Source of the DNA: Rozella allomycis CSF55
Lineage: Eukaryota
NCBI GenBank assembly: GCA_000442015.1
Contig: KE560384.1
Span: 62,001 to 126,000, forward strand
DNA length: 64,000 nucleotides
Reading direction: 5' to 3'
Shown here: piece after piece, positions 1-64,000 of the stretch
Position numbering within the stretch: the first letter of the stretch is position 1
Layout of the letters: every line of letters starts with the position of its first letter
Program-made: the position numbers and the translations under genes
Notes under the pieces: model-generated
The model's database searches: none
The model's input: the letters and a program-made list of their open reading frames with translations, nothing else
Told to the model about the DNA's origin: nothing

Positions 1-63
1 TTTCACAAATTTTGAAATGAACGGTAAATTCAAATCAAATTTATCAAGTTGATTTATTTAAAA

Positions 64-1350
64 TCAAGTAATCTTTAACCAATTGAACTTTCCATTCAAT
101 TCAGCAAGCCCGATCCTAGTCTCGTCCACCAGCTTTCTTTTAAGGGAATCAAAAGATATATTTTTAAATCTTTTGGGGTCTAAATGTCGTCTAATCGCGT
201 CATTCAACATCCATCGTTGCAAATGCCCGCCCAAAATCAAATCCAAGCTTTCAAGGCTAGGAAATAATGACAAGAACTCAAAATCACATTCACTATCAAA
301 CCCTGTTTCGACATATAAATGAGTAATGCTTTTAAACTTGCAATTAAGGTTAACAGGCCGAATTCCATTTTCAGCCTTTATCGATAGAAACTTTAGTCGC
401 CCCAATTTTTTCAAATCAAGGAAAAAGTCATCGTCCACTTGAAACAATGAGATGTCAAGAGACTCGATAGAATCTGGTAAAGTATAATCCGCAAGTTTAA
501 TGCCATTCAACGTTAATGATATTCCTTTCAAGGTGTCTTTCTTTAGCAATTTCAGTCTAGTTATAAAGGAATCATCAAAAAGTACGGAATCAAGGTCAAG
601 ACTATCATCTTGGCAAAACTGGATAGACATAATCATATCAAAATTGTTATTTAAACTTTGTTTCTGAATGTTGGTGTTAAAACAAAAAGAGTTTAACTGG
701 CAGTTCCTTTCTATGAATCTAAAAATGCAGTCATTTAAAGCTTCTTTGGAAACCTGTAGAGTATCGCAAGTGATAGATAATCTCAACAGATTCAATTTAG
801 GGATTTTCAAGTCAAAAAAAGATTCAATCATTTCAAACTGGTGGTCAGTACCATCAAGCGTCATAGAACAATCAATATACTCTAGTTGCGTATATTTTGG
901 CCATATCAATTGAATAAATAGAGAATATGAGCATGTATTGTAAGAAAGATGAATGATATTGGTTAATGAAGGATGCTCAAAAATACCACAAATCAATGGC
1001 CAAAAGTTGGCAGAAAGGTATTCGGATACTCTCAATTCTCTAATAGAAAGTTTCTTGTGTTTAATCAACCAATTTAAAGCTTTCTTGACTTCCTCTACTT
1101 TTGTAACATCAAAATCCGTCTCTGAGATTCGAAAACTCTTTACAAATTTGATATTCTTCCATAAACTTTCATTTAATTCTTTATGGATTCTAATTAATTT
1201 AGGGACTGTTAAAGGCGTTCTTTTCCACAAAACTTGCCTAATTACAAGTTCCAACTGCGAATTTAATAATGCGACTTTCTTCAATGAGGCAATATCGACG
1301 AATTTTGCTATATTTTCAATTATTTCCTCGATTAGAAACAACGTATGCAT
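64..1350 (-). CDS. F-box-like / leucine-rich repeat protein, intronless
   Basis: N-terminal IEEIIENIAKFVDIASLKKVALLNSQL resembles an F-box; repeated LxxLxL segments follow; first ATG at 1350. Confidence 0.65.
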   Translation of the reverse strand: MHTLFLIEEIIENIAKFVDIASLKKVALLNSQLELVIRQVLWKRTPLTVPKLIRIHKELNESLWKNIKFVKSFRISETDFDVTKVEEVKKALNWLIKHKKLSIRELRVSEYLSANFWPLICGIFEHPSLTNIIHLSYNTCSYSLFIQLIWPKYTQLEYIDCSMTLDGTDHQFEMIESFFDLKIPKLNLLRLSITCDTLQVSKEALNDCIFRFIERNCQLNSFCFNTNIQKQSLNNNFDMIMSIQFCQDDSLDLDSVLFDDSFITRLKLLKKDTLKGISLTLNGIKLADYTLPDSIESLDISLFQVDDDFFLDLKKLGRLKFLSIKAENGIRPVNLNCKFKSITHLYVETGFDSECDFEFLSLFPSLESLDLILGGHLQRWMLNDAIRRHLDPKRFKNISFDSLKRKLVDETRIGLAELNGKFNWLKIT

Positions 1351-1477
1351 ATATGAGAGCAATTAAGAAATGTCATCAGACCAGGGCACAACAAATAAAA
1401 CATGTATTGCTTTACGGATAGAGTTATCAATAAAATCAAAAACATGCAAACTTTATATAGTTAAATAAATGCATTTA

Positions 1478-3303
1478 TTAACATCCATGATCAATGGGTT
1501 CATCTTTTGATGCCTTTTTCCTATAAAATCTTGTTTCATTTGGATCAAAGCCTCTTTCGTTGCTTCCATACAATGCCCATGATGGAGTTTTAGTCATGTA
1601 ATCTAAAGAAGTGAAAGATGATTCAGAATTTGCAAATTCATGAAACTTTTCATAATCAATCCAAGTGTACCATTCGTTATCAATTTTGAACTTTTTGTGA
1701 GCAATGAGAATGGAGCATGAGTGTTCGTGTTCGCAAGACAATTCATAGTCTGGGAGGTGGCTAACAAACAACTTGCAAAACTCGACGACTTCTTTGTGGT
1801 AAGGGACATTACTCATTGTTAAGGGGTTTGACCCAGTGTAACCACAAAAAGTCACTCCCTTTATTTCGATAAAGTCTGGCTGTCCTCTTTTAACGAGTTC
1901 AATATAATTGTCCAGTTCATTTACATTAAAGTCTTTAACCAAAGTAAGACGATAAACAGTCCTTTGACCCTTTTTGGATAATTCACTCAAAGAAGCTAAA
2001 AAGCGCTCCCAGAAATCCTTAAACAGGGGTCTGTCAATTTTCTTTAAACTTTCCTTTGTGGCTGCATCAACGCTATTAAACAAGAAAAAGTAAATTTTAC
2101 CTGACATAAAGTTGAGTTACTGGAACCAAAGAAGTAATTAATTCCGGAAACTGGGCGTTTGTTACTAGAAAGGAGGATATCCTTTTTTGGTGAAGTAGAG
2201 TGACAAATTGATTTATTTCAGGGTACATAATTGGTTCTCCAACAAGAGAAAGTGCGCAATGTTTGATTTCAAAGGCCTCGTCCATTCTTTCTTGACCGAC
2301 CCCTGGCACTCCTTTCATTTGTTTGATCATTTTTTGGTGATTTTCAATCGCTCCATTTAACACAAACTCTGCATTATCCATTTTCCATTTCCATTCAGTA
2401 CCCACAGGATTCGTGTGATGTCGCCAGCAAAACACGCACTTGTTGGCGCAAGCTAAACTTGGCGTTGTTTCCATGCACCGATGAGACTCGATCCCATAAA
2501 ATGTGTGCTTGTAGCATCCTCCTCTTCCACGAAGCATAGATTTTGTCCAACGACAAATTTTCACTCCAGAATGACTTCCTATAATTTTATACCCTTGTTT
2601 TTGCAACGATTCTCTAACAATTGGCGTCACCATTTCTTTAACTTCACTTGAATCCCCCTTAACCTTGAGTTTAGACGCTAAAGATCCAAGCTCTTCCAAA
2701 TCCATAACCTATTGATTTAAAAGAAATCTTTTTACCTCCTTTTCAACTGTTTCTTCATCCGTCGATTCATATTCAACGTTTTCTGCCATTTTACTTTTTA
2801 AATGTTGAATTATTTTATTTGTCCATTTATTAAAAGTCTACATTGAAACATTCTATCCTTCTTACCTCCTCTTGCTCATCACTAGCATCACCGACACCCA
2901 TTGGAAACACTCTCTTTCCTTGCATCTTTTTCAAGCAAAGATTTAATGTTTTTCCAGCTTTATTAAAGTTATCGCCATATGCAGAATCAGCAAGACCAAA
3001 TACGGCATACTTCAAATCTCTTAAAAAGTCTTTATCAACTCTGAAATCAACTGTAGCTTCACTAAGCCATTCAAAGAAAAATTTTGCAGTTTCAGGTGCA
3101 CTTCCTTCAGTGTACGTTGATACAAAGAATACACACAACGCCTTTTCAGTGCCCAGATCTTCAGGATCATAGTCTGCCAAGTTTACAACTGAAACTATAT
3201 CTGCTACCTCTTTAGCCTTTTCTGCAAATATTTCTGAATATTTTTTGGCTGTTCCGGACTGTGTCCCATACAAAATTTTAATCTCAAAGTTATTTTCAGT
3301 CAT
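1478..3303 (-). CDS. TYW1: tRNA wybutosine synthesis protein 1 (flavodoxin + radical SAM), 4 exons
   Basis: Flavodoxin YGTQSGTA; GSHSGVKICRWTK; CANKCVFCWR radical-SAM cysteines; three 27-28 nt GT-AG introns join the ORFs in frame. Confidence 0.95.
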
Positions 3304-3894
3304 TCAAGCAAGGGTTATCAACAGAGTTTTATTTCTAATAATACTTATAAGTGAAGTGACGAAGAAATTTGACATTTAGTCATTAATTTGTAAAGACTTA
3401 GTTTATTATAATTTATCGCTTCCGTTATAACAATTATAATTCGAAATTAAAACACGGCTATATCTCTAGCAAATAGCAATTATAATTAAATAATCGTGAT
3501 AGCGATGATCGATCTGCGATAGAGCAGCGTTTGTTTTAATTCTTTCCTTTATCGAATGTAAGTGCTGACCAAAGAAACATGCTTGACTTTAGCAAATTTC
3601 ATCAAGAAGCACGATTATTTTACGAATAACATATAAAGAGAATAAAAATCTCTTAAATTAAAATTCGATTATTTGTTAGACCCTAACATTACCGAAAAGA
3701 ACAACTTTTCTAGTTGGTCGCAATTATGTCTATGGTTTCTATATGAGAATAGTATCAGAAAGAAAACTTATGGATCAAAGTTCTTTTCCTTCTTTTTTCT
3801 CAATTTGGAAATTTCTCAACGTGAAAACAGAAAATGTTCTCCAACAAAATGTAACTAGGTACAAACTAATCTATTGAAACTATTTGAAATGTAT

Positions 3895-6462
3895 TTATTG
3901 TTTTGGAACATTAGAAACAGAAGAATTAAACCCACCAGAGACCAGAAATTGTGAGGTATTGTGGATGGTCATTCCGGCTACTTTGGCTTGCCAATTTTCG
4001 AATATTTTAGACCATTTTTGGAACGATTCTTTATCAGCGAATTGAATGTTGTATTTATCACCATCAGAGACGATAATAGCCAAAAAAGACTTGTTGTTTC
4101 CAGAGTATTGGAATGAGCGAAGATATTTAACAAACCAACTAATTGAAATGCCACCTGGAGAGATGTTAGCGTCTTCATTATTTCTTTTATATTCTAGCAA
4201 GTGGATAGAGTTTCCATCGGTTGACAGGACAAGGGCTTTCAATTTAAATTCAGAAAATAGTCCTGACGATTTAACTTGAACCTTGGTGAACGCTTTCCAA
4301 TCTTTTGACATTTCGCCATCGATTTTCCCAAGAGAAAGTTTGCTTGCTTTTGTGGCTGGTCTCGAATGTTCTGAATTTCCAGAAAAGATTAAAAACAATT
4401 TGAAAAGAAAAGAGGAAATTAAATTGAAGAATGCAATGTAGGCAATGATGAATAATTTGACGAGAAAGCTGGCTTGGAATCCTAAAACGTTGCTAACCAG
4501 CATTGGGATGACAAAAGCAAGGACCATTGTGACGTTATAGATGGAAAGAGCAAGAATTTTCGTTTCTTGGAATTTAGCTGGGACATGCCTCGTTTTCAAA
4601 GCCATAAATAAATTCATTAAAAGAATTAAGCCGCAGTAAACAAGAATTAAAGTAAGAAAAGTGATTTGATTGTCGGGCGATGAGCTTGAACATGTCCAAT
4701 AGTAATCATGACGCGATGAACCCATTTTAACAACAGGGGAAGGAGAGTCTACAGCGTTCCAAATAATAACGATGAAAATAACTGGAATAGTCAAAGAACT
4801 CCCCAACAGTAAAACCTTCGAATCAGTCCATTTGGATCCTTCCGTTGTGGAAATAATATTAAATAAACGATACAATCTAACTGTTTTAGCAAATGTATTT
4901 CCATAATACAAAGAAAATGCAACAGCCAACAAAAATGAATCCGAAACACACGAAGCTTTCGTGGGTAACCCTGGCATTACAAAGAGTTGCAAAAATGCGA
5001 TTGCTAAAGACAAAAGGGAAACGTAGCTAACTTTAATACTCGATCTCATTAAAATTTGATTTTTTCTAAACAGGAAATAAAACGAAAAGGTCGCGAAAAT
5101 AGAAATTAATCCAATGGAGCCTAGAGCATGTGACAGAGTCCCCACAGGGCTGTTGCTGTCTACGTATTGAGCTACTTCGTATGGATCGATTGCATCTTTA
5201 GGCTTTTTCAACTGACCGCCGGGGTAAATCATCGCAATTCCTGAATTTATTATTTCTCCGTTACTCCACGTTGCTACTAGCTGAGCAGTTCCATTTATTC
5301 CATTATAAACGCTATAATCTCCAATTCTCTCTCCATTAGCGTCGAGAATCACATTTCCTGAAGGTGTCATTAAATCATTAAATTGAAACGTTTCCGGAAC
5401 TCTAATTTGATTATGATAAGTTTTGTTAATTAAATTATCAATAGAATTAAGATTTGATGATTTGAAAATTCGGTCTAGACCATGGATCAACAAGTCTAGA
5501 CAACTGGCCATCGCCATCGAATATACCCCTGGAATCGTTGAAGTTGTATTTATTGCAATTGGAGAATTCGTTTGATAAACACCCTGCGGCCACATTGATT
5601 TTATTTCATCATAAATTGGCCCTTGGCCTTCCTTTGCAATAAAAATAATACTCCCTTCAATTTCATTCTTTTGAATCGGATCATCAAACACTGTAATCAC
5701 CCCATCAGATGCAAGCCACGCATATCCCGCACCATATATTCCTTGCTCCTTGGCCACATTGATTATCTTTACATAATCAACAGCAAACCCAAAATATACA
5801 ATAATTCTTGAATCAACCGATTTTGTTGCTTGAACCGCCGACAATATTCGTTCTTTAGAATCTTCGCTATAAAACGATACCCTGGACAAGATTTGTATTC
5901 CCAGCTGTTTGGCTGTAATTGCAAACTGGTTTGCTAGATCCTGTCCATAATTGTCATTAGATGCTATCAACGAAACCATTTTCCATCCACTATTTTTAAC
6001 GTATTGCGCCATAGCATCCGCTTGGAACGTGTCACTAGGTGAGGTTCTGAAAAAGTTGCCGTATTTAGTTTTATCTCCCAGAGTTGGATTAGTAGACGAT
6101 CCACAGCACATTGGCAATTTGAAAGACTGCAGAACAAGAGACTCTATCGTTGACAAACTCGAGTAACCGGCGCCAATTATTCCCAGCATATTTTCATTAT
6201 TGAATTCAATCATCTGAGGCACTATTTTTGTACTATCCAGATCACTGTTCTTAAATGTTAATCTAATTGTTGCATTTGGGTGGATCAATGACGCATTTTG
6301 GTTTAATTGATCTGCACGAAGATATATGGCGTTGATCATGTCGATGAAAACAGTTTGATAGGATGTTATACCCAAAGAGATACCTATATTAATCGGTATA
6401 GTCCCATTAGGACTAAGAGATATTACACAAGATGCATAAAATAAGAGTAGTAATATCATCAT
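3895..6462 (-). CDS. Class C (GABA-B/mGluR-like) GPCR: signal peptide, Venus-flytrap domain, 7TM, C-terminal PH-like region; intronless
   Basis: GIIGAGYSS, KTKYGNFFRTSPSD, KTVRLYRLF, KTRHVPAKFQETK motifs; seven hydrophobic segments; probable start MMILLL at 6462. Confidence 0.9.
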   Translation of the reverse strand: MMILLLLFYASCVISLSPNGTIPINIGISLGITSYQTVFIDMINAIYLRADQLNQNASLIHPNATIRLTFKNSDLDSTKIVPQMIEFNNENMLGIIGAGYSSLSTIESLVLQSFKLPMCCGSSTNPTLGDKTKYGNFFRTSPSDTFQADAMAQYVKNSGWKMVSLIASNDNYGQDLANQFAITAKQLGIQILSRVSFYSEDSKERILSAVQATKSVDSRIIVYFGFAVDYVKIINVAKEQGIYGAGYAWLASDGVITVFDDPIQKNEIEGSIIFIAKEGQGPIYDEIKSMWPQGVYQTNSPIAINTTSTIPGVYSMAMASCLDLLIHGLDRIFKSSNLNSIDNLINKTYHNQIRVPETFQFNDLMTPSGNVILDANGERIGDYSVYNGINGTAQLVATWSNGEIINSGIAMIYPGGQLKKPKDAIDPYEVAQYVDSNSPVGTLSHALGSIGLISIFATFSFYFLFRKNQILMRSSIKVSYVSLLSLAIAFLQLFVMPGLPTKASCVSDSFLLAVAFSLYYGNTFAKTVRLYRLFNIISTTEGSKWTDSKVLLLGSSLTIPVIFIVIIWNAVDSPSPVVKMGSSRHDYYWTCSSSSPDNQITFLTLILVYCGLILLMNLFMALKTRHVPAKFQETKILALSIYNVTMVLAFVIPMLVSNVLGFQASFLVKLFIIAYIAFFNLISSFLFKLFLIFSGNSEHSRPATKASKLSLGKIDGEMSKDWKAFTKVQVKSSGLFSEFKLKALVLSTDGNSIHLLEYKRNNEDANISPGGISISWFVKYLRSFQYSGNNKSFLAIIVSDGDKYNIQFADKESFQKWSKIFENWQAKVAGMTIHNTSQFLVSGGFNSSVSNVPKQ

Positions 6463-6523
6463 CGTAGAATATGAGGTTACTATGGAAAGGTATCTGATGC
6501 CATGATCAAACGAAATTTCAGGA

Positions 6524-8196
6524 ATGGAGGACTGGGATATCAATAGGGTTGCTGGATTCCTGGAACAAAATGGATATTCAGATTATATAAATGTTTTTAT
6601 TGGTAAAAATTCTAGTTGCGGTGCATAGATAATCAAGTAGATGGAAAGGCTTTAATGTTTGCAGATAGAAGAATGCTATCAGAACTGGGTATAAAGACTG
6701 TAGGAAAGAAGATTAAATTACTAAATCTAATAAAGGAAGCTAGAAATTTAAATGAAAAGGAAGATGTCTCAAATTTTGATAATTTGACAGTCGACACTTT
6801 TGACAACAATTTCGATGGCATTTTAACATTAGAATCTGCTCTAGAAGAAAGAGGTAATTTTTAACGTTAATTTTAAGAGATAAAAAAGTTGCTCTTTTGC
6901 AAATAGAGATTATGAAACTAAAGTCTGACATTGAGAGCATCAAATGTAAATTTGAAAGCAGTTCGGAAGGAAACAATGAAGAGTTGAATTTGAAGTTTTC
7001 AAAAGTTGATTTATCAATACAAGAAAACAATTCGAGCCAAAGCAATTCAAACGAGAATAATTCAAATGAAAACCAATCAAACGGAAATAGATCTAACGAA
7101 AACAACTCAAGTGAAAATAATCATGGAAATCAAATAAAGTTGAGTGTTGGCTGTGACGCTATAGCGATTTACGAGTACCACGCTACCCGCAAAGATGAAT
7201 GCGATGTACGAATCGGGGACGAATTTAAAGTTTATGACATTATCGAAGAATGGACCATTGTAGGAAAAAAGGACAAGGAAAATAAAACAATTACTTCTAA
7301 AGGTTGGNAAATACAGCCCGGTCTACCTTCCAAAGGAATTGTTGTGAATGATTACGTCGCTGTTGGGAATAACGAAATTTCCATAATAAAAGGGGAAATG
7401 ATTTCTATTTTAAAAAGATATCAGCATTGGACGTTCATTTCTAAAGTAAATTCTACCGGTTGGGTTCCCAGCGAAAGAGTAAAAATCTTTAAAGATAAAA
7501 TCAATACCCCTGTACAAAATGAATCCTTTAAAAGTCCAATGCAAAGTTTGTCTAATAAAAGTCCGCTGGGTATTTCAAATTTTTCGCAATCACATGATTT
7601 GCAAATTAAAACTGGCAACTCCTTGCTAGAAAAACCTGTGCTAGAAAAAACCTTTCACAGTCTTGGGGATGTCCTTTCAGCTTCCATGGCTGAAAAAACT
7701 CCGACGTTTTCCAAATTTTCAAAAGACGAAAAAGAAATTGTTAAAAGCTTAAAACCTCAAGAAAAGGAAAAAATTGTCACAAACTACATTGAGAAAATAA
7801 AGTCGGAAAAATTGAATCCATCGAGCCAAAATAATTCACCACAGACTACAAATTCATCAAAAAGATTAACTTTATCTGATTTCCAAACGTTGCTAGAGAA
7901 TGGACAACTCTTCAACAATAAAAATACAATTCCAGAGGAACCAAATAGTAAAAACATTCGTTTCATGACAATTAGGATTTAATTATTATAACATTCCGTA
8001 TGACGACCTATTGAAAGCCAAGAATGATCCATCGTTGGATAGAATCCATTTAGAAGTAAAGTTAATTGCATTGATTTTATAGCGATACTTGTCTGAGGAG
8101 GATTGTCTTAGATATTTGCAATGCCAAAAGTCAGAGTTGGATAAGCTACCGGCATGGAAAATCAAACAAAGGAAACAGAGGGCCGATCTCCTATAG
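6524..8196 (+). CDS. SAM + coiled coil + two SH3 + villin headpiece protein, 5 exons (N at 7308)
   Basis: Spliced N-terminus MEDWDINRVAGFL...FIDNQVDGKAL...ELGI (SAM); AIYEYHA and VVNDYVA...GWVPS (SH3); spliced C-terminus HLERYLSEEDC...LPAWKIKQRKQRADLL* (headpiece). Confidence 0.8.
7023..7127 (+). repeat. Degenerate 15-bp coding tandem repeat (ENNSS/QSNSN/ENNSN..., about 7 units)
   Basis: Five-residue periodicity in the translation and DNA. Confidence 0.7.
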
Positions 8197-8286
8197 AGAC
8201 ATTTTGGATTAAATAAATGCAAAAATTATTTAGAATTAGAAAGAAAAGACTTTTTGCATCAAAATTTATTAATTAATCACGTTAAA

Positions 8287-8682
8287 CTATTTCGCATTTA
8301 TCAATTTAGCATGTTTCTCCTTGTTAACCTTTGGTTTCTTTTTGCCATTAAAGATTTTAACTGTTCGATTTATTAATTGATCTTCAAAACTAAGAGTTGC
8401 AATTTCCAGCTTTCTAATTTTCCTTTTCAAAGCATCATTCAGTTCGGATTGTTCCTTGACAGACTTCCATTCCTCCTTTAAACTTTTGCGTTCTTTAACA
8501 AGATCTTTATATTCTAGAGTTAAATTGTCATATTCTTTTTGCAATTTGTTTATTTTACTCAAGAGATGATGAACTTTTTCAGCCTTGGTCTGACTAGAGG
8601 ACATTTTTTGTGCATTATTGGGTTGAATTGTTAAATATTTGCTGTTGTAATCATATAAGAGTTGCAGAATGGATAATACCAT
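8287..8682 (-). CDS. Small basic coiled-coil protein of unknown function
   Basis: 131-aa ORF with heptad pattern; start may be a downstream Met. Confidence 0.5.
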   Translation of the reverse strand: MVLSILQLLYDYNSKYLTIQPNNAQKMSSSQTKAEKVHHLLSKINKLQKEYDNLTLEYKDLVKERKSLKEEWKSVKEQSELNDALKRKIRKLEIATLSFEDQLINRTVKIFNGKKKPKVNKEKHAKLINAK

Positions 8683-8876
8683 TTAATTTGATTTGACAGT
8701 GGCGCTATATTGTTATTGTTTACCATTGCGGAGAAAAACCTATTGTATCGTTTAGTTACTCAATCAACACTAAAGTGGCAAACATATTTTTAAAATAATT
8801 TAAATCAATAGTTTTAAATCATTGATCTATAAAACCATATAATGACCCTTTTCAGGAACAACCTGAAAATTCAGAA

Positions 8877-10942
8877 ATGAGCAATAGTTTCTTTACTACA
8901 TGGAATTCATCGTGGACAGGTGGATTTTCACAGGGCAACGATGAAGATGATATTTTGGAAGATGAAAATGCAGAATACCAAGTAGGAGACACAAAAATAA
9001 CTTAATAAGAATTTTTGGAACTTTAAAGATTCTATATTATTTGCGATAGACTGTAACAAGGAGATGCAAGAGAAGGGATTTGTGTTGAATGCGATAAAGT
9101 GTGCGAGATCAGTATTGGAGAGTAAAATAATTAGCAGCGAAAATGATGTTGTTGGGATTTTGTTATATAATACGAAACAGACGAGGAATGTGTCGCAATT
9201 TCCATTGATTTATATGTTCCAGGATATGGACCAACCGGATGCGCAAAGGATTATGGAGTTGGAAAAGATGGAAAAGGATTTAGAGAATGGACAATTAAAT
9301 GTTACAGAATCATGTCAAGATGACCAAATGGTGTCTTATCAAGACTTGTTTTGGATTTGTTCAACGATATTCTCACAGAAAGCCCACAAGATGGGATCTA
9401 AGAGAATATTTTTGATAACAAATGAAGATCATCCGCATGCAACAAATCCAGCTCTTCAAACGAGTGCTTTAAGAAGAGCAAAAGTATTTTAATTGAAAAA
9501 GTATTTTTTAGGATTTGAATGAATTGGGGATTTCAATTGAACTCTTCATGTTTAATAAAGCGAATAAAAATTTTGATTTAAGTTTATTTTATAAAAATGT
9601 CGTTGAAGAGGAAGACATTCAAAATGCAGAATCAAAGTTTGAAGAATTGATGGTTCGAATTAGAAGAAAGGAAACTAAAAAGAGACCCTTGCAAAAAATA
9701 TTGTTTGGTTTGGGAGAAAATTTTAATATTTCTCTCAAAGTGTAATATTTTTAATAAATTTGTTATAGTTTTTTACTTTTCAGCCCAGCAAGAAAAGGAA
9801 ATCACGTTTACTTGGATTCAAGAACAAACAATGAAGTCAATGTCATGACAGAATACATTTGTAAAGATTCTGCATCAAATTTATTGCCTTCTGACATTAA
9901 AAACTATTTCGAATATGGAGGCGAAAAGGCAATCTTCAATAAAGACGAACTTTTGAAAATTAAGAAATTTGGCCCTGCTGGTAAAGCAAACAAAATTTCT
10001 TTCAAAAGGTTTAACTTTACTGGGCTTTAAACCAAAAGAAAGATTAAAATTAAAATACAACTTGAAAAATTCATATTTTATTTATCCAGATGACTCTCAA
10101 GTTAAACAAAGTTCTCTCTTCTTTTCTCATTTCCTTGATAAATTGGAAGCCAAGGGAAAAATCGCCATTTGTCGCTACATTGCTAGGGACTACAGCAAAC
10201 CATCAATCGTTGCTCTTTTACCACAAAAAGAACAATTTGATGAGAATGGAATTCAAATTAAACCTCCAGGGGCTCATTTAATAACTCTTCCATTTGCTGA
10301 TGATTTAAGATCTTTGCCAAACGATTCAATCCAAAAAGGTAATCTGAAATTTCTCAAATCAATCAGCCAATCACGATCAAGTTGATAAAGCAAAAGAAAT
10401 CGTTGCAAAGTTGACTCTTCATGGTGGTTTCAATTATGATAACTTTGAAAATCCATCAATTCAAAAGCATTATGCTGTCCTTCAAGCCTTGGCTCTCGAC
10501 AGAGAAAAATTGGAAGACTTCAATGATAACACAATTCCAAAATATGANTCAATGATAACACTATTCCAAAATATGAACAAATGGATAAAAGAATTTCTTC
10601 TCTCGTAGAAGAATTCAACACTTTAACTGGCTTGTCTAATATTCCCAACGAAGAAAAATTTAAAGCTACCACAAAGAAAAGATCGGCCAATGAAGAATCC
10701 AAAACAACCAAAAAGAAAAAGGCCGAAACTAATGATGAACCCGAAGAAAATGTTTCAATTGACGAAATTGTTAAATCTGCACATGCAAAGGGAACAGTAA
10801 TTTGATCACACTTTTGTTTCTTTAGTTGTCTAAATTGACCATTCCGAGTCTCAAAGAATATTTGGCGCATGTTGGGGTAAAACCCAAAAAATTGAGAAAA
10901 GCCGATTTGTTGGAACAAGTGGAAGAGCTTTTATCGCAATAA
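8877..10942 (+). CDS. KU70: Ku70 NHEJ DNA-end binding protein, 7 exons
   Basis: vWA DSILFAIDC, KRIFLITNEDHP, LTLLGFKP, FIYPDD, LPFADDLR, FENPSIQKHY, C-terminal SAP-like exon; 27-29 nt introns; assembly duplication at N10548. Confidence 0.95.
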
Positions 10943-11152
10943 ATATAAATTATCTCATTTTAAAGTATTTCAATTGTTCAATTGTCACTATCATATCATG
11001 TCACACTAATTAGCCTAAAGCATAAGAAAATGCTACAATCAGTGACAGTATTCGCGTGATGTTTTGCCTCTTTAGGTTATATAAATCCTACTACGTATAC
11101 CTAGAGCCAGTCATTTTGAGATTAATATTCTCAGAAAATGTCATGATCCATT

Positions 11153-12379
11153 ATGCAATCTCTAAGTTTCATCGTCTTGTTCATTTTTCATTTTACAAAA
11201 GCTATCAGTATTGACGAAGCCTCAGATATTTTAAACTTTCAATTCGACGAAATTAAGAGGTGCAATCTAAACGATTACGAATTACTTGAACCACTAGGCA
11301 AAGGGAGCTTTGGAATCGTTCGCCGAGTATTTAATCGTAAACAAAGTCAATACTATGCAATGAAATCCATTCAGGATGTATCTGGCCACGGTTCAATATA
11401 TTTTTGGAAAGAAGTTCGAGCATTATCATTACTAAACAAATATCCATATTTTCCTGATCTTGAATGCATTTATTTTGATGATGATACGTTTCTAGTTGTA
11501 ATGGAATTGCTCAAGGGATCAGCGCCCGGGGAAAAATTTATGTCGTGTTTGGCGAACTCTAGAATAGAAGAGGAATGTTTGGTTCACGGTTATGGCAGAA
11601 ATAAAATGGCTCAGGTCGCAAGAGATATCATAGAAGCTCTCAAAGCTATGCATCAAGAAAAGCTCATTAATCTGGATGTGAAGCCAAAGAATATGATTGA
11701 AACTCTTGATGGGGGCATTAAATTGTTTGATTTTAATTTTGCCATGAGACGGTCTGATAAAGATATCACTTTTGGCTATACAAGAGGTTATTTGCCTCCA
11801 GAGGGTGTTCTACAATTAAAAAAAGGTGATTGGAGAACACCAAAGTATTTTTCTTATGCATATGATGTTTTTTCGGCTGGCATATCTTTGTATAACCTTC
11901 ATGGGTTGTCGCTCTTTCGCTTAAATGATACTCTGGAAGCCCGGTTTACTAAGCGATGGCCATATGACATATCTATGTTTAGTATAGTTAATGGAACAAC
12001 TGCTATAAATTATGAAAATGGTGACTTTAATTTGCGCAAACATAAGCCTGAAGAATACGATAAGGATGTGTGGGATTTGGTACAGAAAATGTGCTCAATT
12101 GACGCACGTAATAGGCCAGGCCATACAATGGAATCTCTAAACAATCTCGAGGCAATGAATTTATTTCATAACATCAAATTCATGAAACAAGATGTTGGAA
12201 ACAATATGGTGGATTCTACCAAAAGTAATACGATCGATGAAGAACCAAATTACTGGATGATAACAACTTTTGGGTGTCTTGGTGCTTTAACAATCTTTAA
12301 TGTTGCTTATGCTACGTACTACATCGTTAGGAAGAGAATTGCGAAAATCAAATCACCGCTATCAGTTGAAACTTGCTAA
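11153..12379 (+). CDS. Ser/Thr protein kinase with N-terminal signal peptide and C-terminal TM helix; intronless
   Basis: LGKGSFG, YAMK, NLDVKPKN, DFN, YLPPE, DVFSAG; hydrophobic N-terminus; hydrophobic 25-mer followed by RKR. Confidence 0.85.
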   Translation: MQSLSFIVLFIFHFTKAISIDEASDILNFQFDEIKRCNLNDYELLEPLGKGSFGIVRRVFNRKQSQYYAMKSIQDVSGHGSIYFWKEVRALSLLNKYPYFPDLECIYFDDDTFLVVMELLKGSAPGEKFMSCLANSRIEEECLVHGYGRNKMAQVARDIIEALKAMHQEKLINLDVKPKNMIETLDGGIKLFDFNFAMRRSDKDITFGYTRGYLPPEGVLQLKKGDWRTPKYFSYAYDVFSAGISLYNLHGLSLFRLNDTLEARFTKRWPYDISMFSIVNGTTAINYENGDFNLRKHKPEEYDKDVWDLVQKMCSIDARNRPGHTMESLNNLEAMNLFHNIKFMKQDVGNNMVDSTKSNTIDEEPNYWMITTFGCLGALTIFNVAYATYYIVRKRIAKIKSPLSVETC

Positions 12380-12619
12380 CAAAGAAATAAAATCTATTTT
12401 AATTACTAACATCTGTCATCTTGTATACTTTCACCTATTCATTAATTAGATAATATAAACATGCGAGTAAATTGATGTGACAGTAATAGTAGAACTAGAG
12501 TTTCATTATGTCGAATTGCCGTTGCACTTGCAAATTGGCAATATAACTAATCTGTAATCGTTAATAAAATTTGTTCAGGAAACAGTAAAACTCGTTTTGG
12601 GTATAATTGATGCCAATCG

Positions 12620-14832
12620 ATGAAGAGTTGCCTGCAAATTCAAGAAGAATTAAAATCTCACTTAAAAACTGCGTCAATTCAAGAGATCCCTCCTACCTCT
12701 ACTAAATGGGTGGTACAAGCCACATTTTTTTTGATGAGCAAAGGTTTACCAAGTTCAATAATTTCACATTTTTTATCAAAAGAGGATCATTTTGATGATA
12801 ACAGTTCCTTTTCTTTAAAAATATTAAAGGAACAAGACTTTTCTACTCTGTCATCATCTTACATGACCAAAATTCTGGAAAAGTGTCAAAATCTTGTATC
12901 ATCAAAATCTAGTAAATGTCAATGGCTAGGAATTGGTGTATTAAAAATTGTTACGTCGAAAAGGATGGATTCTTTTGAGAGTCCCAAATTATGGATTGAT
13001 GTCTTAATGAATCTCTGTGTCAAGGAATCGGGAAACCATGATATTGTTTTGGAATCATTAAAATTAATTATTTCTATTTTGACATTTTTCAATGAATCTA
13101 ATCCAGAAGTAATACGTGATTTACATCAAGAGAAAATCCCTAAATTAATAGGGATTGTCGTAAACTTGTGCTCTACAAACGTAAAAAAAGACTGTTTTAT
13201 TAATAGGATAAATTCTTTGAGATCGCAAGTGAATTGTGTCATCTATTCCCAGGGGCTATGAAGTCACAAAACGAAAAAATTTTAACAATGATATTCAAAA
13301 AAGTTGATGATCCTTTCTTGAATTCAGAAATGGCTGCGAAATGCTTAGCTTCTTTGACCCTTGCGGTTAATAAGAAGAATTTAAGCTCTAATTTTGAAAA
13401 TTGCCTTTCCAAGATCATTTCAACAATTAACAATTGTTTAAACGACTTATTTACGTCGGTGGAAGAAGGTAACAAATTCTACTTGAAAATAACAAAGACT
13501 CTTCAATGAAAAATGAAGAAGATGGGTACTCGTGCGCACCTCTGCCACTTGATGGATATTTGAGACTTCCAATCTTGTTTCATCGTTTAAGAAATATCTT
13601 GAATTTTTTGAACCAACTTTTAATCATTGATAGAGTCTATTTAGCTAATGTTCCAGTCGAGCAAATAATAAATTTGGCAAAAAGACTGTTTAGAGTTCAT
13701 CCAGGGTCTAAAATTAGGCCAGGCGTTGAGCAACAAGAATTCCAACTATTCATGGCATGCGTTAGTAGTCTTCAATCTTTTGCTTTTCCTGTCATCTCAT
13801 CTTTGGTAAAAAGCTTAAAGCTATCTATTTTGCCTTTTAAAAGACAAATTGTTGACCTGATGGATATGTTATTGGGCAATAGGCATATTTGTTTGTTAAA
13901 GTCCCAATTCATATTATCAATCCTGGAAGAAATTGTGATATTCTCTGATAAAAGACTTGCTTCTGTGTTAGTAACTTCTATATTGTCTACGTTGGATAAC
14001 GTGAAAATTGGACAGAATGATAAAAGTTCATTATCTCTTCAAAGAAATCTTCTTTCAATTCTTTCTAGTTTAATTTCCAAATCGTTTCATGTTATTGAAC
14101 CACAGAATCGATTTTCATTAGAGAAATATGTACTTGGAATTTTACTGAATTCTTTGACGCCTTGTTTCGGCCAAACAAAATGCGTTAAAATTCATAGATC
14201 TATTAGATATCAATTGTTTAAAATATTATCTGGTTTAATTTTTAATTCTAAATGTATTTCGCCTCTAATCCCATTTGCGACCCGAATTTTTGGCATTGGA
14301 TTGACTGATCAACACCCAAAGATTAGACAGCTGTGCTCTGAATCTTTAAACTTTGTAGATGCACTTGTGCGACCCAAAGTATTGAAGTCAAACTTTATTA
14401 GCATTGCAGATTCTTATTTCGATTTTGTCTCGTTAAAGTGCCAAGAGAAAGCAAAGATGAATGAAGAGACACCGATGATTAACGATGAAAAGGAAATGCT
14501 AGAAAATAAACTTGTGAAAGGCGAGCCTTCAAACCTCAAAGAGTCAAACAATGAAAAGACAACAANAGTCAAACAATGAAGCGACAACAAGCGAGAAAAA
14601 TATTGACGTACCAATCGTTCAAATTAAAGAATCTAAAAAGAAAATTATTGAAAAAACGCAACCAGCAATAAATAAAAGTCAAATAAAAGAAACAATTTCA
14701 AAATTATCAAATAAGCGTCCATTAGACGTCGATTGCAATAAAGAATTGAAGAATATTAAATTGGAGTTGGAGAGCGACAGTGATGGACCCTTGGAATTAA
14801 ATATCATTGATGAAGAGCCCGACGAAGATTAA
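12620..14832 (+). CDS. RIX1/PELP1-like HEAT-repeat pre-rRNA processing protein, 3 exons
   Basis: Helical repeats, HLFPGAMKS, DALVRPK and acidic tail LNIIDEEPDED typical of Rix1; duplication artefact at N14566. Confidence 0.65.
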
Positions 14833-14840
14833 TAAATAAT

Positions 14841-15415
14841 TTATTGATATGATTTCATTAATGAATTGATTTCTTCCATTTTATCCCCCAAGAATTTCGC
14901 TTCCTTTGAACATTTCGATTTTGTTTTTTCAAGGGTAGATTTTAAGGTTTCAACTTCATTCTTTAAAAGAATTGAGTCCTTTTTCAATTTGGCAATCTTA
15001 AAACTTAAATCATGCATAATACATTCCAAACGAGTTTCAATGTCACTGTCAACTATTCTACTTTCAAACACTTCTGTATCTTCCATTTCTTCATCTTCCA
15101 CTGAAAGGCATTGCACAATCTGATTGGCGGGTTCCTCACTTGGAATTTGCAAGTACTTTAATGGGTCAGAAAACAGCAATTCTAAATCTGCCAATACGCT
15201 ATTTTCGTCGGAAGCTTTAAAGTCGTTTTTACTCACCCTTTGTTATTCTTTATATAAATTTACGAGTCAATTTCTGAGTGCGATGAACTTGACGATAAGC
15301 TGGAAGAACAGGTACCAGATTCATCATCCAAATTATCAGATTGTGTTCCATAATTCAAGATACTAGTCTTGATAAAATTTGAAATATTATGCAATGCGCC
15401 GACTACAAACGACAT
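14841..15415 (-). CDS. Coiled-coil protein of unknown function, 2 exons
   Basis: ATG at 15415, Ser-rich exon, 26-nt GT-AG intron joins to ORF 14841-15236. Confidence 0.55.
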
Positions 15416-15507
15416 TGTAAAGGCGCAGCGATAAAGAACGCAAAAGTCCGCATAAGAACCTAAACATAAATATTAACTGTTCTAACATTTATTTTAAAAT
15501 CTGATAT

Positions 15508-16706
15508 TTATTTAAAATGTATATTAAATATTCCTGAATAGTAAAACATGGCAAGGAACCATAAAAAGAGAAGGAATATTCGAAGAATCAATTTTTGCAG
15601 AATCTTTCTCTCAACGTCTGTTTCAAAAATTAAACAAAAATTACCAGCAAAAGAATAAATAAATAAACTTGCATCTGCAGAGACACTCATTAGCTGATTA
15701 TCCAAACAATTGTATGCTAATGAAGTCACTGAAAAGGTATGGGCATTAAACCAACCATGTAAATACTATCATTTTAAACTGAAGATCCTACCTTTAGATT
15801 TTGGGAAAACAATTTAATTATTCCAGTGGAAAATCCTACGACGACGTAACCCTTAAATGCTAATATACAAGTTGCTGGCTTAACGTGAAGCTTTTTTCTT
15901 TTAACAAGCTTTAATGATGCATTATATTTCAAAAGATAAGAAACTTTCTTTGACACTTCGTTTTCTAAAACAAACAAATCTCCCTTGTCATTAAAGACTC
16001 CTGATCTAATCACGTGGCCGGGTGATGGAAGCAACGTGCTTGAAGGCTCCACTGGCTTTTCTTCTGGACTAAACTTTTCAAAAAAGAAAATTTGCTTTGA
16101 AGTTACTGCGACAAACTTTAAAATTTTATCAATTAATTTGTTTACGTCGTTTTCTTTGTTGAAAGAAATGTTGTAAATTTCCCCATCTTCAAAGGCAAAG
16201 TATGCCTTTTCTTGCCTTGATTTAGCATCCCATATTCGAATCTTTATGTTATTTTTGATTAATTCTTGCCTTTTTATCAATACCACAGGATAAGATATAT
16301 ATCATGTCAGTGGAATACACAAAACATTTCAAGTATGGATCTTGGGTATCGAAATCTCCTTTCCATGTTTCTTCCTTGATTCAAAAAAATCGCATTTAAT
16401 ATATTACGAATCATTTTTAAACTTTAATATTCCACAATCTTCATTAATACAGCATGCAATTTCTGGTTCCTCTGGGTGGGCAGCTACGCTCATTACAGCT
16501 TTTTTCTTTGTATCATGTTTTAGCTCCTCTATTATTTCACCATTCTTAATTTTGATTGTGGCCTGCAACTGAAAAACCAAAATTCTTACCAGTCCATTAA
16601 AAACTCCAGAGTTGACATTTCCGCCACCTCCCGAGACAACGAAACACTCCATAGGCTTTGAATAACAACAACTAAATAAAGGAAAGGATAGATTTTTGGT
16701 TTTCAT
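15508..16706 (-). CDS. SEC12: Sec12/PREB-like WD40 Sar1 GEF with C-terminal TM, multi-exon
   Basis: GGGGNVNSGVFN K-loop; DFDTQDPYLK...SCGIDKKIRIW; SVSAD; C-terminal TM; includes one GC-AG and one putative GT-TG intron. Confidence 0.8.
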
Positions 16707-16796
16707 TAACCAGTTCAAATGAGAAATTCAGAATACGGAATTTTAGGGTTAACTCAAGTTGTCATGCAAATCAAACTTTATTGTACCTTTACGATG

Positions 16797-18185
16797 TTAG
16801 TAGTAAATCTTAGCTTGTTTAAAAATCCTCTATATCTACATGTTCTCCCCAAAACGGCATTTTACTAATGCTATTGATTATTTCATGATCAGATGAGTCT
16901 TTGGGCATAAATGACCATAACAAAAGAAAGAGTTTTCTATAAGCCTTACAATGGCCGTTGGATCTGAGATCTTTTGGAATCAATGCGGTTGCGAATTTTT
17001 CAACGACGTGCTTCTTTAATCTAATTTCTTTGCTAATAATACATATTAAATGCTTGACTAATATATCCCAAAGATCTTTTCAGAGCAAATTCAAACGCTT
17101 ACCGCGCTTATGTCTCTGTGGAAATAGACTATTAAGATCAATGCCCTTCATGTCATCCAAGTCCAGAGGTATTTTTGGAAGCTGAATTGGTTCGAATAAT
17201 TCTATGCTTTATATTGTAACTTTTTACGTTCATAGTGATAATTGGAAAGGTAAAAGAGAATTGAATCAGCTACTGCTTTTAGCGAGCCTTGTATTTCATT
17301 ATTACTGCTTTCAAATTATATGAATTGTTACTTTAATATTTCAAGAATGAGGTATTCTTTTGTTGTTCCATTGTAAATGCTGCCTCCATCATAAAAATCC
17401 TCAATGAAGCCCATCAGATTTTGTAGCTTCTCGGGGTCAACTTTTATTTGATACGTATTTTCATGATCAGTGGATTTTAAGATTTGCTTTTGAATCATAC
17501 TGTCTTGTGCATCGTCGATCCTATCATTGTAAACCTTGATTTCCCCGCATTTCATATTTTCGCCAACTGTAGCTTCAACAGGTTTACAGTGTTTGCAATG
17601 AATATCTTGGTTTTCAATAAGTTCATGCATTTGATCTCCTTTAACATCAGTCCCCGTGTTCACAAGTTTGACTTTGTCCGTCATCATCCCTATATCCCTC
17701 ACACTTTTCTTTGTAATATCTGACATTGAAGTTTTGATATCCTTGTGCAGTATTTCCGTATTATTCTCTATCTTTTCAGTGTCGATTTCGGGATATATCA
17801 TGTCATGGAGATCAATCGGACAGACCAGAAACTTCTAAACAAATAATTTTGAAAATAATTACCTGAAAATACTCGATTTGTTTATCGAAAATATCGTTTT
17901 TACTTTCTTCTTTAACTTTTGACTGTACTCCTTTCATCATTAGTTGGTTTCGCTCATCAGCTACCGCCTTACGCTTTTCAATTTCTTTCAAATATTCCAT
18001 TTTATTGCGACTTATTTCTTCCAAACTATAAAGTTTTAAGTAAATATTTACAGTCTTGATTTCTGTTGATTGTTTTCATCCCTTTTCTGTGCAATGAAAC
18101 TTCTCTTCGATCGCCTCTAAGAGAAATAGGGAATAAAGTACAGTTTACTAATCTCTAGCTCTAAATGTTTGATCTCAAGATCCAT
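16797..18185 (-). CDS. Multi-exon protein of unknown function with N-terminal coiled coil; 3' end uncertain
   Basis: ORFs 17812-18024 and 17328-17801 and downstream frames joined by about 26-32 nt GT-AG introns. Confidence 0.45.
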
Positions 18186-18343
18186 AATTATTAAAAAGTC
18201 CCGGTTACCAGTACGGAAAATTGACCAGATTATAAACTCTTAAAATATGAAACGTTTATTAAATGATAAAATGTTGAATTCTTATAATGCATAAACGTTT
18301 TCGGTTTGGGTAGAAGTAATGACATTGTGTAGAAACATTATCC

Positions 18344-19087
18344 CTATTTGAAAATTGTGGAAACCAATTCATAACCTTTTCGCTTTTTAATTGTAGAGTC
18401 TTCAATAATGGACAATTTCTGCATAGATGATAACAAAATATCATTATCGTTCTTCTTTTTGAAGGGTATTTTCCTTTCAGAGTCTACATACCTAAAACAT
18501 CCCCTCTTGAAAGCTCGTGTGAATGTTGATAATGTTAGCATTCTTTCATATAAGGGTATTAGGTACTTCACATCGACTGCGGCATATTCGAGTAACTGAC
18601 TCTCTATCGGTCTTTCCATCCAAATTGCGTAATTCATTTCAAATTTTGAGATTCCCTCTTCTTTTATTTTGGAAACATCTACCCCCAAATACTTTTGCAA
18701 CACTTTCTTGTAACCCGAAACATGCCTTGGTAAAACATTAAAACTGCTTTTATAAATCCAAGCATCGGCTAGTTGGGTATCAAAAACATTTCTCAACTTC
18801 ACATTGAATTGATGAAACAATGCGTCGCTGTCTTTACGACAGTCATGCATAATTTTCAGGATAGTATTGGACTGAAGTATTTCACGTAATCCTAGATCAA
18901 ATACTGAAATTCCGAGCTTCAAAACGTCAACAATAAAAACATTTTGTTTAGTTGATATTTGTAGAAGACAAAGCCGTCCGTGACGGTCCAGTTTGACGCC
19001 TTCGCAATCTACTCCAATCACTGGACTTTCGAAAACTCTGGAGAGTAGAAAGGGGATTTTTTCAGGGGACTGAATAAGACTGAACAT
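18344..19087 (-). CDS. DEDDy 3'-5' exonuclease, EXD1/Egalitarian-like
   Basis: IGVDCEG, LCLLQIST, KIMHDCRKDSDAL, VFDTQLA, W..RP...LLEYAAVDV. Confidence 0.85.
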   Translation of the reverse strand: MFSLIQSPEKIPFLLSRVFESPVIGVDCEGVKLDRHGRLCLLQISTKQNVFIVDVLKLGISVFDLGLREILQSNTILKIMHDCRKDSDALFHQFNVKLRNVFDTQLADAWIYKSSFNVLPRHVSGYKKVLQKYLGVDVSKIKEEGISKFEMNYAIWMERPIESQLLEYAAVDVKYLIPLYERMLTLSTFTRAFKRGCFRYVDSERKIPFKKKNDNDILLSSMQKLSIIEDSTIKKRKGYELVSTIFK

Positions 19088-19197
19088 GTATTAAATTTTT
19101 TATGAATTTTCAAAAAATATTCAAACACTAGAACGTATGAAGTATTACAACTCTAGCATTATAAAATATTGTAAAGGAAAAATATATTTATTTAAGC

Positions 19198-20577
19198 TTA
19201 AATTTGTCGATACATCGGGATGTGACTTTTGGATTTTCGACGTTTGGAATATCCAATCGCGATGATGCCCAGTAATAACAGTCCACCAGCACTGGCAAAT
19301 ATGACAATAGTCCTTGTCTTTTGGGTTCTTTTTGATGATTTTTCTTCACTGTCTTGTTCAAAATTGGGATTTATATGTCTATGGTTTTGACTGTCTCCAT
19401 TACTACTAGACCGAAAGATTCTGTTAAAATACTCATCAGTTCCACGCAACCTGACTTCATCGTTATCGTTATTTGTTGGATTTTCATTTTGATTGCAATC
19501 CATCGAAACAGGTAGATCAATACCTGTACTCTCTGGTTCCTCAATATCCTTATGGCCTTTAGGGGGAAGAATATTCTCCTCATCAACAGGCTTAAAAGTA
19601 ACTTCATCATCATTAGGTTTGACCGTAGCTTCATCATCTTTAGGCTTAACAGTAACTTCATCATCTTTAGGCTTAACAGTAACTTCATCATCGTTAGGCT
19701 TAACAGTAACTTCATCATCGTTAGGCTTAACAGTATCGTCATTGTCATCAGCCTTAACGGTTTCTTCATCATCATTAAGGTTAGAATGTTCGTTTGAGTC
19801 GTCATCATTCGGCCCTCCCAGTATGAATTCTACAAAGCGCTTTAGAATGCCCTTGTTTATTGGCTTCTGCGAAACTGGGTTTTCCGTTTCCACATTTTCA
19901 TCGACATCGCTACTATCATCATCTGGTCCTCCTAAAATAACATTTTTAAGCGAACGTAAGAAACGTCTAAAATATCCATCATTCTTATCGAGATTTTTCA
20001 ATGTAGGTTCTTTATCATGAGCACCGTTCAAATCGTCTTCAATATTTTTCACAGTGTCTTCATCGTCACTTGGGCCACCGAGAATTAATTCCTTGGTGCT
20101 TTGCATTATACTATTTTTCTTGGATGACTTTGTTATTATCTCCGTTGACTGGTTCTCTTCCTCATCCTCGTTATCATCAACGGCATCATTTGAACCTCCA
20201 AGAATAACATTTTTAACGCTGCCCCAAAATCCTTGTAGAAAGCTTTCCTTTTTGGAATTCAAATATTCATCATTGAGTCTAACTTCATTAGACTCAGATT
20301 TCATGGTGTTTTCCTTCTTCTCGATTTTATCTGACTTTTTAATAGGCGCTGTATTTCTTCTCGGTGTCTCAAATACTCCAAAATCTTCATTCTTTAAGGG
20401 AGCTTTATCACCAGCTTTTTTGGTGTTGATGTTTGTCTTGTTTGTTCTTAAGCTAGGCTGAGACTTGGAACTTATATTTATGTGTTTAGGAATTTTAAAC
20501 TCATTTCTTCTTTTGAAAGGAAGAGCTGCTGTGAAATAAAGTGCTACTACCAAAAAGAGGAACAAAGAAAATTTCAT
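19198..20577 (-). CDS. Acidic, repeat-rich type I membrane/surface protein; intronless
   Basis: Signal peptide MKFSLFLFLVVALYFTAA; four ILGG(P/S)xDD repeats; VKPxDDEVT array; C-terminal TM then KRRK. Confidence 0.8.
   Translation of the reverse strand: MKFSLFLFLVVALYFTAALPFKRRNEFKIPKHINISSKSQPSLRTNKTNINTKKAGDKAPLKNEDFGVFETPRRNTAPIKKSDKIEKKENTMKSESNEVRLNDEYLNSKKESFLQGFWGSVKNVILGGSNDAVDDNEDEEENQSTEIITKSSKKNSIMQSTKELILGGPSDDEDTVKNIEDDLNGAHDKEPTLKNLDKNDGYFRRFLRSLKNVILGGPDDDSSDVDENVETENPVSQKPINKGILKRFVEFILGGPNDDDSNEHSNLNDDEETVKADDNDDTVKPNDDEVTVKPNDDEVTVKPKDDEVTVKPKDDEATVKPNDDEVTFKPVDEENILPPKGHKDIEEPESTGIDLPVSMDCNQNENPTNNDNDEVRLRGTDEYFNRIFRSSSNGDSQNHRHINPNFEQDSEEKSSKRTQKTRTIVIFASAGGLLLLGIIAIGYSKRRKSKSHIPMYRQI
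19589..19775 (-). repeat. 27-bp coding tandem repeat, about 7 units (VKP[N/K]DDEVT)
   Basis: ggcttaacagtaacttcatcatc(g/t)tta repeated with few changes. Confidence 0.9.
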
Positions 20578-20627
20578 TTTGTGGCGCTGTCACGACCTGA
20601 AAATTTAGAATGGTAAATTTCTGAAAT

Positions 20628-23167
20628 TTATTTAAAGTAGTAGATTACATCGGTCGAGGTTACTTTGACATTTTTTAGGGAGGATTGCTGTTGCAGAAAG
20701 GAAGATTGAGATAAGAGCAGTAATTTATCAGCGTTGACAGATTTGAGATGTTCCACAATATCACTGCAAAATTCTTGATTATTTTTATCCATTAGGAATA
20801 TTTTTAAATTTGAATGACCGAGTGCTTCTTCTAATGTCCTAGAATAGCTCAGATTCCAAGCTACAATGTTCTTTGTAATTGACATTGTTTCGGCAGAAGG
20901 TGTTTCATAGCAAACAAAGTAATGCGCTTTAGATAAAAAGGCGAAATCAAGGACCAGATCAGTTACAGTTTTAGCCCTTTTGCTTTTTCGTTCAGACCCT
21001 GGCTGATAACTTGAATAATCAATTTCAGGAGTGGTTTCAATTTTGTTCCTTGAATGACTTAATTCTTGAAGTTCTTGAAAAGTGATGCATTCTATTGGAT
21101 TTCTATTGTAATAGACTTTAAGTATTCTTGGAAATCGTAGAGTAAAGAATTTGTTGGGTCTTTCTTTTGTAAATCCACTTCCTAAGAGTTCAAAAACGAG
21201 TGGAATTGAAAAAGTGACGTCTATTTTTGAGTTTATAAGATTTGTGATTTGATAGGAAACTTCCTTGTTGGGCAGATTGAGTCCATTGTGAAATTTGATG
21301 CTTGTGTTGTTTATTAAAGCAGAAATGGAACTTCTTTCATCTCTGGAGAGGCCCATTTCTACCGTAAAAACGATTGCGAAATTTGGACAAGAAGATATTT
21401 TATCCAATAATTCTTTTTTATTTGTTAAACACCCGACATGAAATATTTGAAACAAACCTGACGAATCAGCATTTGGAGCATATGAAGCTCCAACAATTGC
21501 AAAGTCACCAGTATCCCCATAACCGTCAATGTCTAAATAAAAATATACTAAATCCCCTACAATCCTTTTTGATTTTCCACCAATTAGTTCTATTGAAGGG
21601 TTTGTAGATCGAATCCAATGATTTTACAATGATTCCTTCTTCATTCTTTTGAATGTGTTCTTGAAAGACATTTCTCAATAAATCCAAATGATTTAATTTT
21701 GAGAAATCAATTATGAATGTTTTTGACAATTCACAATAATTAGGTATCGTTTGCACAACTTGCTCCAATTTAAGTCGGCGGTTTCGTAAGGTGCAATTAA
21801 GTAAACTTTCTCCATTCAAATACAAAATATCAAAAAATATTAAAATATAATGACGAATTCCATTTGTTACATCATTCGAATAAAATGATTTTCCTGGCGC
21901 CAAATCGGAAACGCCACCGAATGGTTCGATTGACTTAGTTCTCTCATTATAAACAAGAATTTCGGCCTCTAGAATAATTGATTCTATAGAATTGATTCTA
22001 GATTTTTCCTGCAAGCCTCTTTCTTTGATAAATTCAGGATCATGGCCAATTGACGCCCAAAGTAATCAAACTTGACAACATTAAAACAATTTTACTTGTG
22101 ACTTTTCAATCTATCAAATGTTGAATCTCTTTTGCTTTTGCTGAATATTTTTAACTTCTTTTTCCCTTCTTCAAACCATAAATGGGCTTGAACTCTTTTA
22201 AGGGCAAATGACATTCTCACCTTTCACCGTCATACTTTGTTTCAATCAAGCATTCTTGCCCCTGAAGTTTATTGGCAACGTATTCTAATGAATTGGGACG
22301 GCCGCATTGCATAATCCCGACATTCACACCCAATTCAGGATTAGAAAACTCTTTATTTAAATCAACGCTTTTATTTTGATCATATTCAAGGCCAATATCT
22401 TTGAACTTTTGAATACACATGCATGCGACTTTTAAATCATTCTTAATAGAATATATTGAAGAAAACATGGCATGGAAGTTATTCATGAAGGGTCTACAAT
22501 CTTCCATGTTAATTCTTAGATCTTTAAGTATAATTCTAATAAGCCACTTGATCTCATTCCCTGTTGATTTCTTTTCACATCCAAAATTTCACAATTACCA
22601 CAAACAAGTCTTTCAGGATTTCAATTTGTGATCGATGATTCTTCAACGTCACAAAATCATCCTTTGACACTTATTTAGAATTATTTTTTATGTATTACAT
22701 TTTGATCGATCATTCCAAGAGTATGCAAGCTGCAGTTCATCCAGCAAATCGTTTACATCCTTCACCGATATGCTAGACGATGGAGTTTCCTACTCTTAAA
22801 ATTTAAAGGTTCATACTATTATTTCTCTTTCTACTATGCTCCCCAAGTCACCTTGCATCCCTGCATCCAATCGCCACTCTAAGATTGCTCGCCCTCTCTC
22901 GGTATTCTCAAGATTAAATATATTAACAATAAAACTGCACAGTTTATTTTCCCTTAATCCATATTTGGAAGGGTCTTCAAATGGAACTAATAGTCGAAAC
23001 AGTCGATAAACTGAATCGACTTTTTCAAACTGTTCAAACCAACTTGAAATACAATCATTTAACACTTGGCTTTTTTCTTTAGCATTTTTTATAGATTTAA
23101 TCATGATGATTTTCTCAAAAAGTGAACATACAAAACCAAAGGGAGCACTGTCTGATGAAGAGAACAT
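20628..23167 (-). CDS. ATP-dependent DNA ligase (ligase IV-like family), 7 exons
   Basis: EIKWLIRIILKDL, motif I KYDGER, FSKSKRDST, FFDILYLNG, EEGIIVK, WWKIKKDY, FTLRFPRI. Confidence 0.9.
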
Positions 23168-23328
23168 GTGGCACAGTCAGGTAATGGGCAACGCCTTAAA
23201 ATAAGCTTTGAATGAAAGTAAAACGAAGTTTATCAAGTATTGAATTGGAACGAATTGAATGACCATTTCACCATATTACGAATTAAACTTCCCAAGAGTC
23301 TTCAACTTCTAGAAATTTCAAAAATTAA

Positions 23329-24302
23329 ATGGTGAACTTGACGATCAAAGAATTCTTAACATCTACGATATATGATGATATGGAACCAGTAACACTTACT
23401 CTACATTTTAAAAGATTTGCTACAGGACCTTAGTTAACAAGTTCAACATCAGCCCAGGCAAAGCACAGCGTTATCTGTCAGTGATGCTACACAGTGATTT
23501 ATCGTTAAATGCATGGTTATTTGTACAAGGAAAAGTAAATCAGGAGTTGGCTTTTGCATACTGCCAAAATTTACAGCAGCTAGAAGACATTCAAATTGAA
23601 AGAGTTTTTGTACATGCTCTATCTAAGAATCCAATTTCTAAAAGCACTCTGAATAATATCTTGAATAGAGAAAAATGCTCGATTAAGAATATTATTGTTA
23701 AAGGGATAAACAAGAAAGATCCATTTGCGAATGCCATTGTTCTAGATTCTACTCAACCGATTAAAGAAAAACAAAAGGAATCAAAATTGGAAACCTCCAA
23801 AGCTGAGCCTTTGAAGAAACCTGTAGTACCCAACAGTAACACTAAACAACAGAACGCTGTTAGACAAAAGTCCGAACCGAAACCAAAGAAACAAAAAAGC
23901 GTCATTGGCAGAAAATCTATGATTGTTGAAAGCAGTGATGAAGATGAAGAAGACGAGGAAACTAAAGATCGCAATTTAACGTCAATGGAAGTTGATGACC
24001 CGCTAGAACAACCTACAAATGATACCAGCGAGCATAAAGCACCCGTACAGGAAGAAGTTTTAAAAGAAAATCCCGATGGCACCAGGCTTGTAAGAAAGGC
24101 AATCAAAGAGCCCGTTACGTTTACTGATGCCAATGGTTACATGCACACAGAGTATCAAGAGCATGTTGTTGAGCAGATTGAGGAGGCACCTAAAAAGTCT
24201 GCTAATGCTCAACCAGCGAAGAAAATGGCTTCTGGAAAGAACACGAAAGAAACCAAAAGACAATCTTCAATCAAATCATTTTTTAAACCAAAGCAGAAAT
24301 AA
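23329..24302 (+). CDS. POLD3: DNA polymerase delta subunit 3 (Pol32/Cdc27-like), 2 exons
   Basis: N-terminal winged-helix-like exon, TFTDANGYMHTE motif, C-terminal PIP box QSSIKSFF. Confidence 0.8.
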
Positions 24303-24640
24303 TTAATAAATATTTATTTCATTTTATATCTTTAATCGTTAGTATAAAGAATTAAAAATGGATGCAAATTGATGGGTGATTGACTTCTAAATTAATCGGC
24401 TAAACGAATCATTGCAGACAAACCAAATGTTCCCTAAGCGATAAGAAAAAATATTGCAGGCAGAGATTTACGAAAACGAAAAAGAGGAATTTAATTTTCA
24501 AATGATAAAAAGCTATTGAGGTTAGGGCAATTGTGGATTCATCATTCTGCTCTCATTGCAGACGTGACAGTCACTCTTAAATTAAGAATTTACTCTTCAA
24601 TAATGAATAACGCTAACTAAATGCAGTGAAGGTTTTTTAT

Positions 24641-25761
24641 TTAGGAGAGCTGCCAAATGTTATGGACTTTATAAGCAATGCAAAAGTCTTTGCACATTGC
24701 TTCTGCTATTTGAAAATTCCATCCACTACTTTTGTTTAGTTGCAGTGGTTGATTTCTATTGATATCGTCTGCCAAATCAGCCAGCTCGAAGTAAATTTCA
24801 TCTGACGGCCGCGTGACCTGCTCACACACTTTGTGCTTACATTATTTAACGTGCATTAAAATTGAGTTTATTGATGAAGAAAAGTCAAATTTTGCGTTGC
24901 AAACACCAGGTAACTCTTTAACAGCTTTGGTATGTTCTATTTGGAATTTGGCTGCAAACAATTGGAAAGCAAGTCTTTCATGTGACTTGCATATAGCATC
25001 TAGTCTTTTGTGCAATAATTTTTCTTTTTCTTTAATAATGTCTTCTTTTCTTTCCAGAGCCACTTCCAACTCTTTTTTGCCAGTTTCAGGCCTTTGTTAG
25101 CCAATTCCAAATCTTTATTGGCTAACACTATCTGTTCCCTATTTAACCTGGCTTGATTAATTAAAGTCATCACCCAAATTATGAATTCCCTCGTGACTTT
25201 TTCGGGTTCTAAGATACACAGTTTGATGCAATTGGCAATATTTTTTAAAATTGCATCAAATGACATATTCTCTGGATCTTCAAGTCGATTAGAACCTAAA
25301 AGTGAAATATCGTCTTGTGAAAGATCATTATTTTCCACTTCCAATCCTATTTTTTCTTCATTCACTTCCTCCTTCTCTCTTTCTGCCTTAAGTTTTTCAT
25401 TTTCCCTTGTTGCCTTGATTTTTCCTAATTTTTCACCAAGTAACAGATCTTCAGTCAGTAGATTTCGAAAATCCTGAATTAATGGGCTTAAATTTTTATC
25501 TTCAGGCCAAACTAGAGCGAAGGGAGCTTTGCCATTGTTTCTCTTTAATATACTCCTCATCTTTTCATTTTTCATTGTTTCCACAGGGATAAGATCTACA
25601 GAAAACTTTTTATCTTGAAAATATGCATTCTTGTGGTTCTGCCCAAAATTTTGTTTAATCTTCTCTTTAACTTGTTCAGCAGTAGCATCCAAGTCTGCCT
25701 GGATGGCTATACACATATCTTTCTCTGAATAAGCGCACCAGAAAGTAACGACTGAGCTCAT
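24641..25761 (-). pseudogene. Disrupted coiled-coil gene with possible Crinkler-like N-terminus (frameshift near 25075, in-frame TAA at 24842-24844)
   Basis: Three consecutive ORFs; heptad LANKDLE/LANKGLK/LAxKELE is broken by one missing base in an A6 run; downstream ORF is in frame after a single stop. Confidence 0.55.
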
Positions 25762-25858
25762 GAGGTTAGGTGCTCTCCTTTCATGCCTTCTTTATAATGT
25801 TTTGACAGTAGCAATGTGTGAATTAAATTGTGACAAAATTTTGGTTTATTTATATAGT

Positions 25859-27303
25859 CTATGTAGTATTCGTCTTCTTTTCACATTGAGCGCACAAAAC
25901 TTTTATTTTCCTTTCCACGCACTGGCAATTTTCAACTGAAAGACAACATTTCATGCAATAAACACTAATAATACACTTTTCCACACAAAACCTATAACCA
26001 CACCGAACACATTCGAAAAACGTAAACGATGTAGAAGAAAATGGGTGATTTCGGCATGTTTCTTTTTCTATCGGCATCAATGTTCTTGGTTTAGTGATAA
26101 AGACTCGTCGCAGATTCACGGGTGATGAGATCTCGGGGTACAAAGAAATGAGCAATAAATCCAAAATATGAATCATCAGTTGTCTGTTTCGTGCTGGGTT
26201 TTCAAAGGATTGACAAAAGGTTTCAAAACCGCTTTTGAAGGTTGATTCTCGAACAACTATTTTAGCCCAATCTAAAAAACTAGCCAAAAATATTTACAAG
26301 GGACTAATTCTAATAAACTTGGAACAACCATGCTTTTGTGGAATAAAAGATGATTTGAATATTTCTCTTTTGACAAAACTGGCGGTGGCTTGAAAATATT
26401 GCCGGGAAAATAAGTGTCCAACACAATTCGGGTATATTCATTAATATTTCTTTGGGAAATAGAATGTTTAATCATCATTACGATGCCACTAACCTACAGG
26501 ATGATATATTTGTATACCTTTGAATAGCATCACCAAAAAGATACAATGTACAAGGTCTTAGTATTCTCAAATACAACTTGTGCAAAAACGGATAATCTTG
26601 ACGGATATTAAACAATGTCTCAACAAGATCATACCAATGCTTGTCGATCTCTTTGTAATCCAATTGTTGTTTAGAAAATAACGCTGAGAAAGCCTTGTAC
26701 ATTGAAATCGTGATTTTAAATGGATTAAATATATGTATCATGCTTTTCAACCAATTAAATCTGCTATTATTCTGTTGAGCGTTTCGTTTCAATTCAATAT
26801 TCTCCAAGGCCTATCCGGACATTGGAAACTATTTACCATATTAAATATCGTATAAATAGTTAATGGATCTGATGAAACATCCAACAATGGTCGCAGGGCA
26901 TATTCATTTAAAATTTCCACCATCAGAGCTAAAACTATTTCACTTTCATATTCTCTCTTCTTTAAAATTTTGCTACTTAAAAACCAGCATACTCTTTTTA
27001 AGTATTCTTCTTCTCTCGTGGCCGCTACATGGGATACATCGAATGATTCATAGATATGGAGTCGCAAAAGATTTGGCAAGTGGTTCATAAAAATGTCTAG
27101 CCAATCGATCTATCATTATATTATGCTTTGTGGTAAACCTTTTCTAGTCTGGCATTTAGATCTAATAAAAATTGCGTGCTTGAATGTTCAATGTGTTTTG
27201 GGAGATCAGGGTCATTTGATATAGAATCGTACCAAAAATATACAAAATTTTTCATAGAAGCGTTGAAAAGTGACCGGATATTGTCATCAAAGTTGGATTC
27301 CAT
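25859..27303 (-). CDS. PXA + sorting-nexin C-terminal domain protein with Cys-rich tail, 5 exons
   Basis: NFVYFWYDSISNDP, EEEYLKRV, EILNEYALRPLLD..SDP (PXA); FENPARNRQLMIHILDLLLISLYPE (Nexin_C). Confidence 0.8.
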
Positions 27304-27434
27304 TCAGGAAATTTGGAATCTTCAAAATGGATAAACAAAATGATAAAAGATGGTAATCATGATGAACGATTCTTAACTGACTAACTGACTATTAATTATT
27401 AATTAAATTAAATTGATTTATTTGTTACATTCAT

Positions 27435-27974
27435 CTACGCTAGTAATCTTACCTCGCGAATACGAATCATTGTTATTTTCGGTTGAGCTTCCTTCTTTTT
27501 GATTGTCTTCAATAATCTTTTATATCCAATTCTGCATCTAATTTTCTTTCCAAACGTTTGACTTAAAACTACTCCAGTTATGAAATAGTAGTTGGGGTCA
27601 ATGAACTTGTTCCCTTTCAATGTTGCATCACGTGTACCAATTTCTGAAACAGTATCAAATCTTATAAGATCTCCAACATTGTAATCTCTCAAGTAGCCAG
27701 ACACAATGATATCCCCTTTGGTAACAGTGTATGGGAAATTGTTAATGTACACTTTGGCATAAATGTAAGGATACATTTTTTGCATTTGCTGTAGTGCATT
27801 AATAGTTGATGGGGATATTTGAGGTCTGCTTGAAACTATGTTTGTAATTGCATGCTTTTCAGTGTCTAGTAAATTTGAAGTACATGGAATTTCTATTAAA
27901 GTGAAATAAGAATTGTTACTTATGTTTGTTGATTTAATTGCATTGCTGAAGAAACGCCTAGTTAAGGAATTCAT
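27435..27974 (-). CDS. MRPL21: Mitochondrial ribosomal protein bL21m
   Basis: Transit-peptide-like N-terminus; PYTVTKGD, IGTRDATLKG, TMIRIREV. Confidence 0.85.
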   Translation of the reverse strand: MNSLTRRFFSNAIKSTNISNNSYFTLIEIPCTSNLLDTEKHAITNIVSSRPQISPSTINALQQMQKMYPYIYAKVYINNFPYTVTKGDIIVSGYLRDYNVGDLIRFDTVSEIGTRDATLKGNKFIDPNYYFITGVVLSQTFGKKIRCRIGYKRLLKTIKKKEAQPKITMIRIREVRLLA

Positions 27975-28020
27975 TTAGTAAAAATCAAAAATGGAAGGTG
28001 ATGGAGTAAAATTGATTTAT

Positions 28021-29571
28021 TTATGAAAGATTCTGCAAAAGATCGGCAGTAGACATACTTTGATGTTGAAGAGAATCCATTAAAGCGATTTGTTCTTCTT
28101 CTGTCATTTCGTGGTGGTAAGATTGATAGTGTTGTTGGTTGTGATAATCAGGATGAACCATTGCTTCGGAAGGGATTCCATGCATTTCGTGGTGATATTG
28201 GCGGAATCTTGGATCGTATTCGTCTTCATGGTGACTTTGCATGTTGATTTGATGATGGATGTGGTGGTGATGGTCCATGTCCAAGTTTTGGTTATTCATA
28301 GCCAATGCGTGTGCAACCATTTCAGTAAATTCATGACGCTCAGTGTTTTGATCGTGTTGGGCAGGAGAAAGAGATTCTAAATAAAGTTCTTGGCGATACA
28401 AATTTCGAACATCCTTGGCTTTACCCCTGTCGTATTTCATTCGGTAAGCTTCAACGGCCTTTTGAAGAACAATTCTCTTTCCAGCTAATTTGTTTGCATT
28501 TAAATAAGCCAATTTCCATCCAATCTCATTGCAAAGTGTTTCATATTCACATTTCACAGGGGATGTATAAGATTCGCGATCTAGCATGGCCTGAGGAAAC
28601 ACACAGTTATTTATTTTAAAAGTTTCATCAATATCTGATAGATCCACAGTGTCAATATCAACTCTAATCTTTGCTTTAGATGTGATCCCACGTGTTGACC
28701 AATGAAACGTCAACATTTTAGGCCCCTTGGGTTCCAAGTTGGTGGATTCTGTAACTCTTCTTCTCAGCGTTCCATTAACTAATTTTTCTTGTCTTTGAAC
28801 TCTTCTGGATCTAGTGTCATCAAATCTGTTTCTATAACTATCAACAGCCCTTTGGATCAAGCCTCTTCTGCTAGTCAAAACTGATGGGTTCATCCAACAA
28901 AGTTTCCACGCAATGTCATTACAAGTAGTCTCATATTCCCATCTATTGCCTTCATATTGTTCTGGAGCACAGTACGCTCTTGGATACACTCCATTCTCCC
29001 TCTTAAAATCTTCGGGAATATCATCTGCATTTAAATTCTCAATGTCAATTCTTATCGTATATTCAGTTATTCTTCCCTTGTTCGTATAACTAAATGTAAT
29101 CCATTCTACCCCATCACGAACAGTAACTACAGGGGTCGACGGCGATGGATATGTAATTACGTATGGTGCGTTGGGATCTCCATTCTCTCCTCTCTGTTTC
29201 TTTTTATTTAAACTAGTCGTTTTCTTCTTTTTTTGTTGCTGCTGCAGATTTTTTTCGAGTTCCAACAACTGTTGCGGCGACAAGGATGATAAAGCTTCTT
29301 CAACTACTCCGTCATCGTTCCTGGGGCCAGTAGAGTGCTGTCCAAGCAGAGTACTCAGTGTTATCAAAGATGCTTCATCGTGGGGCTCCATCAAACCTCC
29401 AACATGATGCTCTCCCATACCGTTCGCTTCCATACTATGGCCCAAGTGCTCCATACCCATAGGATAGTTGTACATATCTAAAGGTTAGAAAAGTTCATCT
29501 TAACACAAATAAACAAGGGGGAAAACGCAGGGGTTAACGACAGGGTTTAACTTACTCTCATTCATTTCCAT
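28021..29571 (-). CDS. Protein with two tandem copies of a conserved fungal domain of unknown function, His/Gln-rich tail; 2 exons
   Basis: EWITFSY...YTIRIDIE...VYPRA...YETTCNDIAWKL...RGLIQRAVDSYR repeated as LTFHW...IRVDID...VFPQA...YETLCNEIGWKL...LQKAVEAYR; 78-nt first intron 29478-29555. Confidence 0.8.
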
Positions 29572-30019
29572 TTTTGAGGCTTAGTCATTTTTCAAAAGAA
29601 AATTTTTTATTGGTTCTAGGTTCAAATTATTCTATTTATGTCATCTTTTTCTAATTAAATTCAAACACGAAGAAAAATTCGCTAAAATCTCGAATTAAAT
29701 GGAAAATCCCTTCTACTAATCAATTTAGATTATATAAACTTGATTCTCTAATCATTAAATTTGATCAATTATATCAACAGATTTTGAATTAAGAATATTA
29801 AAGATTTACACCGCCGGCATTTNCACGAATCATATTTTATTCATCTAAATGTGTATTACACTAACCGAATTTTTAATGCACCACAAAATCTTACTATTTG
29901 TGATTCGATGGACTTAGTTCTTTTGGTTTATTCTACTCGGCGAAATTGCACTTGTAAGAAAGATATATATTAATATAGATTCTAATATTTTGAGTATTCT
30001 AAGAATTGGGCGTCAAAAT

Positions 30020-30148
30020 TGAAAAAGTAGATAATTCCTAAAAAAAGTAGCATGGGTAGCTACTTTTCAAAAACGTAGGAAATTTGCATTTAAGCCGGGG
30101 TTTTATATGAATTTCGTAAATAATCTACTTTTGAAAATCTACTTTTCA
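30020..30148. repeat. Inverted-repeat cluster of AAAAGTAG motifs
   Basis: Two forward copies (about 30023, 30043) and three reverse copies (about 30060, 30125, 30139). Confidence 0.6.
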
Positions 30149-30170
30149 GTTGAAGAAGGCGCTCAAGGCA

Positions 30171-30410
30171 ATTGACAATAGCATAGAGTTCACAACCTTA
30201 ATAAAGCTATGAAGGTTTGTCTATTGATAACTAACATAGATTTCATACTCATGCATGAAGCCAATATGGATAAGTTATGCTAGACAATGTCCTGCTAAGG
30301 TCATTGACGATAGCATAGATTTGACAACCTGAAATCTGAATAGAGCTATTAAGGTTTAACGAATGATAATCTCATTGATGAGGACTCAATATGGATGTCT
30401 TAATACTGAT
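30171..30410. repeat. Degenerate tandem duplication, period about 125-132 bp
   Basis: attgacaatagcatagagttcacaacct (30171) vs attgacgatagcatagatttgacaacct (30303); caatatggat at 30262 and 30387. Confidence 0.75.
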
Positions 30411-30452
30411 AGATCTATAAATAGGATACTATTTATAGAAAGAATCCNGTGT

Positions 30453-31393
30453 TTATTTCAGAAGAAACTCAAGAAGTGGGAGAACGCTTGCCTCCTCTTC
30501 GCCCAGTAGGCTGTGGCTGCTGAACCGCTTTACTTTCTATATCCTCTCTACTGTGTCCCAATTATAATATATCATTACGCTTCAGTTTTTTCTGCATTTG
30601 CAACAGGTGCCTTGTTGGTAGGTGAAACCATGGCCCAAGAAAACGACGAATGATTTGACGGAGTATTCAAATAGCCCATAGGTGATGTTATTTCAGCTGT
30701 AGGCATAAGGTCTGGATAAAAGGATGACGGAGATGGTAGTCGGTTATTCATGTTCTGATTCGATGTTGGTGGTTGGATGAATAGCTGACTTAATGCATTG
30801 ATTATACTTTTACCTTGTTAAGTTCTCGAGAATTCGATGCTGTAGCAGGGTTTGATGATGAAGCGCTGGGAGCCACGACTTGCTTTTGCTGAGCGTGACT
30901 CATCATTATTGGCATGGGATGCGTTGGTGCAACCTATAATTTTAAAAAGAAAGTCGCTCTTACTTGAGTCCTTAATAGTTTATCTATCTCTTTTTCAGCT
31001 GGTCTAGCCTTAATTTTCAGTTGCATAATGTCATTTACTTCATCATTAAAGTCCTCTCCATCTTCGTTTTTAGCAAGTAATGATTTAAACTTGTGAAAAT
31101 TAAGCAATAAAATTACATCTTCATTGTTTCTTGATTCATTTGGTTCACTATATTCTGTGTACTTTAAGAGAATCTTGTCCATGTCCGTGCTTGCGTATTG
31201 AATAAGTTTATTATTTGGGGAGAATATAATAACAGCGATTTCGCAGTCACAAAGTACTGAAAGTTCGTATGCCTTTTTCATGAGGCCGAATTTTCTCTTT
31301 GTAAAGGTTACCTAAAAATAGCTGTGGTAAGGTTTTTACCTGGCGGTTGCGATCGTCGGTTATGGATTGAATTTTGATCTTTTTGCGTCCCAT
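30453..31393 (-). CDS. MEF2-type MADS-box transcription factor (Rlm1/Smp1-like), about 6 exons
   Basis: Spliced [58 protein letters not shown] in the C-terminal part. Confidence 0.95.
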
Positions 31394-31850
31394 GAGAAGT
31401 TTTTGATAATCAGAAATCAACAAATGTAGGCGACCGTAACCAGGACAAAAGTCTAAAAACGACTTCGGAAATTTACCGAGAAAAAAATATTTAAAGATTT
31501 CATAAATTTTCAAACGCCAAGTCTATTTTTAACAAATCTAGATTTTATTCGCCATTTTTGAGCGCATTGGAGTTTTTGAAGCAGAATTCAATATTCTCAA
31601 AGTATGATTCCCAAACGCTATCAATTTTGACAAGGTCTTCTGTTAAGGGTTTTATTTTCTTAAAATATTTGCTAGATAAATTCAGTTACTGTAAATTCAT
31701 TAGCTACTAATTCCATAATTTCTGTGAGATGGTTTGTGTTTGATATTATTCTATCTAACAGAGCCTTCATATTAACACTAGAATTTGTTTACCAATTGTT
31801 TCTGCTCAAAGTGAGGATTAGACATCATCTTGAATAAGAAATTTCGGAAG

Positions 31851-33598
31851 ATGGATCCTTGGTCTCAAACTCAGAGTCCGTTTGTGCAGTCTCCATCTAG
31901 TATATTTTCTAGTATCCATTTAATGATATTGTTTTAGGATCTGATCTACTTTTGGAATCTGCGTATTCATATGCAAATCCCACATATGGACCCAGCATTC
32001 CCAAGGAAGGATTACTTCAGCTGTTGAGAGTGGCAAACATTACTAATGAACAAATTAACGAAGTATATTATTTAATAAAACAGAAATAGATCTTTAGAAC
32101 TGTCATATCTGATGAATATGCCATTTTGAAAGATCATTTGATGACGTGCATGCAGCTTGTTGCATTAGCTCAACAAAACCGAGAAATCAGCATGGATGAA
32201 ATTTCTAGGGCGACAGCAGAAGGAAATGATTTGATACCAGTCTTAAAAATTGAAGTAAGTGTTTGCGATAATATTTGTAGGAGAATGATAAATATGATGC
32301 GGTGGCTATTAATAATGACGAGTTGAATTTTCCGACTCCAAATCCAATGGACAAGAATACATATTTTGAGGCATCTGAGATTAGAGTTAAGATGATGCCC
32401 GAGAAGAGTGGACTTGTTTTTAAATATGTCACATATGAACTAGAAAGCAGCGTAATTCTTTTTGGTTGAAACAATTACAGTCATTGAAAAGCGCAGTAAT
32501 GAGAAGATATAGCGACTTTGATTCATTACAGCAACTTTTGATTAAAAAGTACCCATTTAGAATTATTCCAGCGATGCCACCAAAGAAAATTACTGGTAAC
32601 ATTTTGTATTTAATTTTGTGAGCAAATATCGATGAAAAGTTTTTAGAGACTAGGTGCAAGGGTCTAACGAGGTTTATCAATTTAGTTGCAAATCACCCGG
32701 TTCTTAAAACTGATGAAATATTTATTGATTTCATGACTAATCAACAAGTACAAAACGATTTTATTTTACACGAGGGGTTCCAAAAGCTGAATACGACAGA
32801 AGAAGAGTTTGATGCTTACAGGGACACATTTGGAATATTCAATTCAAGTTTACCTTTAGATATTGATGAAAAATTGGATCAAATAAAAACAAGGGTTCTT
32901 GAGATGAGAGATGAATATTCAATCATGATTGATTCCATAAATGAAATGCAGATATATCATTTGAACATGTCAAACACAATGTCTTCTCTATCTACTGCCT
33001 TAATTCCTGTTGAAAGTCGCACCAATTGTTGGAATTCAGACTGCAGTGAATGTTCAACGTTGCATGAAACAAAGAAGCTTCTCGGTAAGACATGCAGCTC
33101 TTTAAGCCTTCAATACAATGAGCTTCATTCAAGAGAACAATTTGAAACTTTTCAAGTATTTTTGAAATTCAATGAAACAATCTCTTCATTTTTGGTACCC
33201 TTGCACTTTCAATGTCATTCAGGATTTGTTTGAACGTTCACAAAGAGTTATGATTTCGGATTTTGAAGGAATTCAACGAAGAATTTCACAAAATCAACAA
33301 AAGTTGGAAAAATTGGGGTCAAAATCAGTCATTTCTTCAAAGGATGTGGAGAAAATATCATTAGCTATTGAAACGGTATGAAATTTCTAAAACTTTAATT
33401 AAGGATCAAAAAGAAATTGAATATCATCGAAATAGAAATAATTTTGCTAAATATTGCATTTGGAATGAAGCGATCTATTTTCATAAACAAAAAGATCTCA
33501 TTTCGCAAGCCTTTGTTGCAATGGTAAATCTTCAACGGCATTATTCAGCCTTTTTCAATGACAATTGGGTTCTTTTGTCTGAGAAATTACAAAAATAG
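31851..33598 (+). CDS. MVP1: Sorting nexin SNX8/Mvp1 (PX-BAR), 8 exons
   Basis: [54 protein letters not shown]. Confidence 0.85.
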
Positions 33599-33654
33599 AA
33601 AATAAAGTTTAAGTTTCCATTTAAAACCAGTTTATTGCCAAACATTCAGAGAAT

Positions 33655-33922
33655 TTAATAGTCGTCTCCGTCTTGATCACTATCATCATCGCCATATCCC
33701 CCCTTTTCACATTTTCTGCATTTTCTACGTCTTCTTGGTGGACACGTTGGGGTGACAGTCATTGCTGGCAATGTCTCAGTCTTTGTGACAGCTTCACATG
33801 GAATAGTTGTAGTAATTGGACTCAATGTTTGGCTTTCAGTGATTGTATTTGTTCTAGTCTCACAAGTCTCAGTGATGGTAGCAGTTTCACGTGGCAAAGT
33901 AGAGGTTTCAAACAGCGTAGTA
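33655..33922 (-). CDS. Thr/Cys-rich small protein, paralogue of 34433-34891; 5' end missing at N33923
   Basis: ETSTLPRET.T.TETCE..TNTITE.QTL.PIT.TI.CE.VTKT..LP..T..PTCPPR.RR.C.KCEK shared with neighbour. Confidence 0.65.
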
Positions 33923-34432
33923 NAACGCTGACATAGTATGGGCACAATGACAATTTATTATGATGCGAGAGCCATAAACTGCTGAAAACGAAATTTTTGA
34001 CAAAAAATGCTAAGGAGCTGCAAAGACGGCAATATATATCCTACTTGAATTCACTCCAATCAGACAGAAGAAAATTTTATACAAAGTATTTATCTATAAT
34101 TATACCTGGCCCGAGATTCAAAGCATTTTCAAATTCAGTCCGAATTATCTGGATAATTTCTATCAGTAACCAGTCATAATCTAAATGTTCCTGCAAATTG
34201 AAATTTTCAACCTGCTAAATGCAAGAACATTCAATAATTAGCCAAATTATAAAAAAGATTACAATTGAACAGGTAATTAATATTCGATGGCAACAACAAC
34301 CAACATGAACATTATTGAATACGAAAATTATGTGATCGAGCTTCGACAACTATCGATGTTATGGTGTACTAGTAAACATTGTAAAATAGATTCATTTAAA
34401 ATCAGTTTATTGCAAATACGCCAAGCTATAAA

Positions 34433-34891
34433 CTATAAGTATTCATTACTATCTTGTTCACGATCCCCATATTCTCTCTTTTCACATTTTATACATCTTC
34501 TACGTTTTCTAGGTGGGCAGGTAGGGGCGATGGTCACTGGCGGTAGCGATTTAGTCTTAGTTACAGTTTCACATGATATAGTGCTAGTTATTGGACCCAA
34601 TGTTTGAGTTTCAGTTATTGTATTTGTTTTAGCTTCGCATGTTTCAGTAACGGTGGTTGTTTCACGTGGCAGAGTAGATGTTTCAATAAGTGTTTCGGTC
34701 TTAACCCTCGACTCTGTGGTTGGTGCCAATGTTTCGGTGACAGCTAATGTTTCCAAAATTGTTTCAGTTTGTGTCATTGTTTCGGTCATGGTCTTTCTTT
34801 TGCATCGGCATTTCCCCTCAATGTCAAGAACAGATGGAGCAGCTAGGATGTAAGATAAGAGTGAAAAGAAAGAAAGGATTATTGATTTCAT
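34433..34891 (-). CDS. Secreted Thr-rich, Cys-flanked small protein; intronless
   Basis: Signal peptide MKSIILSFFSLLSYILA; TET repeats; TATAT box-like sequence about 30 nt upstream. Confidence 0.8.
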   Translation of the reverse strand: MKSIILSFFSLLSYILAAPSVLDIEGKCRCKRKTMTETMTQTETILETLAVTETLAPTTESRVKTETLIETSTLPRETTTVTETCEAKTNTITETQTLGPITSTISCETVTKTKSLPPVTIAPTCPPRKRRRCIKCEKREYGDREQDSNEYL

Positions 34892-35189
34892 ATTTCAATA
34901 AATACTCAGTTCTGGTAAAACTATATAAAGGGTATTGACGTTTATAATAAAAGCTCCGTAAACAGAAATGATTTGGTGTCAGTATATACTTTCGTTGTAA
35001 ACAATACCGTAATTAAAGTTATTTTTATGATAATTTAAAGCTGCATTGTGCAAAGGGTTCTTTTTTAAGAATATAGACTAATTGTATTTAAATTATTCCA
35101 CTGGAATCCCAATAACCTTCATTGGGTTCATCAAATCATTCAAATTTCAAATTTATGCAGCCAAATATGCACTTCAGTTTATATATATT

Positions 35190-35831
35190 ATGTGTATCAA
35201 CAAATCCTCGTCTTCCGTTCCGGGCCGTTTACCGTTGTCACCGAAAATAAAAACAAATACAAAACCACTCCACATGATAGAGCCCCCATTATTGCATACT
35301 GAAGAGCGTCAAGAATACGATATAATGGATCTGGAACTTTTAGGGAAAATAGCAATAGAATTAGGCGTTCACAATCACCCAGCAGTAAAACGATCTTTTG
35401 AGCGCCTGGTTGATTCAGTAGGGACGAAACGATTTGCAGAAGACTACTGCGCTCTCCAGAAATTTTTAATGAAACTCCATCACCAAGTACAAATATCAAG
35501 CGAATTCGAAAATTTCTATCATGGAGGGTCTGGGAATCAAACGGCTTTAAATTATCTGTATTCGGGATTTCCTTCTGCTAATGGGCAAATGAATATTTAT
35601 GGAATGGTTCCAAGAGTACCGTCAAGGGCTTTTAGGCAACACGGATTAACGCGACATTACAGTTGGAATGGCTCGTCGTCTTCAACTTCTTTGAATGAAA
35701 CGGATTCACCTAGATACTACGCGCCTTCCTATCTTCAACCTCGATCACTGTCATCATCGCACAACTATTATATCCAACCGAAACCCGAAAGGAAAAGGGA
35801 AGATTCGATCGAAGACAAAGATTCAAAATAG
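35190..35831 (+). CDS. Protein of unknown function with a compact helical domain and a low-complexity tail
   Basis: Long open frame; EYDIMDLELLGKIAIELGVHNHPAVK...ALQKFLMKL looks like a folded domain; start uncertain (35190 or 35274). Confidence 0.65.
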   Translation: MCINKSSSSVPGRLPLSPKIKTNTKPLHMIEPPLLHTEERQEYDIMDLELLGKIAIELGVHNHPAVKRSFERLVDSVGTKRFAEDYCALQKFLMKLHHQVQISSEFENFYHGGSGNQTALNYLYSGFPSANGQMNIYGMVPRVPSRAFRQHGLTRHYSWNGSSSSTSLNETDSPRYYAPSYLQPRSLSSSHNYYIQPKPERKREDSIEDKDSK

Positions 35832-35927
35832 AATAAATGCATTTATGAGAACATAATTTGACTTCTTTATGTAAAATAGTTTTTGAACATCTTAATTTAT
35901 GCTTCTTTGACCCCTGTTAATTGAGGA

Positions 35928-37739
<1,812 letters not shown>

Positions 37740-37864
37740 TACGTTTGTAGCAATGTATGACTTCAGGCCTTCAGCCACCTAGCCGTATATCAAATTAGGG
37801 TAAAAGTTGACTGACTTTAAAGAAAAAATAAATTAATCTATCATTTTTGTCGAAAACAACAAAA

Positions 37865-38022
37865 GGGATTCCCCGGCAAGCCAGAGGAATCCAAACCAGA
37901 AATTATAAGGCCGAGATGCCGTAATGACATTCGTTGAACACGACCGGACGGGATGTGCAATGCCCCATCATGCCCAATAAGTCCAGCGAAGTTGACTACT
38001 GGACTTACCCTCCAGGTAAGTT
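37865..38022 (-). ncRNA. U1: U1 spliceosomal snRNA (about 158 nt)
   Basis: 5' AACUUACCUG; helix GAGG/CCUU; 11-bp stem I; AUUGCAC U1A loop; stem III; Sm site AAUUUCUGG (37896-37904); terminal GC-rich stem IV. Confidence 0.95.
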
Positions 38023-38114
38023 AACTCTGTGGAAAATTACAGAATATATGGGTTCCAAATTTCAGGAAAGGTTACTTGTGGGTAATAATTTAATTAAAGC
38101 CAAGAGAAATAAAT

Positions 38115-41100
38115 TTATTGTAACATTTTTAAGGAAAAGCCTCTCTTTCTTTGCTCTGGAGCCTTTTCTTCGCAAGTGATATCAAAGAATAATGATATTT
38201 TGTCTTTGTGAGTGTCTGAAATGGTAACAGTGAATGAAATGGGACCATTGGTACCATTTAATATTTCGCCTGGAATAAACGAGCCTTGAGCTACCAGTTC
38301 ACTTTCAGTAATAAGGTTAGCATGTCGTAATTCAACATGTAGAGACGTTAAAAGGTCTTTTAAATAGATCTGGAAAGTTTCATTGAATGCCAATGAATTC
38401 TTTTTCAAAGTTTTCGATTTGAAAACAGTTTTGGAAGAATCCTTGATTTTGACGTAGAGATCATTTCTTGGAGAGGCCATATCCATGTTCTTCAGCTTCA
38501 AATTTAGCAGCCAGATTTTATTAGCGTTTATTGATAAATCTGATTTTGACAGTGTTTTAGCAATTTCAGTTGATTGATGGTCACCCAGCATGTCAGCAAT
38601 AGAATCCATCGACATTGAGTAAATGGGGTTTTCAGAGTTTCTTTGATCGTTTAAAGTATCTTCGCTTTCATCATTTTCACTTTGAAAGTCGACGTCATTT
38701 CTCATGTCCATTGAAAATCGTTGCATTAAATGTCTTTTCGCATTTCTTATATTCTTTGAGAGTTTTTTTGGATTAAGACTATTGATGACGGAATTTTGTT
38801 TGGCTTGAAGTAGAGATGGATACAAATACAGCTGGATGTTAAGATCCCCTTGTTGTTTCAAATTGCTAAGAGTTAGGCATTTTGAGATAGATTTTCCGAT
38901 TTCTAGATCAGACAAATTGTAGTTGGCTGAGCCTAATAAGACGCTGAAATTAACTTTATTCCAATCTTTAACATCAAAAGTTAAAATTGGGTTTTTTCTG
39001 TCAAAGGGGATTTCAAACATTTCATTCCAAATTGGATTGCATGATTTCTTAATAACTTTAGTTTTGAATATTTTGTCATTTCCAATTCGTACAGTGCAAA
39101 ATGGGTCGCTACTTTCTTCATTGTCCACTGCTTCAAGGTTAGACGCAGAAATGATTTCCACTTGCAAGATTAGCGGGGCTTTATTTGAAAATATTAAGTT
39201 ATTTACTTTTATCGTCAATTAATTTATTAACAAATGGAAGAGAACTGGAAACTTTGTATGAAACAGCGATGGATAATTCACCGCCATTTTCAGAGTTTTT
39301 TAAAGGAAAGAAGGAATCCTAATTTTGAAATAATGAAATAAAAATACGATTTGATTTAAATTTGGCAAATTTAATGGAAGGGAAAGTAAGCCAACAATTT
39401 GATGCCCTGAGGTAGGCATATCTTTTTGATCTTTAACAAGAATATTTATTTTAGTTTTTGAAGGATCTAAAATTAGAAATTCAAAAGTTTCGTCCCAATT
39501 AGGATCCATTTTCTTTTCATTTTTTGTTCTTTGACTTTCATCAGTTGCATCGTTGAGAAACAATTCAACAAAAGGGTTGATTAATTTTCCTTTGAAATAT
39601 CTCAATTGTTTTACAGTCACTGAAAGAATTCCAATAAATGGTTCAATGGAGGTTTCAGGGGTAATCAAGTCAAAATATCCAGCTTGGAAGTTTATTAATC
39701 CTTTATCAATCAAATTAATTGAACTTTTAAAGATTTAAAATAATTTTACTAATCTTCAACGATGCCAGTTTTTGTTGTTAAATTGAAGACTGAAAATTGG
39801 CATTTCCCAGTTGATAAATCTTTTCCAATGTTGCTCTTTTCAAGAATCTCCAACGTTATTAATTCTTGTGGTAATGAAAGTGGGAAATAAAGATTTTCTC
39901 CTTTCCATTCAACAGACCCTGCATGGCTGGAAAAGGTAGTTGATGATCTCGCTGTAACGTTTGAATATGATGAAATCAATCGACAATAATAAACACCTTT
40001 GCCTCTAACATCATCATGTTTCAATCCAATTCCATCTTTTAAACTTATTTTTATTATTCCAATATATAATTCTTTTAAATCGTTTAATAAGAATTACTCT
40101 TTTCCATGCTAGATAAATTCTCATTGAAAATCATATTCACATGCTTAAAACTAAATGTCATTCTTATTTTGCCAGATTCTGCATTTTTTAAAATGAACCA
40201 ATCCTTTTGTGCATCCTTTACTTGTCATACTTCAATTTTACTTGTTGAATAACATCCTTGACTGGAATTGAGATATTTCCAATTAGGCCTGAACCCGCCA
40301 AAATATCTCTCTGGTCATAAATTGATACAATTATAGTTTGAATATTTAAATCATGTATAAAAACTTCAAATGTTTCTTCAAAAGTAGGTGAATTGTTTCT
40401 CTTTTTAGTTCTAGTCTTGAAGAGAACCATCGGTTGTTGTCTTGAATATTCTTCCAAGTTTGTTTGATTTTTATAAATAGAAATCTCTGCAAATGGATTG
40501 TAAAGCTTTGAAATTGTCTTTTCTTTGCTTATCAACTCTTTCGCTTGATGCAAAGTCATTCTCAATATTCCACAAGCTAGTTCTTACAATGCTTCAGGAT
40601 CTTACCAGAATTACATTCTTCTACGTTAGATTCAATAACTGGTGAAAATGATGCGTCAAAATTGATCTCTCCTCTTCCTTCTTTAAAATCAGTCTTTTTC
40701 AATTGAAGCCATCTTTATTTTTAAAAACTTTTAAATCTTTACTGATTGTTTAATGCTTCTCCTTGAATTAATGGCTCAACATCCAATGTAACAAATCCCA
40801 TGGGTTTGTCCTTTTTCAGATTGTTGTAATCCAAAACTCTCAATTTTATCTTTTCACTTGAATTTTGAACAAGAAAATACAAAGTTTCATTCCAAAAGGG
40901 ATTTAAATTGTCCATTATTATTCTAGTTCGGCCAACCTCCTTTTCATTAATTTCAATTTTGACATAAGCATCAGCTGAACCTACTTGTTTAAAGTTAATA
41001 AAAGATTACCCATAGCATCAACTTTGGGAAGATTTCTAGCTTGATGAATCGTCATTTTCAAAACACCAATTGCTGTATCAGCAAACCCTCCACTAATCAT

Positions 41101-42063
41101 TGATTCAATATCAAGCGTCAATTTATTTGGATTCACCATAAAAGAAGCCAAAAGATCAACAATTAAGTTATTCAACCAATTGGACAACCCAGGCAACTAC
41201 ATTTCTCTCCAATCGTTCGCTTACATCCATAATATCCAGAGATTTCAGTGGCTTCAACACAAAATCTATTTGTGGATTCTCCATAAACACTAAATCTATC
41301 AATTTAACAAACGGCGACGCTGACATCAACTTTAATTGGATTCTAAGTTTTCCTGAAAAGTAAATTTCTTTCAACATAATAGGAATATCAACTCCAACAA
41401 CACCCTTTCCAAATCTTGCTGTCAATACAACTTTAGAGTTCCAAGCAAACGATCTTTTTCTCTTTGTAGGTTCATCATCGTTTGGTGTAAAATTAACATC
41501 CAGATCTAAATGCTCATCAACACAAATTAACAATTCTTACAACAATATCTCCATCAGTCTTTGGATAAACTCTAACTCCCTCTATCCTAGGAGACTCGCT
41601 TCCCAATGTGAATTCAGTCAACTTTATACTTTCCTGAACATCAATCAATCAATTTCATACAATCAGATTAGGTTTATTATCTTCAAGAATAAAATTAACA
41701 CTCTCTACAATCGACGTCGACAATACAGGCTCATAAACTGTCCAAAATTTCTCCATTAAATGATTAAACCATTCCGCACTCTCATTATGCGACTCCAACT
41801 GATTTAACCTCGTCATAATCCATTACCCTTTCAATGGCAAGATCTTTTTCAACAGCTACTCTTATTACCGTTTTCAGTCTCCTCTCTTTTCTCTTGTACG
41901 CAAATATCAACAAGAAACAACACACAAAAATATACGCGATCGAAAATCCAAATCTTCCCAAATAGTAAATCAATATTGACATCAACATAAATTGCAATGA
42001 GATAGAAGGAATCTTTGTTTCTTTTTGCCCCTCGTCATACACTTCTGCTTCCAAATTGTCCAT
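38115..42063 (-). CDS. TCB: Tricalbin / extended synaptotagmin (TM, SMP, multiple C2), about 13 exons
   Basis: ESAEWFNHLMEKFW, FTLGSESPRI, IDFVLKPL, AIGVLKMTI, repeated NPxWNETF C2 motifs. Confidence 0.92.
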
Positions 42064-42093
42064 TAAGATTAGCTTCGCCACACTGTCATTGTC

Positions 42094-43512
42094 ATGAAAC
42101 TATTTAGAAATATTAAAGGTATTGTTTTCCGGCAAGTGGTGAGGTCTTCAGAGTCGCTCTTGATCAAGATTATAATATTGCATACGGATAAACCACAAAG
42201 TGTAATTGACAGGGTGGTTGCATCAACGCCAGTAATAAAATTGTTTTGGTTGACAGAGAATTTCAGAATTGACTTTTTTGATTTAGATGATGATCTCTAT
42301 AATCCATGCTATGGGTCTTCTAATATAAAGATAATAGTTTTTGATCAAGAAAGGTTGGTATTGGATTACGATATTGATCTTGAACGACTTTATTTTGTGG
42401 GAACTGATGTATATTGTAATTAATCGAAATACAAGATTCCTCGAATCAATTTTGAAGAAAACACAATACTGTTGGAATTTTTTGATGGATATTATTCAAA
42501 TTTTGAACTGAATGACGTTGAGAAACAATATGCGGCAACAACACCCAGAGTAATTAAATTATTGTTAATTGACCAGGTAAAGTCAAGTTATACAATGAAC
42601 ACTCTGTTGCATATTCAAGTTTTATTATTACGTTTGAGAGAAGAAAAGGGCTCATTGGATGATTTATTTGAATCTGTTAATAAAGCAATAGAAGGCAAAA
42701 GGGATATTATTAATAACTCTACGGAAATGGAGGTTCTAAAGCTAAGGATAGCGAAATTGGAGAAGAATAGAGACAATTTAAAGGCAATTATTTCTTCAAG
42801 TACCATAATTGATGAAATTTATTAAGGAAAGACAAAAATCAGACTATTGAGAGAAGACCTTAGCAATCGAAAGAAAAATCTGAATAGTCATAATCAACCG
42901 GCTCCACCCACAGACAAATCATCCTTGGAAATTGCTATTCAAAATCAGTAATTTGATGCTTAAAAAATTTTAGGAAACATTTATTGTCATATAAAGAAAT
43001 GATAAAAACGGCAGAACTGGATATCGTTTCCAAAATATTCAATATACTGCAAATAAGCTCTCAAACTCAATCGATTATGGGCATAAATGTTCCTAACGTC
43101 GATTTGATAACCGGTAAAAGATTTTGTACTATCATTAAGAGAATTATCAGAAGAGAATTTGTCAACAGCTTTGGGTTACATTTCATTAACAGTCCAAAAC
43201 ATCTCAAATCTATTTGATATACCATTGAAGTTTCAAATTCACTTTAAAGGGTCTAAATCATTTATTGAAGATCCTCTGTCTGATGATCCAGATTGGTAAA
43301 TGCTTTGTAAATGGGTCAAAGGTATCCACTGTATCTAAGAAGAATGGAAAGACAGAGGTTTGACTATGGCTTCTTTTTGCTAAATAAAAATATAGAAACA
43401 GTAATATTACCGACTTAACGTAGTTCAGATTTTGGACAAGTACAATTTCAAAGCAAAGTCTCTTAAAAATACTATTCAGAATATATATTCAATAAAAGAT
43501 ATCTTAGAATGA
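42094..43512 (+). CDS. UVRAG/Vps38/Atg14-family PI3K complex subunit, multi-exon
   Basis: ENTILLEFFDGYY, KSSY, coiled coil, LSTALGY, PLKFQIHFKGSKSFIED, YPLY, RFDYGFFLLNKNIE. Confidence 0.8.
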
Positions 43513-43564
43513 TTGCTCGACGGAGTTTATTAAATTAATATCAACAATTACTGAGCCACCCCCA

Positions 43565-46440
43565 ATGCAATTGACATTGTTAGCTGTCATTATTCAGTTC
43601 CTAATTTGTGTTAGCAAAGCAAATTCTTTGAATTCTTGCAATGTACATCCGCATAGTAGACATGATTGTGGATACGTAGGCATCAGCCCAGATGAATGTG
43701 AAGCCTTGAATTGTTGCTGGGCTCCATTGCTCACAACAAATCATCCATGGTGTTTTCATAGAAATAAGAATTGTGATGGATACCGCCTAAGCAAGTTGTG
43801 GGAGAGCAAGCACTCAATCGAGGCAAAGTTGGTCGCAATCAATCCTGACTGTTTGAAATTTGGAAAGATCGTTAAAAAATTGAAACTTCTTGTTGATTTT
43901 GAGGACAAGGATAGAATTCATGTAAAGATTGGTGACTGGAAGGGAGAAAGATACCAAGTCCCAGAATCTGTTTTTCCAAGGCCAAAAAGTCAAACTTTTG
44001 ATTTCTTACGTTTTTCAAAGGATAATAGCAAGATAAACTCAAAAATGGTGATTTTTAAAGAAAACAAGGAATATAGAATTGAGATTTTGACTGACCCTTT
44101 TCGATTTAAGATCATTAGAAAAGCAACAATGGAAACGATATTTGAATCTAAAGAAGAATTCATTTTTGAAGAAACTTACATTGAAATGTCCACAAAAATA
44201 AGAGCGGGATCACATTTGTATGGATTAGGAGAAATAGCTAGAAACTTTATAGTGAAAGATAATTCCATTTCAACACTTTTCACGAGAGATGCAGCGACAC
44301 CAGAAAATGAAAATTTGTATGGCTCCCATCCATTTTATCTTGAAATGAATAAAGGAAGATCACATGGAGTGGTAAAATATGTTTCACCTTGTAAAATAGT
44401 TTCTACTGAATAGCAATGCCATGGATGTTATTAAGACCTCTACTTCTTTGACATATAAATTGGTCGGCGGGATTCTTGATTTTTATATCTTCATGGGTCC
44501 TTTGCCAACTGATGTGATTTCACAGTATTGGCAAGTTATTGGAGCGCCGGCTATGATACCTTATTGGGCTCTTGGTTTTCATCAATGCAGATATGGTTAC
44601 AAAACTATTTGGGAAGTAATGGAAGTTGTTGATAACTTTGAAAAACATCAAATTCCTTTGGAAACAATGTGGGTTGACATAGAGTACATTATTTGTCTTC
44701 ACATAACAATAGATACATGGATGGATACAGAGATTTCACTTTCGATCCTCAAAGATACCCCGTTCAAGTTGTTCGTAAATTTGTTGATAAATTACATTCA
44801 AATGGACAAAAGTTTACCTTAATAGTTGACCCTGGTATTAAATTGGATTTGCCTCAAAATTAGGTATTAAAATTGACCCCGGTTTAAAATCATACGACAA
44901 TGGAATAGAGAAAGATATTTTCCTTAAAAATAACAATGGAGACAACTTGATTGGAAAAGTTTGGCCCGGGCTTGTACATTTTCNTTGGAAAAGTTTGGCC
45001 TGGATTTGTACATTTTCCAGATTTCTTTCACCCCAAAGCTCAAGAATGGTGGAACGAATGCTTTGCCGAATTTTATGATCACGTTCCAGTTGATGGTACA
45101 TGGATTGATATGAATGGTAAATATTGAACTGTTATTTAAGAAAGAATTGGCAAACTTTTGTGATGGCGATTGTTTCAATCCTCCAGTGGATTCTGAAAGC
45201 ATCAACTTTACTCCATATAGAATTCACAATGGATGGGCCAGATTACCGCTATTCACAAAAACCACCCCAATGGATGCAGTTCATTATGGGGGTCATTTAG
45301 AATTTGATGTTCATAATTTGTTTGGTTTAATGGAAGCCAAAGCTACTTTTAAAATGTCAACCACATTTCATCCAAACAAAAGACCCTTCATTCTTTCAAG
45401 GTCAACTTTTCCTGGTACTTATATTTTCATAATTAACAATAGGTTCTGGTAAATATTCATATCATTGGACTGGCGATAATTGGTCTACGTGGCGCCAAAT
45501 GCATCTTTCAATTCCAGCAATATTAAACTTTAACATGTTTGGGATTCCAATGGTGGGTGCCGACATTTGCGGATTCAATGGTCAAACCACTGAAAATCTT
45601 TGTGCAAGATGGATGGCTTTAGGTGCCTTTTATCCATTTTCCAGAAATCACAATTCAATTGACGCTGAATCTCAAGAACCTTATCTATGGCCAATCGTTT
45701 CAAAAGTTTCTAAAAAGTATTTACGTTTAAGATACAAGTTATTGCCTTATTGGTACACCCTGTTTTACGAATCATCTGAGTTTAAAAAGGTTGTAATTCA
45801 ACCCTTGTTCTTTGATTTCCCAAATGATGAAATCTCTCTTTCTATAGACACGCAATTCATGTTAGGAAGCAGTTTGATGGTTTCACCTGTACTAAAAGAC
45901 TCGGAAAGCGTTAACGTATATTTTCCAAAAGCTAAATGGTACGCGTTGGAAAGTTTTGAGGCTATTCCATCCGATGGATACCATCAAATACATGCATCAA
46001 TTGATTACCTCCCTGTCTACATTAAAGGGGGTCGTATAGTACCAATTCAAGGATTCGCCATGGTCACTGAGAAAGCAAGGAAACAACCATTTCATTTGTT
46101 AATTGCATTAAGTGAAAATGGTAAGGCATCTGGATCATTGTACATTGATGACGGAGAATCATTGAATATTAAATCACATTATTCTTACATTCATTTCAGT
46201 GCGAACATTAAAGATAATTATGGATCGATTTCATCAAAAGGAAAGTTTGATTACGCAGCACCTCAAATATGCAGCGTAAAAATACTTGGAATGAAATGGA
46301 AACCTGCAAAAATACAAATCAGTGGCAATGAAATAACCGAAAGAAATTCTTCATATGATTCAACCAAGGGTGTATTGCAAATTGAAAACATTGAATTGCC
46401 GACTTCAAGCGAATTTATTATCCACTTGATCAACTTTTAA
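43565..46440 (+). CDS. Secreted/lysosomal GH31 alpha-glucosidase with N-terminal trefoil domain, 6 exons
   Basis: Signal peptide; trefoil RHDCGY...C...CCW...[22 protein letters not shown] nucleophile; HWTGDN; GADICGF. Confidence 0.95.
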
Positions 46441-46459
46441 TAAAAATTGCTTAAATATT

Positions 46460-47303
46460 CTAGGAGGTTTTAATGTATTCATATGCAGACATAGAAATTG
46501 CTGCTGAAGGAACAAGCCAGAATGCTCTCAAGAGTGAACCATTCAACCATTCTCTTCCAGAAACATTTCTAAAAATACTTTGACTGAATCTAATTAGCGA
46601 CTTGGTGTCTTCTTGCAACTGCCAGCGTGTTTTTATAATATCCAAGGGTCCAGATACGATTGAGGCCAAAAAGCATGCTAGCGATGACGATAATAATGTT
46701 CCTGTCAGGGTTGACCTATCTTAACATTCATCATCCAATGTTGTACCACCCCTTGCTTTTTCGTACACAGTAAAATATATCATTGAATGAGGAACATAAA
46801 CTATCAGTGAAATTCCATATCCCTTAAAGAACCCTTTAAGTCCATTTCGCTGCCATACATCTTTAATGACAGACATGGTAGAAGAAGATTTTGCCTGGAC
46901 CTGCATGTGCTGTTTTATGACATCCATGGGAGTCCACAATAATCCAGATACTATCTGTGGTATTTTAATTCTAGATTTTTTACTTCAGCTGCCACAGCTG
47001 ACAAACAATGTGTAACAGAATTATCGTTGAAACTCTTTTTTGTTTTCAAAAACTTTTTGGTTTCCTCATACGTTAATAAATAAGATGACAAAGCCGGTGA
47101 TGTGAATACAAGTGAGGCGAATAGTCCACTGTACAAATTTTTCACATTCAAGGGTTTTCCGGATTGAACAGATACTTTAACCGTGTCTTTAAAAGTTAGA
47201 TAATAAATTTACCTATCGGGTGAGTAATCGCTCTTGATATCAATCCGCTGAACGATGATGCGATCGCCACATTCCAAAAATCGGCATCATCTGCATTAGG
47301 CAT
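46460..47303 (-). CDS. Mitochondrial carrier family protein, 4 exons
   Basis: Three Px[D/E]xxK signatures: PIDTVK, PMDVIK, PLDIIK. Confidence 0.9.
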
Positions 47304-47456
47304 TAAAATATGATACTAAGCCACGAATATAAATGGATCTAATAAAAAATAGCAATAAACTGGTACTCTAATGCTTTATTGAACCAATGTGTATTCCATC
47401 AGATGGCCCTGGCCAGACAGCATCCTTGCACTACGCCACTAGATAAGAGAATCAAG

Positions 47457-47882
47457 ATGGCAAAGATTAACCTTGGTCATTTATTTCATTTTTTGAATTT
47501 TGTTGTTAGTATACTAACAGCGTATTGCGGAGTAATGTTTGTCCTGAATTTCACTTTTCGTGATGTAATACTTGGAGTGTATGCTGTGTAAATTGTATGT
47601 TTCTCTACCATTTAGAATATTTGGTGCCCTTCTTTTTGTGTCAGACTTGAAAGGAATATCTGCTATAAAGTCACAGTTGGCCTTTTTAAGCAATATGCTC
47701 GGGAGAGGTTTGACTTATCTATTGTAATGTTGTTGATAATTTTATATAGCCTGGGATGCTTTGTACTTGGAAGCCAAGGATACTCGCTGATAGTTGGAGC
47801 TGTCATACTAGCGATTGCATTCCTTACAATTATATGCTCCTTTATTGCTGGATTTGATGCATATCCAGAGCCAATAATCTAA
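47457..47882 (+). CDS. COPI-associated / Tvp15-like small membrane protein, 3 exons
   Basis: Four hydrophobic segments; VILGVY, FLSNMLGRGLTYLFLG. Confidence 0.75.
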
Positions 47883-47919
47883 TTTCATAAAGAATTAATT
47901 TATAGATAATGAATTATGT

Positions 47920-49660
47920 TTATTTCCATTGACGGTTATCGGACCCTTTGTTATTCTTTTGCTTTACATAATGCTCTTTTCCGGTCATTTTCGCTTTCTT
48001 GGCACCCTTGTAGATTTTATCTTTGCAGCTAGCGCCGATTGTTAGTTGAACTGTTGGAGGTACAGTAAATCCAAACGCTTTTGCAACTTGTTGTAAATCT
48101 AATTGATTAACGTTGAAAATTTTCTTCAATCCATGAGACGCATAAGCAAGCAAGTAACTTCTATAGCCATCTTTTGCAGATTTGTTCAAATAAAAGTTTT
48201 TGGAAATCAATTTTTCAAGCTAACATTAGAATGACTAGTTAGGTTTACTTGTATTTGAACGTTAGCAATTTTGTTTGTTGGAAATTGATACTCATTTAGT
48301 GGAACTTTGGCATTTTTCAAAAAGCGAAGAAAGCCAAGTTCTGAAGGCAAAAGGAACAATAGAGCTTTGCCACTAGCGTTTTCACCACGAGCAGTTCTAC
48401 CGACACGGTGAATATATTCCTAGAATTATATAAAAATGATTAAGCTACTCTTGGATCATCTGGAGGATCATATTGAATGATCCAATCTACGGCGGGAATG
48501 TCTAAGCCTCTAGCAGCAACATCGGTACACAAAAGAATACCCTTTTCAGCATTAATGAATTCAAAAAAGGTTGAAGTTCTCTTTGTTTGTTTTTGTTTAC
48601 CATGTAACTCGAGTACTGGAATGTCAATGTAGTTTAACAATTCAGCATGGTACTTTACACTGTTGCATGAAGAAAAGAAAACAATGACTTTCTTTTTAAG
48701 ATTTTTCTTAAGAAAAGTAAACAACAAAAGAAAGCGTTGTTCAGATGGGCAAACCACGTAGCCTTGTTCCAATTTGTCATTTGTGGCGGCTTCTTTATTT
48801 TCATCAACGTTGATGTACAATGGAGCTCTCTTTAAAGACAATCGTGCAAGATCTTCGACTTTGGTGGTTTGAGTTGCAGAGAACAACATTGTTTGTCTCT
48901 CTTTTGGAAGAATATTCAAGATTTGTTTCATTTCTTGTTCAAAACCAACTTCAAGGATTCGATCAGCTTCGTCAATGATTAACATTTGTAAATTCTTGAA
49001 AAGAAATCCTTTCGTATTTTGTAAATGATCTAATAAACGACCAGGGGTAGCTACGAGTAAACTAACTCCCTTTGTAAGTTTTTCAGCTTCACCTCTTCTG
49101 TTAGCACCACCCATAACGACACCAAATGTTTGATTGTGATATTTGAATAGTTCTTTTGCGACACTAAAAATTTGCAATGCCAATTCTCTAGTTGGAGTTA
49201 TAATGATCACACCAGTTCCATTTCTTGGCTTGAATTTGGTTCTCGACAATAATTCAACAGCAGGCAACAAAAAAGCCAGAGTCTTTCCAGATCCTGTCTT
49301 TGCAGCCCCAAGAATATCTCTTCCCGTTAACGCAGGTGGAATACATCTAGCTTGCACTTGGGTCATGTACTCAAATTTCATATCCTCAATCGCTTTCATG
49401 GTAGATTCAGTAAAATCTACAGCAGAAAATTTCTTCTTTTCATAATCTTCGAAATCCTTGGCACTTTCCAATTGTAATTCTTTGGATTCTTTGGAAAAAT
49501 CACCAACCACTTGAACGGTTTCATCATCTTGTTTGGTTTGTGACTCCCCGTCGTTGGAATTTTCTAAATATTCGTCGTTGTCAGAAAAGCAAGTTTCAGA
49601 AATATTTCCCTCGGAATTAGAGTCTACTTGTTCTTCCTCTTTGAATTTTCTCTTTCCCAT
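47920..49660 (-). CDS. HAS1: DEAD-box RNA helicase Has1/DDX18, 3 exons
   Basis: [51 protein letters not shown]. Confidence 0.97.
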
Positions 49661-49958
49661 TCTCGCTACCGGGGTGACGACTGTGCCACAACTCGTTTAA
49701 CATGAATCAAATTAGAACATTATAACAAATTATAATAAATAATATTCAAACTCTTTGAATTTTTTTGTTCAGAGTATCCGTCACAGACTCACGGTGTCAT
49801 TCCATAGAGTGTAGGATTCCAATTTACAAACAGTCTGTACTCTTTAGAATGCATAGTTTATTTTTGAAACTCTTACTTAAAATTTCATCTCATTCAGTTG
49901 CTTGTTTTCTTTGGTATTCTATTATCTACAAGAGCAATCTGAAATTTCAGAAATAAAA

Positions 49959-52255
49959 ATGCGTTGGACTCTTTTGGAGCCTGTACATTTTAAAAAGGAA
50001 GAAATAACTGCCAGACATGGTCACTCTTGCATTTTTGCTAGTAAGAAGGGACGTGGAGAAGCGGTTGTTCCAGCAATGTATAGTTTCTTTGGCGCAGTTG
50101 AAAATGCCCTATTTAACGAAGTAGTATTGTATGATATCAGTAAACTAAATCTGATAAAAATATAGATAAAAATAATGCAGATATTATTTTGGAGATAGCT
50201 GAAGATGATAAAGTCGTGTTTCCTGTGTCTTGTTGTGCGATTTGCAAAGATGATAATGAGGTTATATATTTGTTTGGAGGTATTTCGTCTACAGAGGAAC
50301 GAGATGAGATTGTGCGTCAGGTATGAAATTGAAGGTTGCATGAATAGTTTGTGCAGTTTGATATTGAAACGAAGAGTTTTAAGAGTGTTGAATGGACAGG
50401 AGAATGCCCGCCACATCTTTTGGGTGCAAAGATGAATTTTGTTAAAGAAGAGAGAAAGATTTATTTGTTTGGAGGATATCGCGATGATTTCAAATTTTCG
50501 AATGATTTGTATTCTTTTGATTTGGAGACTAATAAATGGGAGCTGGTAGAATGCAATGGAATGAAGCCAAGAGAAAGAGAATCGCATTCTATGGAGTATT
50601 GGGAGTGTTCGAAGCCAATTACCCTTTTAAAGGACAATGAAGAAGAGGAAATTGAGAATGGGAAATTTTTGGTAGTTTTTGGCGGATTGACTGAAGGCCA
50701 TCGATTAAACGACGTTCAATTTTATAATCTAAGTAAGAAATAAATAATGAGAAAATAAAGATAATAAAACTTGGTATCAAGCAAGAACGCCCACTGCGAA
50801 TGAAGTTACGGGCAGAAGTCAACATTCTGCATTTATTTACAAGGATAAAATTTACATTTTATTTGGATGGGAATATTCCACAGAAGCTCAATCGATGCCG
50901 TTAAGAGAATTGAATGAAGAGAGAACTGTTGCTGAGAGCAAGAATGTGTATTCAAAACTGAAAACACATTCTAAATTTGCCAAATCTATTTTAATGTATG
51001 ATATATTTTCAAACGAATGGACGAAAAAGGAATTCCATGGTGGCATAGTTCCAACGCCCAGGGTTGGTCATGGGGCCGCCCAATTTGAAGATAAAATTTA
51101 TGTCTTTGGTGGAAGAGATGGACCAAAGAGACAACATTGTTTGTCTGATTTTTGGATGTTAGAGTTGGAAGCGACACAAGATGAGAAACCAAGACTTGAA
51201 TACATTGGCAAAAGAAAATGTGCTAGTGAAGCACCAATAGCTGTTTCGAATGATGCTAATGAAAATGAAGTTCCAGAAAAGAAAAAGAGAAAATCAACAG
51301 CGACAGCTCCAAGTACGCCTGCAAAGAAGAGGAGATCTGTGGTACCAACGATTGCTGTTGTTACTCCTCGACAAAAGGACAAGTTGAATGTGATTGATTA
51401 TGATGAAAACATTAGAATTGATTTTAATAAATGCTATGATCCAAATAATTTCCATAAATCATTAGATGAATTGACGATTGGACAACGAGTAGAAATTGTA
51501 AGAATTATTTTGTAAATTTCAAAAGTTTGATGAAGCGTCAGGAAAATTTTATTATGGAAGATTTATTTGTAGAAAAGAAGGCAAAACAAAGAAAACTTCT
51601 GGATTATTTCATTATGAAGGTTGGGCTCATACAATGGATGAATCTATTTCGTTGAATGACATTCCAAGAAGAGTTAGAAAGTTATCAGAGAGATATCAAG
51701 AATGGCTTCAAGAGAATTTGAATAAACAAAAAGAAGGAAATTTTCACGAAATTTTGGATGTCGCAGATTTTTCTGATAAAATTTTTGATGAACGGCCATA
51801 TTTTGGAAATAAAGTAAATTTTAAACTTTCAATTGAAACAATAGGGACCTGAACCTGAAGAAAATTATACTTTGGAATCTTTAGCGAAATCTAAACATTA
51901 CAAGAATCTTTTTCAAACTAAGAAAGAAGAAAGTAGTGAAGGAAGCGTTTTAAGCGACATCCCATCAATGAAAGAAGATGAAGTGAAAGATATTTCATTA
52001 TCAACAGTTGAAATCGAAGAAATTGAAGTAAGCGAAGCAAAAGAGAGCATTGAAAGCGCTCAAAGTGAACAAGAGGAAAATATTCAAATTATTGAGAGTG
52101 TTCAAGAGGAAACTATAAATGATATTTCTATTTCTGAACAACAATCAAACGAATCAAATAAAGAAAATCAAGAAATCGTAGAAATGAAGAATGAAGATGC
52201 TAATGATATTACAAATGATATTACAACAATAACAACTGCAATGGATGTTGAATAA
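49959..52255 (+). CDS. Kelch-repeat protein with NLS, Tudor-knot/chromo-barrel-like region and acidic tail, 6 exons
   Basis: Repeated IYLFGG/VVFGG/PRVGH kelch motifs; KKKRK; IGQRVEIFD...FHYEGW..TMDE. Confidence 0.8.
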
Positions 52256-52256
52256 A

Positions 52257-53009
52257 TTAATCTTTCATTTTATTTTTGTTCATTTTGTCCATCCATTCAT
52301 TATACAGAATTGCAAGTTCAGGTGAACCCCCAATTGCTTCCTTTGTCAATTGCAACTCTTCTAATCTTCTATTTATATCTTCAAAATCTTTCGTTATCTT
52401 CTTATGAAATGGTGACTCAATTTCAGTTGTTTCTACAGCCTTTGATTCCACCAGTATCCTCTGACTGTTCTTCAAACAGTGAATAGCCTCATTGTACAAT
52501 TGGACTTGCTGAAGAAGACTCCCGATATATTTCCATCCTTGATAACATGTTCTTCTTTCATCTAAATAGCCAGTTATATACATCAATGCATCTTATGATT
52601 AAACTCAATCTATATTTACTCTTGTAATCTTTAATCTTATGAAACGCTTGGAAAAGAAGTAACAAACTACCTGCATCTCTCGTCTTTAGTGAAATCTATA
52701 ATCAAACTCAATACACATTACAAGCTCATTCGCAACCAACTTTATATTCTCACACTCTTCAAGTTTCATAAAACACCTCAATCTTAAATCCACAATTTCC
52801 TTCTTCCCTTTTATATTCTCGCATTCCAAAAGGCATTTCCTATACTCTCCTCTATAATAATACTCATCTGCCCGGTATTTCGCCATCGGCAGTGTCTTGC
52901 AATACTCTTTATCATCAAAAGACGAATCCTTAAACCACTGCTACACATATTTATATATTCTTACATTTTCTGTACGGTAAAAGAATGAATACTCTGAATC
53001 TTGTGGCAT
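52257..53009 (-). CDS. TPR-like protein resembling the C8orf76 family, 4 exons
   Basis: WFKD...KYRADEYYYRGEYRKCL; TPR-like helices; only in-frame ATG of the first exon is at 53009. Confidence 0.6.
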
Positions 53010-54516
53010 GGGCGAAAAACTTTACTTGGTTCGTTTCGTACAACGACATGCTGAATTTCGATTAGCTGAATTTGAAGCTCTGTGCAAATTATTTGATATA
53101 AAATACAAGGCGCACACGGAATACACTGATCTTGTATAGTTATTTTTTGAAAATGATGTAGAGTCCGTTTTGGATTGTTTCTTTCAGATCTGAAGATGAT
53201 ATTAGAAAAATATTGTCGAGGTCTTTTTTGATAAAGTATATAGATATGGTTTGAACTAGTAGATGTGTGTTGGAGCATTATGCGTGCAGCGAACAATCGT
53301 TAGATCATTTGGCAGAATTAGTTAAAGATATACCGCAAGATGTTTTCGTAAGATTATTTGGTTCAATCGAGTCAGGAAGTTTATAGAAACGATACATTTA
53401 AATTTGTTATAGACACTTTTGCTACCTCAATGTCTGGCAAGGAAAAGATTGACACTATAGAAAAGTTTGCTTATCTGCCATTTGACGGGGACATTGACTT
53501 GAAAAATCCAAAGAATACTTTTCACGTGATAATCGATAACAGACACACAATAGAAAAGGAACCAAGAGCGTTCTATTTTGGAAGATGGATTGGAGATGGA
53601 AATAGAGAGTTTATCGATATCTATAATGTCAAAAAGAGAAAATACATTGGCACTACAACAATGGACGCTGAGCTGTCGCTGATAATGTCAAATATGGCAC
53701 TAGTCAAGAAGGGGTCTCTGGTTTACGATCCATTTGTTGGCACTGGTAATTTATAATAATTGATATTGTGGGCAGCTTTCTAGTTACTTCATCTTGCTTT
53801 GGGTCTTATTCATTCGGTTCAGATATTGATGGGCGGCAGATTAGAGGCAAAGATGGAAGTATGTTTAATGATTCACATTTAATAGAAAAATCTTTGAAAT
53901 CTAATATAGCACAGTACAAGCTACAAAATAGAATTCTGGGTACAGTTGTTTGTGATATTACTCAACATCCATTTAGGCCCGATGGTTTCCGTTTCGATGC
54001 AATTATCACTGATCGTAAGTATTATTTTTTCTATTCAAAAGCTCCTTACGGTGTTAGAGCAGGCGCGAAAAAGATTATGATGAAGGAGGGCGGTTTCTTC
54101 AAAAATACTGAAGAGTAAAAATGAAATATTTTCTATTAAATAGCGGTAAAAGTTTTTATCCTGCAACCATTCCTTACGAACTGCCAGATGTTATTTACGA
54201 TTTACTAAATTTTTCTTCAGTATATCTTGAAATTGGTGGCAGGCTGGTGTACTGGTTACCAGTAATTGATGATGAAGAGTAAATTTATTGCAATGGGTGT
54301 AATAGGGAAAATGATTTAAAAGAGCCTCCTAATCATCCATGTTTTGACATGATCTCAAAATGCCCTCAAATATTCGGCGGCTGGCGAAGGATTCTTGTTA
54401 CAATGGAGAAAAAGTGCGATCCTGAATCTATAGACTTTAATATCAAAAAAGATCATTTGGTGGAACCTTTTAGAAATCGGTTTTTCACGAAAATGAAATT
54501 AAACAGCGAAGCATAA
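53008..54516 (+). CDS. TRM11: tRNA m2G10 methyltransferase Trm11, 9 exons
   Basis: YLVRF...HAEFRLAE, KRKYIGTTTMDAELS, DPFVGTGS, GSDID, DAIITDPPYGVRAG, GGRLVYWLP. Confidence 0.96.
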
Positions 54517-54527
54517 TATAAATAAAT

Positions 54528-54580
54528 TGATTAAATTAAATGATTAAGTTAAGTGATTAAAGTAAATGATTAAATTGAAT
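54528..54580. repeat. 13-bp AT-rich tandem repeat (tgattaa(a/g)ttaa(a/g), about 4 units) between convergent genes
   Basis: tgattaaattaaa tgattaagttaag tgattaaagtaaa tgattaaattgaa. Confidence 0.7.
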
Positions 54581-54620
54581 TATTGAATGAAATTTATGAC
54601 TCGCGATAAAAACAATATGT

Positions 54621-55727
54621 TCAAAAGTCTGGCACTGTATTGATGAATTGTGGCGATTTTAATCTAAAATACACCATTGTTAACAAACCTAGGAGAATAA
54701 CACCACCGACAAACGAATAGATAATTTTTGGCATTAAGTTTGACACATCCTCGCGATGAGCCAGTTCTTTCATGTCTAAATATGTTCTCTTCATAAATTC
54801 TGGATAATTTTCGTTGACTTCATACTCATAAATGCTGCTTTTGAGATCGTCAGGAGTTATATCATATAAAAGAGAATTTACATAGTTCTGGAACGTTGTT
54901 GCAAAACTTAATGAGGCGAATAGAGTATTCACAGTTAACTGGTTTTGAAAATAGTAATTTACGTATTCAATTACTGAAGAAAGTACTTCTTTTTCTATCT
55001 TTCCAGCCGATTCTTCAACGGACAATTTAAGCATAAGAACAAATGTACTTTCGACTATATCGCACACTGATGAAATGAAGGGACTTTCGGGTACTTCTGA
55101 ATATGCTGGAGGTTTTATTAAAGCATTCTTAAGAATCTTATGCTCGTATACAGCTTTTAAAAGATGAACAAATGGTAATTCTTTAGTGTTGCGTAAAATA
55201 TCAAAAACTGAATTGTATTCATAATCTTTCGCGTGTCTTTTCACCATAATTGGTATGAGCTTCGAGTTATCTGTCATCATAGAAGCAAGCAGCATAATAT
55301 CATCATTGCTAATTTTTTCTTTTTTGGACAAAGTTCCACTGGGTACTTTATACGACCCGTTATCTTTCAATCCCAATAAATTTAGATGATTTCGAGAATT
55401 TTCATTAGGTGCAATCGCAAACAAAAAGTCGACAAAAAGATTCTTATTTGCCTCACTCAGCGAACTCTTCAGTATCACTTTCAAAGTCGAAGCAGACGAA
55501 ATAAACTTAAATACGTGCTCTTCAATTTCATAATTCTTGGTTAGTTCATTAAATGCTTTATGAAACGCAAAATCAGATAATCTTGAAATCAAGTTGTCGT
55601 TTAAATATTCGATGTTCAGATTATCTATCCTTGACATAAGATTTACACCGAGTTCATTATATCGTGCTGTATCACATAAATACAACGAAAAAAACCAAAA
55701 GAAAAGTAGTGCACTTGAAAATTTCAT
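54621..55727 (-). CDS. Type I membrane protein of unknown function; intronless
   Basis: Signal peptide MKFSSALLFFWFFSLYLC from ATG 55727; C-terminal TM IIYSFVGGVILLGLLTMVYF. Confidence 0.75.
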   Translation of the reverse strand: MKFSSALLFFWFFSLYLCDTARYNELGVNLMSRIDNLNIEYLNDNLISRLSDFAFHKAFNELTKNYEIEEHVFKFISSASTLKVILKSSLSEANKNLFVDFLFAIAPNENSRNHLNLLGLKDNGSYKVPSGTLSKKEKISNDDIMLLASMMTDNSKLIPIMVKRHAKDYEYNSVFDILRNTKELPFVHLLKAVYEHKILKNALIKPPAYSEVPESPFISSVCDIVESTFVLMLKLSVEESAGKIEKEVLSSVIEYVNYYFQNQLTVNTLFASLSFATTFQNYVNSLLYDITPDDLKSSIYEYEVNENYPEFMKRTYLDMKELAHREDVSNLMPKIIYSFVGGVILLGLLTMVYFRLKSPQFINTVPDF

Positions 55728-56020
55728 CAGTGGCTCCAATGGTGGCTGTGTATAGCTATATTTAAAATGTCGCGTTTTTGATGTATTAATAGTATTCTTC
55801 ATAACAAACTTATTAAAGTATTTTCTGCAATTACCTTGGTATATTTCACAGCCTTTATTTGCACCTTCTGAATTGAGACTTGCCTTGGCATTTCCTGCTT
55901 CATTGTACCAAATATAAGTACGAATATTGAAATATTTCAAATATTTTCTTCCTTTCCTTTACATTTTCATTTGTTGCAAGTTTCTTTCCTGTGTTTTTTT
56001 ACGAAAAATCAAATTTTGTG

Positions 56021-56691
56021 ATGTCAAGAAATACAGCATTAAAAAGGCTCATGACAGAGTACAAAGGTAAATAGCTTCAAAATTCATATATTTTAAAGAA
56101 CTTACATTACACGCTCCTGATGGAATAACTGCCGGTAATAAGCATATCATCTGGTGATAGGGCCCGTTTCTGAAAATAACTTTTTTGTGTGGGAAGCTTT
56201 AATAGCGTACCTTTTGATTGAAATATAAAGTAGAGGACCTGAAGATACACCATTCGAAGGGGGTGTTTTTGTTGCAAAACTTACATTTCCAACTGATTAC
56301 CCGTTATCTCCTCCAGAAATGAGATTTACGAGTGAAATATTCCACCCCAATATCTATTCGGATGGAAGAGTGTGCATTAGTATCCTGCACGCACCAGGGG
56401 ATGATCCTAATCAATATGAAAGTAGTTGTGAAAGGTGGAGGTAAAAAAAATAGTGCGATTTATTACTAGTCCTGTACAATGTGTTGAGAAAATACTTCTT
56501 TCTGTTGTATCGATGCTCGCAGGTAAGTAATGAATTATATTTGTGATAGAACCAAACGTAGAGAGTGGAGCGAACATAGATGCTTGCGTAATAATTTATT
56601 GTCGTCTTTAATGAAGAAAATTTATAGAAACGATATAAATGAATATAATAGAATAGTTAGGGAATGTGTGAAGAAAAGTCTCGGCTTATAG
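56021..56691 (+). CDS. UBC7: Ubiquitin-conjugating enzyme Ubc7/UBE2G2, 7 exons (absent from the ORF track)
   Basis: Spliced [54 protein letters not shown]...ERWSPVQ. Confidence 0.95.
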
Positions 56692-56736
56692 TCAATTCAA
56701 AATTGCATCATAAAGAATATGTAAATTTTAATTTTA

Positions 56737-59702
56737 TTATTTCTGTACTTCGTAGCCAGCATAGCCATGGGGATTTGCTTCTCTTATGATACGAAGAAAA
56801 ACATCTTCCAATGTTGAATGAGAAATACCCCACGCTTTAATTAGTCCTAATCAATACTATCAATCTTCTTATACCGTCTGGATTGGTTTCAAGATAATCT
56901 ACAAATTTGGGAATATATGGAACTTCATTCGGTGAGATGTTGTAAATTAATGATCCTGCTGTTTCATCTTCTAATTTGGCTTCTCTCATCCTTGCAGATA
57001 CCTGATCTTTAACTTTATTTGAGTTTTTAGGGGAAATAACTAGAGAAATTCGGTACCCTGAACCAAACCTTGCCTTGAGATTTATAGATGACCCTAAAGC
57101 CCGGATACGACCATGAGCCATGATCGCAATTTTATCACCCAAAACATCGGCTTCTTCCATTGAATGTGTAGTTAAAATTACAGCCCTGTCTTTTTTAAAC
57201 TCTTCAATGAATGTCCAAACATGTCGTCTATTTAATGGATCCATTCCAGTTGTGGGTTCATCCTACAGAATTGTTAATTATCATTAAATACCATGTAAAC
57301 AACGTGAGGATCACCTAGCGTACTTAATATCAAAGATAATCGTCGTTTCATTCCTCCGCTGAAAGTTTTAACATGAGCGTTCACAACCTATTAAAATATT
57401 TACTACAAAAATACTTTATCCAGTTTGACCATGCTTATCCTTTCTTTCATCGTTTTTCTAACTTTGCTCAAAGAAAGGTTCTTTATTCCCGCGTAAAGCT
57501 CAACATGTTCCCAGGGTGTTAAATCTTCAAACAAAATATCAAACTTGGTTATCAAATTTGTTTGAATGATTACTTGAGGACAAACTCCCATAATTTCACG
57601 TATTTTATGCATTTCAAATCTAACACTAAAGCCAAAAATAAATGCATCCCCGTCTGTTAGTCGAACCGCCCCTGCAAGAATGTTTTGGAGAGTGCTCTCT
57701 TAATATCAATCAGTAAGATTTACTTTGCCAGCTCCATTTTGTCCCAAAAGAGCCAATAATTTCCCATTTTCAAGAGTTAAACAAACATGATTCACAGCTA
57801 GTTTGGATTTAACCGATGAAAATATTCCAGATGAATAAACTTTCTTCAAATTTGTTATTCTTATTGCAAATAGCTTTCTCAAGTCAAATGCCTCGTCTCG
57901 TTCTTTTTCAACGTCAACATCCTCGTTGTATGGCTATATTTTGGCTTTAACGATTATACTATTTTTATTTTTTGACTATTTTTTAATTGTCTCATTGCTC
58001 TGGAATGGGTGAATGCATGAAATCCATAATAAGCTGGGTTCAAGAAAAACAGCGGACCTTTTCTATTTCCGATCGCATCAGGGAAAACTCTATCAAAATA
58101 TCTATCAAAATTCTGTCATGAAATTACAATGCGAGAATAAAATAAATGCCTGACAATACAAATAGACATACAAGTGACTCTATTGTTGGAGGAATGTATG
58201 GTGAGTCTCCATAATTCGGGATATAAACTTCAGGCAAAGGAATAAAAAGATCTTTCATCCTGAATCCAGGTCCAGCTACTATCATTTCACTAATTGAGTA
58301 TTTGAACAATCTATTACGTCACTGGATCTAACGGTCCCTGAGCCAATTGTTTTATATCTGTAGTTATTTTTCCAAAGTGAAAAAATGGAATGGCGTAGAA
58401 AAGGTACTTAATGATACTTGGAGTTATTTTTGACCACCATAGGTATGCCAAGTATGTTTCAGAGAATATTATGGACGTGAAAATCAACCCCACAATGAAA
58501 ACTCCAATCCCACAAAGCAAAGCTGTTTTAATTTTTAAGCAGAAAGTAGTTATCAAATAGCCCAAATTTATCATGGCTAAATTGAATGCAAAGAGTGTAA
58601 CAAAAATAACCTATCTTATACGCAGAAATATAGTACTATAAAATCTGTATTTCTGATTAAATCAAATTTAAAAATGTATCCCAATGCAATAGTGACTAGT
58701 CCGTTAATCGCCGCCAAGGTTGAATGGAAAAGCAGCCAACTCAGCCAGTAAGAAATGGACTATATCTATTATAACGTAAACCGCTACCTTCAGTCCCATC
58801 ATGTCCATACTAACTCTTGTCTTTCTATCTTTATCAAGCATGACATGGTTTATCAAAGCCATAAAAATAAACATAGATGCACTGTATGTAAACGATAGGA
58901 TAAATCTGGAAACAACTTGATCGGAATAACCCAAAGAGGGAATAACCGGCCAATCACGAACGGTCACATCGATATTCAATGGGTTGGAATTACCATCTCC
59001 ACTAGTTAGGACAGTAATGATTGCCTCATCTATTCCTCTGATCAAGGAGTGAAGAGATGATCCAAAAGAATCAATTGCATGTCCATCCGAACTCTTTTGG
59101 CGGACTAGTGTAGAGTTATACCAAATTAAATATTGAAAATTGGAACTATCTTGACTAAACGTAATTCCGAATTGGGTAATGTTCGGATTCACTAGAACGT
59201 ATTGGTAAAGAAATTGTTCATTTGGTACAGCCACAGCNNNNNNNNNNNNNNNNNNNNNNNNNNNNNNNNTCTATGAAAATTATGTATTTAATCTACTTGT
59301 CAATGGCGATGAATACAGCGATGTCGGGTTACCGCCAATACTCTGAAGTCTTGCGTTGTTCTTGGTTATGAAGGTTTGTATTATGTTGTCGTTTATTGAA
59401 GATTTTGGTGTGTACATTATGTCAATGCAGTTCCCCTTTTTCATAATCATTTAGGTTTTTACTGGACAGCTAATCAATGGGCTCAAAGAGCTCGAAGGCG
59501 GATTGTAATTGTATGTTTTAATCGCGTTACTTTCAATTGATTGTAATGACCAAAGAATGATGTATATTAGTGTGGGAGCTATAACCAATTGTACAATAGT
59601 GGCTTTCCAATGCCTCATCTAATATAAATTTGAATAAATATGTACAGCCAATATTATATTCTTTTTGAATAATACATATGTTTGCAAAAAATAGAGAAAC
59701 AT
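56737..59702 (-). CDS. Half-size ABCA-family transporter (one TMD + one NBD), about 14 exons, gap at 59238-59269
   Basis: QTYVLFKKN...RHWKAT; MMGLK..SYWLSW; LLGQNGAGKS; MGVCPQFDIL; FSGGMKRRLS; DEPTTGMDP; ILTTHSMEEAD; start may extend to about 59809. Confidence 0.92.
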
Positions 59703-59893
59703 TGTATGTTTGGACTAATGAAATTTTGGATTTCGCTATTTGCAAGTTTCTTTCTCAGCGCAATAATATGTATCAGGTTCATTGAATTGAATTCGGCTTT
59801 GCCATACATGTTTTCTTGCTCAATAATTGACAATGAAGATTTTCGACTTCAAAAATAAATNAATGAAGATTTTCGACATCAAAAATAAATTTC

Positions 59894-62603
59894 ATGGATT
59901 TGTTGAGACTCGATTTTCAAAAGGAAATAGCTATAGATATATCAGATAATGATGCACTTTTTGTATTAGCCAAGGGAATAGGTCACGATTCAATAATATC
60001 AACGTTGTTAAAAGCGTTTGCGTCACCACAGGTCCTTGTGTTCCTTGTACACGCATCATCTGAACAGGAACAATCATTTATTTCTATTTTTAAAGCGCAG
60101 GGATGGGATTTAAATAATTTCAAATGTGTTAATTCTGACCTTACTTCCAAGGCAAGGTAAAGATCATTAGCCTTAATCAAAGATCTCAAATGTATGAAAA
60201 GGGTGGTGTTTTTAGTATAACATCGAGAATTCTAGTCATGGATTTGTTGAAAGAGCATATTCCCATTGAAAAAACCACAGGGATGTTGATATTGAATGCA
60301 CATACAATTACTGATGAAACATTAGAAGCATTCGCTATGAGGTTATATCGGCAAAAGAATAAGAATGGATTTATTAAAGCGGTTACTGAAAAAGCGGAAG
60401 GATTGACTATTGGATTTGCAAGGTTGGAAAAAACTCTGAAATGTTTGTATTTAACAGATGTAAAGTTTTATCCACGATATGAAGTTCGAATCGCTCAGCA
60501 GTTGGAAGAAAAAGAGACAGAATTGATAGAAATAAATATTGGAATGACTGATAAGATGAAAGACATTCAATTGGCTTTGATAGAAGTTATGGATAAATGT
60601 ATAAAAGAATTAGCCAAGATGCACAAAGAACTAAATATTGAAGAAATGAATGTAGAAAATGGATATTTTAAACATTTTGATGCAATAATTAAACGACAAC
60701 TGGATCCAATATGGCACACAGTTGGTTTGCGTTCCAAACAATTAATGTCAGATTTGGTCGATTTAAGGAATTTAATACAGTAATATTAAAATAATTTCAT
60801 TTAAATAGCTATTTGAATAGTACAGACTGCGTAACATTTTACTCGTATTTGGAAACGATTCTAACGAGCCAAAAAATGAATGAAATGGGAACGAGTTGGG
60901 TTTATTTTGATGCTGCAAATGTTGTGTTTGAGCTTGCCAAAGAAAGAATAGTAGAAAAGAGCCAAGGAAAGCTTAAGCTGACTTTAGAGAAGAATCCTAA
61001 ATGGGATGTTTTGAATCAAGTTTTAGATGAAATTAAACAAGAAACTGCAAATTTAGATCAACAAAGAATATTGATTTTAACTCAAGATTCCAAACATTGT
61101 AGACAGCTGAAGAAATTACTTGTTGATGGGCCGAATAAACTTTTGCGTGAAGTGATACAAGAAAATGAGAATCTTAAAAGCCAATTGAGGCCCATTCTGG
61201 ATGTTGGGTTGATTAAAGAACCTTTGGAAAAGAAACGGAAGCGAGAACTTCGAATGCCTGAAATGAACAATGTTGATTTGGTGTAAATTTACATTTAAAT
61301 TATTTTTAGTAAATTGCTGGTTGAGGAGCCAATTGATTATGAAAGTTCTGTTCAAACTGAAGACAAGGAGTTTAAAATCATTGATGAGCCGATTATAAGA
61401 ATTCAAACATTTTCAGATATAAAGTTTGGCTCAATATTGAATGAATTTATGCCTGATTTTATTATTCTAATGGAACCCCATTTAGAAACAATTCGATTCA
61501 TTGAAGTAAATAGCTGAAATCAAAGTCATTAGACTTTCAATGCTACATTCAAAGAACATTCTTTAAGAATTTATTTATTTTCTTATGAATATTCTGCAGA
61601 AGAGCAAAAATATCTTACATCAGTTAGACGTGAGAAAGATGCATTTCAACGTTTAATTAGAGAAAAATCTGTACATATTTAACTCTTTATATTCATAGGT
61701 TATGGCTGTCGGTAAAGAACAAGATGGAAAAGTTCAGCTCATTGATGACGATGACTTGACAAATGTTAACACTAGAATAGCTGGCGGAAAAGTTGAATTT
61801 GAAGCACATAAAGTAAAATTTCATTGTTTGTTAAAAACTTGATAATTATTGATTCGAGAGAATTTCGAAGCTCTCTTCCTTCAATCCTGCACAAGAAGAA
61901 CATTGACATTGAGCCGGTCACTATCGAAGTTGGAGATTATATTCTCACACCCAAAATATGTGTAGAAAGAAAATCTATTCCTGATTTAATATCATCATTG
62001 AATACTGGACGGCTGTATACCCAAGTGGAAGCGATGTGTAGATATTATGATCATCCTATAGTCCTAATTGAATTCGATCACCAAAAAGCATTTTCTTTAC
62101 AAGTAGTTTAATTTTTATCTATAATTATTAGTCACAAGAGTTTTATTCCTCTGAAATCAATTCTACTAGCGTATCGTCTAAACTCGCCTTGCTAATACTT
62201 CATTTCCCAAAATTAAGACTGATTTGGTCTTCAGGAGTTTACGAAACTGTTGAAATCTTTATGGATCTCAAAAAAGGTCAAGAACAGCCAGATTTAAATA
62301 AAGTTTTACTCACAGGTGGAGATTCTTCAATAGAAAATGATGAATCGACTAACTTTCTCTTCAAAGTATAAAATCATGAATCAAATTGATAGGATATTTT
62401 GCTAACTACGCCAGGTGTTACNGGATATTTTGCTAACTATGCCAGGTGTTACCATTTACAATGTTAGGACAATTTTGCAATCAGTCAAGAATTTGAAAGA
62501 TTTGTCTAACAAAGATTTGAAGTCTTTAAAAGCCTTAATAGGGGATGGCCCTGGAGAAAAGTTACATTCATTTATACATAAAAACTGGACAAACAAGAAT
62601 TAA
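59894..62603 (+). CDS. RAD1: XPF/Rad1/Rad16 structure-specific endonuclease, 9 exons
   Basis: [47 protein letters not shown]...[10 protein letters not shown]-terminal HhH. Confidence 0.95.
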
Positions 62604-62674
62604 GTATTAAAGAATAAAAGATTTCTTCATTATTTAAAAGTGTTCCCTTCATATTTGTTTTTCTTAACAACCTC

Positions 62675-63640
62675 ATGATCAATGAAAATGTAAACTTTCA
62701 TATAAACCTAAACAAGGTCAATTATGAGAGACTAAAGACCTGGTCCAAATATTTAAACTTAGAATGGCACCCGTTTCTAGCAAAGAAATATTTTGAAATA
62801 GTGCAAAATAAAAGGGAATGTGCCTACCATCACAAAATTATCAATGATTCTCATAGAACTCTAAAGACTTGTACCGATTTCAAACAGAAGGTATCAGATA
62901 CATCAATTACCCGCGTTTTAAATGCTTCGGTGCATTTATTAGAAGAAGTTAACAAGCATGGTAATAATTTACACAAAGAGACACCTTAGACGACTATAAA
63001 TTCACGTACGTCCAGGGAATGAATGTTTTACTTGCGCCTTTCATATTTGAGTTTGGCGAAGCACCATCATTATTCATGTTTTCCAAATTCATTCACATTG
63101 TATGCCCCACATATGTTCAACCGCAGTTGCAGGGTGTCCATGCATCAATTAAAGTATAAATGTAACTATAATGTACCTAGTTGTTTGACGAGATATTTAA
63201 AAGATGTGATGAAGAACTGTACAATTATTTAAAGAGTAAAAATATTTCTAGCCAGATCTTGGCTTTTGCTCGTAATTAACTGCTTTTTATAAGTACAGCA
63301 TTAATGACTTTTTCAGCGTGCCTATCTCCTTTTGACGAAGTTATTAAATTATGGGATTACTTTATGACCTATGGGTTCCATTTACATATTATTTCATTCG
63401 TTTGCAACATTGTAAAACATAGAGAGGAATTATTGGCGACAAAAACGTAAATATATTTTTCAGTCAGTTAATCATAGTCCTAGCAATTTACTAAGAGCAA
63501 ATTGGCCAACCGTAGATGCTAGCTTTTTGATAAAGGCAACATCGGCTTGTGCGATGACAATTTCAGGCCAGTTTATGAATTTGCTTAAATCTCACATGAT
63601 CGATATGAAGGTATGTGCAGAAATAAATAACGAATGTTAA
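62675..63640 (+). CDS. BUB2: Bub2/Cdc16-like TBC-domain GAP, about 6 exons
   Basis: KIINDSHRTL, YVQGMNVLLAPF, CPTYVQPQLQGVH, LMTFSAC...EVIKLWDYFMTYGFHL. Confidence 0.85.
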
Positions 63641-63758
63641 TGAATAATTCATGTAATGTTCCCATAACACTGAACACTCCTCAGTTGTCACAATTTTAGG
63701 CTAAATATACCCATCGTTATGTCATGTATTTGTGTACATGACACCAAAAATATTCAGA

Positions 63759-64000
63759 TCAAATCGGGAATTCAGGGGTCAGCCATTCGCTCCCATCTAG
63801 GAGTTTCATCGGAACGGTCGATTTTGGAATTCGCACATAATCACCTTGTACCCAAAACCAATTTATTGAAAATTGATGATATATAATTGCTCGTTTTGCT
63901 AGATCTATGATATTCTTTGATAAATTCTTTGACTCTGTATCCTTTGGTTCCTGTTTTTTCTCCAATTTACGATCACCAATGCAAAAATACCAAACATCAA
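63759..64000 (-). CDS. 3' end of a gene continuing beyond the window
   Basis: Open frame ending at 63759 convergent on BUB2; no recognisable motif. Confidence 0.4.
   Translation of the reverse strand, partial: DVWYFCIGDRKLEKKQEPKDTESKNLSKNIIDLAKRAIIYHQFSINWFWVQGDYVRIPKSTVPMKLLDGSEWLTPEFPI

Follow-up and report, generated by a model that had tools for sequence, protein, structure and literature searches.

Across a 64-kb stretch of nuclear DNA from Rozella allomycis CSF55 (hereafter the window), introns below about 35 nt form one narrow length class of 26-29 nt, and 2 of about 87 introns, in genes for XPF/ERCC4 and a TRM11-like tRNA methyltransferase, are strongly backed by homology as candidates for 3' ends other than AG. 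All intron statistics given below are from this one window.

The window reads with the standard genetic code, and a variant code was rejected on that account, as was a ciliate or dicyemid origin, the organism being Rozella. Rozella is the sister lineage to the microsporidia and a fungal parasite; it is not a ciliate, a nucleomorph or a microsporidian. Introns occur in the genes of the window at about one per 700 bases. An Rfam search and a tRNA scan of the window returned no matches. Next to none of the window's words were present in an RNA run (contigs) carrying the same species label, which gave against positions 44001-64000 only 8 pieces of ~20-40 nt at 90-99% likeness and 2 meaningless joints.

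Intron lengths were examined using our own Viterbi gene finder, into which a GT start was built for every modelled intron. In the first run, intron lengths from 15 to 100 nt were given a flat prior; 71 of 113 introns fell at 26-29 nt and 5 were below 26 nt. A second run with position weight matrices placed 69 of 92 introns in the same interval, and a third, which allowed any NG acceptor at lengths of 20-40 nt, placed 77 of 87 there. A separate census of GT..AG pairs that join open reading frames found 19, 12, 28 and 18 joins at 26, 27, 28 and 29 nt, respectively, whereas each length from 20 to 25 nt had 1-7; the control pairs CA..TC, TG..GA and AC..CT gave no length peak in this census. With regard to the Paramecium-type safeguard (3n introns in short supply, or carrying stops), introns of 27 nt are not rare (14-16 per finder run); the finder, being based on open reading frames, is blind to stop-free introns whose length is a multiple of three. 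The original prediction had counted well over 100 introns, nearly all of 26-30 nt; the length class is borne out, whereas the number recovered here was ~85-90, with several regions left unmodelled by the finder.

It might be supposed that the class is an artefact of hand placement or of a finder expecting tiny introns, given that the introns of the original prediction were placed by eye and that short GT..AG pairs are common by chance (466 candidates). However, the peak persists under the flat prior and is absent from the control dinucleotides, which refutes hand placement as its source, and individual junctions are confirmed by public proteins and homologues, so that this reading is very improbable. 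Removal of the introns restores both frame and conserved protein in HAS1, TRM11, XPF and the ligase gene (KYDGER to VQAH). The HAS1 helicase introns served as positive controls, their exons falling onto public protein P0001 with no gap or overlap at the 48420-48448 junction:
48420-48448, minus strand, 29-nt GT-AG intron of the HAS1 helicase gene, between exons matching P0001 residues 1-404 and 405-461.
48220-48248, minus strand, 29-nt GT-AG intron of the HAS1 helicase gene, between exons matching P0001 residues 405-461 and 462-560.
As these controls make plain, the tiny introns themselves are not new, since they are already in public R. allomycis gene models.

All 5 of the calls below 26 nt in the weight-matrix run could be explained otherwise. 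One (14543-14558) was a repair of an assembly duplication, and the other four have in-frame alternatives from the same donor, namely 21533-21560 (28 nt), 50733-50760 (28 nt), 40577-40605 (29 nt) and 17305-17331 (27 nt); a PDB search with the ligase exon that follows 21533 gave nothing useful for deciding whether 16 or 28 nt is right there. AGs lying 24-25 nt from the donor are bypassed where the reading frame decides, as originally claimed, in three of the following four introns and in two more (45117-45144 and 53348-53375):
6854-6879, plus strand, 26-nt intron ending in GAG, with an AAG at 24 nt bypassed.
26489-26517, minus strand, 29-nt intron, with a TAG at 24 nt bypassed.
30785-30813, minus strand, 29-nt intron ending in CAG, with an AAG at 25 nt bypassed (frames read by eye).
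43114-43141, plus strand, 28-nt intron ending in GAG, with an AAG at 26 nt bypassed (frames read by eye).
Only a length of 26 nt (or 35 nt) joins 79 open codons upstream to 366 downstream at 6854-6879, and only the 29-nt intron at 26489-26517 joins the open reading frames 26481-26810 and 26275-26493. At 30785-30813, a length of 25 nt leads to a stop after 14 codons, and one of 29 nt leaves the frame open to the TAA at 30576-30578. The floor of 26 nt thus stands in that no shorter intron is required anywhere in the window, but a strict rule that the first AG from 26 nt is used does not hold: at 43114-43141, a length of 26 nt runs into a stop after 15 codons, and one of 28 nt remains open to the stop of the gene at 43297-43299. 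Among five introns of 30-32 nt checked by eye (40713-40742, 30934-30963, 45008-45038, 51814-51844 and 56067-56098), no G occurs from position 26 onward before the terminal one.

The splice signals are sparse, in agreement with the original prediction that GTA is usually the only donor consensus. GTA begins 76 of 78 introns, a count slightly biased by a GTA bonus in the first finder run; A occupies +4 in 52 of 78, with no conservation further inward. AG makes up ~95% or more of the 3' ends of modelled introns. The base at -3 is T in 45, A in 18, C in 9 and G in 6 (n = 78), so that a purine precedes the AG in 24 of 78, and the acceptors are indeed relaxed. The three examples of AAG and GAG acceptors named at the outset are all real candidates:
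8982-9009, plus strand, 28-nt intron ending in AAG in a Ku70-like gene; it links the first exon to the open reading frame starting at 9001, with no other AG before 49 nt.
32596-32622, plus strand, 27-nt intron ending in GAG, present in the finder runs.
9981-10008, the third acceptor example.
No pyrimidine tract or branch-point word was found upstream of the 3' end of the modelled introns, as had also been predicted. Positions -16 to -4 are ~41% T and ~10% C, not above the 5' half. A MAFFT alignment of 23 introns of 28 nt had only G1, T2 and A3 invariant, and columns counted by eye for 16 introns of 26 nt contained no fixed A.

Four introns had been predicted to end in TG or GG. Two of these are backed by homology, one has a canonical rival and one is doubtful. 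The better supported pair is as follows:
61813-61841, plus strand, predicted 29-nt intron GTAAAAT...CTTG of the XPF/ERCC4 gene, ending in TG.
53746-53771, plus strand, predicted 26-nt intron GTAATTTATAATAATTGATATTGTGG of the TRM11-like tRNA methyltransferase gene, ending in GG.
There is no AG at 26-45 nt from the XPF donor, and the terminal G of the candidate intron is the sole G among positions 26-33. For the exon that would follow (61842-62102), the alignment to human XPF (684-769) begins at the very first residue, and the match to the Pfam ERCC4 profile starts at residue 3. The sequence [KR]-[IV]-I-[IV]-D-x-REF spans the XPF junction in 6 of 6 homologues (alignment A2), and no GT..AG pair was found, with frames read by eye, that would preserve these conserved residues. 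The public models instead place an intron at 61813-61895 (83 nt), with the loss of 17 conserved residues. The TG end of the XPF intron is accordingly a candidate for which the homology argument is strong. A PDB search with the upstream exon gave nothing useful. A metagenome scan with the XPF exon returned 77 loci, the best at 75% identity, and no close relative of Rozella.

From the TRM11 donor at 53746, a CAG at 30 nt breaks the frame and an in-frame TAG lies at 38 nt. In 9 of 9 TRM11 homologues (alignment A1), DPFVGT + (G/A)SxL is present and there are exactly 15 residues before GSDIDGR; SFLVTSS..., as read in the window's frame from 53774, is in register with them. Only the GG end restores this spacing together with four residues that both public models, which use the AG at 53783, are missing. 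Homology therefore gives strong backing to the GG end as a candidate here too. A second intron of this gene shows what the finder cannot see:
54015-54041, plus strand, 27-nt intron with no in-frame stop, in the TRM11 motif D|PPYGVRAGAKK (with DPPYG in homologues and in the public model).
This intron was read through by the finder and exemplifies the stop-free introns of 3n length. PDB searches with the TRM11 exons gave nothing useful, and no Pfam or NCBIfam match was obtained for the second exon.

The two remaining predictions involve a ligase IV gene and an unnamed gene, in which the following features are found:
22067-22095, minus strand, 29-nt candidate intron of the ligase IV gene, ending in TG (frames read by eye).
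22195-22220, minus strand, 26-nt intron GTGAG...AAAAG immediately following the KYDGE(R) motif of the ligase, joining KYDGER to VQAHLWFEE in frame.
52941-52975, minus strand, 35-nt intron GTACAG...GTAG, probably canonical (frames read by eye).
At 22067-22095, use of the AG at 25 nt would lead to a stop after 10 codons, and a canonical intron of 77 nt (22019-22095) rivals the TG end. The exon 21562-22065 matches positions 68-204 of DNA_ligase_A_M, but its alignment to LIG1 and LIG4 does not begin before residue 21-27, and its first 20 residues are therefore not pinned by homology. The spacing between motifs I and III is fitted better by the canonical intron (57 residues, compared with 58 in LIG4, taking K273 and position 331, the latter from the alignment). 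A PDB search with the short ligase exon gave nothing useful. The region around 22195-22220 is skipped by both public models. In the gene at 52257-53300, a donor at 52964 would give a 29-nt intron with a TG end (52936-52964), which is doubtful in comparison with the probable canonical intron of 35 nt; Pfam searches of this gene returned nothing that decides between the two.

Other apparent GG introns were traced to the assembly. Near-identical direct copies flank the N at 5 of the 9 single-N positions of the window, none of the five being assigned to a strand:
10520-10548, assembly artefact, 28-nt direct repeat plus N with 1 mismatch, shifting the Ku70 frame.
14542-14566, assembly artefact, 24-nt copy plus N with 2 mismatches, giving the false introns 14543-14558 and 14514-14541.
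44951-44984, assembly artefact, 33-nt copy plus N with 3 mismatches, overlapping the donor of a real 31-nt intron (45008-45038).
59832-59861, assembly artefact, 29-nt copy plus N with 1 mismatch.
62392-62422, assembly artefact, 30-nt copy plus N with 1 mismatch (ACG compared with ATG).
At the first of these, the peptide NDNTIPKY is present twice, in two frames; at the last, two public proteins carry one copy each and differ at exactly the mismatched residue (T or M). The GG 'introns' 10605-10630, which is the finder's repair of the Ku70 frameshift, and 44974-44998 were rejected as artefacts because of the duplications beside Ns. No N lies near the non-AG sites of XPF and TRM11.

All real introns in the window may yet end in AG, in which case the TG and GG ends would be errors in the -2 base, splice mutations in decaying genes, or a consequence of reading past public models that are correct, the residues in question being truly absent from Rozella XPF and TRM11. 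GT-AG ends are near-universal in U2-type introns, and both public annotations give XPF and TRM11 introns that end in AG; nevertheless, the public XPF 'intron' encodes in frame 17 residues that align to human XPF, including D-x-RE, and the public TRM11 'intron' encodes G-S-x-L of the first methyltransferase motif at the exact spacing, which is not chance. Assembly artefacts do mimic tiny non-canonical introns, but two -2 base errors among ~90 introns in 64 kb would be improbable, and the same bases are implied by the models of the second assembly. The two public annotation sets, made on two assemblies that differ at single residues, have identical longer AG introns in XPF and TRM11, which suggests indirectly that an AG at the usual distance is absent from both assemblies. 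XPF and ligase IV belong to the repair genes often lost by relatives of Rozella, which makes decaying splice sites conceivable; however, XPF and TRM11 are otherwise open across every other intron. The canonical alternative for the ligase, with its spacing close to that of LIG4, also fits AG ends throughout. On this evidence, AG ends in all real introns of the window are considered unlikely.

The account we favor, at somewhat better than even confidence, is that these are U2-type introns reduced to the minimum length that the Rozella spliceosome can process, with the 3' site set mainly by geometry and with occasional TG or GG ends. Such an intron would start with GTA, continue in an A+T-rich body and end at a distance of 26-29 nt, rarely up to ~35 nt, from its start. 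The lariat would be so small that geometry chiefly chooses the 3' site: no site less than 26 nt away from the 5' site would be usable, and the chosen site would be among the first usable ones in a window a few bases wide. AG would be the normal end, in at least ~95% of introns, with little demand on the preceding base. Where no in-frame AG falls within reach, a G after T or G may serve instead, as predicted for XPF (TG, 29 nt) and TRM11 (GG, 26 nt), and we infer that RNA is actually spliced at these sites.

The original prediction went further and proposed a ruler by which the 3' site is fixed mainly by its distance from the 5' site and only the terminal G is needed. The narrow window, the bypassed near AGs and the two non-AG ends agree with it, but the ruler is not deterministic. 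The G at position 26 is bypassed in 43114-43141, 41513-41540 and 57263-57291, the last two having a TG at 26 nt that loses to an AG at 28 and 29 nt, respectively. No single simple rule covers all cases, as the GG at 26 nt in TRM11 must beat a CAG at 30 nt. The full proposal, in which distance sets the 3' site at 26-29 nt, the final G alone is strictly needed, a few percent of introns constitutively end in TG or GG and all public annotations mis-model the genes concerned because gene finders insist on AG, can be held only tentatively.

It is known from yeast and mammals that AGs too near the branch point are bypassed and the next downstream one is used. The ruler in Rozella could likewise be anchored at the branch point rather than at the 5' site, with usable sites starting only some minimal distance past the branch A and the total length constant because the leg from the 5' site to the branch is also minimal. 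If the branch A shifts by a few bases between introns, this could account for the use of position 26 in some of them and its bypassing in others, and a fixed branch A is described for the 15-16-nt introns of Stentor (PMC9505925). In the window, however, neither the 26-nt nor the 28-nt class has a dominant A position or a branch-like word, by which the branch site could be placed. We regard anchoring at the branch as possible, at somewhat less than even confidence. Whichever holds, the branch A must lie close to the 5' site, and the two anchors are inseparable with these data.

Ultra-short introns are known from Paramecium (~25 nt), Stentor (15-16 nt), dicyemids and myxozoans (22-27 nt) and from microsporidia such as Encephalitozoon (PMC8997360, PMC5014332, PMC9505925, PMC13644364). 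Those genomes and the window have in common a single narrow length class (below about 35 nt), bodies rich in A+T, GT..AG ends and internal signals that are weak or missing; the Rozella introns differ in lineage, in their 26-29-nt class and in at least 2 apparent non-AG ends, and unlike those of Stentor have no fixed branch A. Rozella is not named in the accessible part of a 2026 list of short-intron lineages (PMC13644364). Two introns of ~30 nt without the usual 5' and branch motifs were described in a Rozella S23 gene by Whelan et al. (PMC6349667, in part), and the lowest fungal median intron length is given as 29 bp, with the species unnamed in the text available, in a JGI paper (PMC8042348). 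No description of the length floor, relaxed acceptor or non-AG ends of Rozella was found in the literature searched; James et al. 2013 may say more. In human, U2-type introns of 36 genes can use TG as an alternative 3' splice site (Szafranski et al. 2007, PMC2374985). The human TG ends, as presented there, are rare alternatives, whereas those of Rozella would be the sole productive site, constitutive and present, with GG, in ~2-3% of introns. The choice of AG from the branch point in yeast and mammals is alike in that near upstream AGs are bypassed and a distance window decides, but a recognizable branch word and usually a pyrimidine tract are present there and neither is seen in the window.

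Two points are of practical use whatever the mechanism: the models of XPF, ligase IV and TRM11 appear, judged by sequence, to be wrong in both public R. allomycis protein sets, and duplications at single-N gaps in the assembly break reading frames. Few signals in eukaryotic gene expression are as constant as the 3' AG of introns. If true, constitutive TG and GG ends at a few percent, together with AGs ignored on account of distance, would amount to a natural experiment in a free-standing lineage and would show how the second splicing step recognizes its site and to what size a lariat can shrink. As the closest intron-rich relative of the microsporidia, Rozella would then show the path by which splicing came to their reduced spliceosome.

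The short introns of the window fall into a narrow length class. For an ORF-joining census, all GT..AG pairs 12–79 nt in length were counted across the window wherever they link one frame to another, both with 50 or more open codons, and read-through is frame-breaking. Joins of 26, 27, 28, and 29 nt numbered 19, 12, 28, and 18, against 7, 1, 3, 6, 2, and 2 at 20–25 nt, and with a GTA donor the counts were 12, 11, 22, and 12 against 1, 0, 1, 0, 0, and 1. No length peak was seen in the same census for the control pairs CA..TC, TG..GA, and AC..CT. Introns were also called with a Viterbi gene finder that combined a 3-periodic model of coding sequence with GT..AG introns under a length prior flat from 15 to 100 nt. 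Its first run gave 113 introns, with 71 at 26–29 nt, 7 at 30–32 nt, and 5 below 26 nt. After retraining with splice-site matrices, 69 of 92 introns were 26–29 nt long, and when lengths were restricted to 20–40 nt and any NG acceptor was allowed at a penalty, 77 of 87 were. Because the flat-prior finder recovers 26–29 nt, the class, originally proposed from introns placed by hand, is not a product of that placement; the control-pair census agrees. As a positive control, the three exons of HAS1 map to residues 1–404, 405–461, and 462–560 of the public protein; the public model thus has precisely these two 29-nt introns. The tiny introns themselves are therefore not new, being present in the databases.

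G+C content is even across the window (32–36%), and its long ORFs can be read under the standard code without reassigning any stop codon. Conserved genes are dense (class C receptor, SH3 protein, Ku70, kinases, ligase IV, C2 protein, HAS1, TRM11, and XPF). The 418-residue ORF at 48443–49696(−) shows 100% identity with the Rozella allomycis CSF55 HAS1 helicase. Four public R. allomycis proteins map to the window; they belong to two sets of annotations, made on a 129-kb scaffold and on short contigs, and differ at single residues. Differences between the public sets, or against the window, occur in HAS1 at 48449–49660(−) (N versus D at residue 187), in the ligase exon 21562–22065(−) (S versus G), and in TRM11 at 53774–54112(+) (I versus V), which indicates allelic variation or two differing assemblies of the same strain. 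Ciliates, nucleomorphs, and microsporidia, the lineages first named for such introns, were near in spirit; this DNA comes from a rozellid, of the sister lineage to the microsporidia. The intron-free ORF at 3895–6582(−) (815–895 residues) encodes a rozellid class C receptor of the metabotropic-glutamate-like kind, with a ligand-binding ANF_receptor domain and a 7tm_3 domain.

Splice signals were counted in 78 introns of 26–32 nt. Donor position +3 was A in 76 of these, a count slightly favored by the first scoring scheme; position +4 was A in 52, T in 16, C in 7, and G in 3, with no conservation further in. At acceptor position −3, T was found in 45 introns, A in 18, C in 9, and G in 6, so that AAG and GAG together account for 24 of 78 acceptors, which is unusually relaxed. 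There was no enrichment of T or C upstream of the 3′ end in these introns. A MAFFT alignment of 23 introns of 28 nt had G1, T2, and A3 as its only invariant columns, and in 16 introns of 26 nt, counted by eye, no A was dominant (at most 8 at any position). In Stentor, by contrast, a single position is described as holding the branch A in ∼91% of introns (PMC9505925). For a sample of this size, the signals agree with their original description.

The 26-nt floor was upheld, in that all five calls shorter than 26 nt in the retrained run dissolve. That at 14543–14558 repairs an assembly duplication, and for each of the other four, the same donor offers an intron of 27–29 nt that keeps the frame:
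17305–17331, in-frame alternative intron
40577–40605, in-frame alternative intron
21533–21560, in-frame alternative intron (ligase IV)
50733–50760, in-frame alternative intron
An AG at 24 nt is skipped, as decided by frame, in 6854–6879, 26489–26517, 45117–45144, and 53348–53375, and one at 25 nt in 30785–30813. The acceptor is nevertheless not simply the first AG from 26 nt on: in 43114–43141, AAG at 26 nt leads to a stop after 15 codons, whereas GAG at 28 nt leaves the frame open to the end of the gene. In ligase IV, one call of 35 nt proves to be the 26-nt intron 22195–22220, directly after KYDGE(R), and a 38-nt call at 31900 has the in-frame 26-nt alternative 31912–31937. At 21533–21560(−) in ligase IV, both public models take a 16-nt intron (21533–21548) that adds CRGFN; the candidate 28-nt intron from the same donor would give KKD-Y-IDGYGDT in frame. 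The 27-nt intron 54015–54041(+) has no in-frame stop, and its read-through frame stays open; ORF-based intron finding therefore misses such introns, and whether stop-free 3n introns are in short supply, as in Paramecium, would have to be judged from RNA or homology.

The window has nine single-N positions, and five of them lie between direct copies of 24–33 nt that differ by 1–3 mismatches:
10520–10548, N-flanked duplication
14542–14566, N-flanked duplication
44951–44984, N-flanked duplication
59832–59861, N-flanked duplication
62392–62422, N-flanked duplication
In Ku70, the peptide NDNTIPKY is thus present twice, in two frames, and at 62392–62422 the copies differ (ACG versus ATG) at the very residue at which the two public proteins differ. 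The copies look like two alleles that were both retained where contig ends failed to merge. At 25–34 nt, the inserts are all intron-sized and shift the reading frames of their genes, and placement of introns by frame alone would be misled there. Two GG "introns," 10605–10630 and 44974–44998, were rejected as false repairs of such frameshifts by the finder. A run of 32 N (59238–59269) lies within the minus-strand ORF 58707–59270, where the gene model is incomplete.

Four candidate introns with non-AG ends were weighed:
61813–61841, plus strand, XPF candidate, 29 nt, GTAAAAT...CTTG, ending TG; homology and frame
53746–53771, plus strand, TRM11 candidate, 26 nt, ending GG; required by homolog register
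22067–22095, minus strand, ligase IV candidate, 29 nt, ending TG; keeps frame, which AG at 25 nt does not
52936–52964, minus strand, fourth candidate, 29 nt, ending TG; skips CAG at 27 nt
In XPF, the upstream frame reads ...EAHK to 61812 and meets a stop at 61839–61841; downstream, the frame is open from 61812. With 61842 as the start of the exon, alignment to human XPF 684–769 begins at the first exon residue, and the match to Pfam ERCC4 at profile position 1. In all six homologs aligned, a basic residue precedes I/V-I-I/V-D-x-REF, and the 10-residue junction peptide (not shown) reproduces this. No G other than the terminal one occurs at positions 26–33 (by eye), and the next AG is 46 nt from the donor. 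The sole frame-keeping GT..AG pair, 61830–61858, would delete IIIDS, and both public models instead take an 83-nt intron (61813–61895), with 17 aligned residues lost. These models (P0122 and P0395, at 59894–63883(+)) are also fused to the downstream RabGAP-TBC gene (PF00566), as chimeras of 1017 and 1023 residues. In TRM11, DPFVGT-(G/A)S-x-L is present in all nine homologs, with 15 residues ahead of GSDIDGR. The public models (DPFVGT-VTSS...) are shorter by four residues, whereas the window frame reads (G)SFLVTSS..., in register with the homologs; CAG at 30 nt is frame-breaking, and TAG at 38 nt is the public acceptor.

The other two candidates have canonical rivals. For ligase IV, a 77-nt intron (22019–22095) also works and places motifs I and III 57 residues apart versus 58 in LIG4 (residue 331 equated by alignment, K273 taken as the motif I lysine). 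Its extra 48 nt look exon-like in composition (∼37% G+C, by eye). The terminal G of the 29-nt candidate is the only G at positions 26–37 (by eye). At 52936–52975(−), the donors GTACAG (52975) and GTAAGA (52964) are separated by 11 nt, so that a canonical 35-nt intron, 52941–52975, rivals the TG reading, and this gene has no informative homologs to choose between them. Judged from sequence, firm non-AG introns would thus number 2 of ∼87 (XPF and TRM11), with up to four possible. Base errors at the XPF and TRM11 acceptors are unlikely: neither site is near an N, two hits on the −2 base among ∼90 introns in 64 kb are improbable, and the second assembly, with scattered residue differences from the window, yields the same long-intron models, which suggests, though only indirectly since both annotations were probably made by the same pipeline, that it has no AG at these sites either. 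Decay of the two genes is conceivable, but apart from these sites they are intact across every other intron. Nothing of the window was found in the single RNA run under the species label.

A geometric window setting the 3′ splice site would fit the data. In the 30–32-nt introns checked by eye, no other G occurs from position 26 to the terminal G. A simple distance rule is disfavored because three introns pass over a G at 26, yet TRM11 requires that GG at 26 win over CAG at 30. The two could be reconciled by a branch A whose position varies by a few bases; a branch site could not be placed in the introns of the window. Our reading is that distance counts at the 3′ end and that AG is a preference there, not a requirement. 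The original idea, that the 3′ site is set mainly by distance from the 5′ site and needs only the terminal G, is reasonable but unproven, and the observation as a whole was largely right.

Short introns are well described in ciliates, microsporidia, dicyemids, and myxozoans (PMC13644364, PMC9505925, PMC8997360, PMC5014332), and the list of such lineages in the 2026 paper among these does not name Rozella (PMC13644364). A passing remark notes two roughly 30-nt introns without the usual motifs in Rozella S23 (PMC6349667), the lowest fungal median intron length is put at 29 bp, for a species not named in the text (PMC8042348), and human TG ends are described as rare alternatives (PMC2374985). A literature search, the genome paper excepted, gave no account of a length floor, relaxed acceptor, or non-AG ends for Rozella. 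One half of the claim of non-AG ends is artefact; the other is a real lead that can be tested, and this lead, from XPF and TRM11, also exposes wrong public gene models.

What the first reader, a model, noticed from the sequence alone, without database searches (positions are those of the whole stretch)
22067..22095. DNA ligase intron skips an AG at 25 nt and appears to use TG at 29 nt
Seen on the minus strand: CAC AA|gtaaaattgttttaatgttgtcaagtttg|A TTA CTT TGG GCG TCA ATT GGC. Using the AG at 25 nt shifts frame into TGA. Using TG at 29 nt gives DRLKSHKLLWASIG, continuous with the catalytic exon. Inference: position outranks dinucleotide identity. Caveat: one spurious G in the GGG run at 22056-22058 would also allow the AG.
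Basis: partly seen in the sequence, partly recalled or inferred. Interest (0 to 1): 0.75.

Follow-up and report, generated by a model that had tools for sequence, protein, structure and literature searches.

The report
Rozella ligase intron ends in TG
A 29-base intron in a DNA ligase gene of the fungal parasite Rozella allomycis seems to end in TG instead of the almost universal AG, and a second gene nearby shows the same oddity, but no RNA data could be checked.

Summary
On the minus strand, a ligase exon ending at 22096 is followed by a GTAAA 5' splice site at 22095. There is an AG at 22072-22071 (25 nt) and a TG at 22068-22067 (29 nt). Only the 29-nt excision joins the two ligase exons in frame.

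The window is the Rozella allomycis CSF55 isolate assembly. Its introns are extremely short and uniform: 67 clean GTA..AG introns of 26-29 nt, and none of 25 nt.

The TG reading gives an intact 790-codon, 7-exon ligase. It aligns without a gap to 72 homologues, but beats the "AG at 25 nt plus one spurious G" reading by only 2 bits.

A second intron in the window (16382-16407, minus strand, 26 nt) has the same TTTG|A 3' end and no short GT..AG alternative. Canonical introns in the window also skip AGs ending at nt 24-25, next to a conserved A at nt 23.

The public gene models avoid both TG introns with implausible 138-nt and roughly 200-nt introns that delete conserved residues.

The read-finding tool failed in all 16 attempts, so neither cDNA nor raw reads were checked. 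Best reading: a real GT-TG intron chosen by position (0.65). It is a new variant of a known rare class.

The parts
20628..23167 (-). ATP-dependent DNA ligase gene. My model has 7 exons and 790 codons. Exons: 23167-22817, 22789-22699, 22669-22599, 22570-22221, 22194-22096, 22066-21561, 21532-20628 (stop codon included).
   Evidence: the spliced CDS is 2373 nt with a single terminal stop. Pfam DNA_ligase_A_M, E 3.3e-27; the nearest solved structures are DNA ligase 1, 3 and 4; the public model EPZ36976.1 is encoded by this window but skips exon 5 and part of exon 6.
22067..22095 (-). Intron 5, 29 nt, GT..TG: the finding.
   Evidence: It is the only solution under 77 nt that joins exons 5 and 6 in frame from a GT or GC donor. 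Interior GC is 0.21, and the exon-versus-intron log-likelihood ratio is -2.3 bits.
22071..22072 (-). Skipped AG (nt 24-25 of the intron). It overlaps the A23-A24 pair at the position where 47 of 67 introns have A.
22067..22068 (-). Inferred TG acceptor dinucleotide. With the next base it forms an in-frame TGA (22068-22066).
22056..22058 (+). C3 run (GGG on the coding strand).
   Evidence: The alternative was tested.
22040..22042 (-). Premature TGA reached if the AG at 25 nt is used.
22195..22220 (-). Intron 4, 26 nt, GT..AG. It splits motif I between KYDGE and R.
21533..21560 (-). Intron 6, 28 nt, GT..AG. It restores KKD|Y-IDGYGDT as in the homologues.
16382..16407 (-). Second candidate GT..TG intron, 26 nt, in the WD40-repeat gene O9G_001418. 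It has the same TTTG|A 3' end with an in-frame TGA across the junction.
   Evidence: the shortest GT..AG alternative is 80 nt; interior GC 0.14; the public model uses the same donor but a 138-nt intron.
16270..16381 (-). 112-nt exon (37 codons plus 1 nt) that the public WD40 model treats as intron. Its end, together with the start of the next exon, forms a WD40-type S-x-G-x-D-x-x-I-R-I-W-D signature.
   Evidence: The composition log-likelihood ratio is +6.4 bits for exon.
16242..16269 (-). 28-nt GC..AG intron in the same WD40 gene.
30785..30813 (-). Canonical 29-nt intron with the same layout (A23 A24 G25, then ..CAG at 29). It skips an AG ending at nt 25.

Best explanation
Intron 5 of the Rozella allomycis ligase gene is a real U2-type intron of 29 nt, removed at a TG acceptor (GT..TG). 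In this genome the acceptor is chosen mainly by position. Introns are 26-29 nt long, and an A about 23 nt from the donor is probably the branch point. The acceptor lies 3-6 nt beyond that A. The AG at nt 24-25 abuts this A and is too close to be used. The spliceosome therefore takes the next G-ending dinucleotide inside the allowed window, a TG preceded by T and followed by A. Shown here: the sequence, the frames, the length distribution, the A at nt 23, the skipping of early AGs in canonical introns, and the second TTTG|A case. Inferred: the identity of the branch point, the actual use of TG in RNA, and whether the AG 4 nt upstream helps early recognition, as in human TG-AG tandems.
For: 1. 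Frame: from a GT or GC donor, only the 29-nt excision gives an open joined frame below 77 nt. It yields an intact 790-codon gene whose other five introns are canonical and 26-29 nt long.
2. Length: 67 clean GTA..AG introns number 13, 15, 22 and 17 at 26, 27, 28 and 29 nt. In the candidate table there are 0 at 25 nt and 1 at 24 nt.
3. Early AGs are skipped in 14 of 67 clean introns, 2 of them at nt 25. One is a near twin at 30785-30813.
4. A occupies nt 23 in 47 of 67 introns whatever their length, against 40% A in intron interiors. The ligase intron has A23 and A24.
5. Homology: a profile of 72 of 149 homologues scores the TG model at 69.6 bits, aligned end to end without a gap. The AG25-minus-one-G model scores 67.6 bits and the 77-nt intron model 65.0 bits. 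MAFFT has to open a column that none of the 72 has in order to fit the AG25 model.
6. A second intron at 16382-16407 has the same TTTG|A end, is 26 nt long, and has no GT..AG alternative below 80 nt.
7. The segments that longer introns would remove have exon-like composition: +5.1 and +6.4 bits.
8. T at -3 and a purine at +1 match both the local acceptor context (T in 34 of 67 at -3) and the context reported for human TG acceptors (PMC2374985, section 12, read).
Against: No RNA or raw-read evidence was obtained: the look-up of sequencing runs was unreachable in all 16 attempts. The homology margin over the AG25-plus-indel reading is only 2 bits, and that reading places I at the conserved H-x-x-I position. 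None of the 67 clean introns ends in anything but AG, although they were selected for AG. In humans, TG acceptors were found only as alternatives to a nearby AG, and AG>TG mutants did not splice at TG (PMC2374985, section 12). The second TG intron lacks an A at nt 23. Two relatives fetched from metagenomes, L001 and L002, have no intron at this position, so there is no comparative support for the junction. The second case rests on frames, composition and a WD40 signature recognised by eye. Pfam gave no hit for that 37-residue exon alone.
Confidence: 0.65

Rival explanations
1. The acceptor is disabled (AG mutated to TG). The transcript is spliced at the AG at 25 nt or keeps the intron, which gives a truncated, non-functional ligase. 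The gene would be a very recent pseudogene, or be expressed mostly as unproductive RNA.
For: Splicing at the AG gives a stop after 11 codons. In human AG>TG mutants, neighbouring AGs were activated and TG was not used (PMC2374985, section 12). The public annotation found no canonical model either.
Against: The other 789 codons and five introns are intact. The copy from the second, divergent Rozella assembly (P0001) keeps an open frame and differs from the window in only a few residues. In one search, 3 of its 5 runs of missing 12-mers are not splice junctions. The neighbouring WD40 protein has diverged far more: only 231 of 629 of its 12-mers are shared. A second gene would need the same accident at the same intron position. 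AGs ending at nt 24-25 are not used in canonical introns here.
Confidence: 0.12
2. One reading: the assembly carries one spurious G in the GGG run (22056-22058). The true intron would be the 25-nt GT..AG, and the protein would read ...SHNLITLASIG...
For: That reading is open. It scores 67.6 bits against the family profile, only 2 bits below the TG model, and it puts I at the conserved H-x-x-I position.
Against: It needs an intron length with 0 examples among the GTA..AG candidates of the window. It also needs an indel error within 15 nt of the junction. I saw no other unexplained frameshift in the window's long exons: the breaks lay at N joins, on antisense strands, or at junctions where a canonical intron was found. 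It adds a residue in a stretch where none of the 72 homologues has one. It does not explain 16382-16407.
Confidence: 0.08
3. A base-call error or heterozygous variant at the -2 position. The true (or other) allele would be a canonical 29-nt GT..AG intron.
For: One substitution turns each TG intron into a normal intron of normal length. The assembly is a draft with single-N joins.
Against: It needs two independent A-to-T errors at the same functional position among about 70-95 introns in 64 kb. No reads were available to test this.
Confidence: 0.07
4. A longer canonical intron is used: 77 nt (22095 to 22019), 80 nt (22102 to 22023), or the roughly 200-nt intron of the public model that joins KYD to EAEILVYN.
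For: These are the only frame-compatible GT..AG solutions. The public models EPZ36976.1 and RKP16736.1 use the longest one.
Against: They delete the conserved stretch after the H of the family motif, which lowers the score to 65.0 bits. The public model also deletes G-E-R of the catalytic motif I, which the homologues carry as K-Y-D-G-E-R. The removed 48 nt have exon-like composition, +5.1 bits. Introns of this size are far outside the 26-29 nt peak.
Confidence: 0.05

Closest known systems
TG-AG tandem acceptors in human U2-type introns (Szafranski et al. 2007, PMC2374985; abstract and section 12 read)
   Same: The 3' end is TG with a canonical GT donor. There is a pyrimidine at -3 and a purine at +1. 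An AG lies close by: 4 nt upstream in the ligase intron and 7 nt downstream in the WD40 intron, both within the 28-nt limit reported for humans.
   Different: In humans TG is only ever an alternative to a productive AG, and it occurs at about 0.01% of candidate motifs. Here TG would be the only productive acceptor, in a 26-29 nt intron, and would occur in 2 of roughly 70-95 introns of one 64-kb window.
Rare GT-TG introns in RNA-supported fungal annotation (Ganoderma lingzhi, PMC11590231, Table 1, passages read)
   Same: GT-TG is listed there among real non-canonical junctions of a fungus.
   Different: The frequency there is 22 in a table where GT-AG alone numbers 89,855 (0.024%). Here it is about 2-3% if both cases hold. 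Those introns are of ordinary length.
Ultra-short intron systems: myxobolid myxozoans, Dicyema, ciliates, microsporidia (PMC13644364, main text read)
   Same: Introns are under 30 nt. Splice signals are reduced to GTa...AG. Weakly conserved A residues sit further from the AG the longer the intron is, which matches the 5'-anchored A at nt 23 seen here.
   Different: That paper does not mention Rozella and reports no non-AG acceptors.
GC-AG introns (the common minor class of U2 introns)
   Same: One 28-nt GC..AG intron lies in the same WD40 gene (16242-16269). This shows that non-consensus dinucleotides occur in these tiny introns.
   Different: The change is at the donor, not the acceptor, and the class is well known.

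Membership tests
U2-type spliceosomal intron, GT-AG class | 5' terminal GT with the local consensus (GTA) | tested here: met
   GTAAAA at 22095-22090. All 67 clean introns start with GTA, but by selection.
U2-type spliceosomal intron, GT-AG class | 3' terminal AG | tested here: not met
   The only in-frame end below 77 nt is TG at 22068-22067.
U2-type spliceosomal intron, GT-AG class | Length and composition typical of the genome's introns | tested here: met
   29 nt, against 17 of 67 clean introns at 29 nt. Interior GC is 0.21 against a median of 0.22.
U2-type spliceosomal intron, GT-AG class | Branch-point adenosine at the usual place | tested here: inconclusive
   A is at nt 23, as in 47 of 67 introns. 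That this A is the branch point is inferred, not shown.
U2-type spliceosomal intron, GT-AG class | Removal seen in RNA | not testable with these tools
   The look-up of sequencing runs was unreachable in all 16 attempts, so read laying could not be used.
GT-TG / TG-AG tandem acceptor introns | TG at the junction implied by the mature reading frame | tested here: met
   This comes from frame and homology, not from cDNA.
GT-TG / TG-AG tandem acceptor introns | An AG within 28 nt of the TG | tested here: met
   The AG at 22072-22071 lies 4 nt upstream. For 16382-16407 an AG lies 7 nt downstream.
GT-TG / TG-AG tandem acceptor introns | TG used as an alternative to a productive AG isoform | tested here: not met
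   The AG isoform runs into a TGA after 11 codons, so TG would be the sole productive site.
U12-type (minor) intron | Extended donor consensus RTATCCTT (recalled from general knowledge) | tested here: not met
   The donor is GTAAAATT.
ATP-dependent DNA ligase | Adenylation domain with motif I K-x-D-G-x-R | tested here: met
   Pfam DNA_ligase_A_M at E 3.3e-27 on exon 6. KYDGE|R spans intron 4 in my model. The nearest solved chains are DNA ligase 1, 3 and 4.
ATP-dependent DNA ligase | N-terminal DNA-binding domain | tested here: inconclusive
   Pfam DNA_ligase_A_N at E 0.0011, 19.6 bits, below the 24.6-bit cut-off. The K-W-L-I-R-I-I-L-K-D-L motif is shared with the homologues.

The most novel reading that the evidence does not exclude
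In Rozella allomycis the spliceosome picks the acceptor with a ruler rather than by reading AG. The cut falls 26-29 nt from the donor, 3-6 nt beyond a branch A fixed at about nt 23. The -2 base may be T, so a few percent of introns end in TG as their only productive acceptor. Genome annotation then mis-models those genes systematically.
Probability: 0.5. Interest if true: 0.65.

Novelty: new variant of a known kind. Interest (0 to 1): 0.5.

Why it matters
If RNA data confirm it, Rozella would offer natural introns in which a TG is the sole productive acceptor. The rule drawn from human data says this should not happen. It would give a compact system, with introns of 26-29 nt, for asking how the second catalytic step of splicing finds its 3' site: by distance from the branch point or by the AG itself.

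There is also a practical point. The public models of at least two genes in this window are wrong. The ligase model EPZ36976.1 lacks G-E-R of catalytic motif I, and the WD40 model O9G_001418 lacks a 37-residue exon. The cause is that gene callers insist on AG. Comparative studies that use the Rozella proteome inherit such errors.

Tried and rejected

- RNA and DNA read evidence: the look-up of sequencing runs was unreachable, so read laying was never possible.
- No whole genome is held for the window.

**Readings rejected**
- Alternative genetic codes: the standard code fits. Reading TGA as sense would be needed for a 32-nt GT..AG intron (22102 to 22071). I dropped it because TGA ends 9 of the 36 long ORFs.
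- My first guess at the organism, a dicyemid or myxozoan, was wrong. Protein hits name Rozella allomycis.

**Searches for more non-AG introns**
- Searches were too noisy to use.
- One search flagged 54 rows. After inspection only 22067-22095 and 16382-16407 remained. The others had a canonical 26-29 nt intron in another frame pair, were antisense, or lay inside continuous exons.
- One search flagged 24 rows. The new TG row at 40855-40880 lies inside a continuous C2-domain exon.

**Comparative and other tests**
- Metagenome scan: 3 loci. L001 and L002 were inspected and have no intron at this position. L003 was not inspected.
- Pfam and PDB searches on the WD40 exons gave only weak hits or none.
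- Rfam and tRNA scans of the window found nothing.
- Literature: searches found no paper describing Rozella splice sites. The genome paper of James et al. 2013 is not in the library (search 79), so I cite it from recall only. Supplementary tables, such as Table S7 of PMC8042348 with per-species intron medians, could not be seen.

Full report
**What is there**

On the minus strand the window holds a seven-exon gene for an ATP-dependent DNA ligase, spanning 23167-20628. Exon 5 ends with ...CAC AA at 22096. It is followed by GTAAAA (donor at 22095), an AG at 22072-22071 (nt 24-25) and a TG at 22068-22067 (nt 28-29). The run of three C on the plus strand is at 22056-22058.

Splicing at the AG reads ...SHNLITLGVNWP and stops at a TGA at 22042-22040. 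Splicing at the TG reads ...SHK/LLWASIG... and continues through the exon that matches Pfam DNA_ligase_A_M at E 3.3e-27. In the correct downstream frame the TG and the next base form a TGA (22068-22066). No acceptor upstream of 22067 can therefore give an open frame.

**Which organism**

The exon's closest protein is named DNA ligase/mRNA capping enzyme, partial [Rozella allomycis CSF55]. Its cluster mate EPZ36976.1 (P0151, from a 129,188-nt contig) is encoded exactly by the window, and so is O9G_001418 (P0152). The only 12-mers of these proteins missing from the window's translation are runs of 11-12 at splice junctions: 6 runs for P0151 and 11 for P0152. The window is therefore the CSF55 isolate assembly.

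The window is 32-38% GC and fits the standard genetic code. Its ten N spots, those inspected, are contig joins flanked by near-duplicate ends.

**Intron landscape**

An ORF-joining scan gave a sharp length peak. Of 138 GT[AG]..AG candidates, 14, 11, 23 and 14 fall at 26, 27, 28 and 29 nt, against 1 at 25 nt and 2 at 30 nt. With a coding-score filter, GTA..AG candidates number 18, 18, 27 and 16 at 26-29 nt, 0 at 25 nt and 1 at 24 nt.

A cleaned set holds 67 introns: 13, 15, 22 and 17 at 26, 27, 28 and 29 nt. Their interiors are 40% A, 40% T, 9% C and 11% G. Nucleotide 23, counted from the donor, is A in 47 of 67. By length this is 10 of 13, 10 of 15, 15 of 22 and 12 of 17. The signal is thus anchored to the 5' end, as described for other ultra-short introns (PMC13644364, main text read).

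Fourteen of the 67 carry an internal AG ending at nt 20-25 that the reading frame says is not used: five at nt 24 and two at nt 25. One of these, at 30785-30813, has the same A23-A24-G25 layout as the ligase intron but ends in CAG at nt 29. Skipping an AG at 25 nt is therefore normal behaviour in this genome.

**Is the TG really the acceptor?**

I enumerated every GT or GC donor and every AG or TG end that keeps both exon frames open. The 29-nt GT..TG is the only solution under 77 nt. The shortest AG solutions are 77 nt (22095 to 22019) and 80 nt (22102 to 22023).

With the TG junction the gene is intact: 2373 nt, 790 codons and one terminal stop. The other five introns are canonical, at 27, 29, 28, 26 and 28 nt.

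HMMER found 837 relatives at E<=0.001. Of the best 149 other than the Rozella copy, 72 carry the motif I-F-S-K-S-G-R-x-S-T-x-D-R-x-x-x-H followed by a short conserved stretch. A profile built from those 72 segments gave these scores:

| Model | Score (bits) | Alignment |
|---|---|---|
| TG at 29 nt | 69.6 | end to end, no gap |
| AG at 25 nt with one G removed | 67.6 | |
| 77-nt GT..AG intron | 65.0 | |

When the three models are added to the alignment, the AG25 model needs an extra column that none of the 72 has. One of the relatives is transcript-derived (Paraphelidium) and has the same spacing as the TG model. Even so, 2 bits is a small margin.

Composition supports coding for the 48 nt that the 77-nt intron would remove (38% GC; +5.1 bits for exon over intron). 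The 29-nt element looks intronic (21% GC; -2.3 bits).

**A second case**

My scan for frame-restoring, non-AG introns flagged 54 rows. After inspection all but two loci turned out to be artefacts of my filter. The survivors are the ligase intron and 16382-16407 (minus strand, 26 nt) in the WD40-repeat gene O9G_001418.

This second intron also ends TTTG|A, again with a TGA across the junction in the downstream frame. Its shortest GT..AG alternative is 80 nt.

The public model uses the same donor but a 138-nt intron. That removes a 37-codon exon and reads through what I take to be a 28-nt GC..AG intron at 16242-16269. The skipped exon has exon-like composition (+6.4 bits). Its end joins the next exon to give an S-x-G-x-D-x-x-I-R-I-W-D signature typical of WD40 repeats. 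I recognised that signature by eye and from general knowledge; Pfam gave no hit on the 37 residues alone.

Two frame-dictated acceptors with the same four bases are hard to ascribe to random assembly errors. A relaxed scan produced one more TG row, which lies inside a continuous C2-domain exon. The count therefore stays at 2 among roughly 70-95 introns.

**Public annotation**

EPZ36976.1 and the single-cell copy RKP16736.1 both join K-Y-D directly to E-A-E-I-L-V-Y-N. This removes G-E-R of catalytic motif I and about 70 further residues. They also use a 16-nt intron where the homologues require K-K-D-Y-I-x-G-x-G-D-T. These models look like work-arounds for the missing AG.

**Mechanism proposed**

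The following is inference. The donor and a branch A at about nt 23 are recognised first. The acceptor must lie 3-6 nt further on. The AG at nt 24-25 abuts the branch A and cannot reach the catalytic centre. The next G-ending dinucleotide in the window, a TG with T at -3 and A at +1, is then used.

From general knowledge of spliceosome structure (recalled, not checked here), the last G of the intron pairs with the first G of the donor, and the -2 A contacts the branch A. A T at -2 would weaken that contact but need not abolish docking. The nearby AG may serve early recognition, as proposed for human TG-AG tandems, where TG acceptors always have an AG within 28 nt (PMC2374985, abstract and section 12).

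**Comparison and novelty**

GT-TG junctions are a known, very rare class. There are 36 human genes, always with TG as an alternative site (PMC2374985). Ganoderma lingzhi has 22, or 0.024% (PMC11590231, Table 1, passage read). The human transcriptome survey PMC4176328 mentions them too (passages read).

What would be new here:
- TG would be the only productive acceptor.
- It would occur in introns of 26-29 nt.
- Its apparent frequency would be about a hundred times higher.

My searches found no paper on Rozella splice sites. PMC8042348 gives a fungal intron-median range starting at 29 bp, without naming the species in the passages I saw.

**What is missing**

Neither cDNA nor raw reads could be checked, because the run-finding tool failed in all 16 attempts. 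Two related loci from metagenomes (L001, L002) have no intron at this site, so there is no comparative test of the junction.

**Verdict**

| Reading | Confidence |
|---|---|
| Real GT-TG intron chosen by position | 0.65 |
| Unproductive splicing or recent pseudogene | 0.12 |
| AG at 25 nt plus an assembly indel | 0.08 |
| Base error or variant at the -2 position | 0.07 |
| Longer canonical intron | 0.05 |

Noticed in passing
window 16382-16407 (-): A second candidate GT..TG intron (26 nt, TTTG|A end) in the WD40-repeat gene O9G_001418. The public model replaces it with a 138-nt intron that drops a 37-codon exon.
   Followed up: partly
window 16242-16269 (-): A 28-nt GC..AG intron in the same WD40 gene. 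The public model translates it as Q-E-L-I-K-N-N-I-K.
   Followed up: partly
window 20628-23167 (-): The public ligase model EPZ36976.1 (692 aa) differs from a homology-consistent model (790 aa) in several places. It starts at a later ATG. It removes two short in-frame stretches. It lacks G-E-R of motif I and exon 5. It uses a 16-nt intron at 21533-21548 instead of the 28-nt intron at 21533-21560.
   Followed up: partly
window 44984, 10548, 14566, 59861, 62422 (single N): The single Ns are contig joins. The 25-30 bases on each side are near-duplicates that differ by 1-3 bases, and they break reading frames (for example in the GH31 glucosidase gene at 44984).
   Followed up: partly
all clean introns of the window: A occupies intron nt 23 in 47 of 67 introns whatever the length (26-29 nt). 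This suggests a branch point measured from the donor and only 3-6 nt from the acceptor.
   Followed up: partly
window 3895-6582 (-): An 895-codon ORF encoding a class C GPCR: ANF_receptor at E 1.8e-42 and 7tm_3 at E 2e-33.
   Followed up: no
P0153 / P0001 versus the window: The 'single-cell' Rozella allomycis CSF55 proteins are not identical to the isolate's. The WD40 protein shares only 231 of 629 12-mers with the window, while the ligase differs in only a few residues. The two assemblies therefore seem to represent divergent haplotypes or strains.
   Followed up: no
L002 (metagenome contig, 1949 nt): A 33% GC relative of the ligase with canonical introns that look longer (roughly 40-60 nt by eye, not measured) and no intron at the Rozella intron-5 position. 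It is probably another early-diverging fungal parasite.
   Followed up: no

Follow-up and report, generated by a model that had tools for sequence, protein, structure and literature searches.

Few contacts between RNA and protein in the spliceosome are as conserved as the docking of the U1-70K protein on stem-loop I (SL1) of the U1 snRNA. A gene in Rozella allomycis CSF55 raises the question of what has become of this contact in an organism whose U1 RNA presents every functional element in canonical form except loop I, the loop on which U1-70K docks in other eukaryotes. The gene lies on the minus strand of a stretch of 64,000 nucleotides, the whole of the DNA that was analysed, referred to below as the window; all coordinates are those of the window. 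An earlier note on this DNA had described a well-formed U1 with a fully diverged U1-70K loop, and had proposed that U1-70K has diverged along with it, been shortened or been lost, with a possible link to the splicing of tiny introns.

The segment 37865-38023 (minus strand, 159 nt as aligned) aligns by Infernal to the Rfam model RF00003 (U1) over model positions 1-166 of 166, with a score of 69.0 bits. The E-value is 5.6e-17 for the 701-nt stretch searched and 5.2e-15 for the whole window, where this is the sole Rfam match at E<=0.01; given such a value, the homology of the segment to U1 is beyond doubt. The score falls 0.5 bit short of the Rfam gathering threshold of 69.5 bits. A default Rfam scan of the window at that threshold accordingly gave 0 matches and left the U1 gene unlisted, so that routine annotation of the Rozella genome misses U1; the practical upshot is a U1 gene overlooked by standard Rfam annotation. 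Judged from its sequence, 37865-38023 is a genuine U1 snRNA gene of R. allomycis, and probably the sole or main copy. The organism needs a working U1, since its 11.86 Mb genome carries 20,678 introns in 6,350 genes, according to a supplementary table of PMC10158995. The one RNA run compared that bears the same species label (X10) gave no coverage of the gene, which counts neither for nor against its expression. Two snoRNA-like matches beside the U1 gene (E of 0.19 and 0.22, with about half of the gathering scores) were rejected as chance.

No description of a Rozella U1 was found among the papers listed in searches of the literature, including those by the loop letters and by the terms U1-70K, Snp1 and SNRNP70. 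For rozellids together with snRNA, PMC6349667 was the only paper among the matches listed to mention snRNA. The Paramicrosporidium genome paper does not mention introns or splicing, and neither Rozella nor any microsporidian has an entry in the supplements of PMC8211703.

The RNA begins with the 5' splice-site recognition sequence ACUUACCUG (38013..38021), which agrees at 9 of 9 letters and is aligned to the 5' end of the model. Next comes the 5' strand of helix H (GAGG, 38009..38012), placed by a constrained fold that agrees with the Rfam structure line; its 3' strand (CCUU, 37907..37910) comes from the same constrained fold. SL1 occupies 37977..38008, as found by folding 37976-38009, and has a stem of 11 bp without mismatch and a 10-nt loop (37988..37997). 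Stem-loop II (37935..37976), stem-loop III (37912..37933, a 22-nt hairpin) and the 3' stem-loop IV (37866..37892) are each placed by the Rfam alignment and the fold. The loop of stem-loop II carries the canonical U1A-binding motif AUUGCAC at 37955..37961, and the Sm site AAUUUCUGG, of the AAUUUnUGG type, lies at 37896..37904. Helix H closes a four-way junction with SL1 to SL3, the Sm site is single-stranded, and stem-loop IV follows at the 3' end, the arrangement of the U1 cloverleaf. The minimum free energy of the whole RNA is -59.3 kcal/mol (z of -3.58, with 0 of 200 shuffles folding as well), and constraining the 5' end to be free costs little, at -59.1 kcal/mol. The 34-nt segment 37976-38009, which holds SL1, reaches -14.3 kcal/mol (z of -5.2; 0 of 200 shuffles as good). 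The earlier description of a well-formed U1 is thus borne out for the 5' end, the U1A loop, the Sm site and all helices. Upstream, the sequence TATATT at 38043..38048 on the same strand, which starts 25 nt upstream of where the aligned segment begins, is a candidate TATA-like promoter element.

The RNA also contains a mimic of a 5' splice site. Positions 38003-38009 (minus strand), where helix H meets the 5' strand of SL1, read GGUAAGU, a perfect consensus 5' splice site that is complementary to ACUUACC in the RNA's own 5' end (38015-38021, minus strand). A conformer in which the two pair has an energy of -57.5 against the minimum of -59.3, only 1.8 kcal/mol above it. The 7-mer turns up in about 1% of mononucleotide shuffles of the U1 body, and GGTAAGT occurs internally in 6 of the 128 environmental U1 genes listed among the matches of the metagenome scan described below, all from a single lineage. 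The mimic is probably a coincidence.

Positions 37988-37997 read GAAGTTGACT on the forward strand, the reverse complement being AGTCAACTTC, so that loop I of the RNA is AGUCAACUUC. Compared with the Rfam consensus GAUCAaGAAG, 6 of 10 positions differ (1, 2, 7, 8, 9 and 10), and only positions 3-6 (UCAA) match. The U1-70K motif GAUCRYGARR, as given in PMC5499648, fits at 3 of 10 positions (U, C and A). In human numbering the changes are G28 to A, A29 to G, G34 to C, A35 to U, A36 to U and G37 to C. The earlier claim that loop I departs strongly from the loop read by U1-70K is therefore correct, with six of the ten consensus positions changed, but "fully diverged" is too strong a term, because U30, C31 and A32, which contact the RRM in human, are kept. 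Four matches in ten are not above chance by count alone (binomial P of about 0.22), and it is only the place and contiguity of the four matching positions that are suggestive.

The structure of the human particle (Kondo et al. 2015, PMC4383343) assigns a role to each of these positions. C31 and A32 stack on Phe106 (RNP2) and Phe148 (RNP1) of U1-70K, and U30 packs on Leu175 and bonds Asp177. The loop is closed by a trans Watson-Crick/Hoogsteen pair between A29 and A36, which leaves in effect five nucleotides in it, and A35, A36 and G37 are stacked on the closing pair. G28 is flipped out onto Tyr112 and Arg172, and C33 and G34 lie between Arg191 and Lys138. The Rozella loop keeps U, C and A at 30-32 and has G and U where human U1 has the A29-A36 pair, which may plausibly be replaced by a G-U wobble. 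Set against this structure, the bases kept appear to be those that contact the beta-sheet, and the changes appear to fall on positions read by segments flanking the RRM. Such a pattern is what co-adaptation with a retained U1-70K would be expected to look like, and the loop, with UCA kept and A-A turned into G-U, lets the human U1-70K/SL1 structure be tested by natural covariation. A Pfam scan found no RRM or U1-70K family member in the window; of the 104 ORFs that run from stop to stop with a length of 90 aa or more, it covered 97, the other 7 overlapping longer ORFs in other frames.

To place the Rozella loop, metagenomes were scanned for a generic U1 pattern of three anchors, which matched at least 128 loci; the 128 listed include 119 distinct sequences. 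Distance was taken as the number of best-register mismatches to GAUCA-GAAG over 9 positions, ignoring the freely varying position 6. Among the 128 matches listed the distance was 0 in 43, 1 in 56, 2 in 26 and 3 in 3, and in one of the three at distance 3 (L112) the loop is lost altogether. The Rozella loop has a distance of 6 at its true register, against at most 3 in all 128 listed genes; the sample is skewed to canonical U1 because canonical anchors were required, and the best-register measure also favours low distances. Many of the listed genes may come from plants, which is a guess. Counted over the same 128 genes, the Rozella letter occurs as follows, from position 1 to position 10: A in 1, G in 8, U in 123, C in 128, A in 115, A in 45, C in 26, U in 4, U in 9 and C in 1. 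Three Rozella letters are thus the rule in the listed sample, those at positions 6 and 7 are ordinary variants, and those at 1, 8 and 10 are rare. Identity to the Rozella U1 peaks at 68% among the listed genes and has a median of 64%, and the set holds no close relative. A pattern built on the Rozella loop itself, ACTTACCTG..TCAACTTC..ATTGCAC, had 0 matches in 241 million metagenome records. A looser pattern was run on prokaryote genome contigs in search of misbinned eukaryote DNA; its 4 matches were set aside as chance, none being U1 by Rfam at E<=0.01.

The two loop positions that pair in the human complex also vary together in the listed sample. At positions 2 and 9 the 128 genes have A/A in 115, G/U in 7, G/A in 1, A/U in 2, A/C in 2 and U/A in 1, a covariation with a Fisher P of 3e-9 that is overstated, since the seven G/U cases are all kin, one lineage from a few related metagenomes. 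They may represent a single evolutionary event. This lineage (loci L005, L029, L035, L062, L068, L069 and L106; an example is GGUCAGGAUG) shows a natural double change that fits the pair bridging the loop in the human U1-70K complex.

Assembly error can be set aside as the source of the unusual loop. The U1 gene is covered by Logan contigs of X1, X3 and X4, DNA runs that each come from a different study, and no letter differs among them within 37865-38023. The possibility that loop I is a sequencing or assembly artefact, which the 41 N in the window might bring to mind as the mark of a draft assembly, is contradicted by this agreement at every U1 base and has a negligible probability. All 11 differences listed fall at 38050-38261, in the 277 nt to one side of the gene. 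A single X1 contig covers all 601 nt compared, a single X4 contig covers 37700-38238, and neither breaks inside the U1 gene. Since contigs built from 31-letter words should break at a gene that has a near-identical paralogue with a different loop and no other change, their continuity here is a hint, not proof, against such a paralogue.

Beyond the gene, two versions of 38239-38261 (plus strand) coexist in X3 and X4, differing at five or six close sites, with depths of about 94 and 180 in X3 and 92 and 81 in X4. This segment lies within the last exon of a C2-domain gene, and the presence of both versions would fit sequenced material that contained two haplotypes or strains.

The tiny introns reported in the earlier note are present. 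Nine introns read by eye in genes for a GH31 glucosidase and HPPD are 27-29 nt long; examples in the window, on the plus strand, are 44372-44399, 44684-44712, 44835-44863, 36582-36608 and 37112-37140, and 36371-36399 was also read by eye. A frame-bridging screen admitting any GT donor was too noisy, and the screen was restricted to GTA donors instead. It gave 20, 15, 27 and 17 candidates at 26, 27, 28 and 29 nt, a total of 79, and between 0 and 12 at every other length from 18 to 120 nt. Some of the 79 are false, among them three that fall in a coding repeat at 19652-19733. Among 76 distinct donors, A follows at +4 in 51 and U at +6 in 27, and G stands at +5 in only 12. Pairing of the donor with U1 would therefore rest mostly on GUAA, G at +5 not being preferred. 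Introns of about 30 nt in Rozella S23 have been mentioned by Whelan et al. 2018 (PMC6349667), and a density of 2.5 introns per kb is given for Rozella in PMC8476143.

Comparison with known systems shows where the Rozella RNA stands. With canonical U1 (RF00003; human, S. cerevisiae) it shares the 5' end, the four-way junction, AUUGCAC, the Sm site, stem-loop IV and a 10-nt loop I with a central UCA. It differs in the letters of that loop, where AGUCAACUUC replaces GAUCACGAAG (human) or GAUCAAGAAG (yeast), the latter two as given in the supplement of PMC5499648. The same paper (Belkorchia et al. 2017) places Rozella as sister to Microsporidia, as found in the literature, and reports the long-missing U1 of Encephalitozoon and Nosema, in which stem-loops I and II have no recognisable sites for U1-70K (GAUCRYGARR) or U1A (YUGCAYUY). 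According to its supplement, the SL1 loops of four Encephalitozoon species are CUUCACU, UUUCAUU, CUUCAU and CUUCAUU, with UCA present, and three Nosema species have 4-nt loops. The microsporidian RNAs are thus like that of Rozella in that loop I misses GAUCRYGARR and, in Encephalitozoon, retains UCA. They are unlike it, as far as that source describes them, in having loops of 4-7 nt, a lost U1A site, an altered Sm site and a short stem-loop III, whereas in Rozella loop I has 10 nt, the U1A loop and the Sm site are canonical, and stem-loop III is a hairpin of 22 nt. The U1-70K loop alone is altered, so the Rozella RNA is not a reduced U1 of the microsporidian type. The host genomes also differ, with about 20,000 introns in Rozella against 37 in E. 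cuniculi according to PMC10158995.

The U1 of the Guillardia theta nucleomorph (Asman et al. 2019, PMC6461891) shows the same pattern of a kept U1A site, recognisable in stem-loop II, and an altered U1-70K loop, with no apparent U1-70K site in SL1. As described there, it differs from the Rozella RNA in having no stem-loop IV and in belonging to a genome with 17 introns and no U1-70K gene; Rozella has a complete RNA in an intron-rich nuclear genome. A third point of comparison is the U1 of Stentor coeruleus, which is reported in PMC9505925 to be conserved in sequence and structure and for which U1A, U1C and U1-70K have been found. Stentor resembles Rozella in having tiny introns, smaller still, and a conserved 5' end, ACUUACCU. 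A U1 without a canonical U1-70K loop is therefore already known in reduced genomes, those of Encephalitozoon, Nosema and the Guillardia nucleomorph. What Rozella adds is position and context, an intron-rich sister of Microsporidia in which the U1-70K loop alone has changed.

The explanation towards which we lean is that the gene encodes a working U1 whose loop I is lineage-specific with the RRM-contact core kept, and that this loop is probably still bound by a co-adapted U1-70K. Retention and co-adaptation of the Rozella U1-70K are inferred from its relatives and from the geometry of the loop. The RNA would recognise 5' splice sites through its canonical 5' end and would assemble with Sm proteins and U1A at their canonical sites. 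SL1 would have standard geometry, with its 11-bp stem and 10-nt loop presenting a central U-C-A to the beta-sheet of the U1-70K RRM as in the human particle. The outer positions of loop I would have been rewritten, the A29-A36 closing pair giving way to G-U, and a retained U1-70K/Snp1 would still dock through the U-C-A core, with lineage-specific changes in the residues flanking its RRM. The change may be part of a drift of the SL1/U1-70K interface across the clade of Rozella and Microsporidia. Because only the U1-70K loop is altered, while the U1A loop, the Sm site, stem-loop III and the loop length are canonical, Rozella would look like an early or intermediate state of the microsporidian change in U1. 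Speaking against this explanation, SL1 drifts freely in Nosema, which shows that the loop can lose its constraint within the clade.

That observation leads to a competing account, which we regard as unlikely, in which U1-70K is gone or has ceased to read the loop, SL1 is a mere structural arm of the four-way junction, and the loop drifts as in Nosema. The extent of the change would suit it, as would the rarity of three of the Rozella letters among the 128 listed genes (one has A at position 1, four have U at position 8 and one has C at position 10). So would two precedents, as far as the sources cited above describe them: the SL1 loops of the sister clade, which are genus-specific, shortened and without a U1-70K site, and the Guillardia nucleomorph, where the U1A site is kept, no U1-70K site is apparent and the U1-70K gene is missing. 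Speaking against drift of this kind are the 10-nt length and the U-C-A, kept in exact register, and the appearance at positions 29 and 36 of G and U, which are able to pair. The organism is also intron-rich, and past GUAA its donors are weak (12 of 76 have G at +5), so that the help of U1-70K and U1C should matter. E. cuniculi, moreover, has a more diverged loop and is still credited with 4 U1 proteins in a table of Hudson et al. 2015 (PMC4829280). We disfavour, as somewhat less probable again, an alternative raised in part by the earlier note: a main U1 with a canonical loop would lie elsewhere in the genome, and the gene described here would be a variant or minor copy or a recently formed pseudogene. 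Variant U1 genes exist in many eukaryotes, several contigs among the 128 matches listed hold two to four U1 genes, and the score is just below the Rfam gathering threshold. The helices are nevertheless all intact, including the SL1 stem of 11 bp without a mismatch, and no flaw is seen in the 5' end, the U1A loop or the Sm site. Changes gathered in one loop, and not scattered, would not be the pattern of decay. No polymorphism occurs in the gene in 3 runs, the X1 and X4 contigs run unbroken through it, and the genome is small, at 11.86 Mb.

The link with tiny introns proposed in the earlier note receives no support, and its stronger form, that the loop changed as an adaptation to introns of 26-29 nt on which U1 and U2 nearly overlap, with the U1-70K arm remodelled to fit, is improbable to a high degree. 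The sharp peak of candidates at 26-29 nt and the nine introns of 27-29 nt read in two genes are in keeping with it, as is the occurrence of odd U1 RNAs in other genomes with small introns, namely those of Encephalitozoon and of the Guillardia and Bigelowiella nucleomorphs; the Bigelowiella U1 is shortened to 102 nt and has no apparent U1A site according to PMC6461891. The case of Stentor, however, speaks against the idea that tiny introns force loop I to change, since its introns are smaller and its U1 is reported to be conserved, along with U1A, U1C and U1-70K, in text of PMC9505925 that does not give the loop I letters. No mechanism ties the letters of the loop to intron length, and the remaining odd U1 RNAs all come from reduced genomes, so that genome reduction is a confounder.

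A bolder proposition, which we hold to be doubtful, is that in this intron-rich parasite, with about 20,000 introns of 26-29 nt, the U1-70K/SL1 interface has been rewired or abandoned in an otherwise canonical U1, and that this remodelling preceded the loss of introns in the clade. If it were true, 5' splice-site recognition would depend on a U1 particle with a U1-70K arm that functions in another way, and the sharing of a 26-29-nt intron by U1 and U2 would be a possible reason for the altered arm. Divergent loops have so far been reported from genomes that have nearly abandoned splicing (Microsporidia and nucleomorphs); a remodelled loop in the intron-rich sister of Microsporidia would date the onset of change in the U1 snRNP to before intron loss.

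Several other features of the window were observed in passing. A DEAD-box ORF matches HAS1 of Rozella allomycis CSF55 with 100% identity. The product of a single-exon ORF of 855 aa at 3895-6462 (minus strand) is a class C GPCR in which Pfam recognises a ligand-binding domain of the ANF-receptor family together with 7tm_3. At 19198-20577 (minus strand) lies a gene for an acidic, secreted-looking protein of 459 aa with a C-terminal membrane anchor and no Pfam match. It contains tandem 27-nt (9-aa) repeats of the type DDEVTVKPN around 19652-19733, and the antisense of this repeat ORF gave rise to the three false intron candidates mentioned above.

What the first reader, a model, noticed from the sequence alone, without database searches (positions are those of the whole stretch)
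53746..53771. TRM11 intron apparently ends in GG (GT-GG), splitting the invariant DPFVGTGS motif
Seen: the exon reads GAT CCA TTT GTT GGC ACT G, then gtaatttataataattgatattgtgg (26 nt, with in-frame stops), then GC AGC TTT. Only this junction rebuilds DPFVGTGS, the SAM-binding motif I of Trm11 (established). The nearby CAG at 53773-53775 gives ACT G|CT TTC TAG, an immediate stop. The rest of this housekeeping gene looks intact, so a pseudogene is unlikely. Inference: a constitutive non-AG 3' splice site chosen by distance. This is the cleanest of four such cases.
Basis: partly seen in the sequence, partly recalled or inferred. Interest (0 to 1): 0.9.

Follow-up and report, generated by a model that had tools for sequence, protein, structure and literature searches.

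The report
Non-AG intron end in Rozella TRM11
A 26-base intron in a tRNA-methyltransferase gene of the parasitic fungus Rozella ends in GG instead of the usual AG, and only cutting there rebuilds the enzyme's invariant cofactor-binding motif, so either this fungus splices at an unusual site or the gene is freshly broken.

Summary
The window is Rozella allomycis CSF55. TRM11 lies at 53008-54516 (+) and has seven introns of 26-29 nt. Six are GTA..AG. The one at 53746-53771 is GT..GG.

Only this 26-nt removal gives DPFVGT-GSFL-VTSS. All 18 aligned homologs carry [GA]S[FIL]L there, and 76 of 80 metagenome loci encode G-[SG]-F directly after the motif. The G at 53770 is not an assembly error. A contig assembled from a public run, at depth about 264, matches 53608-54102 without a single difference.

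Both public annotations use it, and both therefore lack GSFL. CAG at 30 nt gives an immediate stop.

Two more tiny introns in the window also seem to need a G-ending non-AG acceptor (GT..TG). The Sec12-like case is well supported. The DNA-ligase case is ambiguous.

No RNA data were available, so use of the GG site is inferred, not shown. Best reading, about 0.5: a functional GT-GG acceptor paired with a nearby AG. Main rival: a recent AG-to-GG lesion.

The parts
53008..54516 (+). TRM11 (tRNA guanine-10 N2-methyltransferase) gene of Rozella allomycis. It has 8 exons and gives 438 aa with the 26-nt junction.
   Evidence: Gene model. It is identical to P0114 (EPZ36996.1) except for the four residues GSFL. 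Precomputed Pfam hits for the annotated protein are PF01170 and PF25904.
53376..53745 (+). Exon 4, ending ...GAT CCA TTT GTT GGC ACT G (DPFVGT plus the first base of the Gly codon).
   Evidence: The translation is 100% identical to P0001 and P0114.
53746..53771 (+). Intron 4, 26 nt, GTAATT...GTGG. It has a canonical 5' GTAA and a 3' end of GG instead of AG.
   Evidence: It is 81% A+T. The run X1 contig has 0 differences here.
53770..53770 (+). Position -2 of the acceptor. It is G where A is expected.
   Evidence: Confirmed by the X1 contig (depth 264). Its state in runs X2 and X4 is not visible because 96 difference rows were hidden.
53772..53783 (+). GC AGC TTT CTA G. These 12 nt encode (G)SFL of SAM-binding motif I. 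They are exon under the 26-nt model and intron under the annotated 38-nt model.
   Evidence: Alignment A1: 18 of 18 homologs have [GA]S[FIL]L here, and P0001 has a 4-residue gap. The segment is 50% A+T.
53773..53775 (+). CAG, the nearest canonical acceptor (30-nt intron). It shifts the frame and gives TAG two codons later.
53781..53783 (+). TAG, an in-frame canonical acceptor (38-nt intron) used by both public annotations. It deletes GSFL.
53772..54014 (+). Exon 5 under the 26-nt model (GSFLVTSS...AIITD).
53134..53161 (+). Intron 1, 28 nt, GT..AG.
53236..53262 (+). Intron 2, 27 nt, GT..AG.
53348..53375 (+). Intron 3, 28 nt, GT..AG.
54015..54041 (+). Intron 5, 27 nt, GT..AG. It splits D|PPY (motif IV).
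54115..54143 (+). Intron 6, 29 nt, GT..AG.
54279..54305 (+). Intron 7, 27 nt, GT..AG.
16382..16407 (-). Second candidate non-AG intron, in a Sec12/PREB-like WD40 gene: GTAATATATTAAATGCGATTTTTTTG, 26 nt, GT..TG. The next AGs lie at 33 and 37 nt and are out of frame.
   Evidence: With this intron and the GC..AG one, the model regains a WD repeat that 7 of 7 aligned homologs have and the annotated P0117 lacks. A 29-nt GT..AT end is equally in frame and cannot be excluded.
22067..22095 (-). Third candidate, in a DNA-ligase gene: GTAAAATTGTTTTAATGTTGTCAAGTTTG, 29 nt, GT..TG. The AG at 25 nt gives a stop. The next in-frame AG is at 77 nt.
   Evidence: There is a gap-free match to homolog P0116 across the junction. 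However, the 77-nt alternative gives the same spacing as human LIG1, so the case is ambiguous.

Best explanation
The 26 nt at 53746-53771 are a spliceosomal (U2-type) intron of the Rozella allomycis TRM11 gene whose productive 3' splice site is GG, not AG.

Shown:
- The base is real.
- The 5' end and the length are typical for this genome.
- Only this excision encodes the invariant motif I (DPFVGTGSFL).

Inferred:
- The 5' site GTAATT is used as in every other intron.
- The intron's 3' region is probably first defined with the help of the AG 4 nt downstream (CAG at 30 nt).
- In the second catalytic step the spliceosome joins at the G-ending dinucleotide that sits at the preferred 26-29 nt from the 5' site.
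- This yields at least a useful share of in-frame mRNA. Some transcripts probably go to CAG (frameshift) or TAG (four residues lost).
- It would work like the human TG-AG and GG acceptors, but in an ultra-short intron where geometry leaves little choice.
For: (1) Homology. 18 of 18 aligned Trm11 homologs have [GA]S[FIL]L exactly where the annotated Rozella protein has a 4-residue gap. The window's exon 5 starts SFLVTSS in register. 76 of 80 metagenome loci encode G-[SG]-F straight after DPFxG[TS]. Archaeal Trm11 structures align with the same GxG[SG][FI]L.

(2) Real base. The X1 contig covering 53608-54102 has 0 differences at depth 264, and it is the only contig in those bins.

(3) Intron-like features. 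GTAA start, 26 nt, 81% A+T. The next 12 nt are 50% A+T, like exon.

(4) Length. 58 of 74 confident GT..AG introns are 26-29 nt. Only 2 of those 74 are 30 nt, and the set was capped at 34 nt by design. The three longer candidates I inspected each resolved into a canonical 26-28 nt intron.

(5) Selection. Among the 14 listed allelic differences in the coding sequence, about 11 events are synonymous. The two annotated alleles differ at 3 residues out of 434. The frame downstream of the intron is kept.

(6) Further cases. Two more GTAA-starting 26-29 nt introns in the window seem to need TG acceptors. All three candidates keep G at -1 and have an AG 4-7 nt away.

(7) Precedent. GT-GG in BANP is conserved in vertebrates (PMC4176328, passages). 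36 human TG acceptors lie in tandem with AGs (PMC2374985, abstract and section 12).
Against: - There is no RNA evidence at all.
- A canonical CAG lies only 4 nt downstream, at a length (30 nt) that occurs in this genome.
- In human genes, AG>TG acceptor mutations activated neighbouring AGs rather than the TG. TG acceptors were never the sole site (PMC2374985, section 12).
- Several other G-ending dinucleotides lie beside the GG (ending at intron positions 23, 25 and 27). A merely relaxed rule would therefore be imprecise.
- Whether the GG is old is unknown. The state of 53770 in the diverged contigs of X2 and X4 was among 96 hidden rows. The purifying-selection argument therefore cannot yet be tied to the GG.
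- Trm11 is recalled to be non-essential in yeast, so a broken copy could persist.
- Of the two supporting cases, one (the ligase) is ambiguous.
Confidence: 0.5

Rival explanations
1. Recent lesion. The ancestral AG acceptor mutated to GG in this lineage. Splicing now goes mainly to the next AG (CAG, 30 nt), which shifts the frame and stops at once, or the intron is retained. TRM11 is then a null or weak allele that has not yet decayed.
For: CAG lies 4 nt downstream, within the lengths seen in this genome (2 of 74 introns are 30 nt, 4 are 31 nt). Human AG>TG mutants behave this way (PMC2374985, section 12). Trm11 loss is tolerated in yeast (recalled). Intact GSFL codons are expected if the change is recent.
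Against: The GG is the only form in run X1 at full depth, so no intact allele is present there. The two annotated alleles differ by about 11 synonymous against 3 replacement changes, including downstream of the intron. Three acceptor changes, all at -2 and none at -1, were found. My scans met no in-frame stop or frameshift in exons, which is not what random decay would give (scans of limited sensitivity).
Confidence: 0.25
2. The public annotation is right. The intron is GT..TAG, 38 nt (53746-53783), and Rozella Trm11 simply lacks GSFL.
For: It is canonical at both ends and in frame. Two separately annotated alleles, P0114 and P0001, both use it.
Against: It removes four residues present in 18 of 18 homologs, in the SAM-binding loop. 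The 12 nt encode exactly G-S-F-L in frame and are exon-like in composition. 38 nt lies outside the 26-31 nt range that holds 64 of the 74 confident introns. Annotation pipelines normally allow only canonical sites. The same annotations also drop conserved segments in the Sec12-like and ligase genes.
Confidence: 0.15
3. Sequence error. The true base at 53770 is A and the intron is an ordinary GT..AG.
For: The window holds 41 N and is a draft.
Against: A contig assembled from a public run has G at depth about 264 with 0 differences over 495 nt. That run may share material with the assembly, but it differs from the window at six places just upstream, so it is not a copy of it. Two annotations avoid the 26-nt intron.
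Confidence: 0.03
4. A different non-canonical junction with a canonical acceptor is used. One option is TT..CAG (53750-53775, 26 nt), giving GTGNFLV. The other is TA..CAG (53747-53775, 29 nt), giving GTGFLV.
For: Both are in frame and end in CAG.
Against: They need a non-GT 5' site right beside a perfect GTAATT. All 74 confident introns start with GT and 81% with GTA (the set was selected for GT). They also replace or delete the Ser that is at least 90% conserved.
Confidence: 0.03

Closest known systems
Human U2-type GT-GG intron of BANP, and other U2-like non-canonical sites (Parada et al. 2014, PMC4176328; passages seen)
   Same: Canonical GT 5' site and GG at the 3' end. It sits in a conserved gene where relatives (fishes) have AG at the same place.
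   Different: The BANP junction is backed by cDNA and by conservation across vertebrates. Here there is no RNA and no close relative. The intron is 26 nt, far below vertebrate sizes.
TG-AG tandem acceptors in 36 human genes (Szafranski et al. 2007, PMC2374985; abstract and section 12 read)
   Same: A G-ending non-AG acceptor lies within a few nt of an AG (here +4 and +12). The 5' site is normal. The idea is that AG defines the intron early and the other site is chosen later.
   Different: Human TG sites are always alternative and never the sole productive site, and AG>TG mutants do not use the TG. Here the non-AG site would be the only one that gives a working protein.
Ultra-short spliceosomal introns (Paramecium about 25 nt, chlorarachniophyte nucleomorphs 18-21 nt, dicyemids about 26 nt; recalled, no call)
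   Same: A very narrow length distribution (26-29 nt here) and weak internal signals, which suggests length is part of recognition.
   Different: Those systems are described as strictly GT-AG (recalled). My three searches found no report of tiny introns or of non-AG ends in Rozella.
Trm11/TRMT11 tRNA (guanine10-N2) methyltransferase, with archaeal structures 5E71 and 6ZXW
   Same: A full-length match to fungal Trm11, motif I DPFxGxGS and motif IV DPPY.
   Different: As annotated, the Rozella protein lacks four motif-I residues. With the GT-GG junction it is a standard member.

Membership tests
U2-type GT-AG spliceosomal intron | 5' end GT with the genome's consensus (GTA[A]) | tested here: met
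   The intron starts GTAATT. In 74 confident introns, position 3 is A in 81% and position 4 is A in 64%.
U2-type GT-AG spliceosomal intron | 3' end AG | tested here: not met
   The end is GG at 53770-53771, confirmed in a run contig.
U2-type GT-AG spliceosomal intron | Length and composition typical of the genome's introns | tested here: met
   26 nt and 81% A+T. 58 of 74 confident introns are 26-29 nt, with mean A+T of 74%.
U2-type GT-AG spliceosomal intron | Removal seen in mRNA | not testable with these tools
   No RNA holder was listed. No joints were seen.
Non-canonical U2-type acceptors (GT-GG, GT-TG) | Normal 5' site, terminal G kept, non-A at -2 | tested here: met
   The two other candidates end in TG.
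Non-canonical U2-type acceptors (GT-GG, GT-TG) | An AG acceptor close by (within 28 nt in the human set) | tested here: met
   CAG lies 4 nt and TAG 12 nt downstream. The criterion comes from PMC2374985, section 12.
Non-canonical U2-type acceptors (GT-GG, GT-TG) | cDNA proof of the junction and conservation in relatives | not testable with these tools
   There is no RNA. Two metagenome scans found no relative above 49% identity.
U12-type (minor) intron | 5' consensus [AG]TATCCTT (recalled) | tested here: not met
   The intron starts GTAATTTA.
Trm11/TRMT11 methyltransferase | Full-length similarity and the Pfam RMKL-like methyltransferase domain (PF01170) | tested here: met
   113 homologs at E <= 0.001, named tRNA (guanine(10)-N2)-methyltransferase, with PF01170 and PF25904 precomputed. 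A single exon alone gave only a weak hit (E 0.042).
Trm11/TRMT11 methyltransferase | Motif I DPFxG[TS]GS[FIL]L intact | tested here: inconclusive
   It is intact only if the GT..GG junction is used. It is lost under the annotated 38-nt intron.
Trm11/TRMT11 methyltransferase | Motif IV DPPYG | tested here: met
   D|PPYG is rebuilt across intron 54015-54041.
Ciliate internal eliminated sequence / ciliate tiny intron | TA-bounded element, TAA/TAG read as Gln | tested here: not met
   The standard code fits. The organism is a fungus. No TA..TA pair lies 26 nt apart (read).

The most novel reading that the evidence does not exclude
Rozella allomycis routinely splices a few percent of its 26-29 nt introns at G-ending non-AG acceptors (GG, TG) that sit at the preferred distance from the 5' site. 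These would be the only productive sites, with a nearby AG serving merely as a landmark. Position -2 of the acceptor would then be largely dispensable in this ultra-short-intron spliceosome. Current gene models of this reference genome for the Cryptomycota would be wrong wherever this occurs.
Probability: 0.35. Interest if true: 0.75.

Novelty: new variant of a known kind. Interest (0 to 1): 0.55.

Why it matters
If the GG (and TG) sites are truly used, Rozella would offer a natural system for studying acceptor choice. Its introns are so short that the spliceosome's own geometry may pick the 3' splice site, and the rule that introns end in AG would bend at a measurable rate: 1 to 3 of roughly 75-100 introns in this window.

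It also has a practical side. Both public annotations of this much-used genome lose conserved residues in TRM11 and in a Sec12-like gene, and the one ligase annotation recovered (P0115) drops part of the catalytic core. These genes would then be scored as divergent or defective in comparative studies of the microsporidia-Rozella lineage.

If the change is instead a fresh lesion, it is an ordinary early step of gene loss in a parasite.

Tried and rejected
Tools that gave nothing or were unavailable:
- No RNA holder was listed.
- The one RNA run laid (X13) gave only two matches of 20-22 nt, and no joints were seen.
- No whole genome is held for the window.
- Pfam on single exons gave only a weak PF01170 hit.
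- phmmer of P0114 against PDB gave nothing. A profile search did work.
- Rfam and tRNA scans of the window found nothing.
- Supplementary files of the papers were not consulted.

Hypotheses rejected:
- Ciliate code, Paramecium-type intron or IES: rejected.

Searches for relatives and literature:
- The metagenome scan with P0114 found no relative.
- The scan with alignment A1 gave 80 loci, the best at 49% identity. None is close to Rozella, and none shows an intron at this site. 4 of the 80 had no motif in one frame and were not examined.
- Three literature searches listed no paper whose title or abstract start concerns intron size or non-canonical splicing in Rozella. I opened only two of the listed papers for 'Rozella', and neither discusses it.

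No conserved branch-point motif or position was found in 65 introns.

Other candidate non-canonical introns that turned out ordinary or were left open:
- 41176-41200 (-) is explained by a canonical 28-nt GTAAGC..GTAG intron at 41197-41224.
- 10339-10369 has a canonical in-frame CAG at 28 nt.
- 9981-10038, 32255-32322 and 58113-58159 each contain a canonical 26-28 nt intron.
- 46438-46463 is a gene end.
- 18027-18051 was not resolved.

Full report
WHAT IS THERE

The window has about 34% G+C and is read with the standard code. Open frames barely lengthen if TAA or TAG are read through. Exon 4 of the gene is 100% identical to two NCBI proteins of Rozella allomycis CSF55. P0114 (EPZ36996.1) equals my model residue for residue except for four residues. 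P0001 (RKP19237.1) is a second allele with three replacements.

The gene lies at 53008-54516 on the + strand. It has seven introns of 28, 27, 28, 26, 27, 29 and 27 nt. Six are GTA..AG. The fourth, at 53746-53771, is GTAATTTATAATAATTGATATTGTGG, that is GT..GG.

THE JUNCTION

Removing these 26 nt gives DPFVGT-GSFL-VTSSCFGSYSFGSDIDGRQIRG and an open 438-aa frame. In alignment A1, all 18 homologs carry [GA]S[FIL]L at this place. These homologs are fungi, a mite, a diatom and an MMETSP transcript. The annotated Rozella protein has a four-residue gap there, and the window's exon 5 begins SFLVTSS exactly in register.

Of 80 metagenome loci found with the alignment, 76 encode G-[SG]-F directly after DPFxG[TS] in one frame. 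The other 4 showed no motif in a single frame and were not examined. Archaeal Trm11 structures (5E71, 6ZXW) align with DPFMGAGGIL and DPMCGTGSFL. The 12 nt at 53772-53783 are therefore ancestral coding sequence. They are also exon-like in composition, at 50% A+T against 81% for the 26-nt piece.

THE ALTERNATIVES AT THE SITE

From the same GT there are two canonical acceptors:
- CAG at 30 nt gives G|CT TTC TAG, an immediate stop.
- TAG at 38 nt is in frame and deletes GSFL.

The next in-frame AG after those is at 77 nt. Both public annotations use it: 434 aa, 'DPFVGTVTSS'. Junctions with a canonical CAG but a non-GT 5' end also exist on paper: TT..AG of 26 nt gives GTGNFLV, and TA..AG of 29 nt gives GTGFLV.

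IS THE G REAL?

No RNA run held the stretch. I laid the contigs of three DNA runs and one RNA run on 51000-56000.

- Run X1 covers 53608-54102 with one contig at depth 264 and no difference. That contig alone makes up the depth of those bins, so X1 holds no second allele there.
- X1 differs from the window at six places just upstream, so it is not merely the assembly laid on itself.
- X2 (one contig, 53163-54089, seven differences of which four are listed) and X4 (one contig, 91 differences over 4973 nt) also cover the intron. However, 96 difference rows were hidden, so their base at 53770 is unknown.

An assembly error is thus very unlikely. How old the GG is remains open.

THE GENOME'S INTRONS

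A scan for GT..AG pieces of 22-34 nt flanked by open, coding-like frames gave 74 unambiguous introns.
- 58 are 26-29 nt, 2 are 30 nt and 4 are 31 nt.
- The consensus is GTA(A) at the 5' end and [AT]AG at the 3' end.
- 11 unused AGs lie 2-5 nt upstream of the inferred end.
- No branch-point motif stood out in 65 of them.
- Three longer candidates that I inspected each hid a canonical 26-28 nt intron. Longer introns were not otherwise assessed (one search is noisy).

Length therefore seems to be a large part of what defines an intron here. 26 nt is a common length, 30 nt is rare, and 38 nt is outside what I saw.

SELECTION

The listed allelic differences inside the coding sequence number 14 sites, all exonic.
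- 12 of the 14 sites are silent when taken one at a time.
- The other two sites, 53326 and 54437, give K88N and F413S.
- Counting two linked site pairs as single events, that makes about 11 synonymous events.
- The two annotated alleles differ at 3 of 434 residues.
- Several silent changes lie downstream of the intron in the frame that the 26- or 38-nt splice keeps.

The gene has been under purifying selection between these alleles. This argues against long-standing use of CAG, but it only bears on the GG if the GG predates the alleles.

OTHER CASES

I scanned for GT-starting, A+T-rich pieces of 24-31 nt that are needed to join coding frames but lack a usable AG. After weeding, two candidates remained.

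(a) A Sec12/PREB-like WD40 gene. GTAATATATTAAATGCGATTTTTTTG (16382-16407, minus strand, 26 nt, GT..TG) followed by a GC..AG intron of 28 nt (16242-16269) restores ...DPYLKCFVYSTDMIYILSCGIDKKIRIWD. This is a WD repeat present in 7 of 7 aligned homologs and missing from the annotated P0117, which instead uses a 138-nt intron (16270-16407). The AGs at 33 and 37 nt are out of frame. A 29-nt GT..AT end cannot be excluded.

(b) A DNA-ligase gene. GTAAAATTGTTTTAATGTTGTCAAGTTTG (22067-22095, minus strand, 29 nt, GT..TG).
- The AG at 25 nt leads to a stop.
- The one homolog found, P0116, aligns without a gap across the junction.
- The annotated P0115 jumps from KYD to EAEIL, losing part of the catalytic core.
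- Against this, a 77-nt canonical intron would give the spacing of human LIG1, so this case is ambiguous.

All three candidates keep G at -1, differ at -2, and have an AG 4-7 nt away. A complementary scan for non-GT donors found nothing convincing. My scans met no exonic stop or frameshift. That pattern fits tolerated changes better than random decay, but the scans have limited sensitivity.

WHAT IS KNOWN

- Human GT-GG (BANP; AG in fishes) and GT-TG introns exist (PMC4176328, passages).
- 36 human TG acceptors were validated. They are always alternative to an AG within 28 nt. AG>TG mutants activate neighbouring AGs instead (PMC2374985, abstract and section 12).
- The present case has the same anatomy, a G-ending non-AG beside an AG. 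It differs in that it would be the only productive site, in a 26-nt intron.
- Three searches listed no paper whose title or abstract start concerns intron size or non-canonical splicing in Rozella. I opened only two of the listed papers for the word 'Rozella'.

VERDICT

My odds:
- Functional GT-GG acceptor, probably sharing transcripts with CAG or TAG: about 0.5.
- Recent lesion with mis-splicing: about 0.25.
- The annotated 38-nt intron as the true product: about 0.15.
- Error or another junction: the rest.

Noticed in passing
window 16242-16269 (-): A likely GC..AG intron of 28 nt (GCAAGAATTAATCAAAAATAACATAAAG) in the Sec12-like WD40 gene. Removing it gives ILSCGIDKK|IRIWDAKS. The public model P0117 instead reads part of it as protein (QELIKNNIK).
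   Followed up: partly
window 16146-16727 (-), and 21529-22260 (-): Public gene models of the Sec12-like gene (P0117, P0118) and the DNA-ligase gene (P0115) skip conserved segments: a whole WD repeat, and GER...IIL of the ligase core. This seems to be because only canonical splice sites were allowed.
   Followed up: partly
whole window: Introns are extremely short and uniform: 58 of 74 confident ones are 26-29 nt. There is no visible branch-point motif. 11 unused AGs lie 2-5 nt upstream of the inferred 3' ends. I found no paper describing this for Rozella.
   Followed up: partly
window 52800-55800: Public runs show two alleles at many sites, for example 54429-54480 at about 96 of 221 depth in X1. 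The window's own alleles at 53221, 53290, 53326 and 53423 were absent from X1 and X2; X4 carries the non-window allele at 53326 and 53423 and showed no difference at 53221 and 53290. The assembly may be a mosaic of haplotypes.
   Followed up: no
window 54015-54041 (+): The 27-nt intron that splits D|PPYG has no in-frame stop, so retention would insert nine residues into motif IV rather than truncate the protein.
   Followed up: no
window 18024-18051 (-): A GTAAAT..TATAG 26-nt intron whose frame does not fit the open frames on either side (25 or 28 nt would fit). This may reflect a short unseen upstream exon or another odd junction.
   Followed up: no
window 59238-59269 and nine single positions: The window holds 41 N, made up of a 32-N gap and nine single Ns.
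   Followed up: no

Follow-up and report, generated by a model that had tools for sequence, protein, structure and literature searches.

A probable GT-TG intron in the XPF gene of Rozella allomycis, set among ultrashort introns

Between the sixth and seventh exons of the XPF/ERCC4 gene of Rozella allomycis CSF55 lies an interval of 29 nt that opens with a common donor and contains no AG dinucleotide, which raises the question of where its 3' side is cut. The gene was modelled within a window of 64 kb, which is the whole stretch of DNA analysed, and all positions below refer to that window.

The XPF gene and its possible splicings

The gene model and the sites around the focal interval are listed below.

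59894..62603, plus strand: XPF/ERCC4 gene, nine exons, 818 aa, open from ATG to TAA when spliced
59894-60156, 60183-60779, 60809-61282, 61310-61505 and 61533-61670, plus strand: XPF exons 1-5
61699-61812, 61842-62102, 62132-62365 and 62424-62603 (including the stop), plus strand: XPF exons 6-9
61813..61841, plus strand: focal XPF intron, 29 nt, GTAAAA...CTTG, proposed GT-TG
61813..61817, plus strand: 5' splice site GTAAA of the focal intron, a donor type found in 32 of 104 introns and more common in the window than any other
61840..61841, plus strand: proposed 3' splice site TG, with T at -3 (61839) and A at +1 (61842)
61842..62102, plus strand: exon opening the ERCC4 nuclease domain, aligning with human XPF
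61857..61860, plus strand: first two AGs 3' of the focal donor, giving introns of 46 and 48 nt

The eight XPF introns measure 26, 29, 27, 27, 28, 29, 29 and 27 nt in order, and all but the focal one are GT-AG. The spliced translation scored 826 bits when matched to a profile built from 60 XPF homologues, and all eight exons other than the nuclease-domain exon are intact in it. The focal interval reads GTAAAATTTCATTGTTTGTTAAAAACTTG (29 nt). Within 61800-61889 AG dinucleotides start solely at 61803, 61812, 61857, 61859 and 61869, and there are none inside 61813-61841. Continued through the interval, the upstream frame is stopped by TGA at 61840-61842 and, after it, by TAA, while the frame opening at 61842 reads ATA ATT ATT GAT TCG AGA GAA TTT CGA AGC. 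A search of the PDB matched the exon from 61842 to human XPF residues 684-769, starting at residue 1 of the query (E 2e-35), and the invariant D...RE and GDxnERKxxxD residues of the ERCC4 domain are present in the nuclease exon and its alignment. The sequence thus confirms the initial annotation in its description of a 29-nt GT...TG interval, running into TGA on read-through and followed directly by the conserved start of the nuclease domain, and the alignment bears out its statement that a TG end restores both frame and motif. G 61841 is the sole G among positions 26-31 of the focal intron. The first AGs after the donor would give introns of 46, 48 and 58 nt, out of frame and beyond the 26-31 nt class to which the introns of the window belong; the companion AG of the focal TG ends at 61858, 17 nt 3' of it. 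RNA folding around the intron gave a z of 0.82, with no notable structure.

Two canonical introns keep the reading frame open across the same region.

61830..61858, plus strand: rival canonical intron, 29 nt, GTTAA...GAG, frame kept open
61813..61895, plus strand: rival canonical intron, 83 nt, GT-AG, in both deposited models (P0002 and P0121)

The first was picked by the gene parser once non-AG endings were penalised. Its removal swaps IIIDSR for VKFHCL, with loss of the catalytic Asp, and its GTTAA donor is found in two of the 104 census introns, 61830-61858 itself being one of them. The 83-nt intron removes 18 residues, including the catalytic Asp, and leaves the frame open. The deposited XPF records of Rozella allomycis CSF55, RKP19690.1 (P0002) and EPZ37000.1 (P0121), were recovered by a protein search with the nuclease exon and fall into one cluster, and the best local alignment of P0002 with the nuclease exon is 100% identical and covers 82% of the exon. 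Both models also run into the downstream TBC/RabGAP gene and omit the true C-terminus, and because of this fusion to the next gene the deposited models at the XPF locus are unreliable. The initial annotation had stated that no AG was available, which holds inside the interval and wherever the motif is to be kept, but not for frame alone, which 61830-61858 and 61813-61895 both preserve.

The possible splicings were scored against a profile of 60 full-length XPF homologues of 780-960 aa, taken in order of id from the start of a set of 77 returned proteins.

AC-26 splicing: 826.9 bits
TG-29 splicing: 826.1 bits
AA-23 splicing: 825.1 bits
TA-32 splicing: 820.0 bits
canonical 61830-61858 splicing: 810.7 bits
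deposited 83-nt splicing: 767.5 bits
86-nt splicing: 763.1 bits

Relative to TG-29, the loss is 15 bits for 61830-61858 and 59 bits for the 83-nt intron. In the peptide directly after the TG, residues D, R, E, F, R, S, L and P are invariant in all 60 homologues, and the invariant nuclease columns are retained solely in the TG, AC, AA or TA readings. Because these eight residues are kept in frame, the stretch after the TG is best taken as coding and not as intron. As far as the protein sequence goes, the in-frame TG, AC and AA endings are inseparable by homology alone, and the AC end at 26 nt was correctly named at the outset as an in-frame, non-canonical alternative. Codon-usage log-odds were too weak to tell the splicing models apart, and no near-identical read-derived protein fragments were found among the 120 matches listed in a protein search.

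The position of the boundary in other genomes was examined using environmental XPF loci. A metagenome scan provided 77 loci, none of them from Rozella and none above 75% identity over the best aligned segment; 26 were examined, most with a match from query residue 1. In nine of the 26, which carry upstream stop codons, an intron ends in AG directly before the first [IVM][IVL]VD codon, at the position and phase of the Rozella TG reading, and the remaining 17 read through the boundary without an intron. This orthologous boundary points to the 29-nt TG end in preference to AC at 26 nt or TA at 32 nt.

The short introns of the window and further TG candidates

The intron census was made using a purpose-written dynamic-programming gene parser, with strand overlaps resolved and a length prior favouring 26-29 nt. 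It retained 45 genes, in which there are 105 GT-AG introns, 104 of them 26-31 nt long and the remaining one 38 nt.

Intron length counts: 26 nt, 25; 27 nt, 24; 28 nt, 30; 29 nt, 20; 30 nt, 3; 31 nt, 2
Acceptor triplets (n = 104): TAG 56, AAG 27, CAG 13, GAG 8

When all lengths of 15-200 nt were given equal prior weight, 26-29 nt still accounted for 45 of the 85 introns chosen, with the other lengths scattered and at most four introns at each; simple ORF-bridging was too noisy to be used for counts. The donor starts with GTA in 93% of the 104 introns of 26-31 nt. Within 12 introns an AG ending at position 24 or 25 is skipped, which suggests that introns in the window have a hard minimum length near 26 nt. 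The focal interval, with 29 nt, a GTA start and the commonest donor type GTAAA, belongs to this ultrashort class, in agreement with the match to local intron size that had first been proposed for it. A Rozella gene with short (~30 nt) putative introns is mentioned in PMC6349667, and the word 'intron' is absent from PMC5701793. Among the papers retrieved by a literature search, no account of non-canonical splicing in Rozella turned up.

Eight non-GT-AG introns were flagged by the parser in kept genes. The one at 10605-10633 is an artefact of the duplication at N 10548, the one at 59240-59296 is an assembly artefact inside the N run, and three were set aside as belonging to doubtful models or start regions. 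Those in clearly real genes are as follows.

22067..22095, minus strand: second GT-TG candidate, in an ATP-dependent DNA ligase gene, 29 nt, GT...TTTG, supported by homology
16382..16407, minus strand: third GT-TG candidate, in a WD40-repeat gene, 26 nt, GT...TTTG, based on open reading frames only
16242..16269, minus strand: GC-AG intron in the WD40 gene, 28 nt, giving ...YILSCGIDKK joined to IRIWDAKS

After removal of the doubtful and artefactual sites, the non-GT-AG types in kept genes are TG and GC only. Spurious antisense models from the same parser had nine different endings in about ten picks, TG once. The intervals 45117-45144 and 45415-45442, considered as non-canonical orphans, were canonical when inspected.

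The ligase candidate reads GTAAAATTGTTTTAATGTTGTCAAGTTTG, and the gene is identified by Pfam DNA_ligase_A_M (E 3e-27) and by PDB matches to ligases 1/3/4. An AG at intron position 25 would bring TGA into frame, and the in-frame canonical alternative is an intron of 77 nt that loses LLWASIGHDPEFIKER. In an alignment of 40 relatives the exon after the TG opens at the conserved block of the family, which consists of H (38 of 40), I/L, A/S, L (32 of 40) and G (28 of 40). The candidate endings were scored over this segment using a ligase profile built without the Rozella row.

TG-29: 121.5 bits
TT-32: 115.6 bits
CT-35: 114.0 bits
AG-77: 104.7 bits

The TG ending therefore gained 16.8 bits over the canonical 77-nt intron and 5.9 bits over the next in-frame ending. 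When pairwise scores against 112 relatives were used, 50 favoured TG and 62 the 77-nt intron; among the 15 best-scoring relatives TG was favoured in 13, by 7-25 bits. A PDB search with the 32-aa ligase exon gave nothing useful. One model in the databases, with 96% identity to the ligase exon, joins ...ETKYD straight to EAEILVYN, so that part of KYDGER is lost, and we infer that it is a deposited model of the same gene.

The WD40 candidate reads GTAATATATTAAATGCGATTTTTTTG and is flanked by open frames of 106 and 43 codons. Its donor has no in-frame AG in the downstream exon, because no codon there begins with AG, and the nearest AG gives 33 nt and meets a stop. The peptide produced by the TG and GC-AG introns together resembles the final part of a WD repeat. 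The deposited models place a single GT-AG intron of ~137 nt across the candidate region and treat 16242-16269 as coding, reading QELIKNNIK. As no homologue of the gene was found outside Rozella, the candidate is drawn from its reading frames, and Pfam gave sub-threshold generic WD40 matches only on the exons. The GC-AG intron at 16242-16269 adjoins the TG candidate in the same gene.

All three TG candidates end in TTG followed by A, with T at -3 and A at +1, and in none of them do intron positions 26-31 hold a G other than that of the TG. The nearby AG lies 17 nt downstream of the TG in XPF, 4 nt upstream in the ligase gene and 7 nt downstream in the WD40 gene, in every case outside the 26-31 nt window. 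The apparent frequency of GT-TG is 2-3 of about 108 introns in this single 64-kb window.

Base 61840 and competing explanations

The reliability of the assembly was examined by comparing read-derived contigs of four sequencing runs with positions 54000-64000 of the window. All four runs behave as DNA there, with no intron-skipping joints. The focal site is spanned without gaps by a contig of run X1 (61323-62053, with 11 differing letters somewhere in 731 nt) and by one of run X5 (61288-62032, with 24 somewhere in 745 nt), and since both bridge it ungapped there is no indel at the site. Over the 10 kb the window and the run contigs differ at far more than 100 places (~1.5% in the region); the listed differences include many transitions, and there are positions where every run contradicts the window. 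Many places are covered by two contigs that differ in depth. The window contains nine single-base Ns and one run of 32 Ns, and near-identical duplications of 24-33 nt flank five of the nine single Ns. One artefact of this kind lies inside XPF.

62392..62422: artefact of the assembly in the XPF gene, consisting of a repeated 30-mer and an N, just past the last intron

The contigs of all four runs omit these 31 bases. The assembly looks like a draft mosaic merging two haplotypes and, because it also carries duplication artefacts, a haplotype-specific or erroneous T at 61840 is conceivable.

The strongest competitor to GT-TG splicing is accordingly that T 61840 is not the functional state, being either an assembly or base error or a variant of one haplotype, with AG on the other, which would then be the source of normal XPF. 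The Ns, the duplications beside them, the density of contig differences and the differing letters in both spanning contigs all leave room for it. Such an account would however need one rare change, AG to TG, to have recurred at three introns within 64 kb; in the real genes of the window no further disabling change at a splice site was seen, and the remainder of the XPF gene is intact. The change from A to T would also be a transversion, whereas many of the listed differences are transitions. We regard this explanation as unlikely, although it deserves to be taken seriously.

A further explanation accepts the DNA as correct and has the spliceosome use an AG, at 61830-61858, at the end of the 83-nt intron or at the frameshifting 61857/58, in an XPF copy that is inactive or decaying. 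It can draw on the 83-nt GT-AG intron of both deposited annotations, on the class length (29 nt) of 61830-61858 and its GAG acceptor, which is shared with 8 of 104 introns, and on human AG>TG mutants, which activate neighbouring AGs (PMC2374985). Against it, the skipped stretch encodes, in frame and without gaps, eight residues from which none of the 60 homologues deviates, which would be unexpected of an intron, and the resulting isoforms lie 15 and 59 bits lower against the XPF profile. An intron of 83 nt is also far beyond the 26-31 nt class, the other eight XPF exons show no damage, and the deposited models that contain it are the ones fused to the next gene. Use of an AG in a decaying copy is thus improbable.

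Least probable is an in-frame end at another non-AG dinucleotide, namely AC at 26 nt, AA at 23 nt or TA at 32 nt. Their profile scores are nearly equal to that of TG, but the orthologous intron in nine of 26 loci ends where the TG reading ends, AA-23 falls below the 26-nt minimum of the class, the ligase candidate prefers TG by 5.9 bits over the next ending, and TG, which retains the terminal G, has been documented as a 3' splice site; for GT-AC use by such donors no report was found beyond annotation counts in one fungus. The U12-type introns have an extended 5' consensus, [AG]TATCCTT. Assignment of the focal intron to this type was rejected, since that consensus is absent and the intron starts GTAAAATTTC, like its ordinary neighbours, and frameshifting or read-through was rejected because the frame entered by read-through is the wrong one and is closed by TGA TAA.

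The interval 61813-61841 is therefore, on the sequence evidence assembled here, probably a real U2-type spliceosomal intron of XPF that is cut GT...TG. This reading is favoured because coding resumes exactly after the TG, because donor and length are typical of the class, because the AG-based alternatives destroy invariant catalytic residues, because in 9 of 26 environmental loci an orthologous intron stops at this codon and because two further GT...TTG candidates lie in the same window. The initial annotation had reached the same proposal from the conserved exon and the intron class; it had overlooked the two GT-AG alternatives, and the boundary in other loci and the additional candidates now strengthen it.

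A possible mechanism would follow from the length of the introns. Given introns restricted to 26-31 nt, the position of the 3' site might be set mainly by its distance from the 5' site and the branch point, so that in the second catalytic step only a dinucleotide inside a narrow distance window could dock. In spliceosome structures the terminal intron G contacts the first intron G during this second step. The terminal G would be retained in the Rozella introns and U in place of A at -2 would be tolerated when the window is without AG, in which case the sole G within 26-31 nt would serve as acceptor. An AG outside the window, such as the one 17 nt downstream in XPF, may still aid early recognition, as has been proposed for human TG-AG tandems. 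The predicted outcome is a full-length, catalytically competent XPF. Extension of this scheme to the genome is more tentative: it is possible, but somewhat doubtful, that Rozella 3' sites require only the 26-31-nt ruler and a terminal G, with UG as a constitutive acceptor in ~2-3% of introns and gene models that are wrong at those places.

If TG is the sole productive acceptor in XPF, it would break the rule derived from human genes that TG works only beside a used AG, and it would point to distance-based choice of the 3' site in ultrashort introns, for which the small Rozella genome, with thousands of introns of 26-31 nt, would be a direct testing ground. If the ruler reading is true, the share of TG would be ~100x that reported in another fungus, and public gene models restricted to GT-AG would be wrong at each such site. 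Canonical-only annotation has led to faulty public models, as in an XPF that is fused to its neighbour and has no catalytic Asp and a ligase that has lost part of KYDGER. Such models could pass for gene decay in a parasite lineage that is often used in gene-loss comparisons. GT-TG splicing in Rozella is of interest mainly if its recurrence holds genome-wide.

Comparison with known systems

For human TG 3' splice sites, Szafranski et al. (2007, PMC2374985) report a pyrimidine at -3, a purine at +1 and, no more than 28 nt away, a companion AG. In that study human TG is always an alternative to AG and never the sole site, and it is used at ~0.01% of candidate motifs. The Rozella XPF intron shares with the human TG-AG tandems a U2-type GT donor, the TG end, the context at -3 and +1 and an AG within 28 nt, and the pyrimidine at -3 and purine at +1 are also present in the ligase and WD40 candidates. 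It differs from the tandems in that the TG product alone encodes the conserved XPF and that the intron is only 29 nt long. The apparent 2-3 cases in ~108 introns of the Rozella window also contrast with the ~0.01% of human motifs. Further GT-TG cases are GNAS, TSPYL2 and ARS2, cited in PMC4176328 and PMC1557818.

U12-type introns can share unusual terminal dinucleotides, but the focal intron is without their extended 5' consensus, and GT-TG is rare among them, with one mouse case in Table 2 of PMC1557818. In the fungus Ganoderma lingzhi, Table 1 of PMC11590231 gives GT-TG for 22 introns (0.024%) and GC-AG for 1.85%. Like GC-AG introns, the Rozella TG introns would depart from GT-AG by one base and be tolerated by the major spliceosome. 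Unlike in GC-AG introns, which are common and well documented, the change is at the acceptor and not at the donor.

Ultrashort introns of constrained length are present in Paramecium, Stentor and the nucleomorphs of chlorarachniophytes, where they are described as GT-AG; we know of no report of a TG acceptor in routine use among them. The introns of the Rozella window resemble those of these three systems in forming a very narrow length class, and so narrow a class suggests that the splicing machinery senses intron length as such.

Putative haplotypes and assembly around the XPF gene

The region from 54000 to 64000 of the window, which holds the XPF gene, was compared with contigs from public sequencing runs, which depart from it at well over 100 positions within these 10 kb. 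Many places have two contigs that differ in depth, and at some places all three deep runs contradicted the window, for example at 54974, at 54984 and at an inserted T after 55969. These run-to-window differences, paired contigs and disagreements shared by the three deep runs suggest that the region is a mosaic assembly of two diverged haplotypes. In the three runs X1, X2 and X3 a contig matched the XPF exon as far as 61989 and then continued for at least 255 letters that are absent from the whole window; this break could reflect structural variation, an incomplete second copy or a mis-join in the graph.

Around the single Ns at 10548, 14566, 44984, 59861 and 62422 the window carries near-identical direct duplications (24–33 nt, 1–3 mismatches), which look like mis-joined heterozygous bubbles. 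The duplications disrupt reading frames, including those of the gene at 8877–10942 and of XPF.

Deposited models of the XPF, ligase and WD40 genes

The true C-terminus of XPF (last 16 residues not shown) ends at a stop codon at 62601–62603. Both deposited XPF models, RKP19690.1 and EPZ37000.1, skip it through a long intron and run into the next gene (region 62561–62830), giving an XPF-TBC/RabGAP fusion of 1017–1023 aa. In the WD40 gene the deposited models treat as coding a GC-AG intron that lies immediately downstream of the TG candidate.

Start near 62675: TBC/RabGAP gene, downstream of XPF
16242–16269, minus strand: GC-AG intron of 28 nt in the WD40 gene

The database model P0242, with 96% identity to the ligase exon, has ETKYD fused to EAEILVYN (window 22195–22225) and lacks part of the KYDGER motif. 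This joint and the partial loss of the motif suggest that gene calling restricted to canonical introns went wrong across the ligase TG candidate.

The focal intron position in environmental XPF loci

Environmental (metagenome) XPF loci were inspected at the position of the focal candidate GT-TG intron (61813–61841). While the remaining 17 inspected loci, L008–L011 and L013 among them, lack the intron and read through, an intron ending in AG occupies the same position and phase in L015, L018, L020, L023, L024, L025, L028, L029 and L049.
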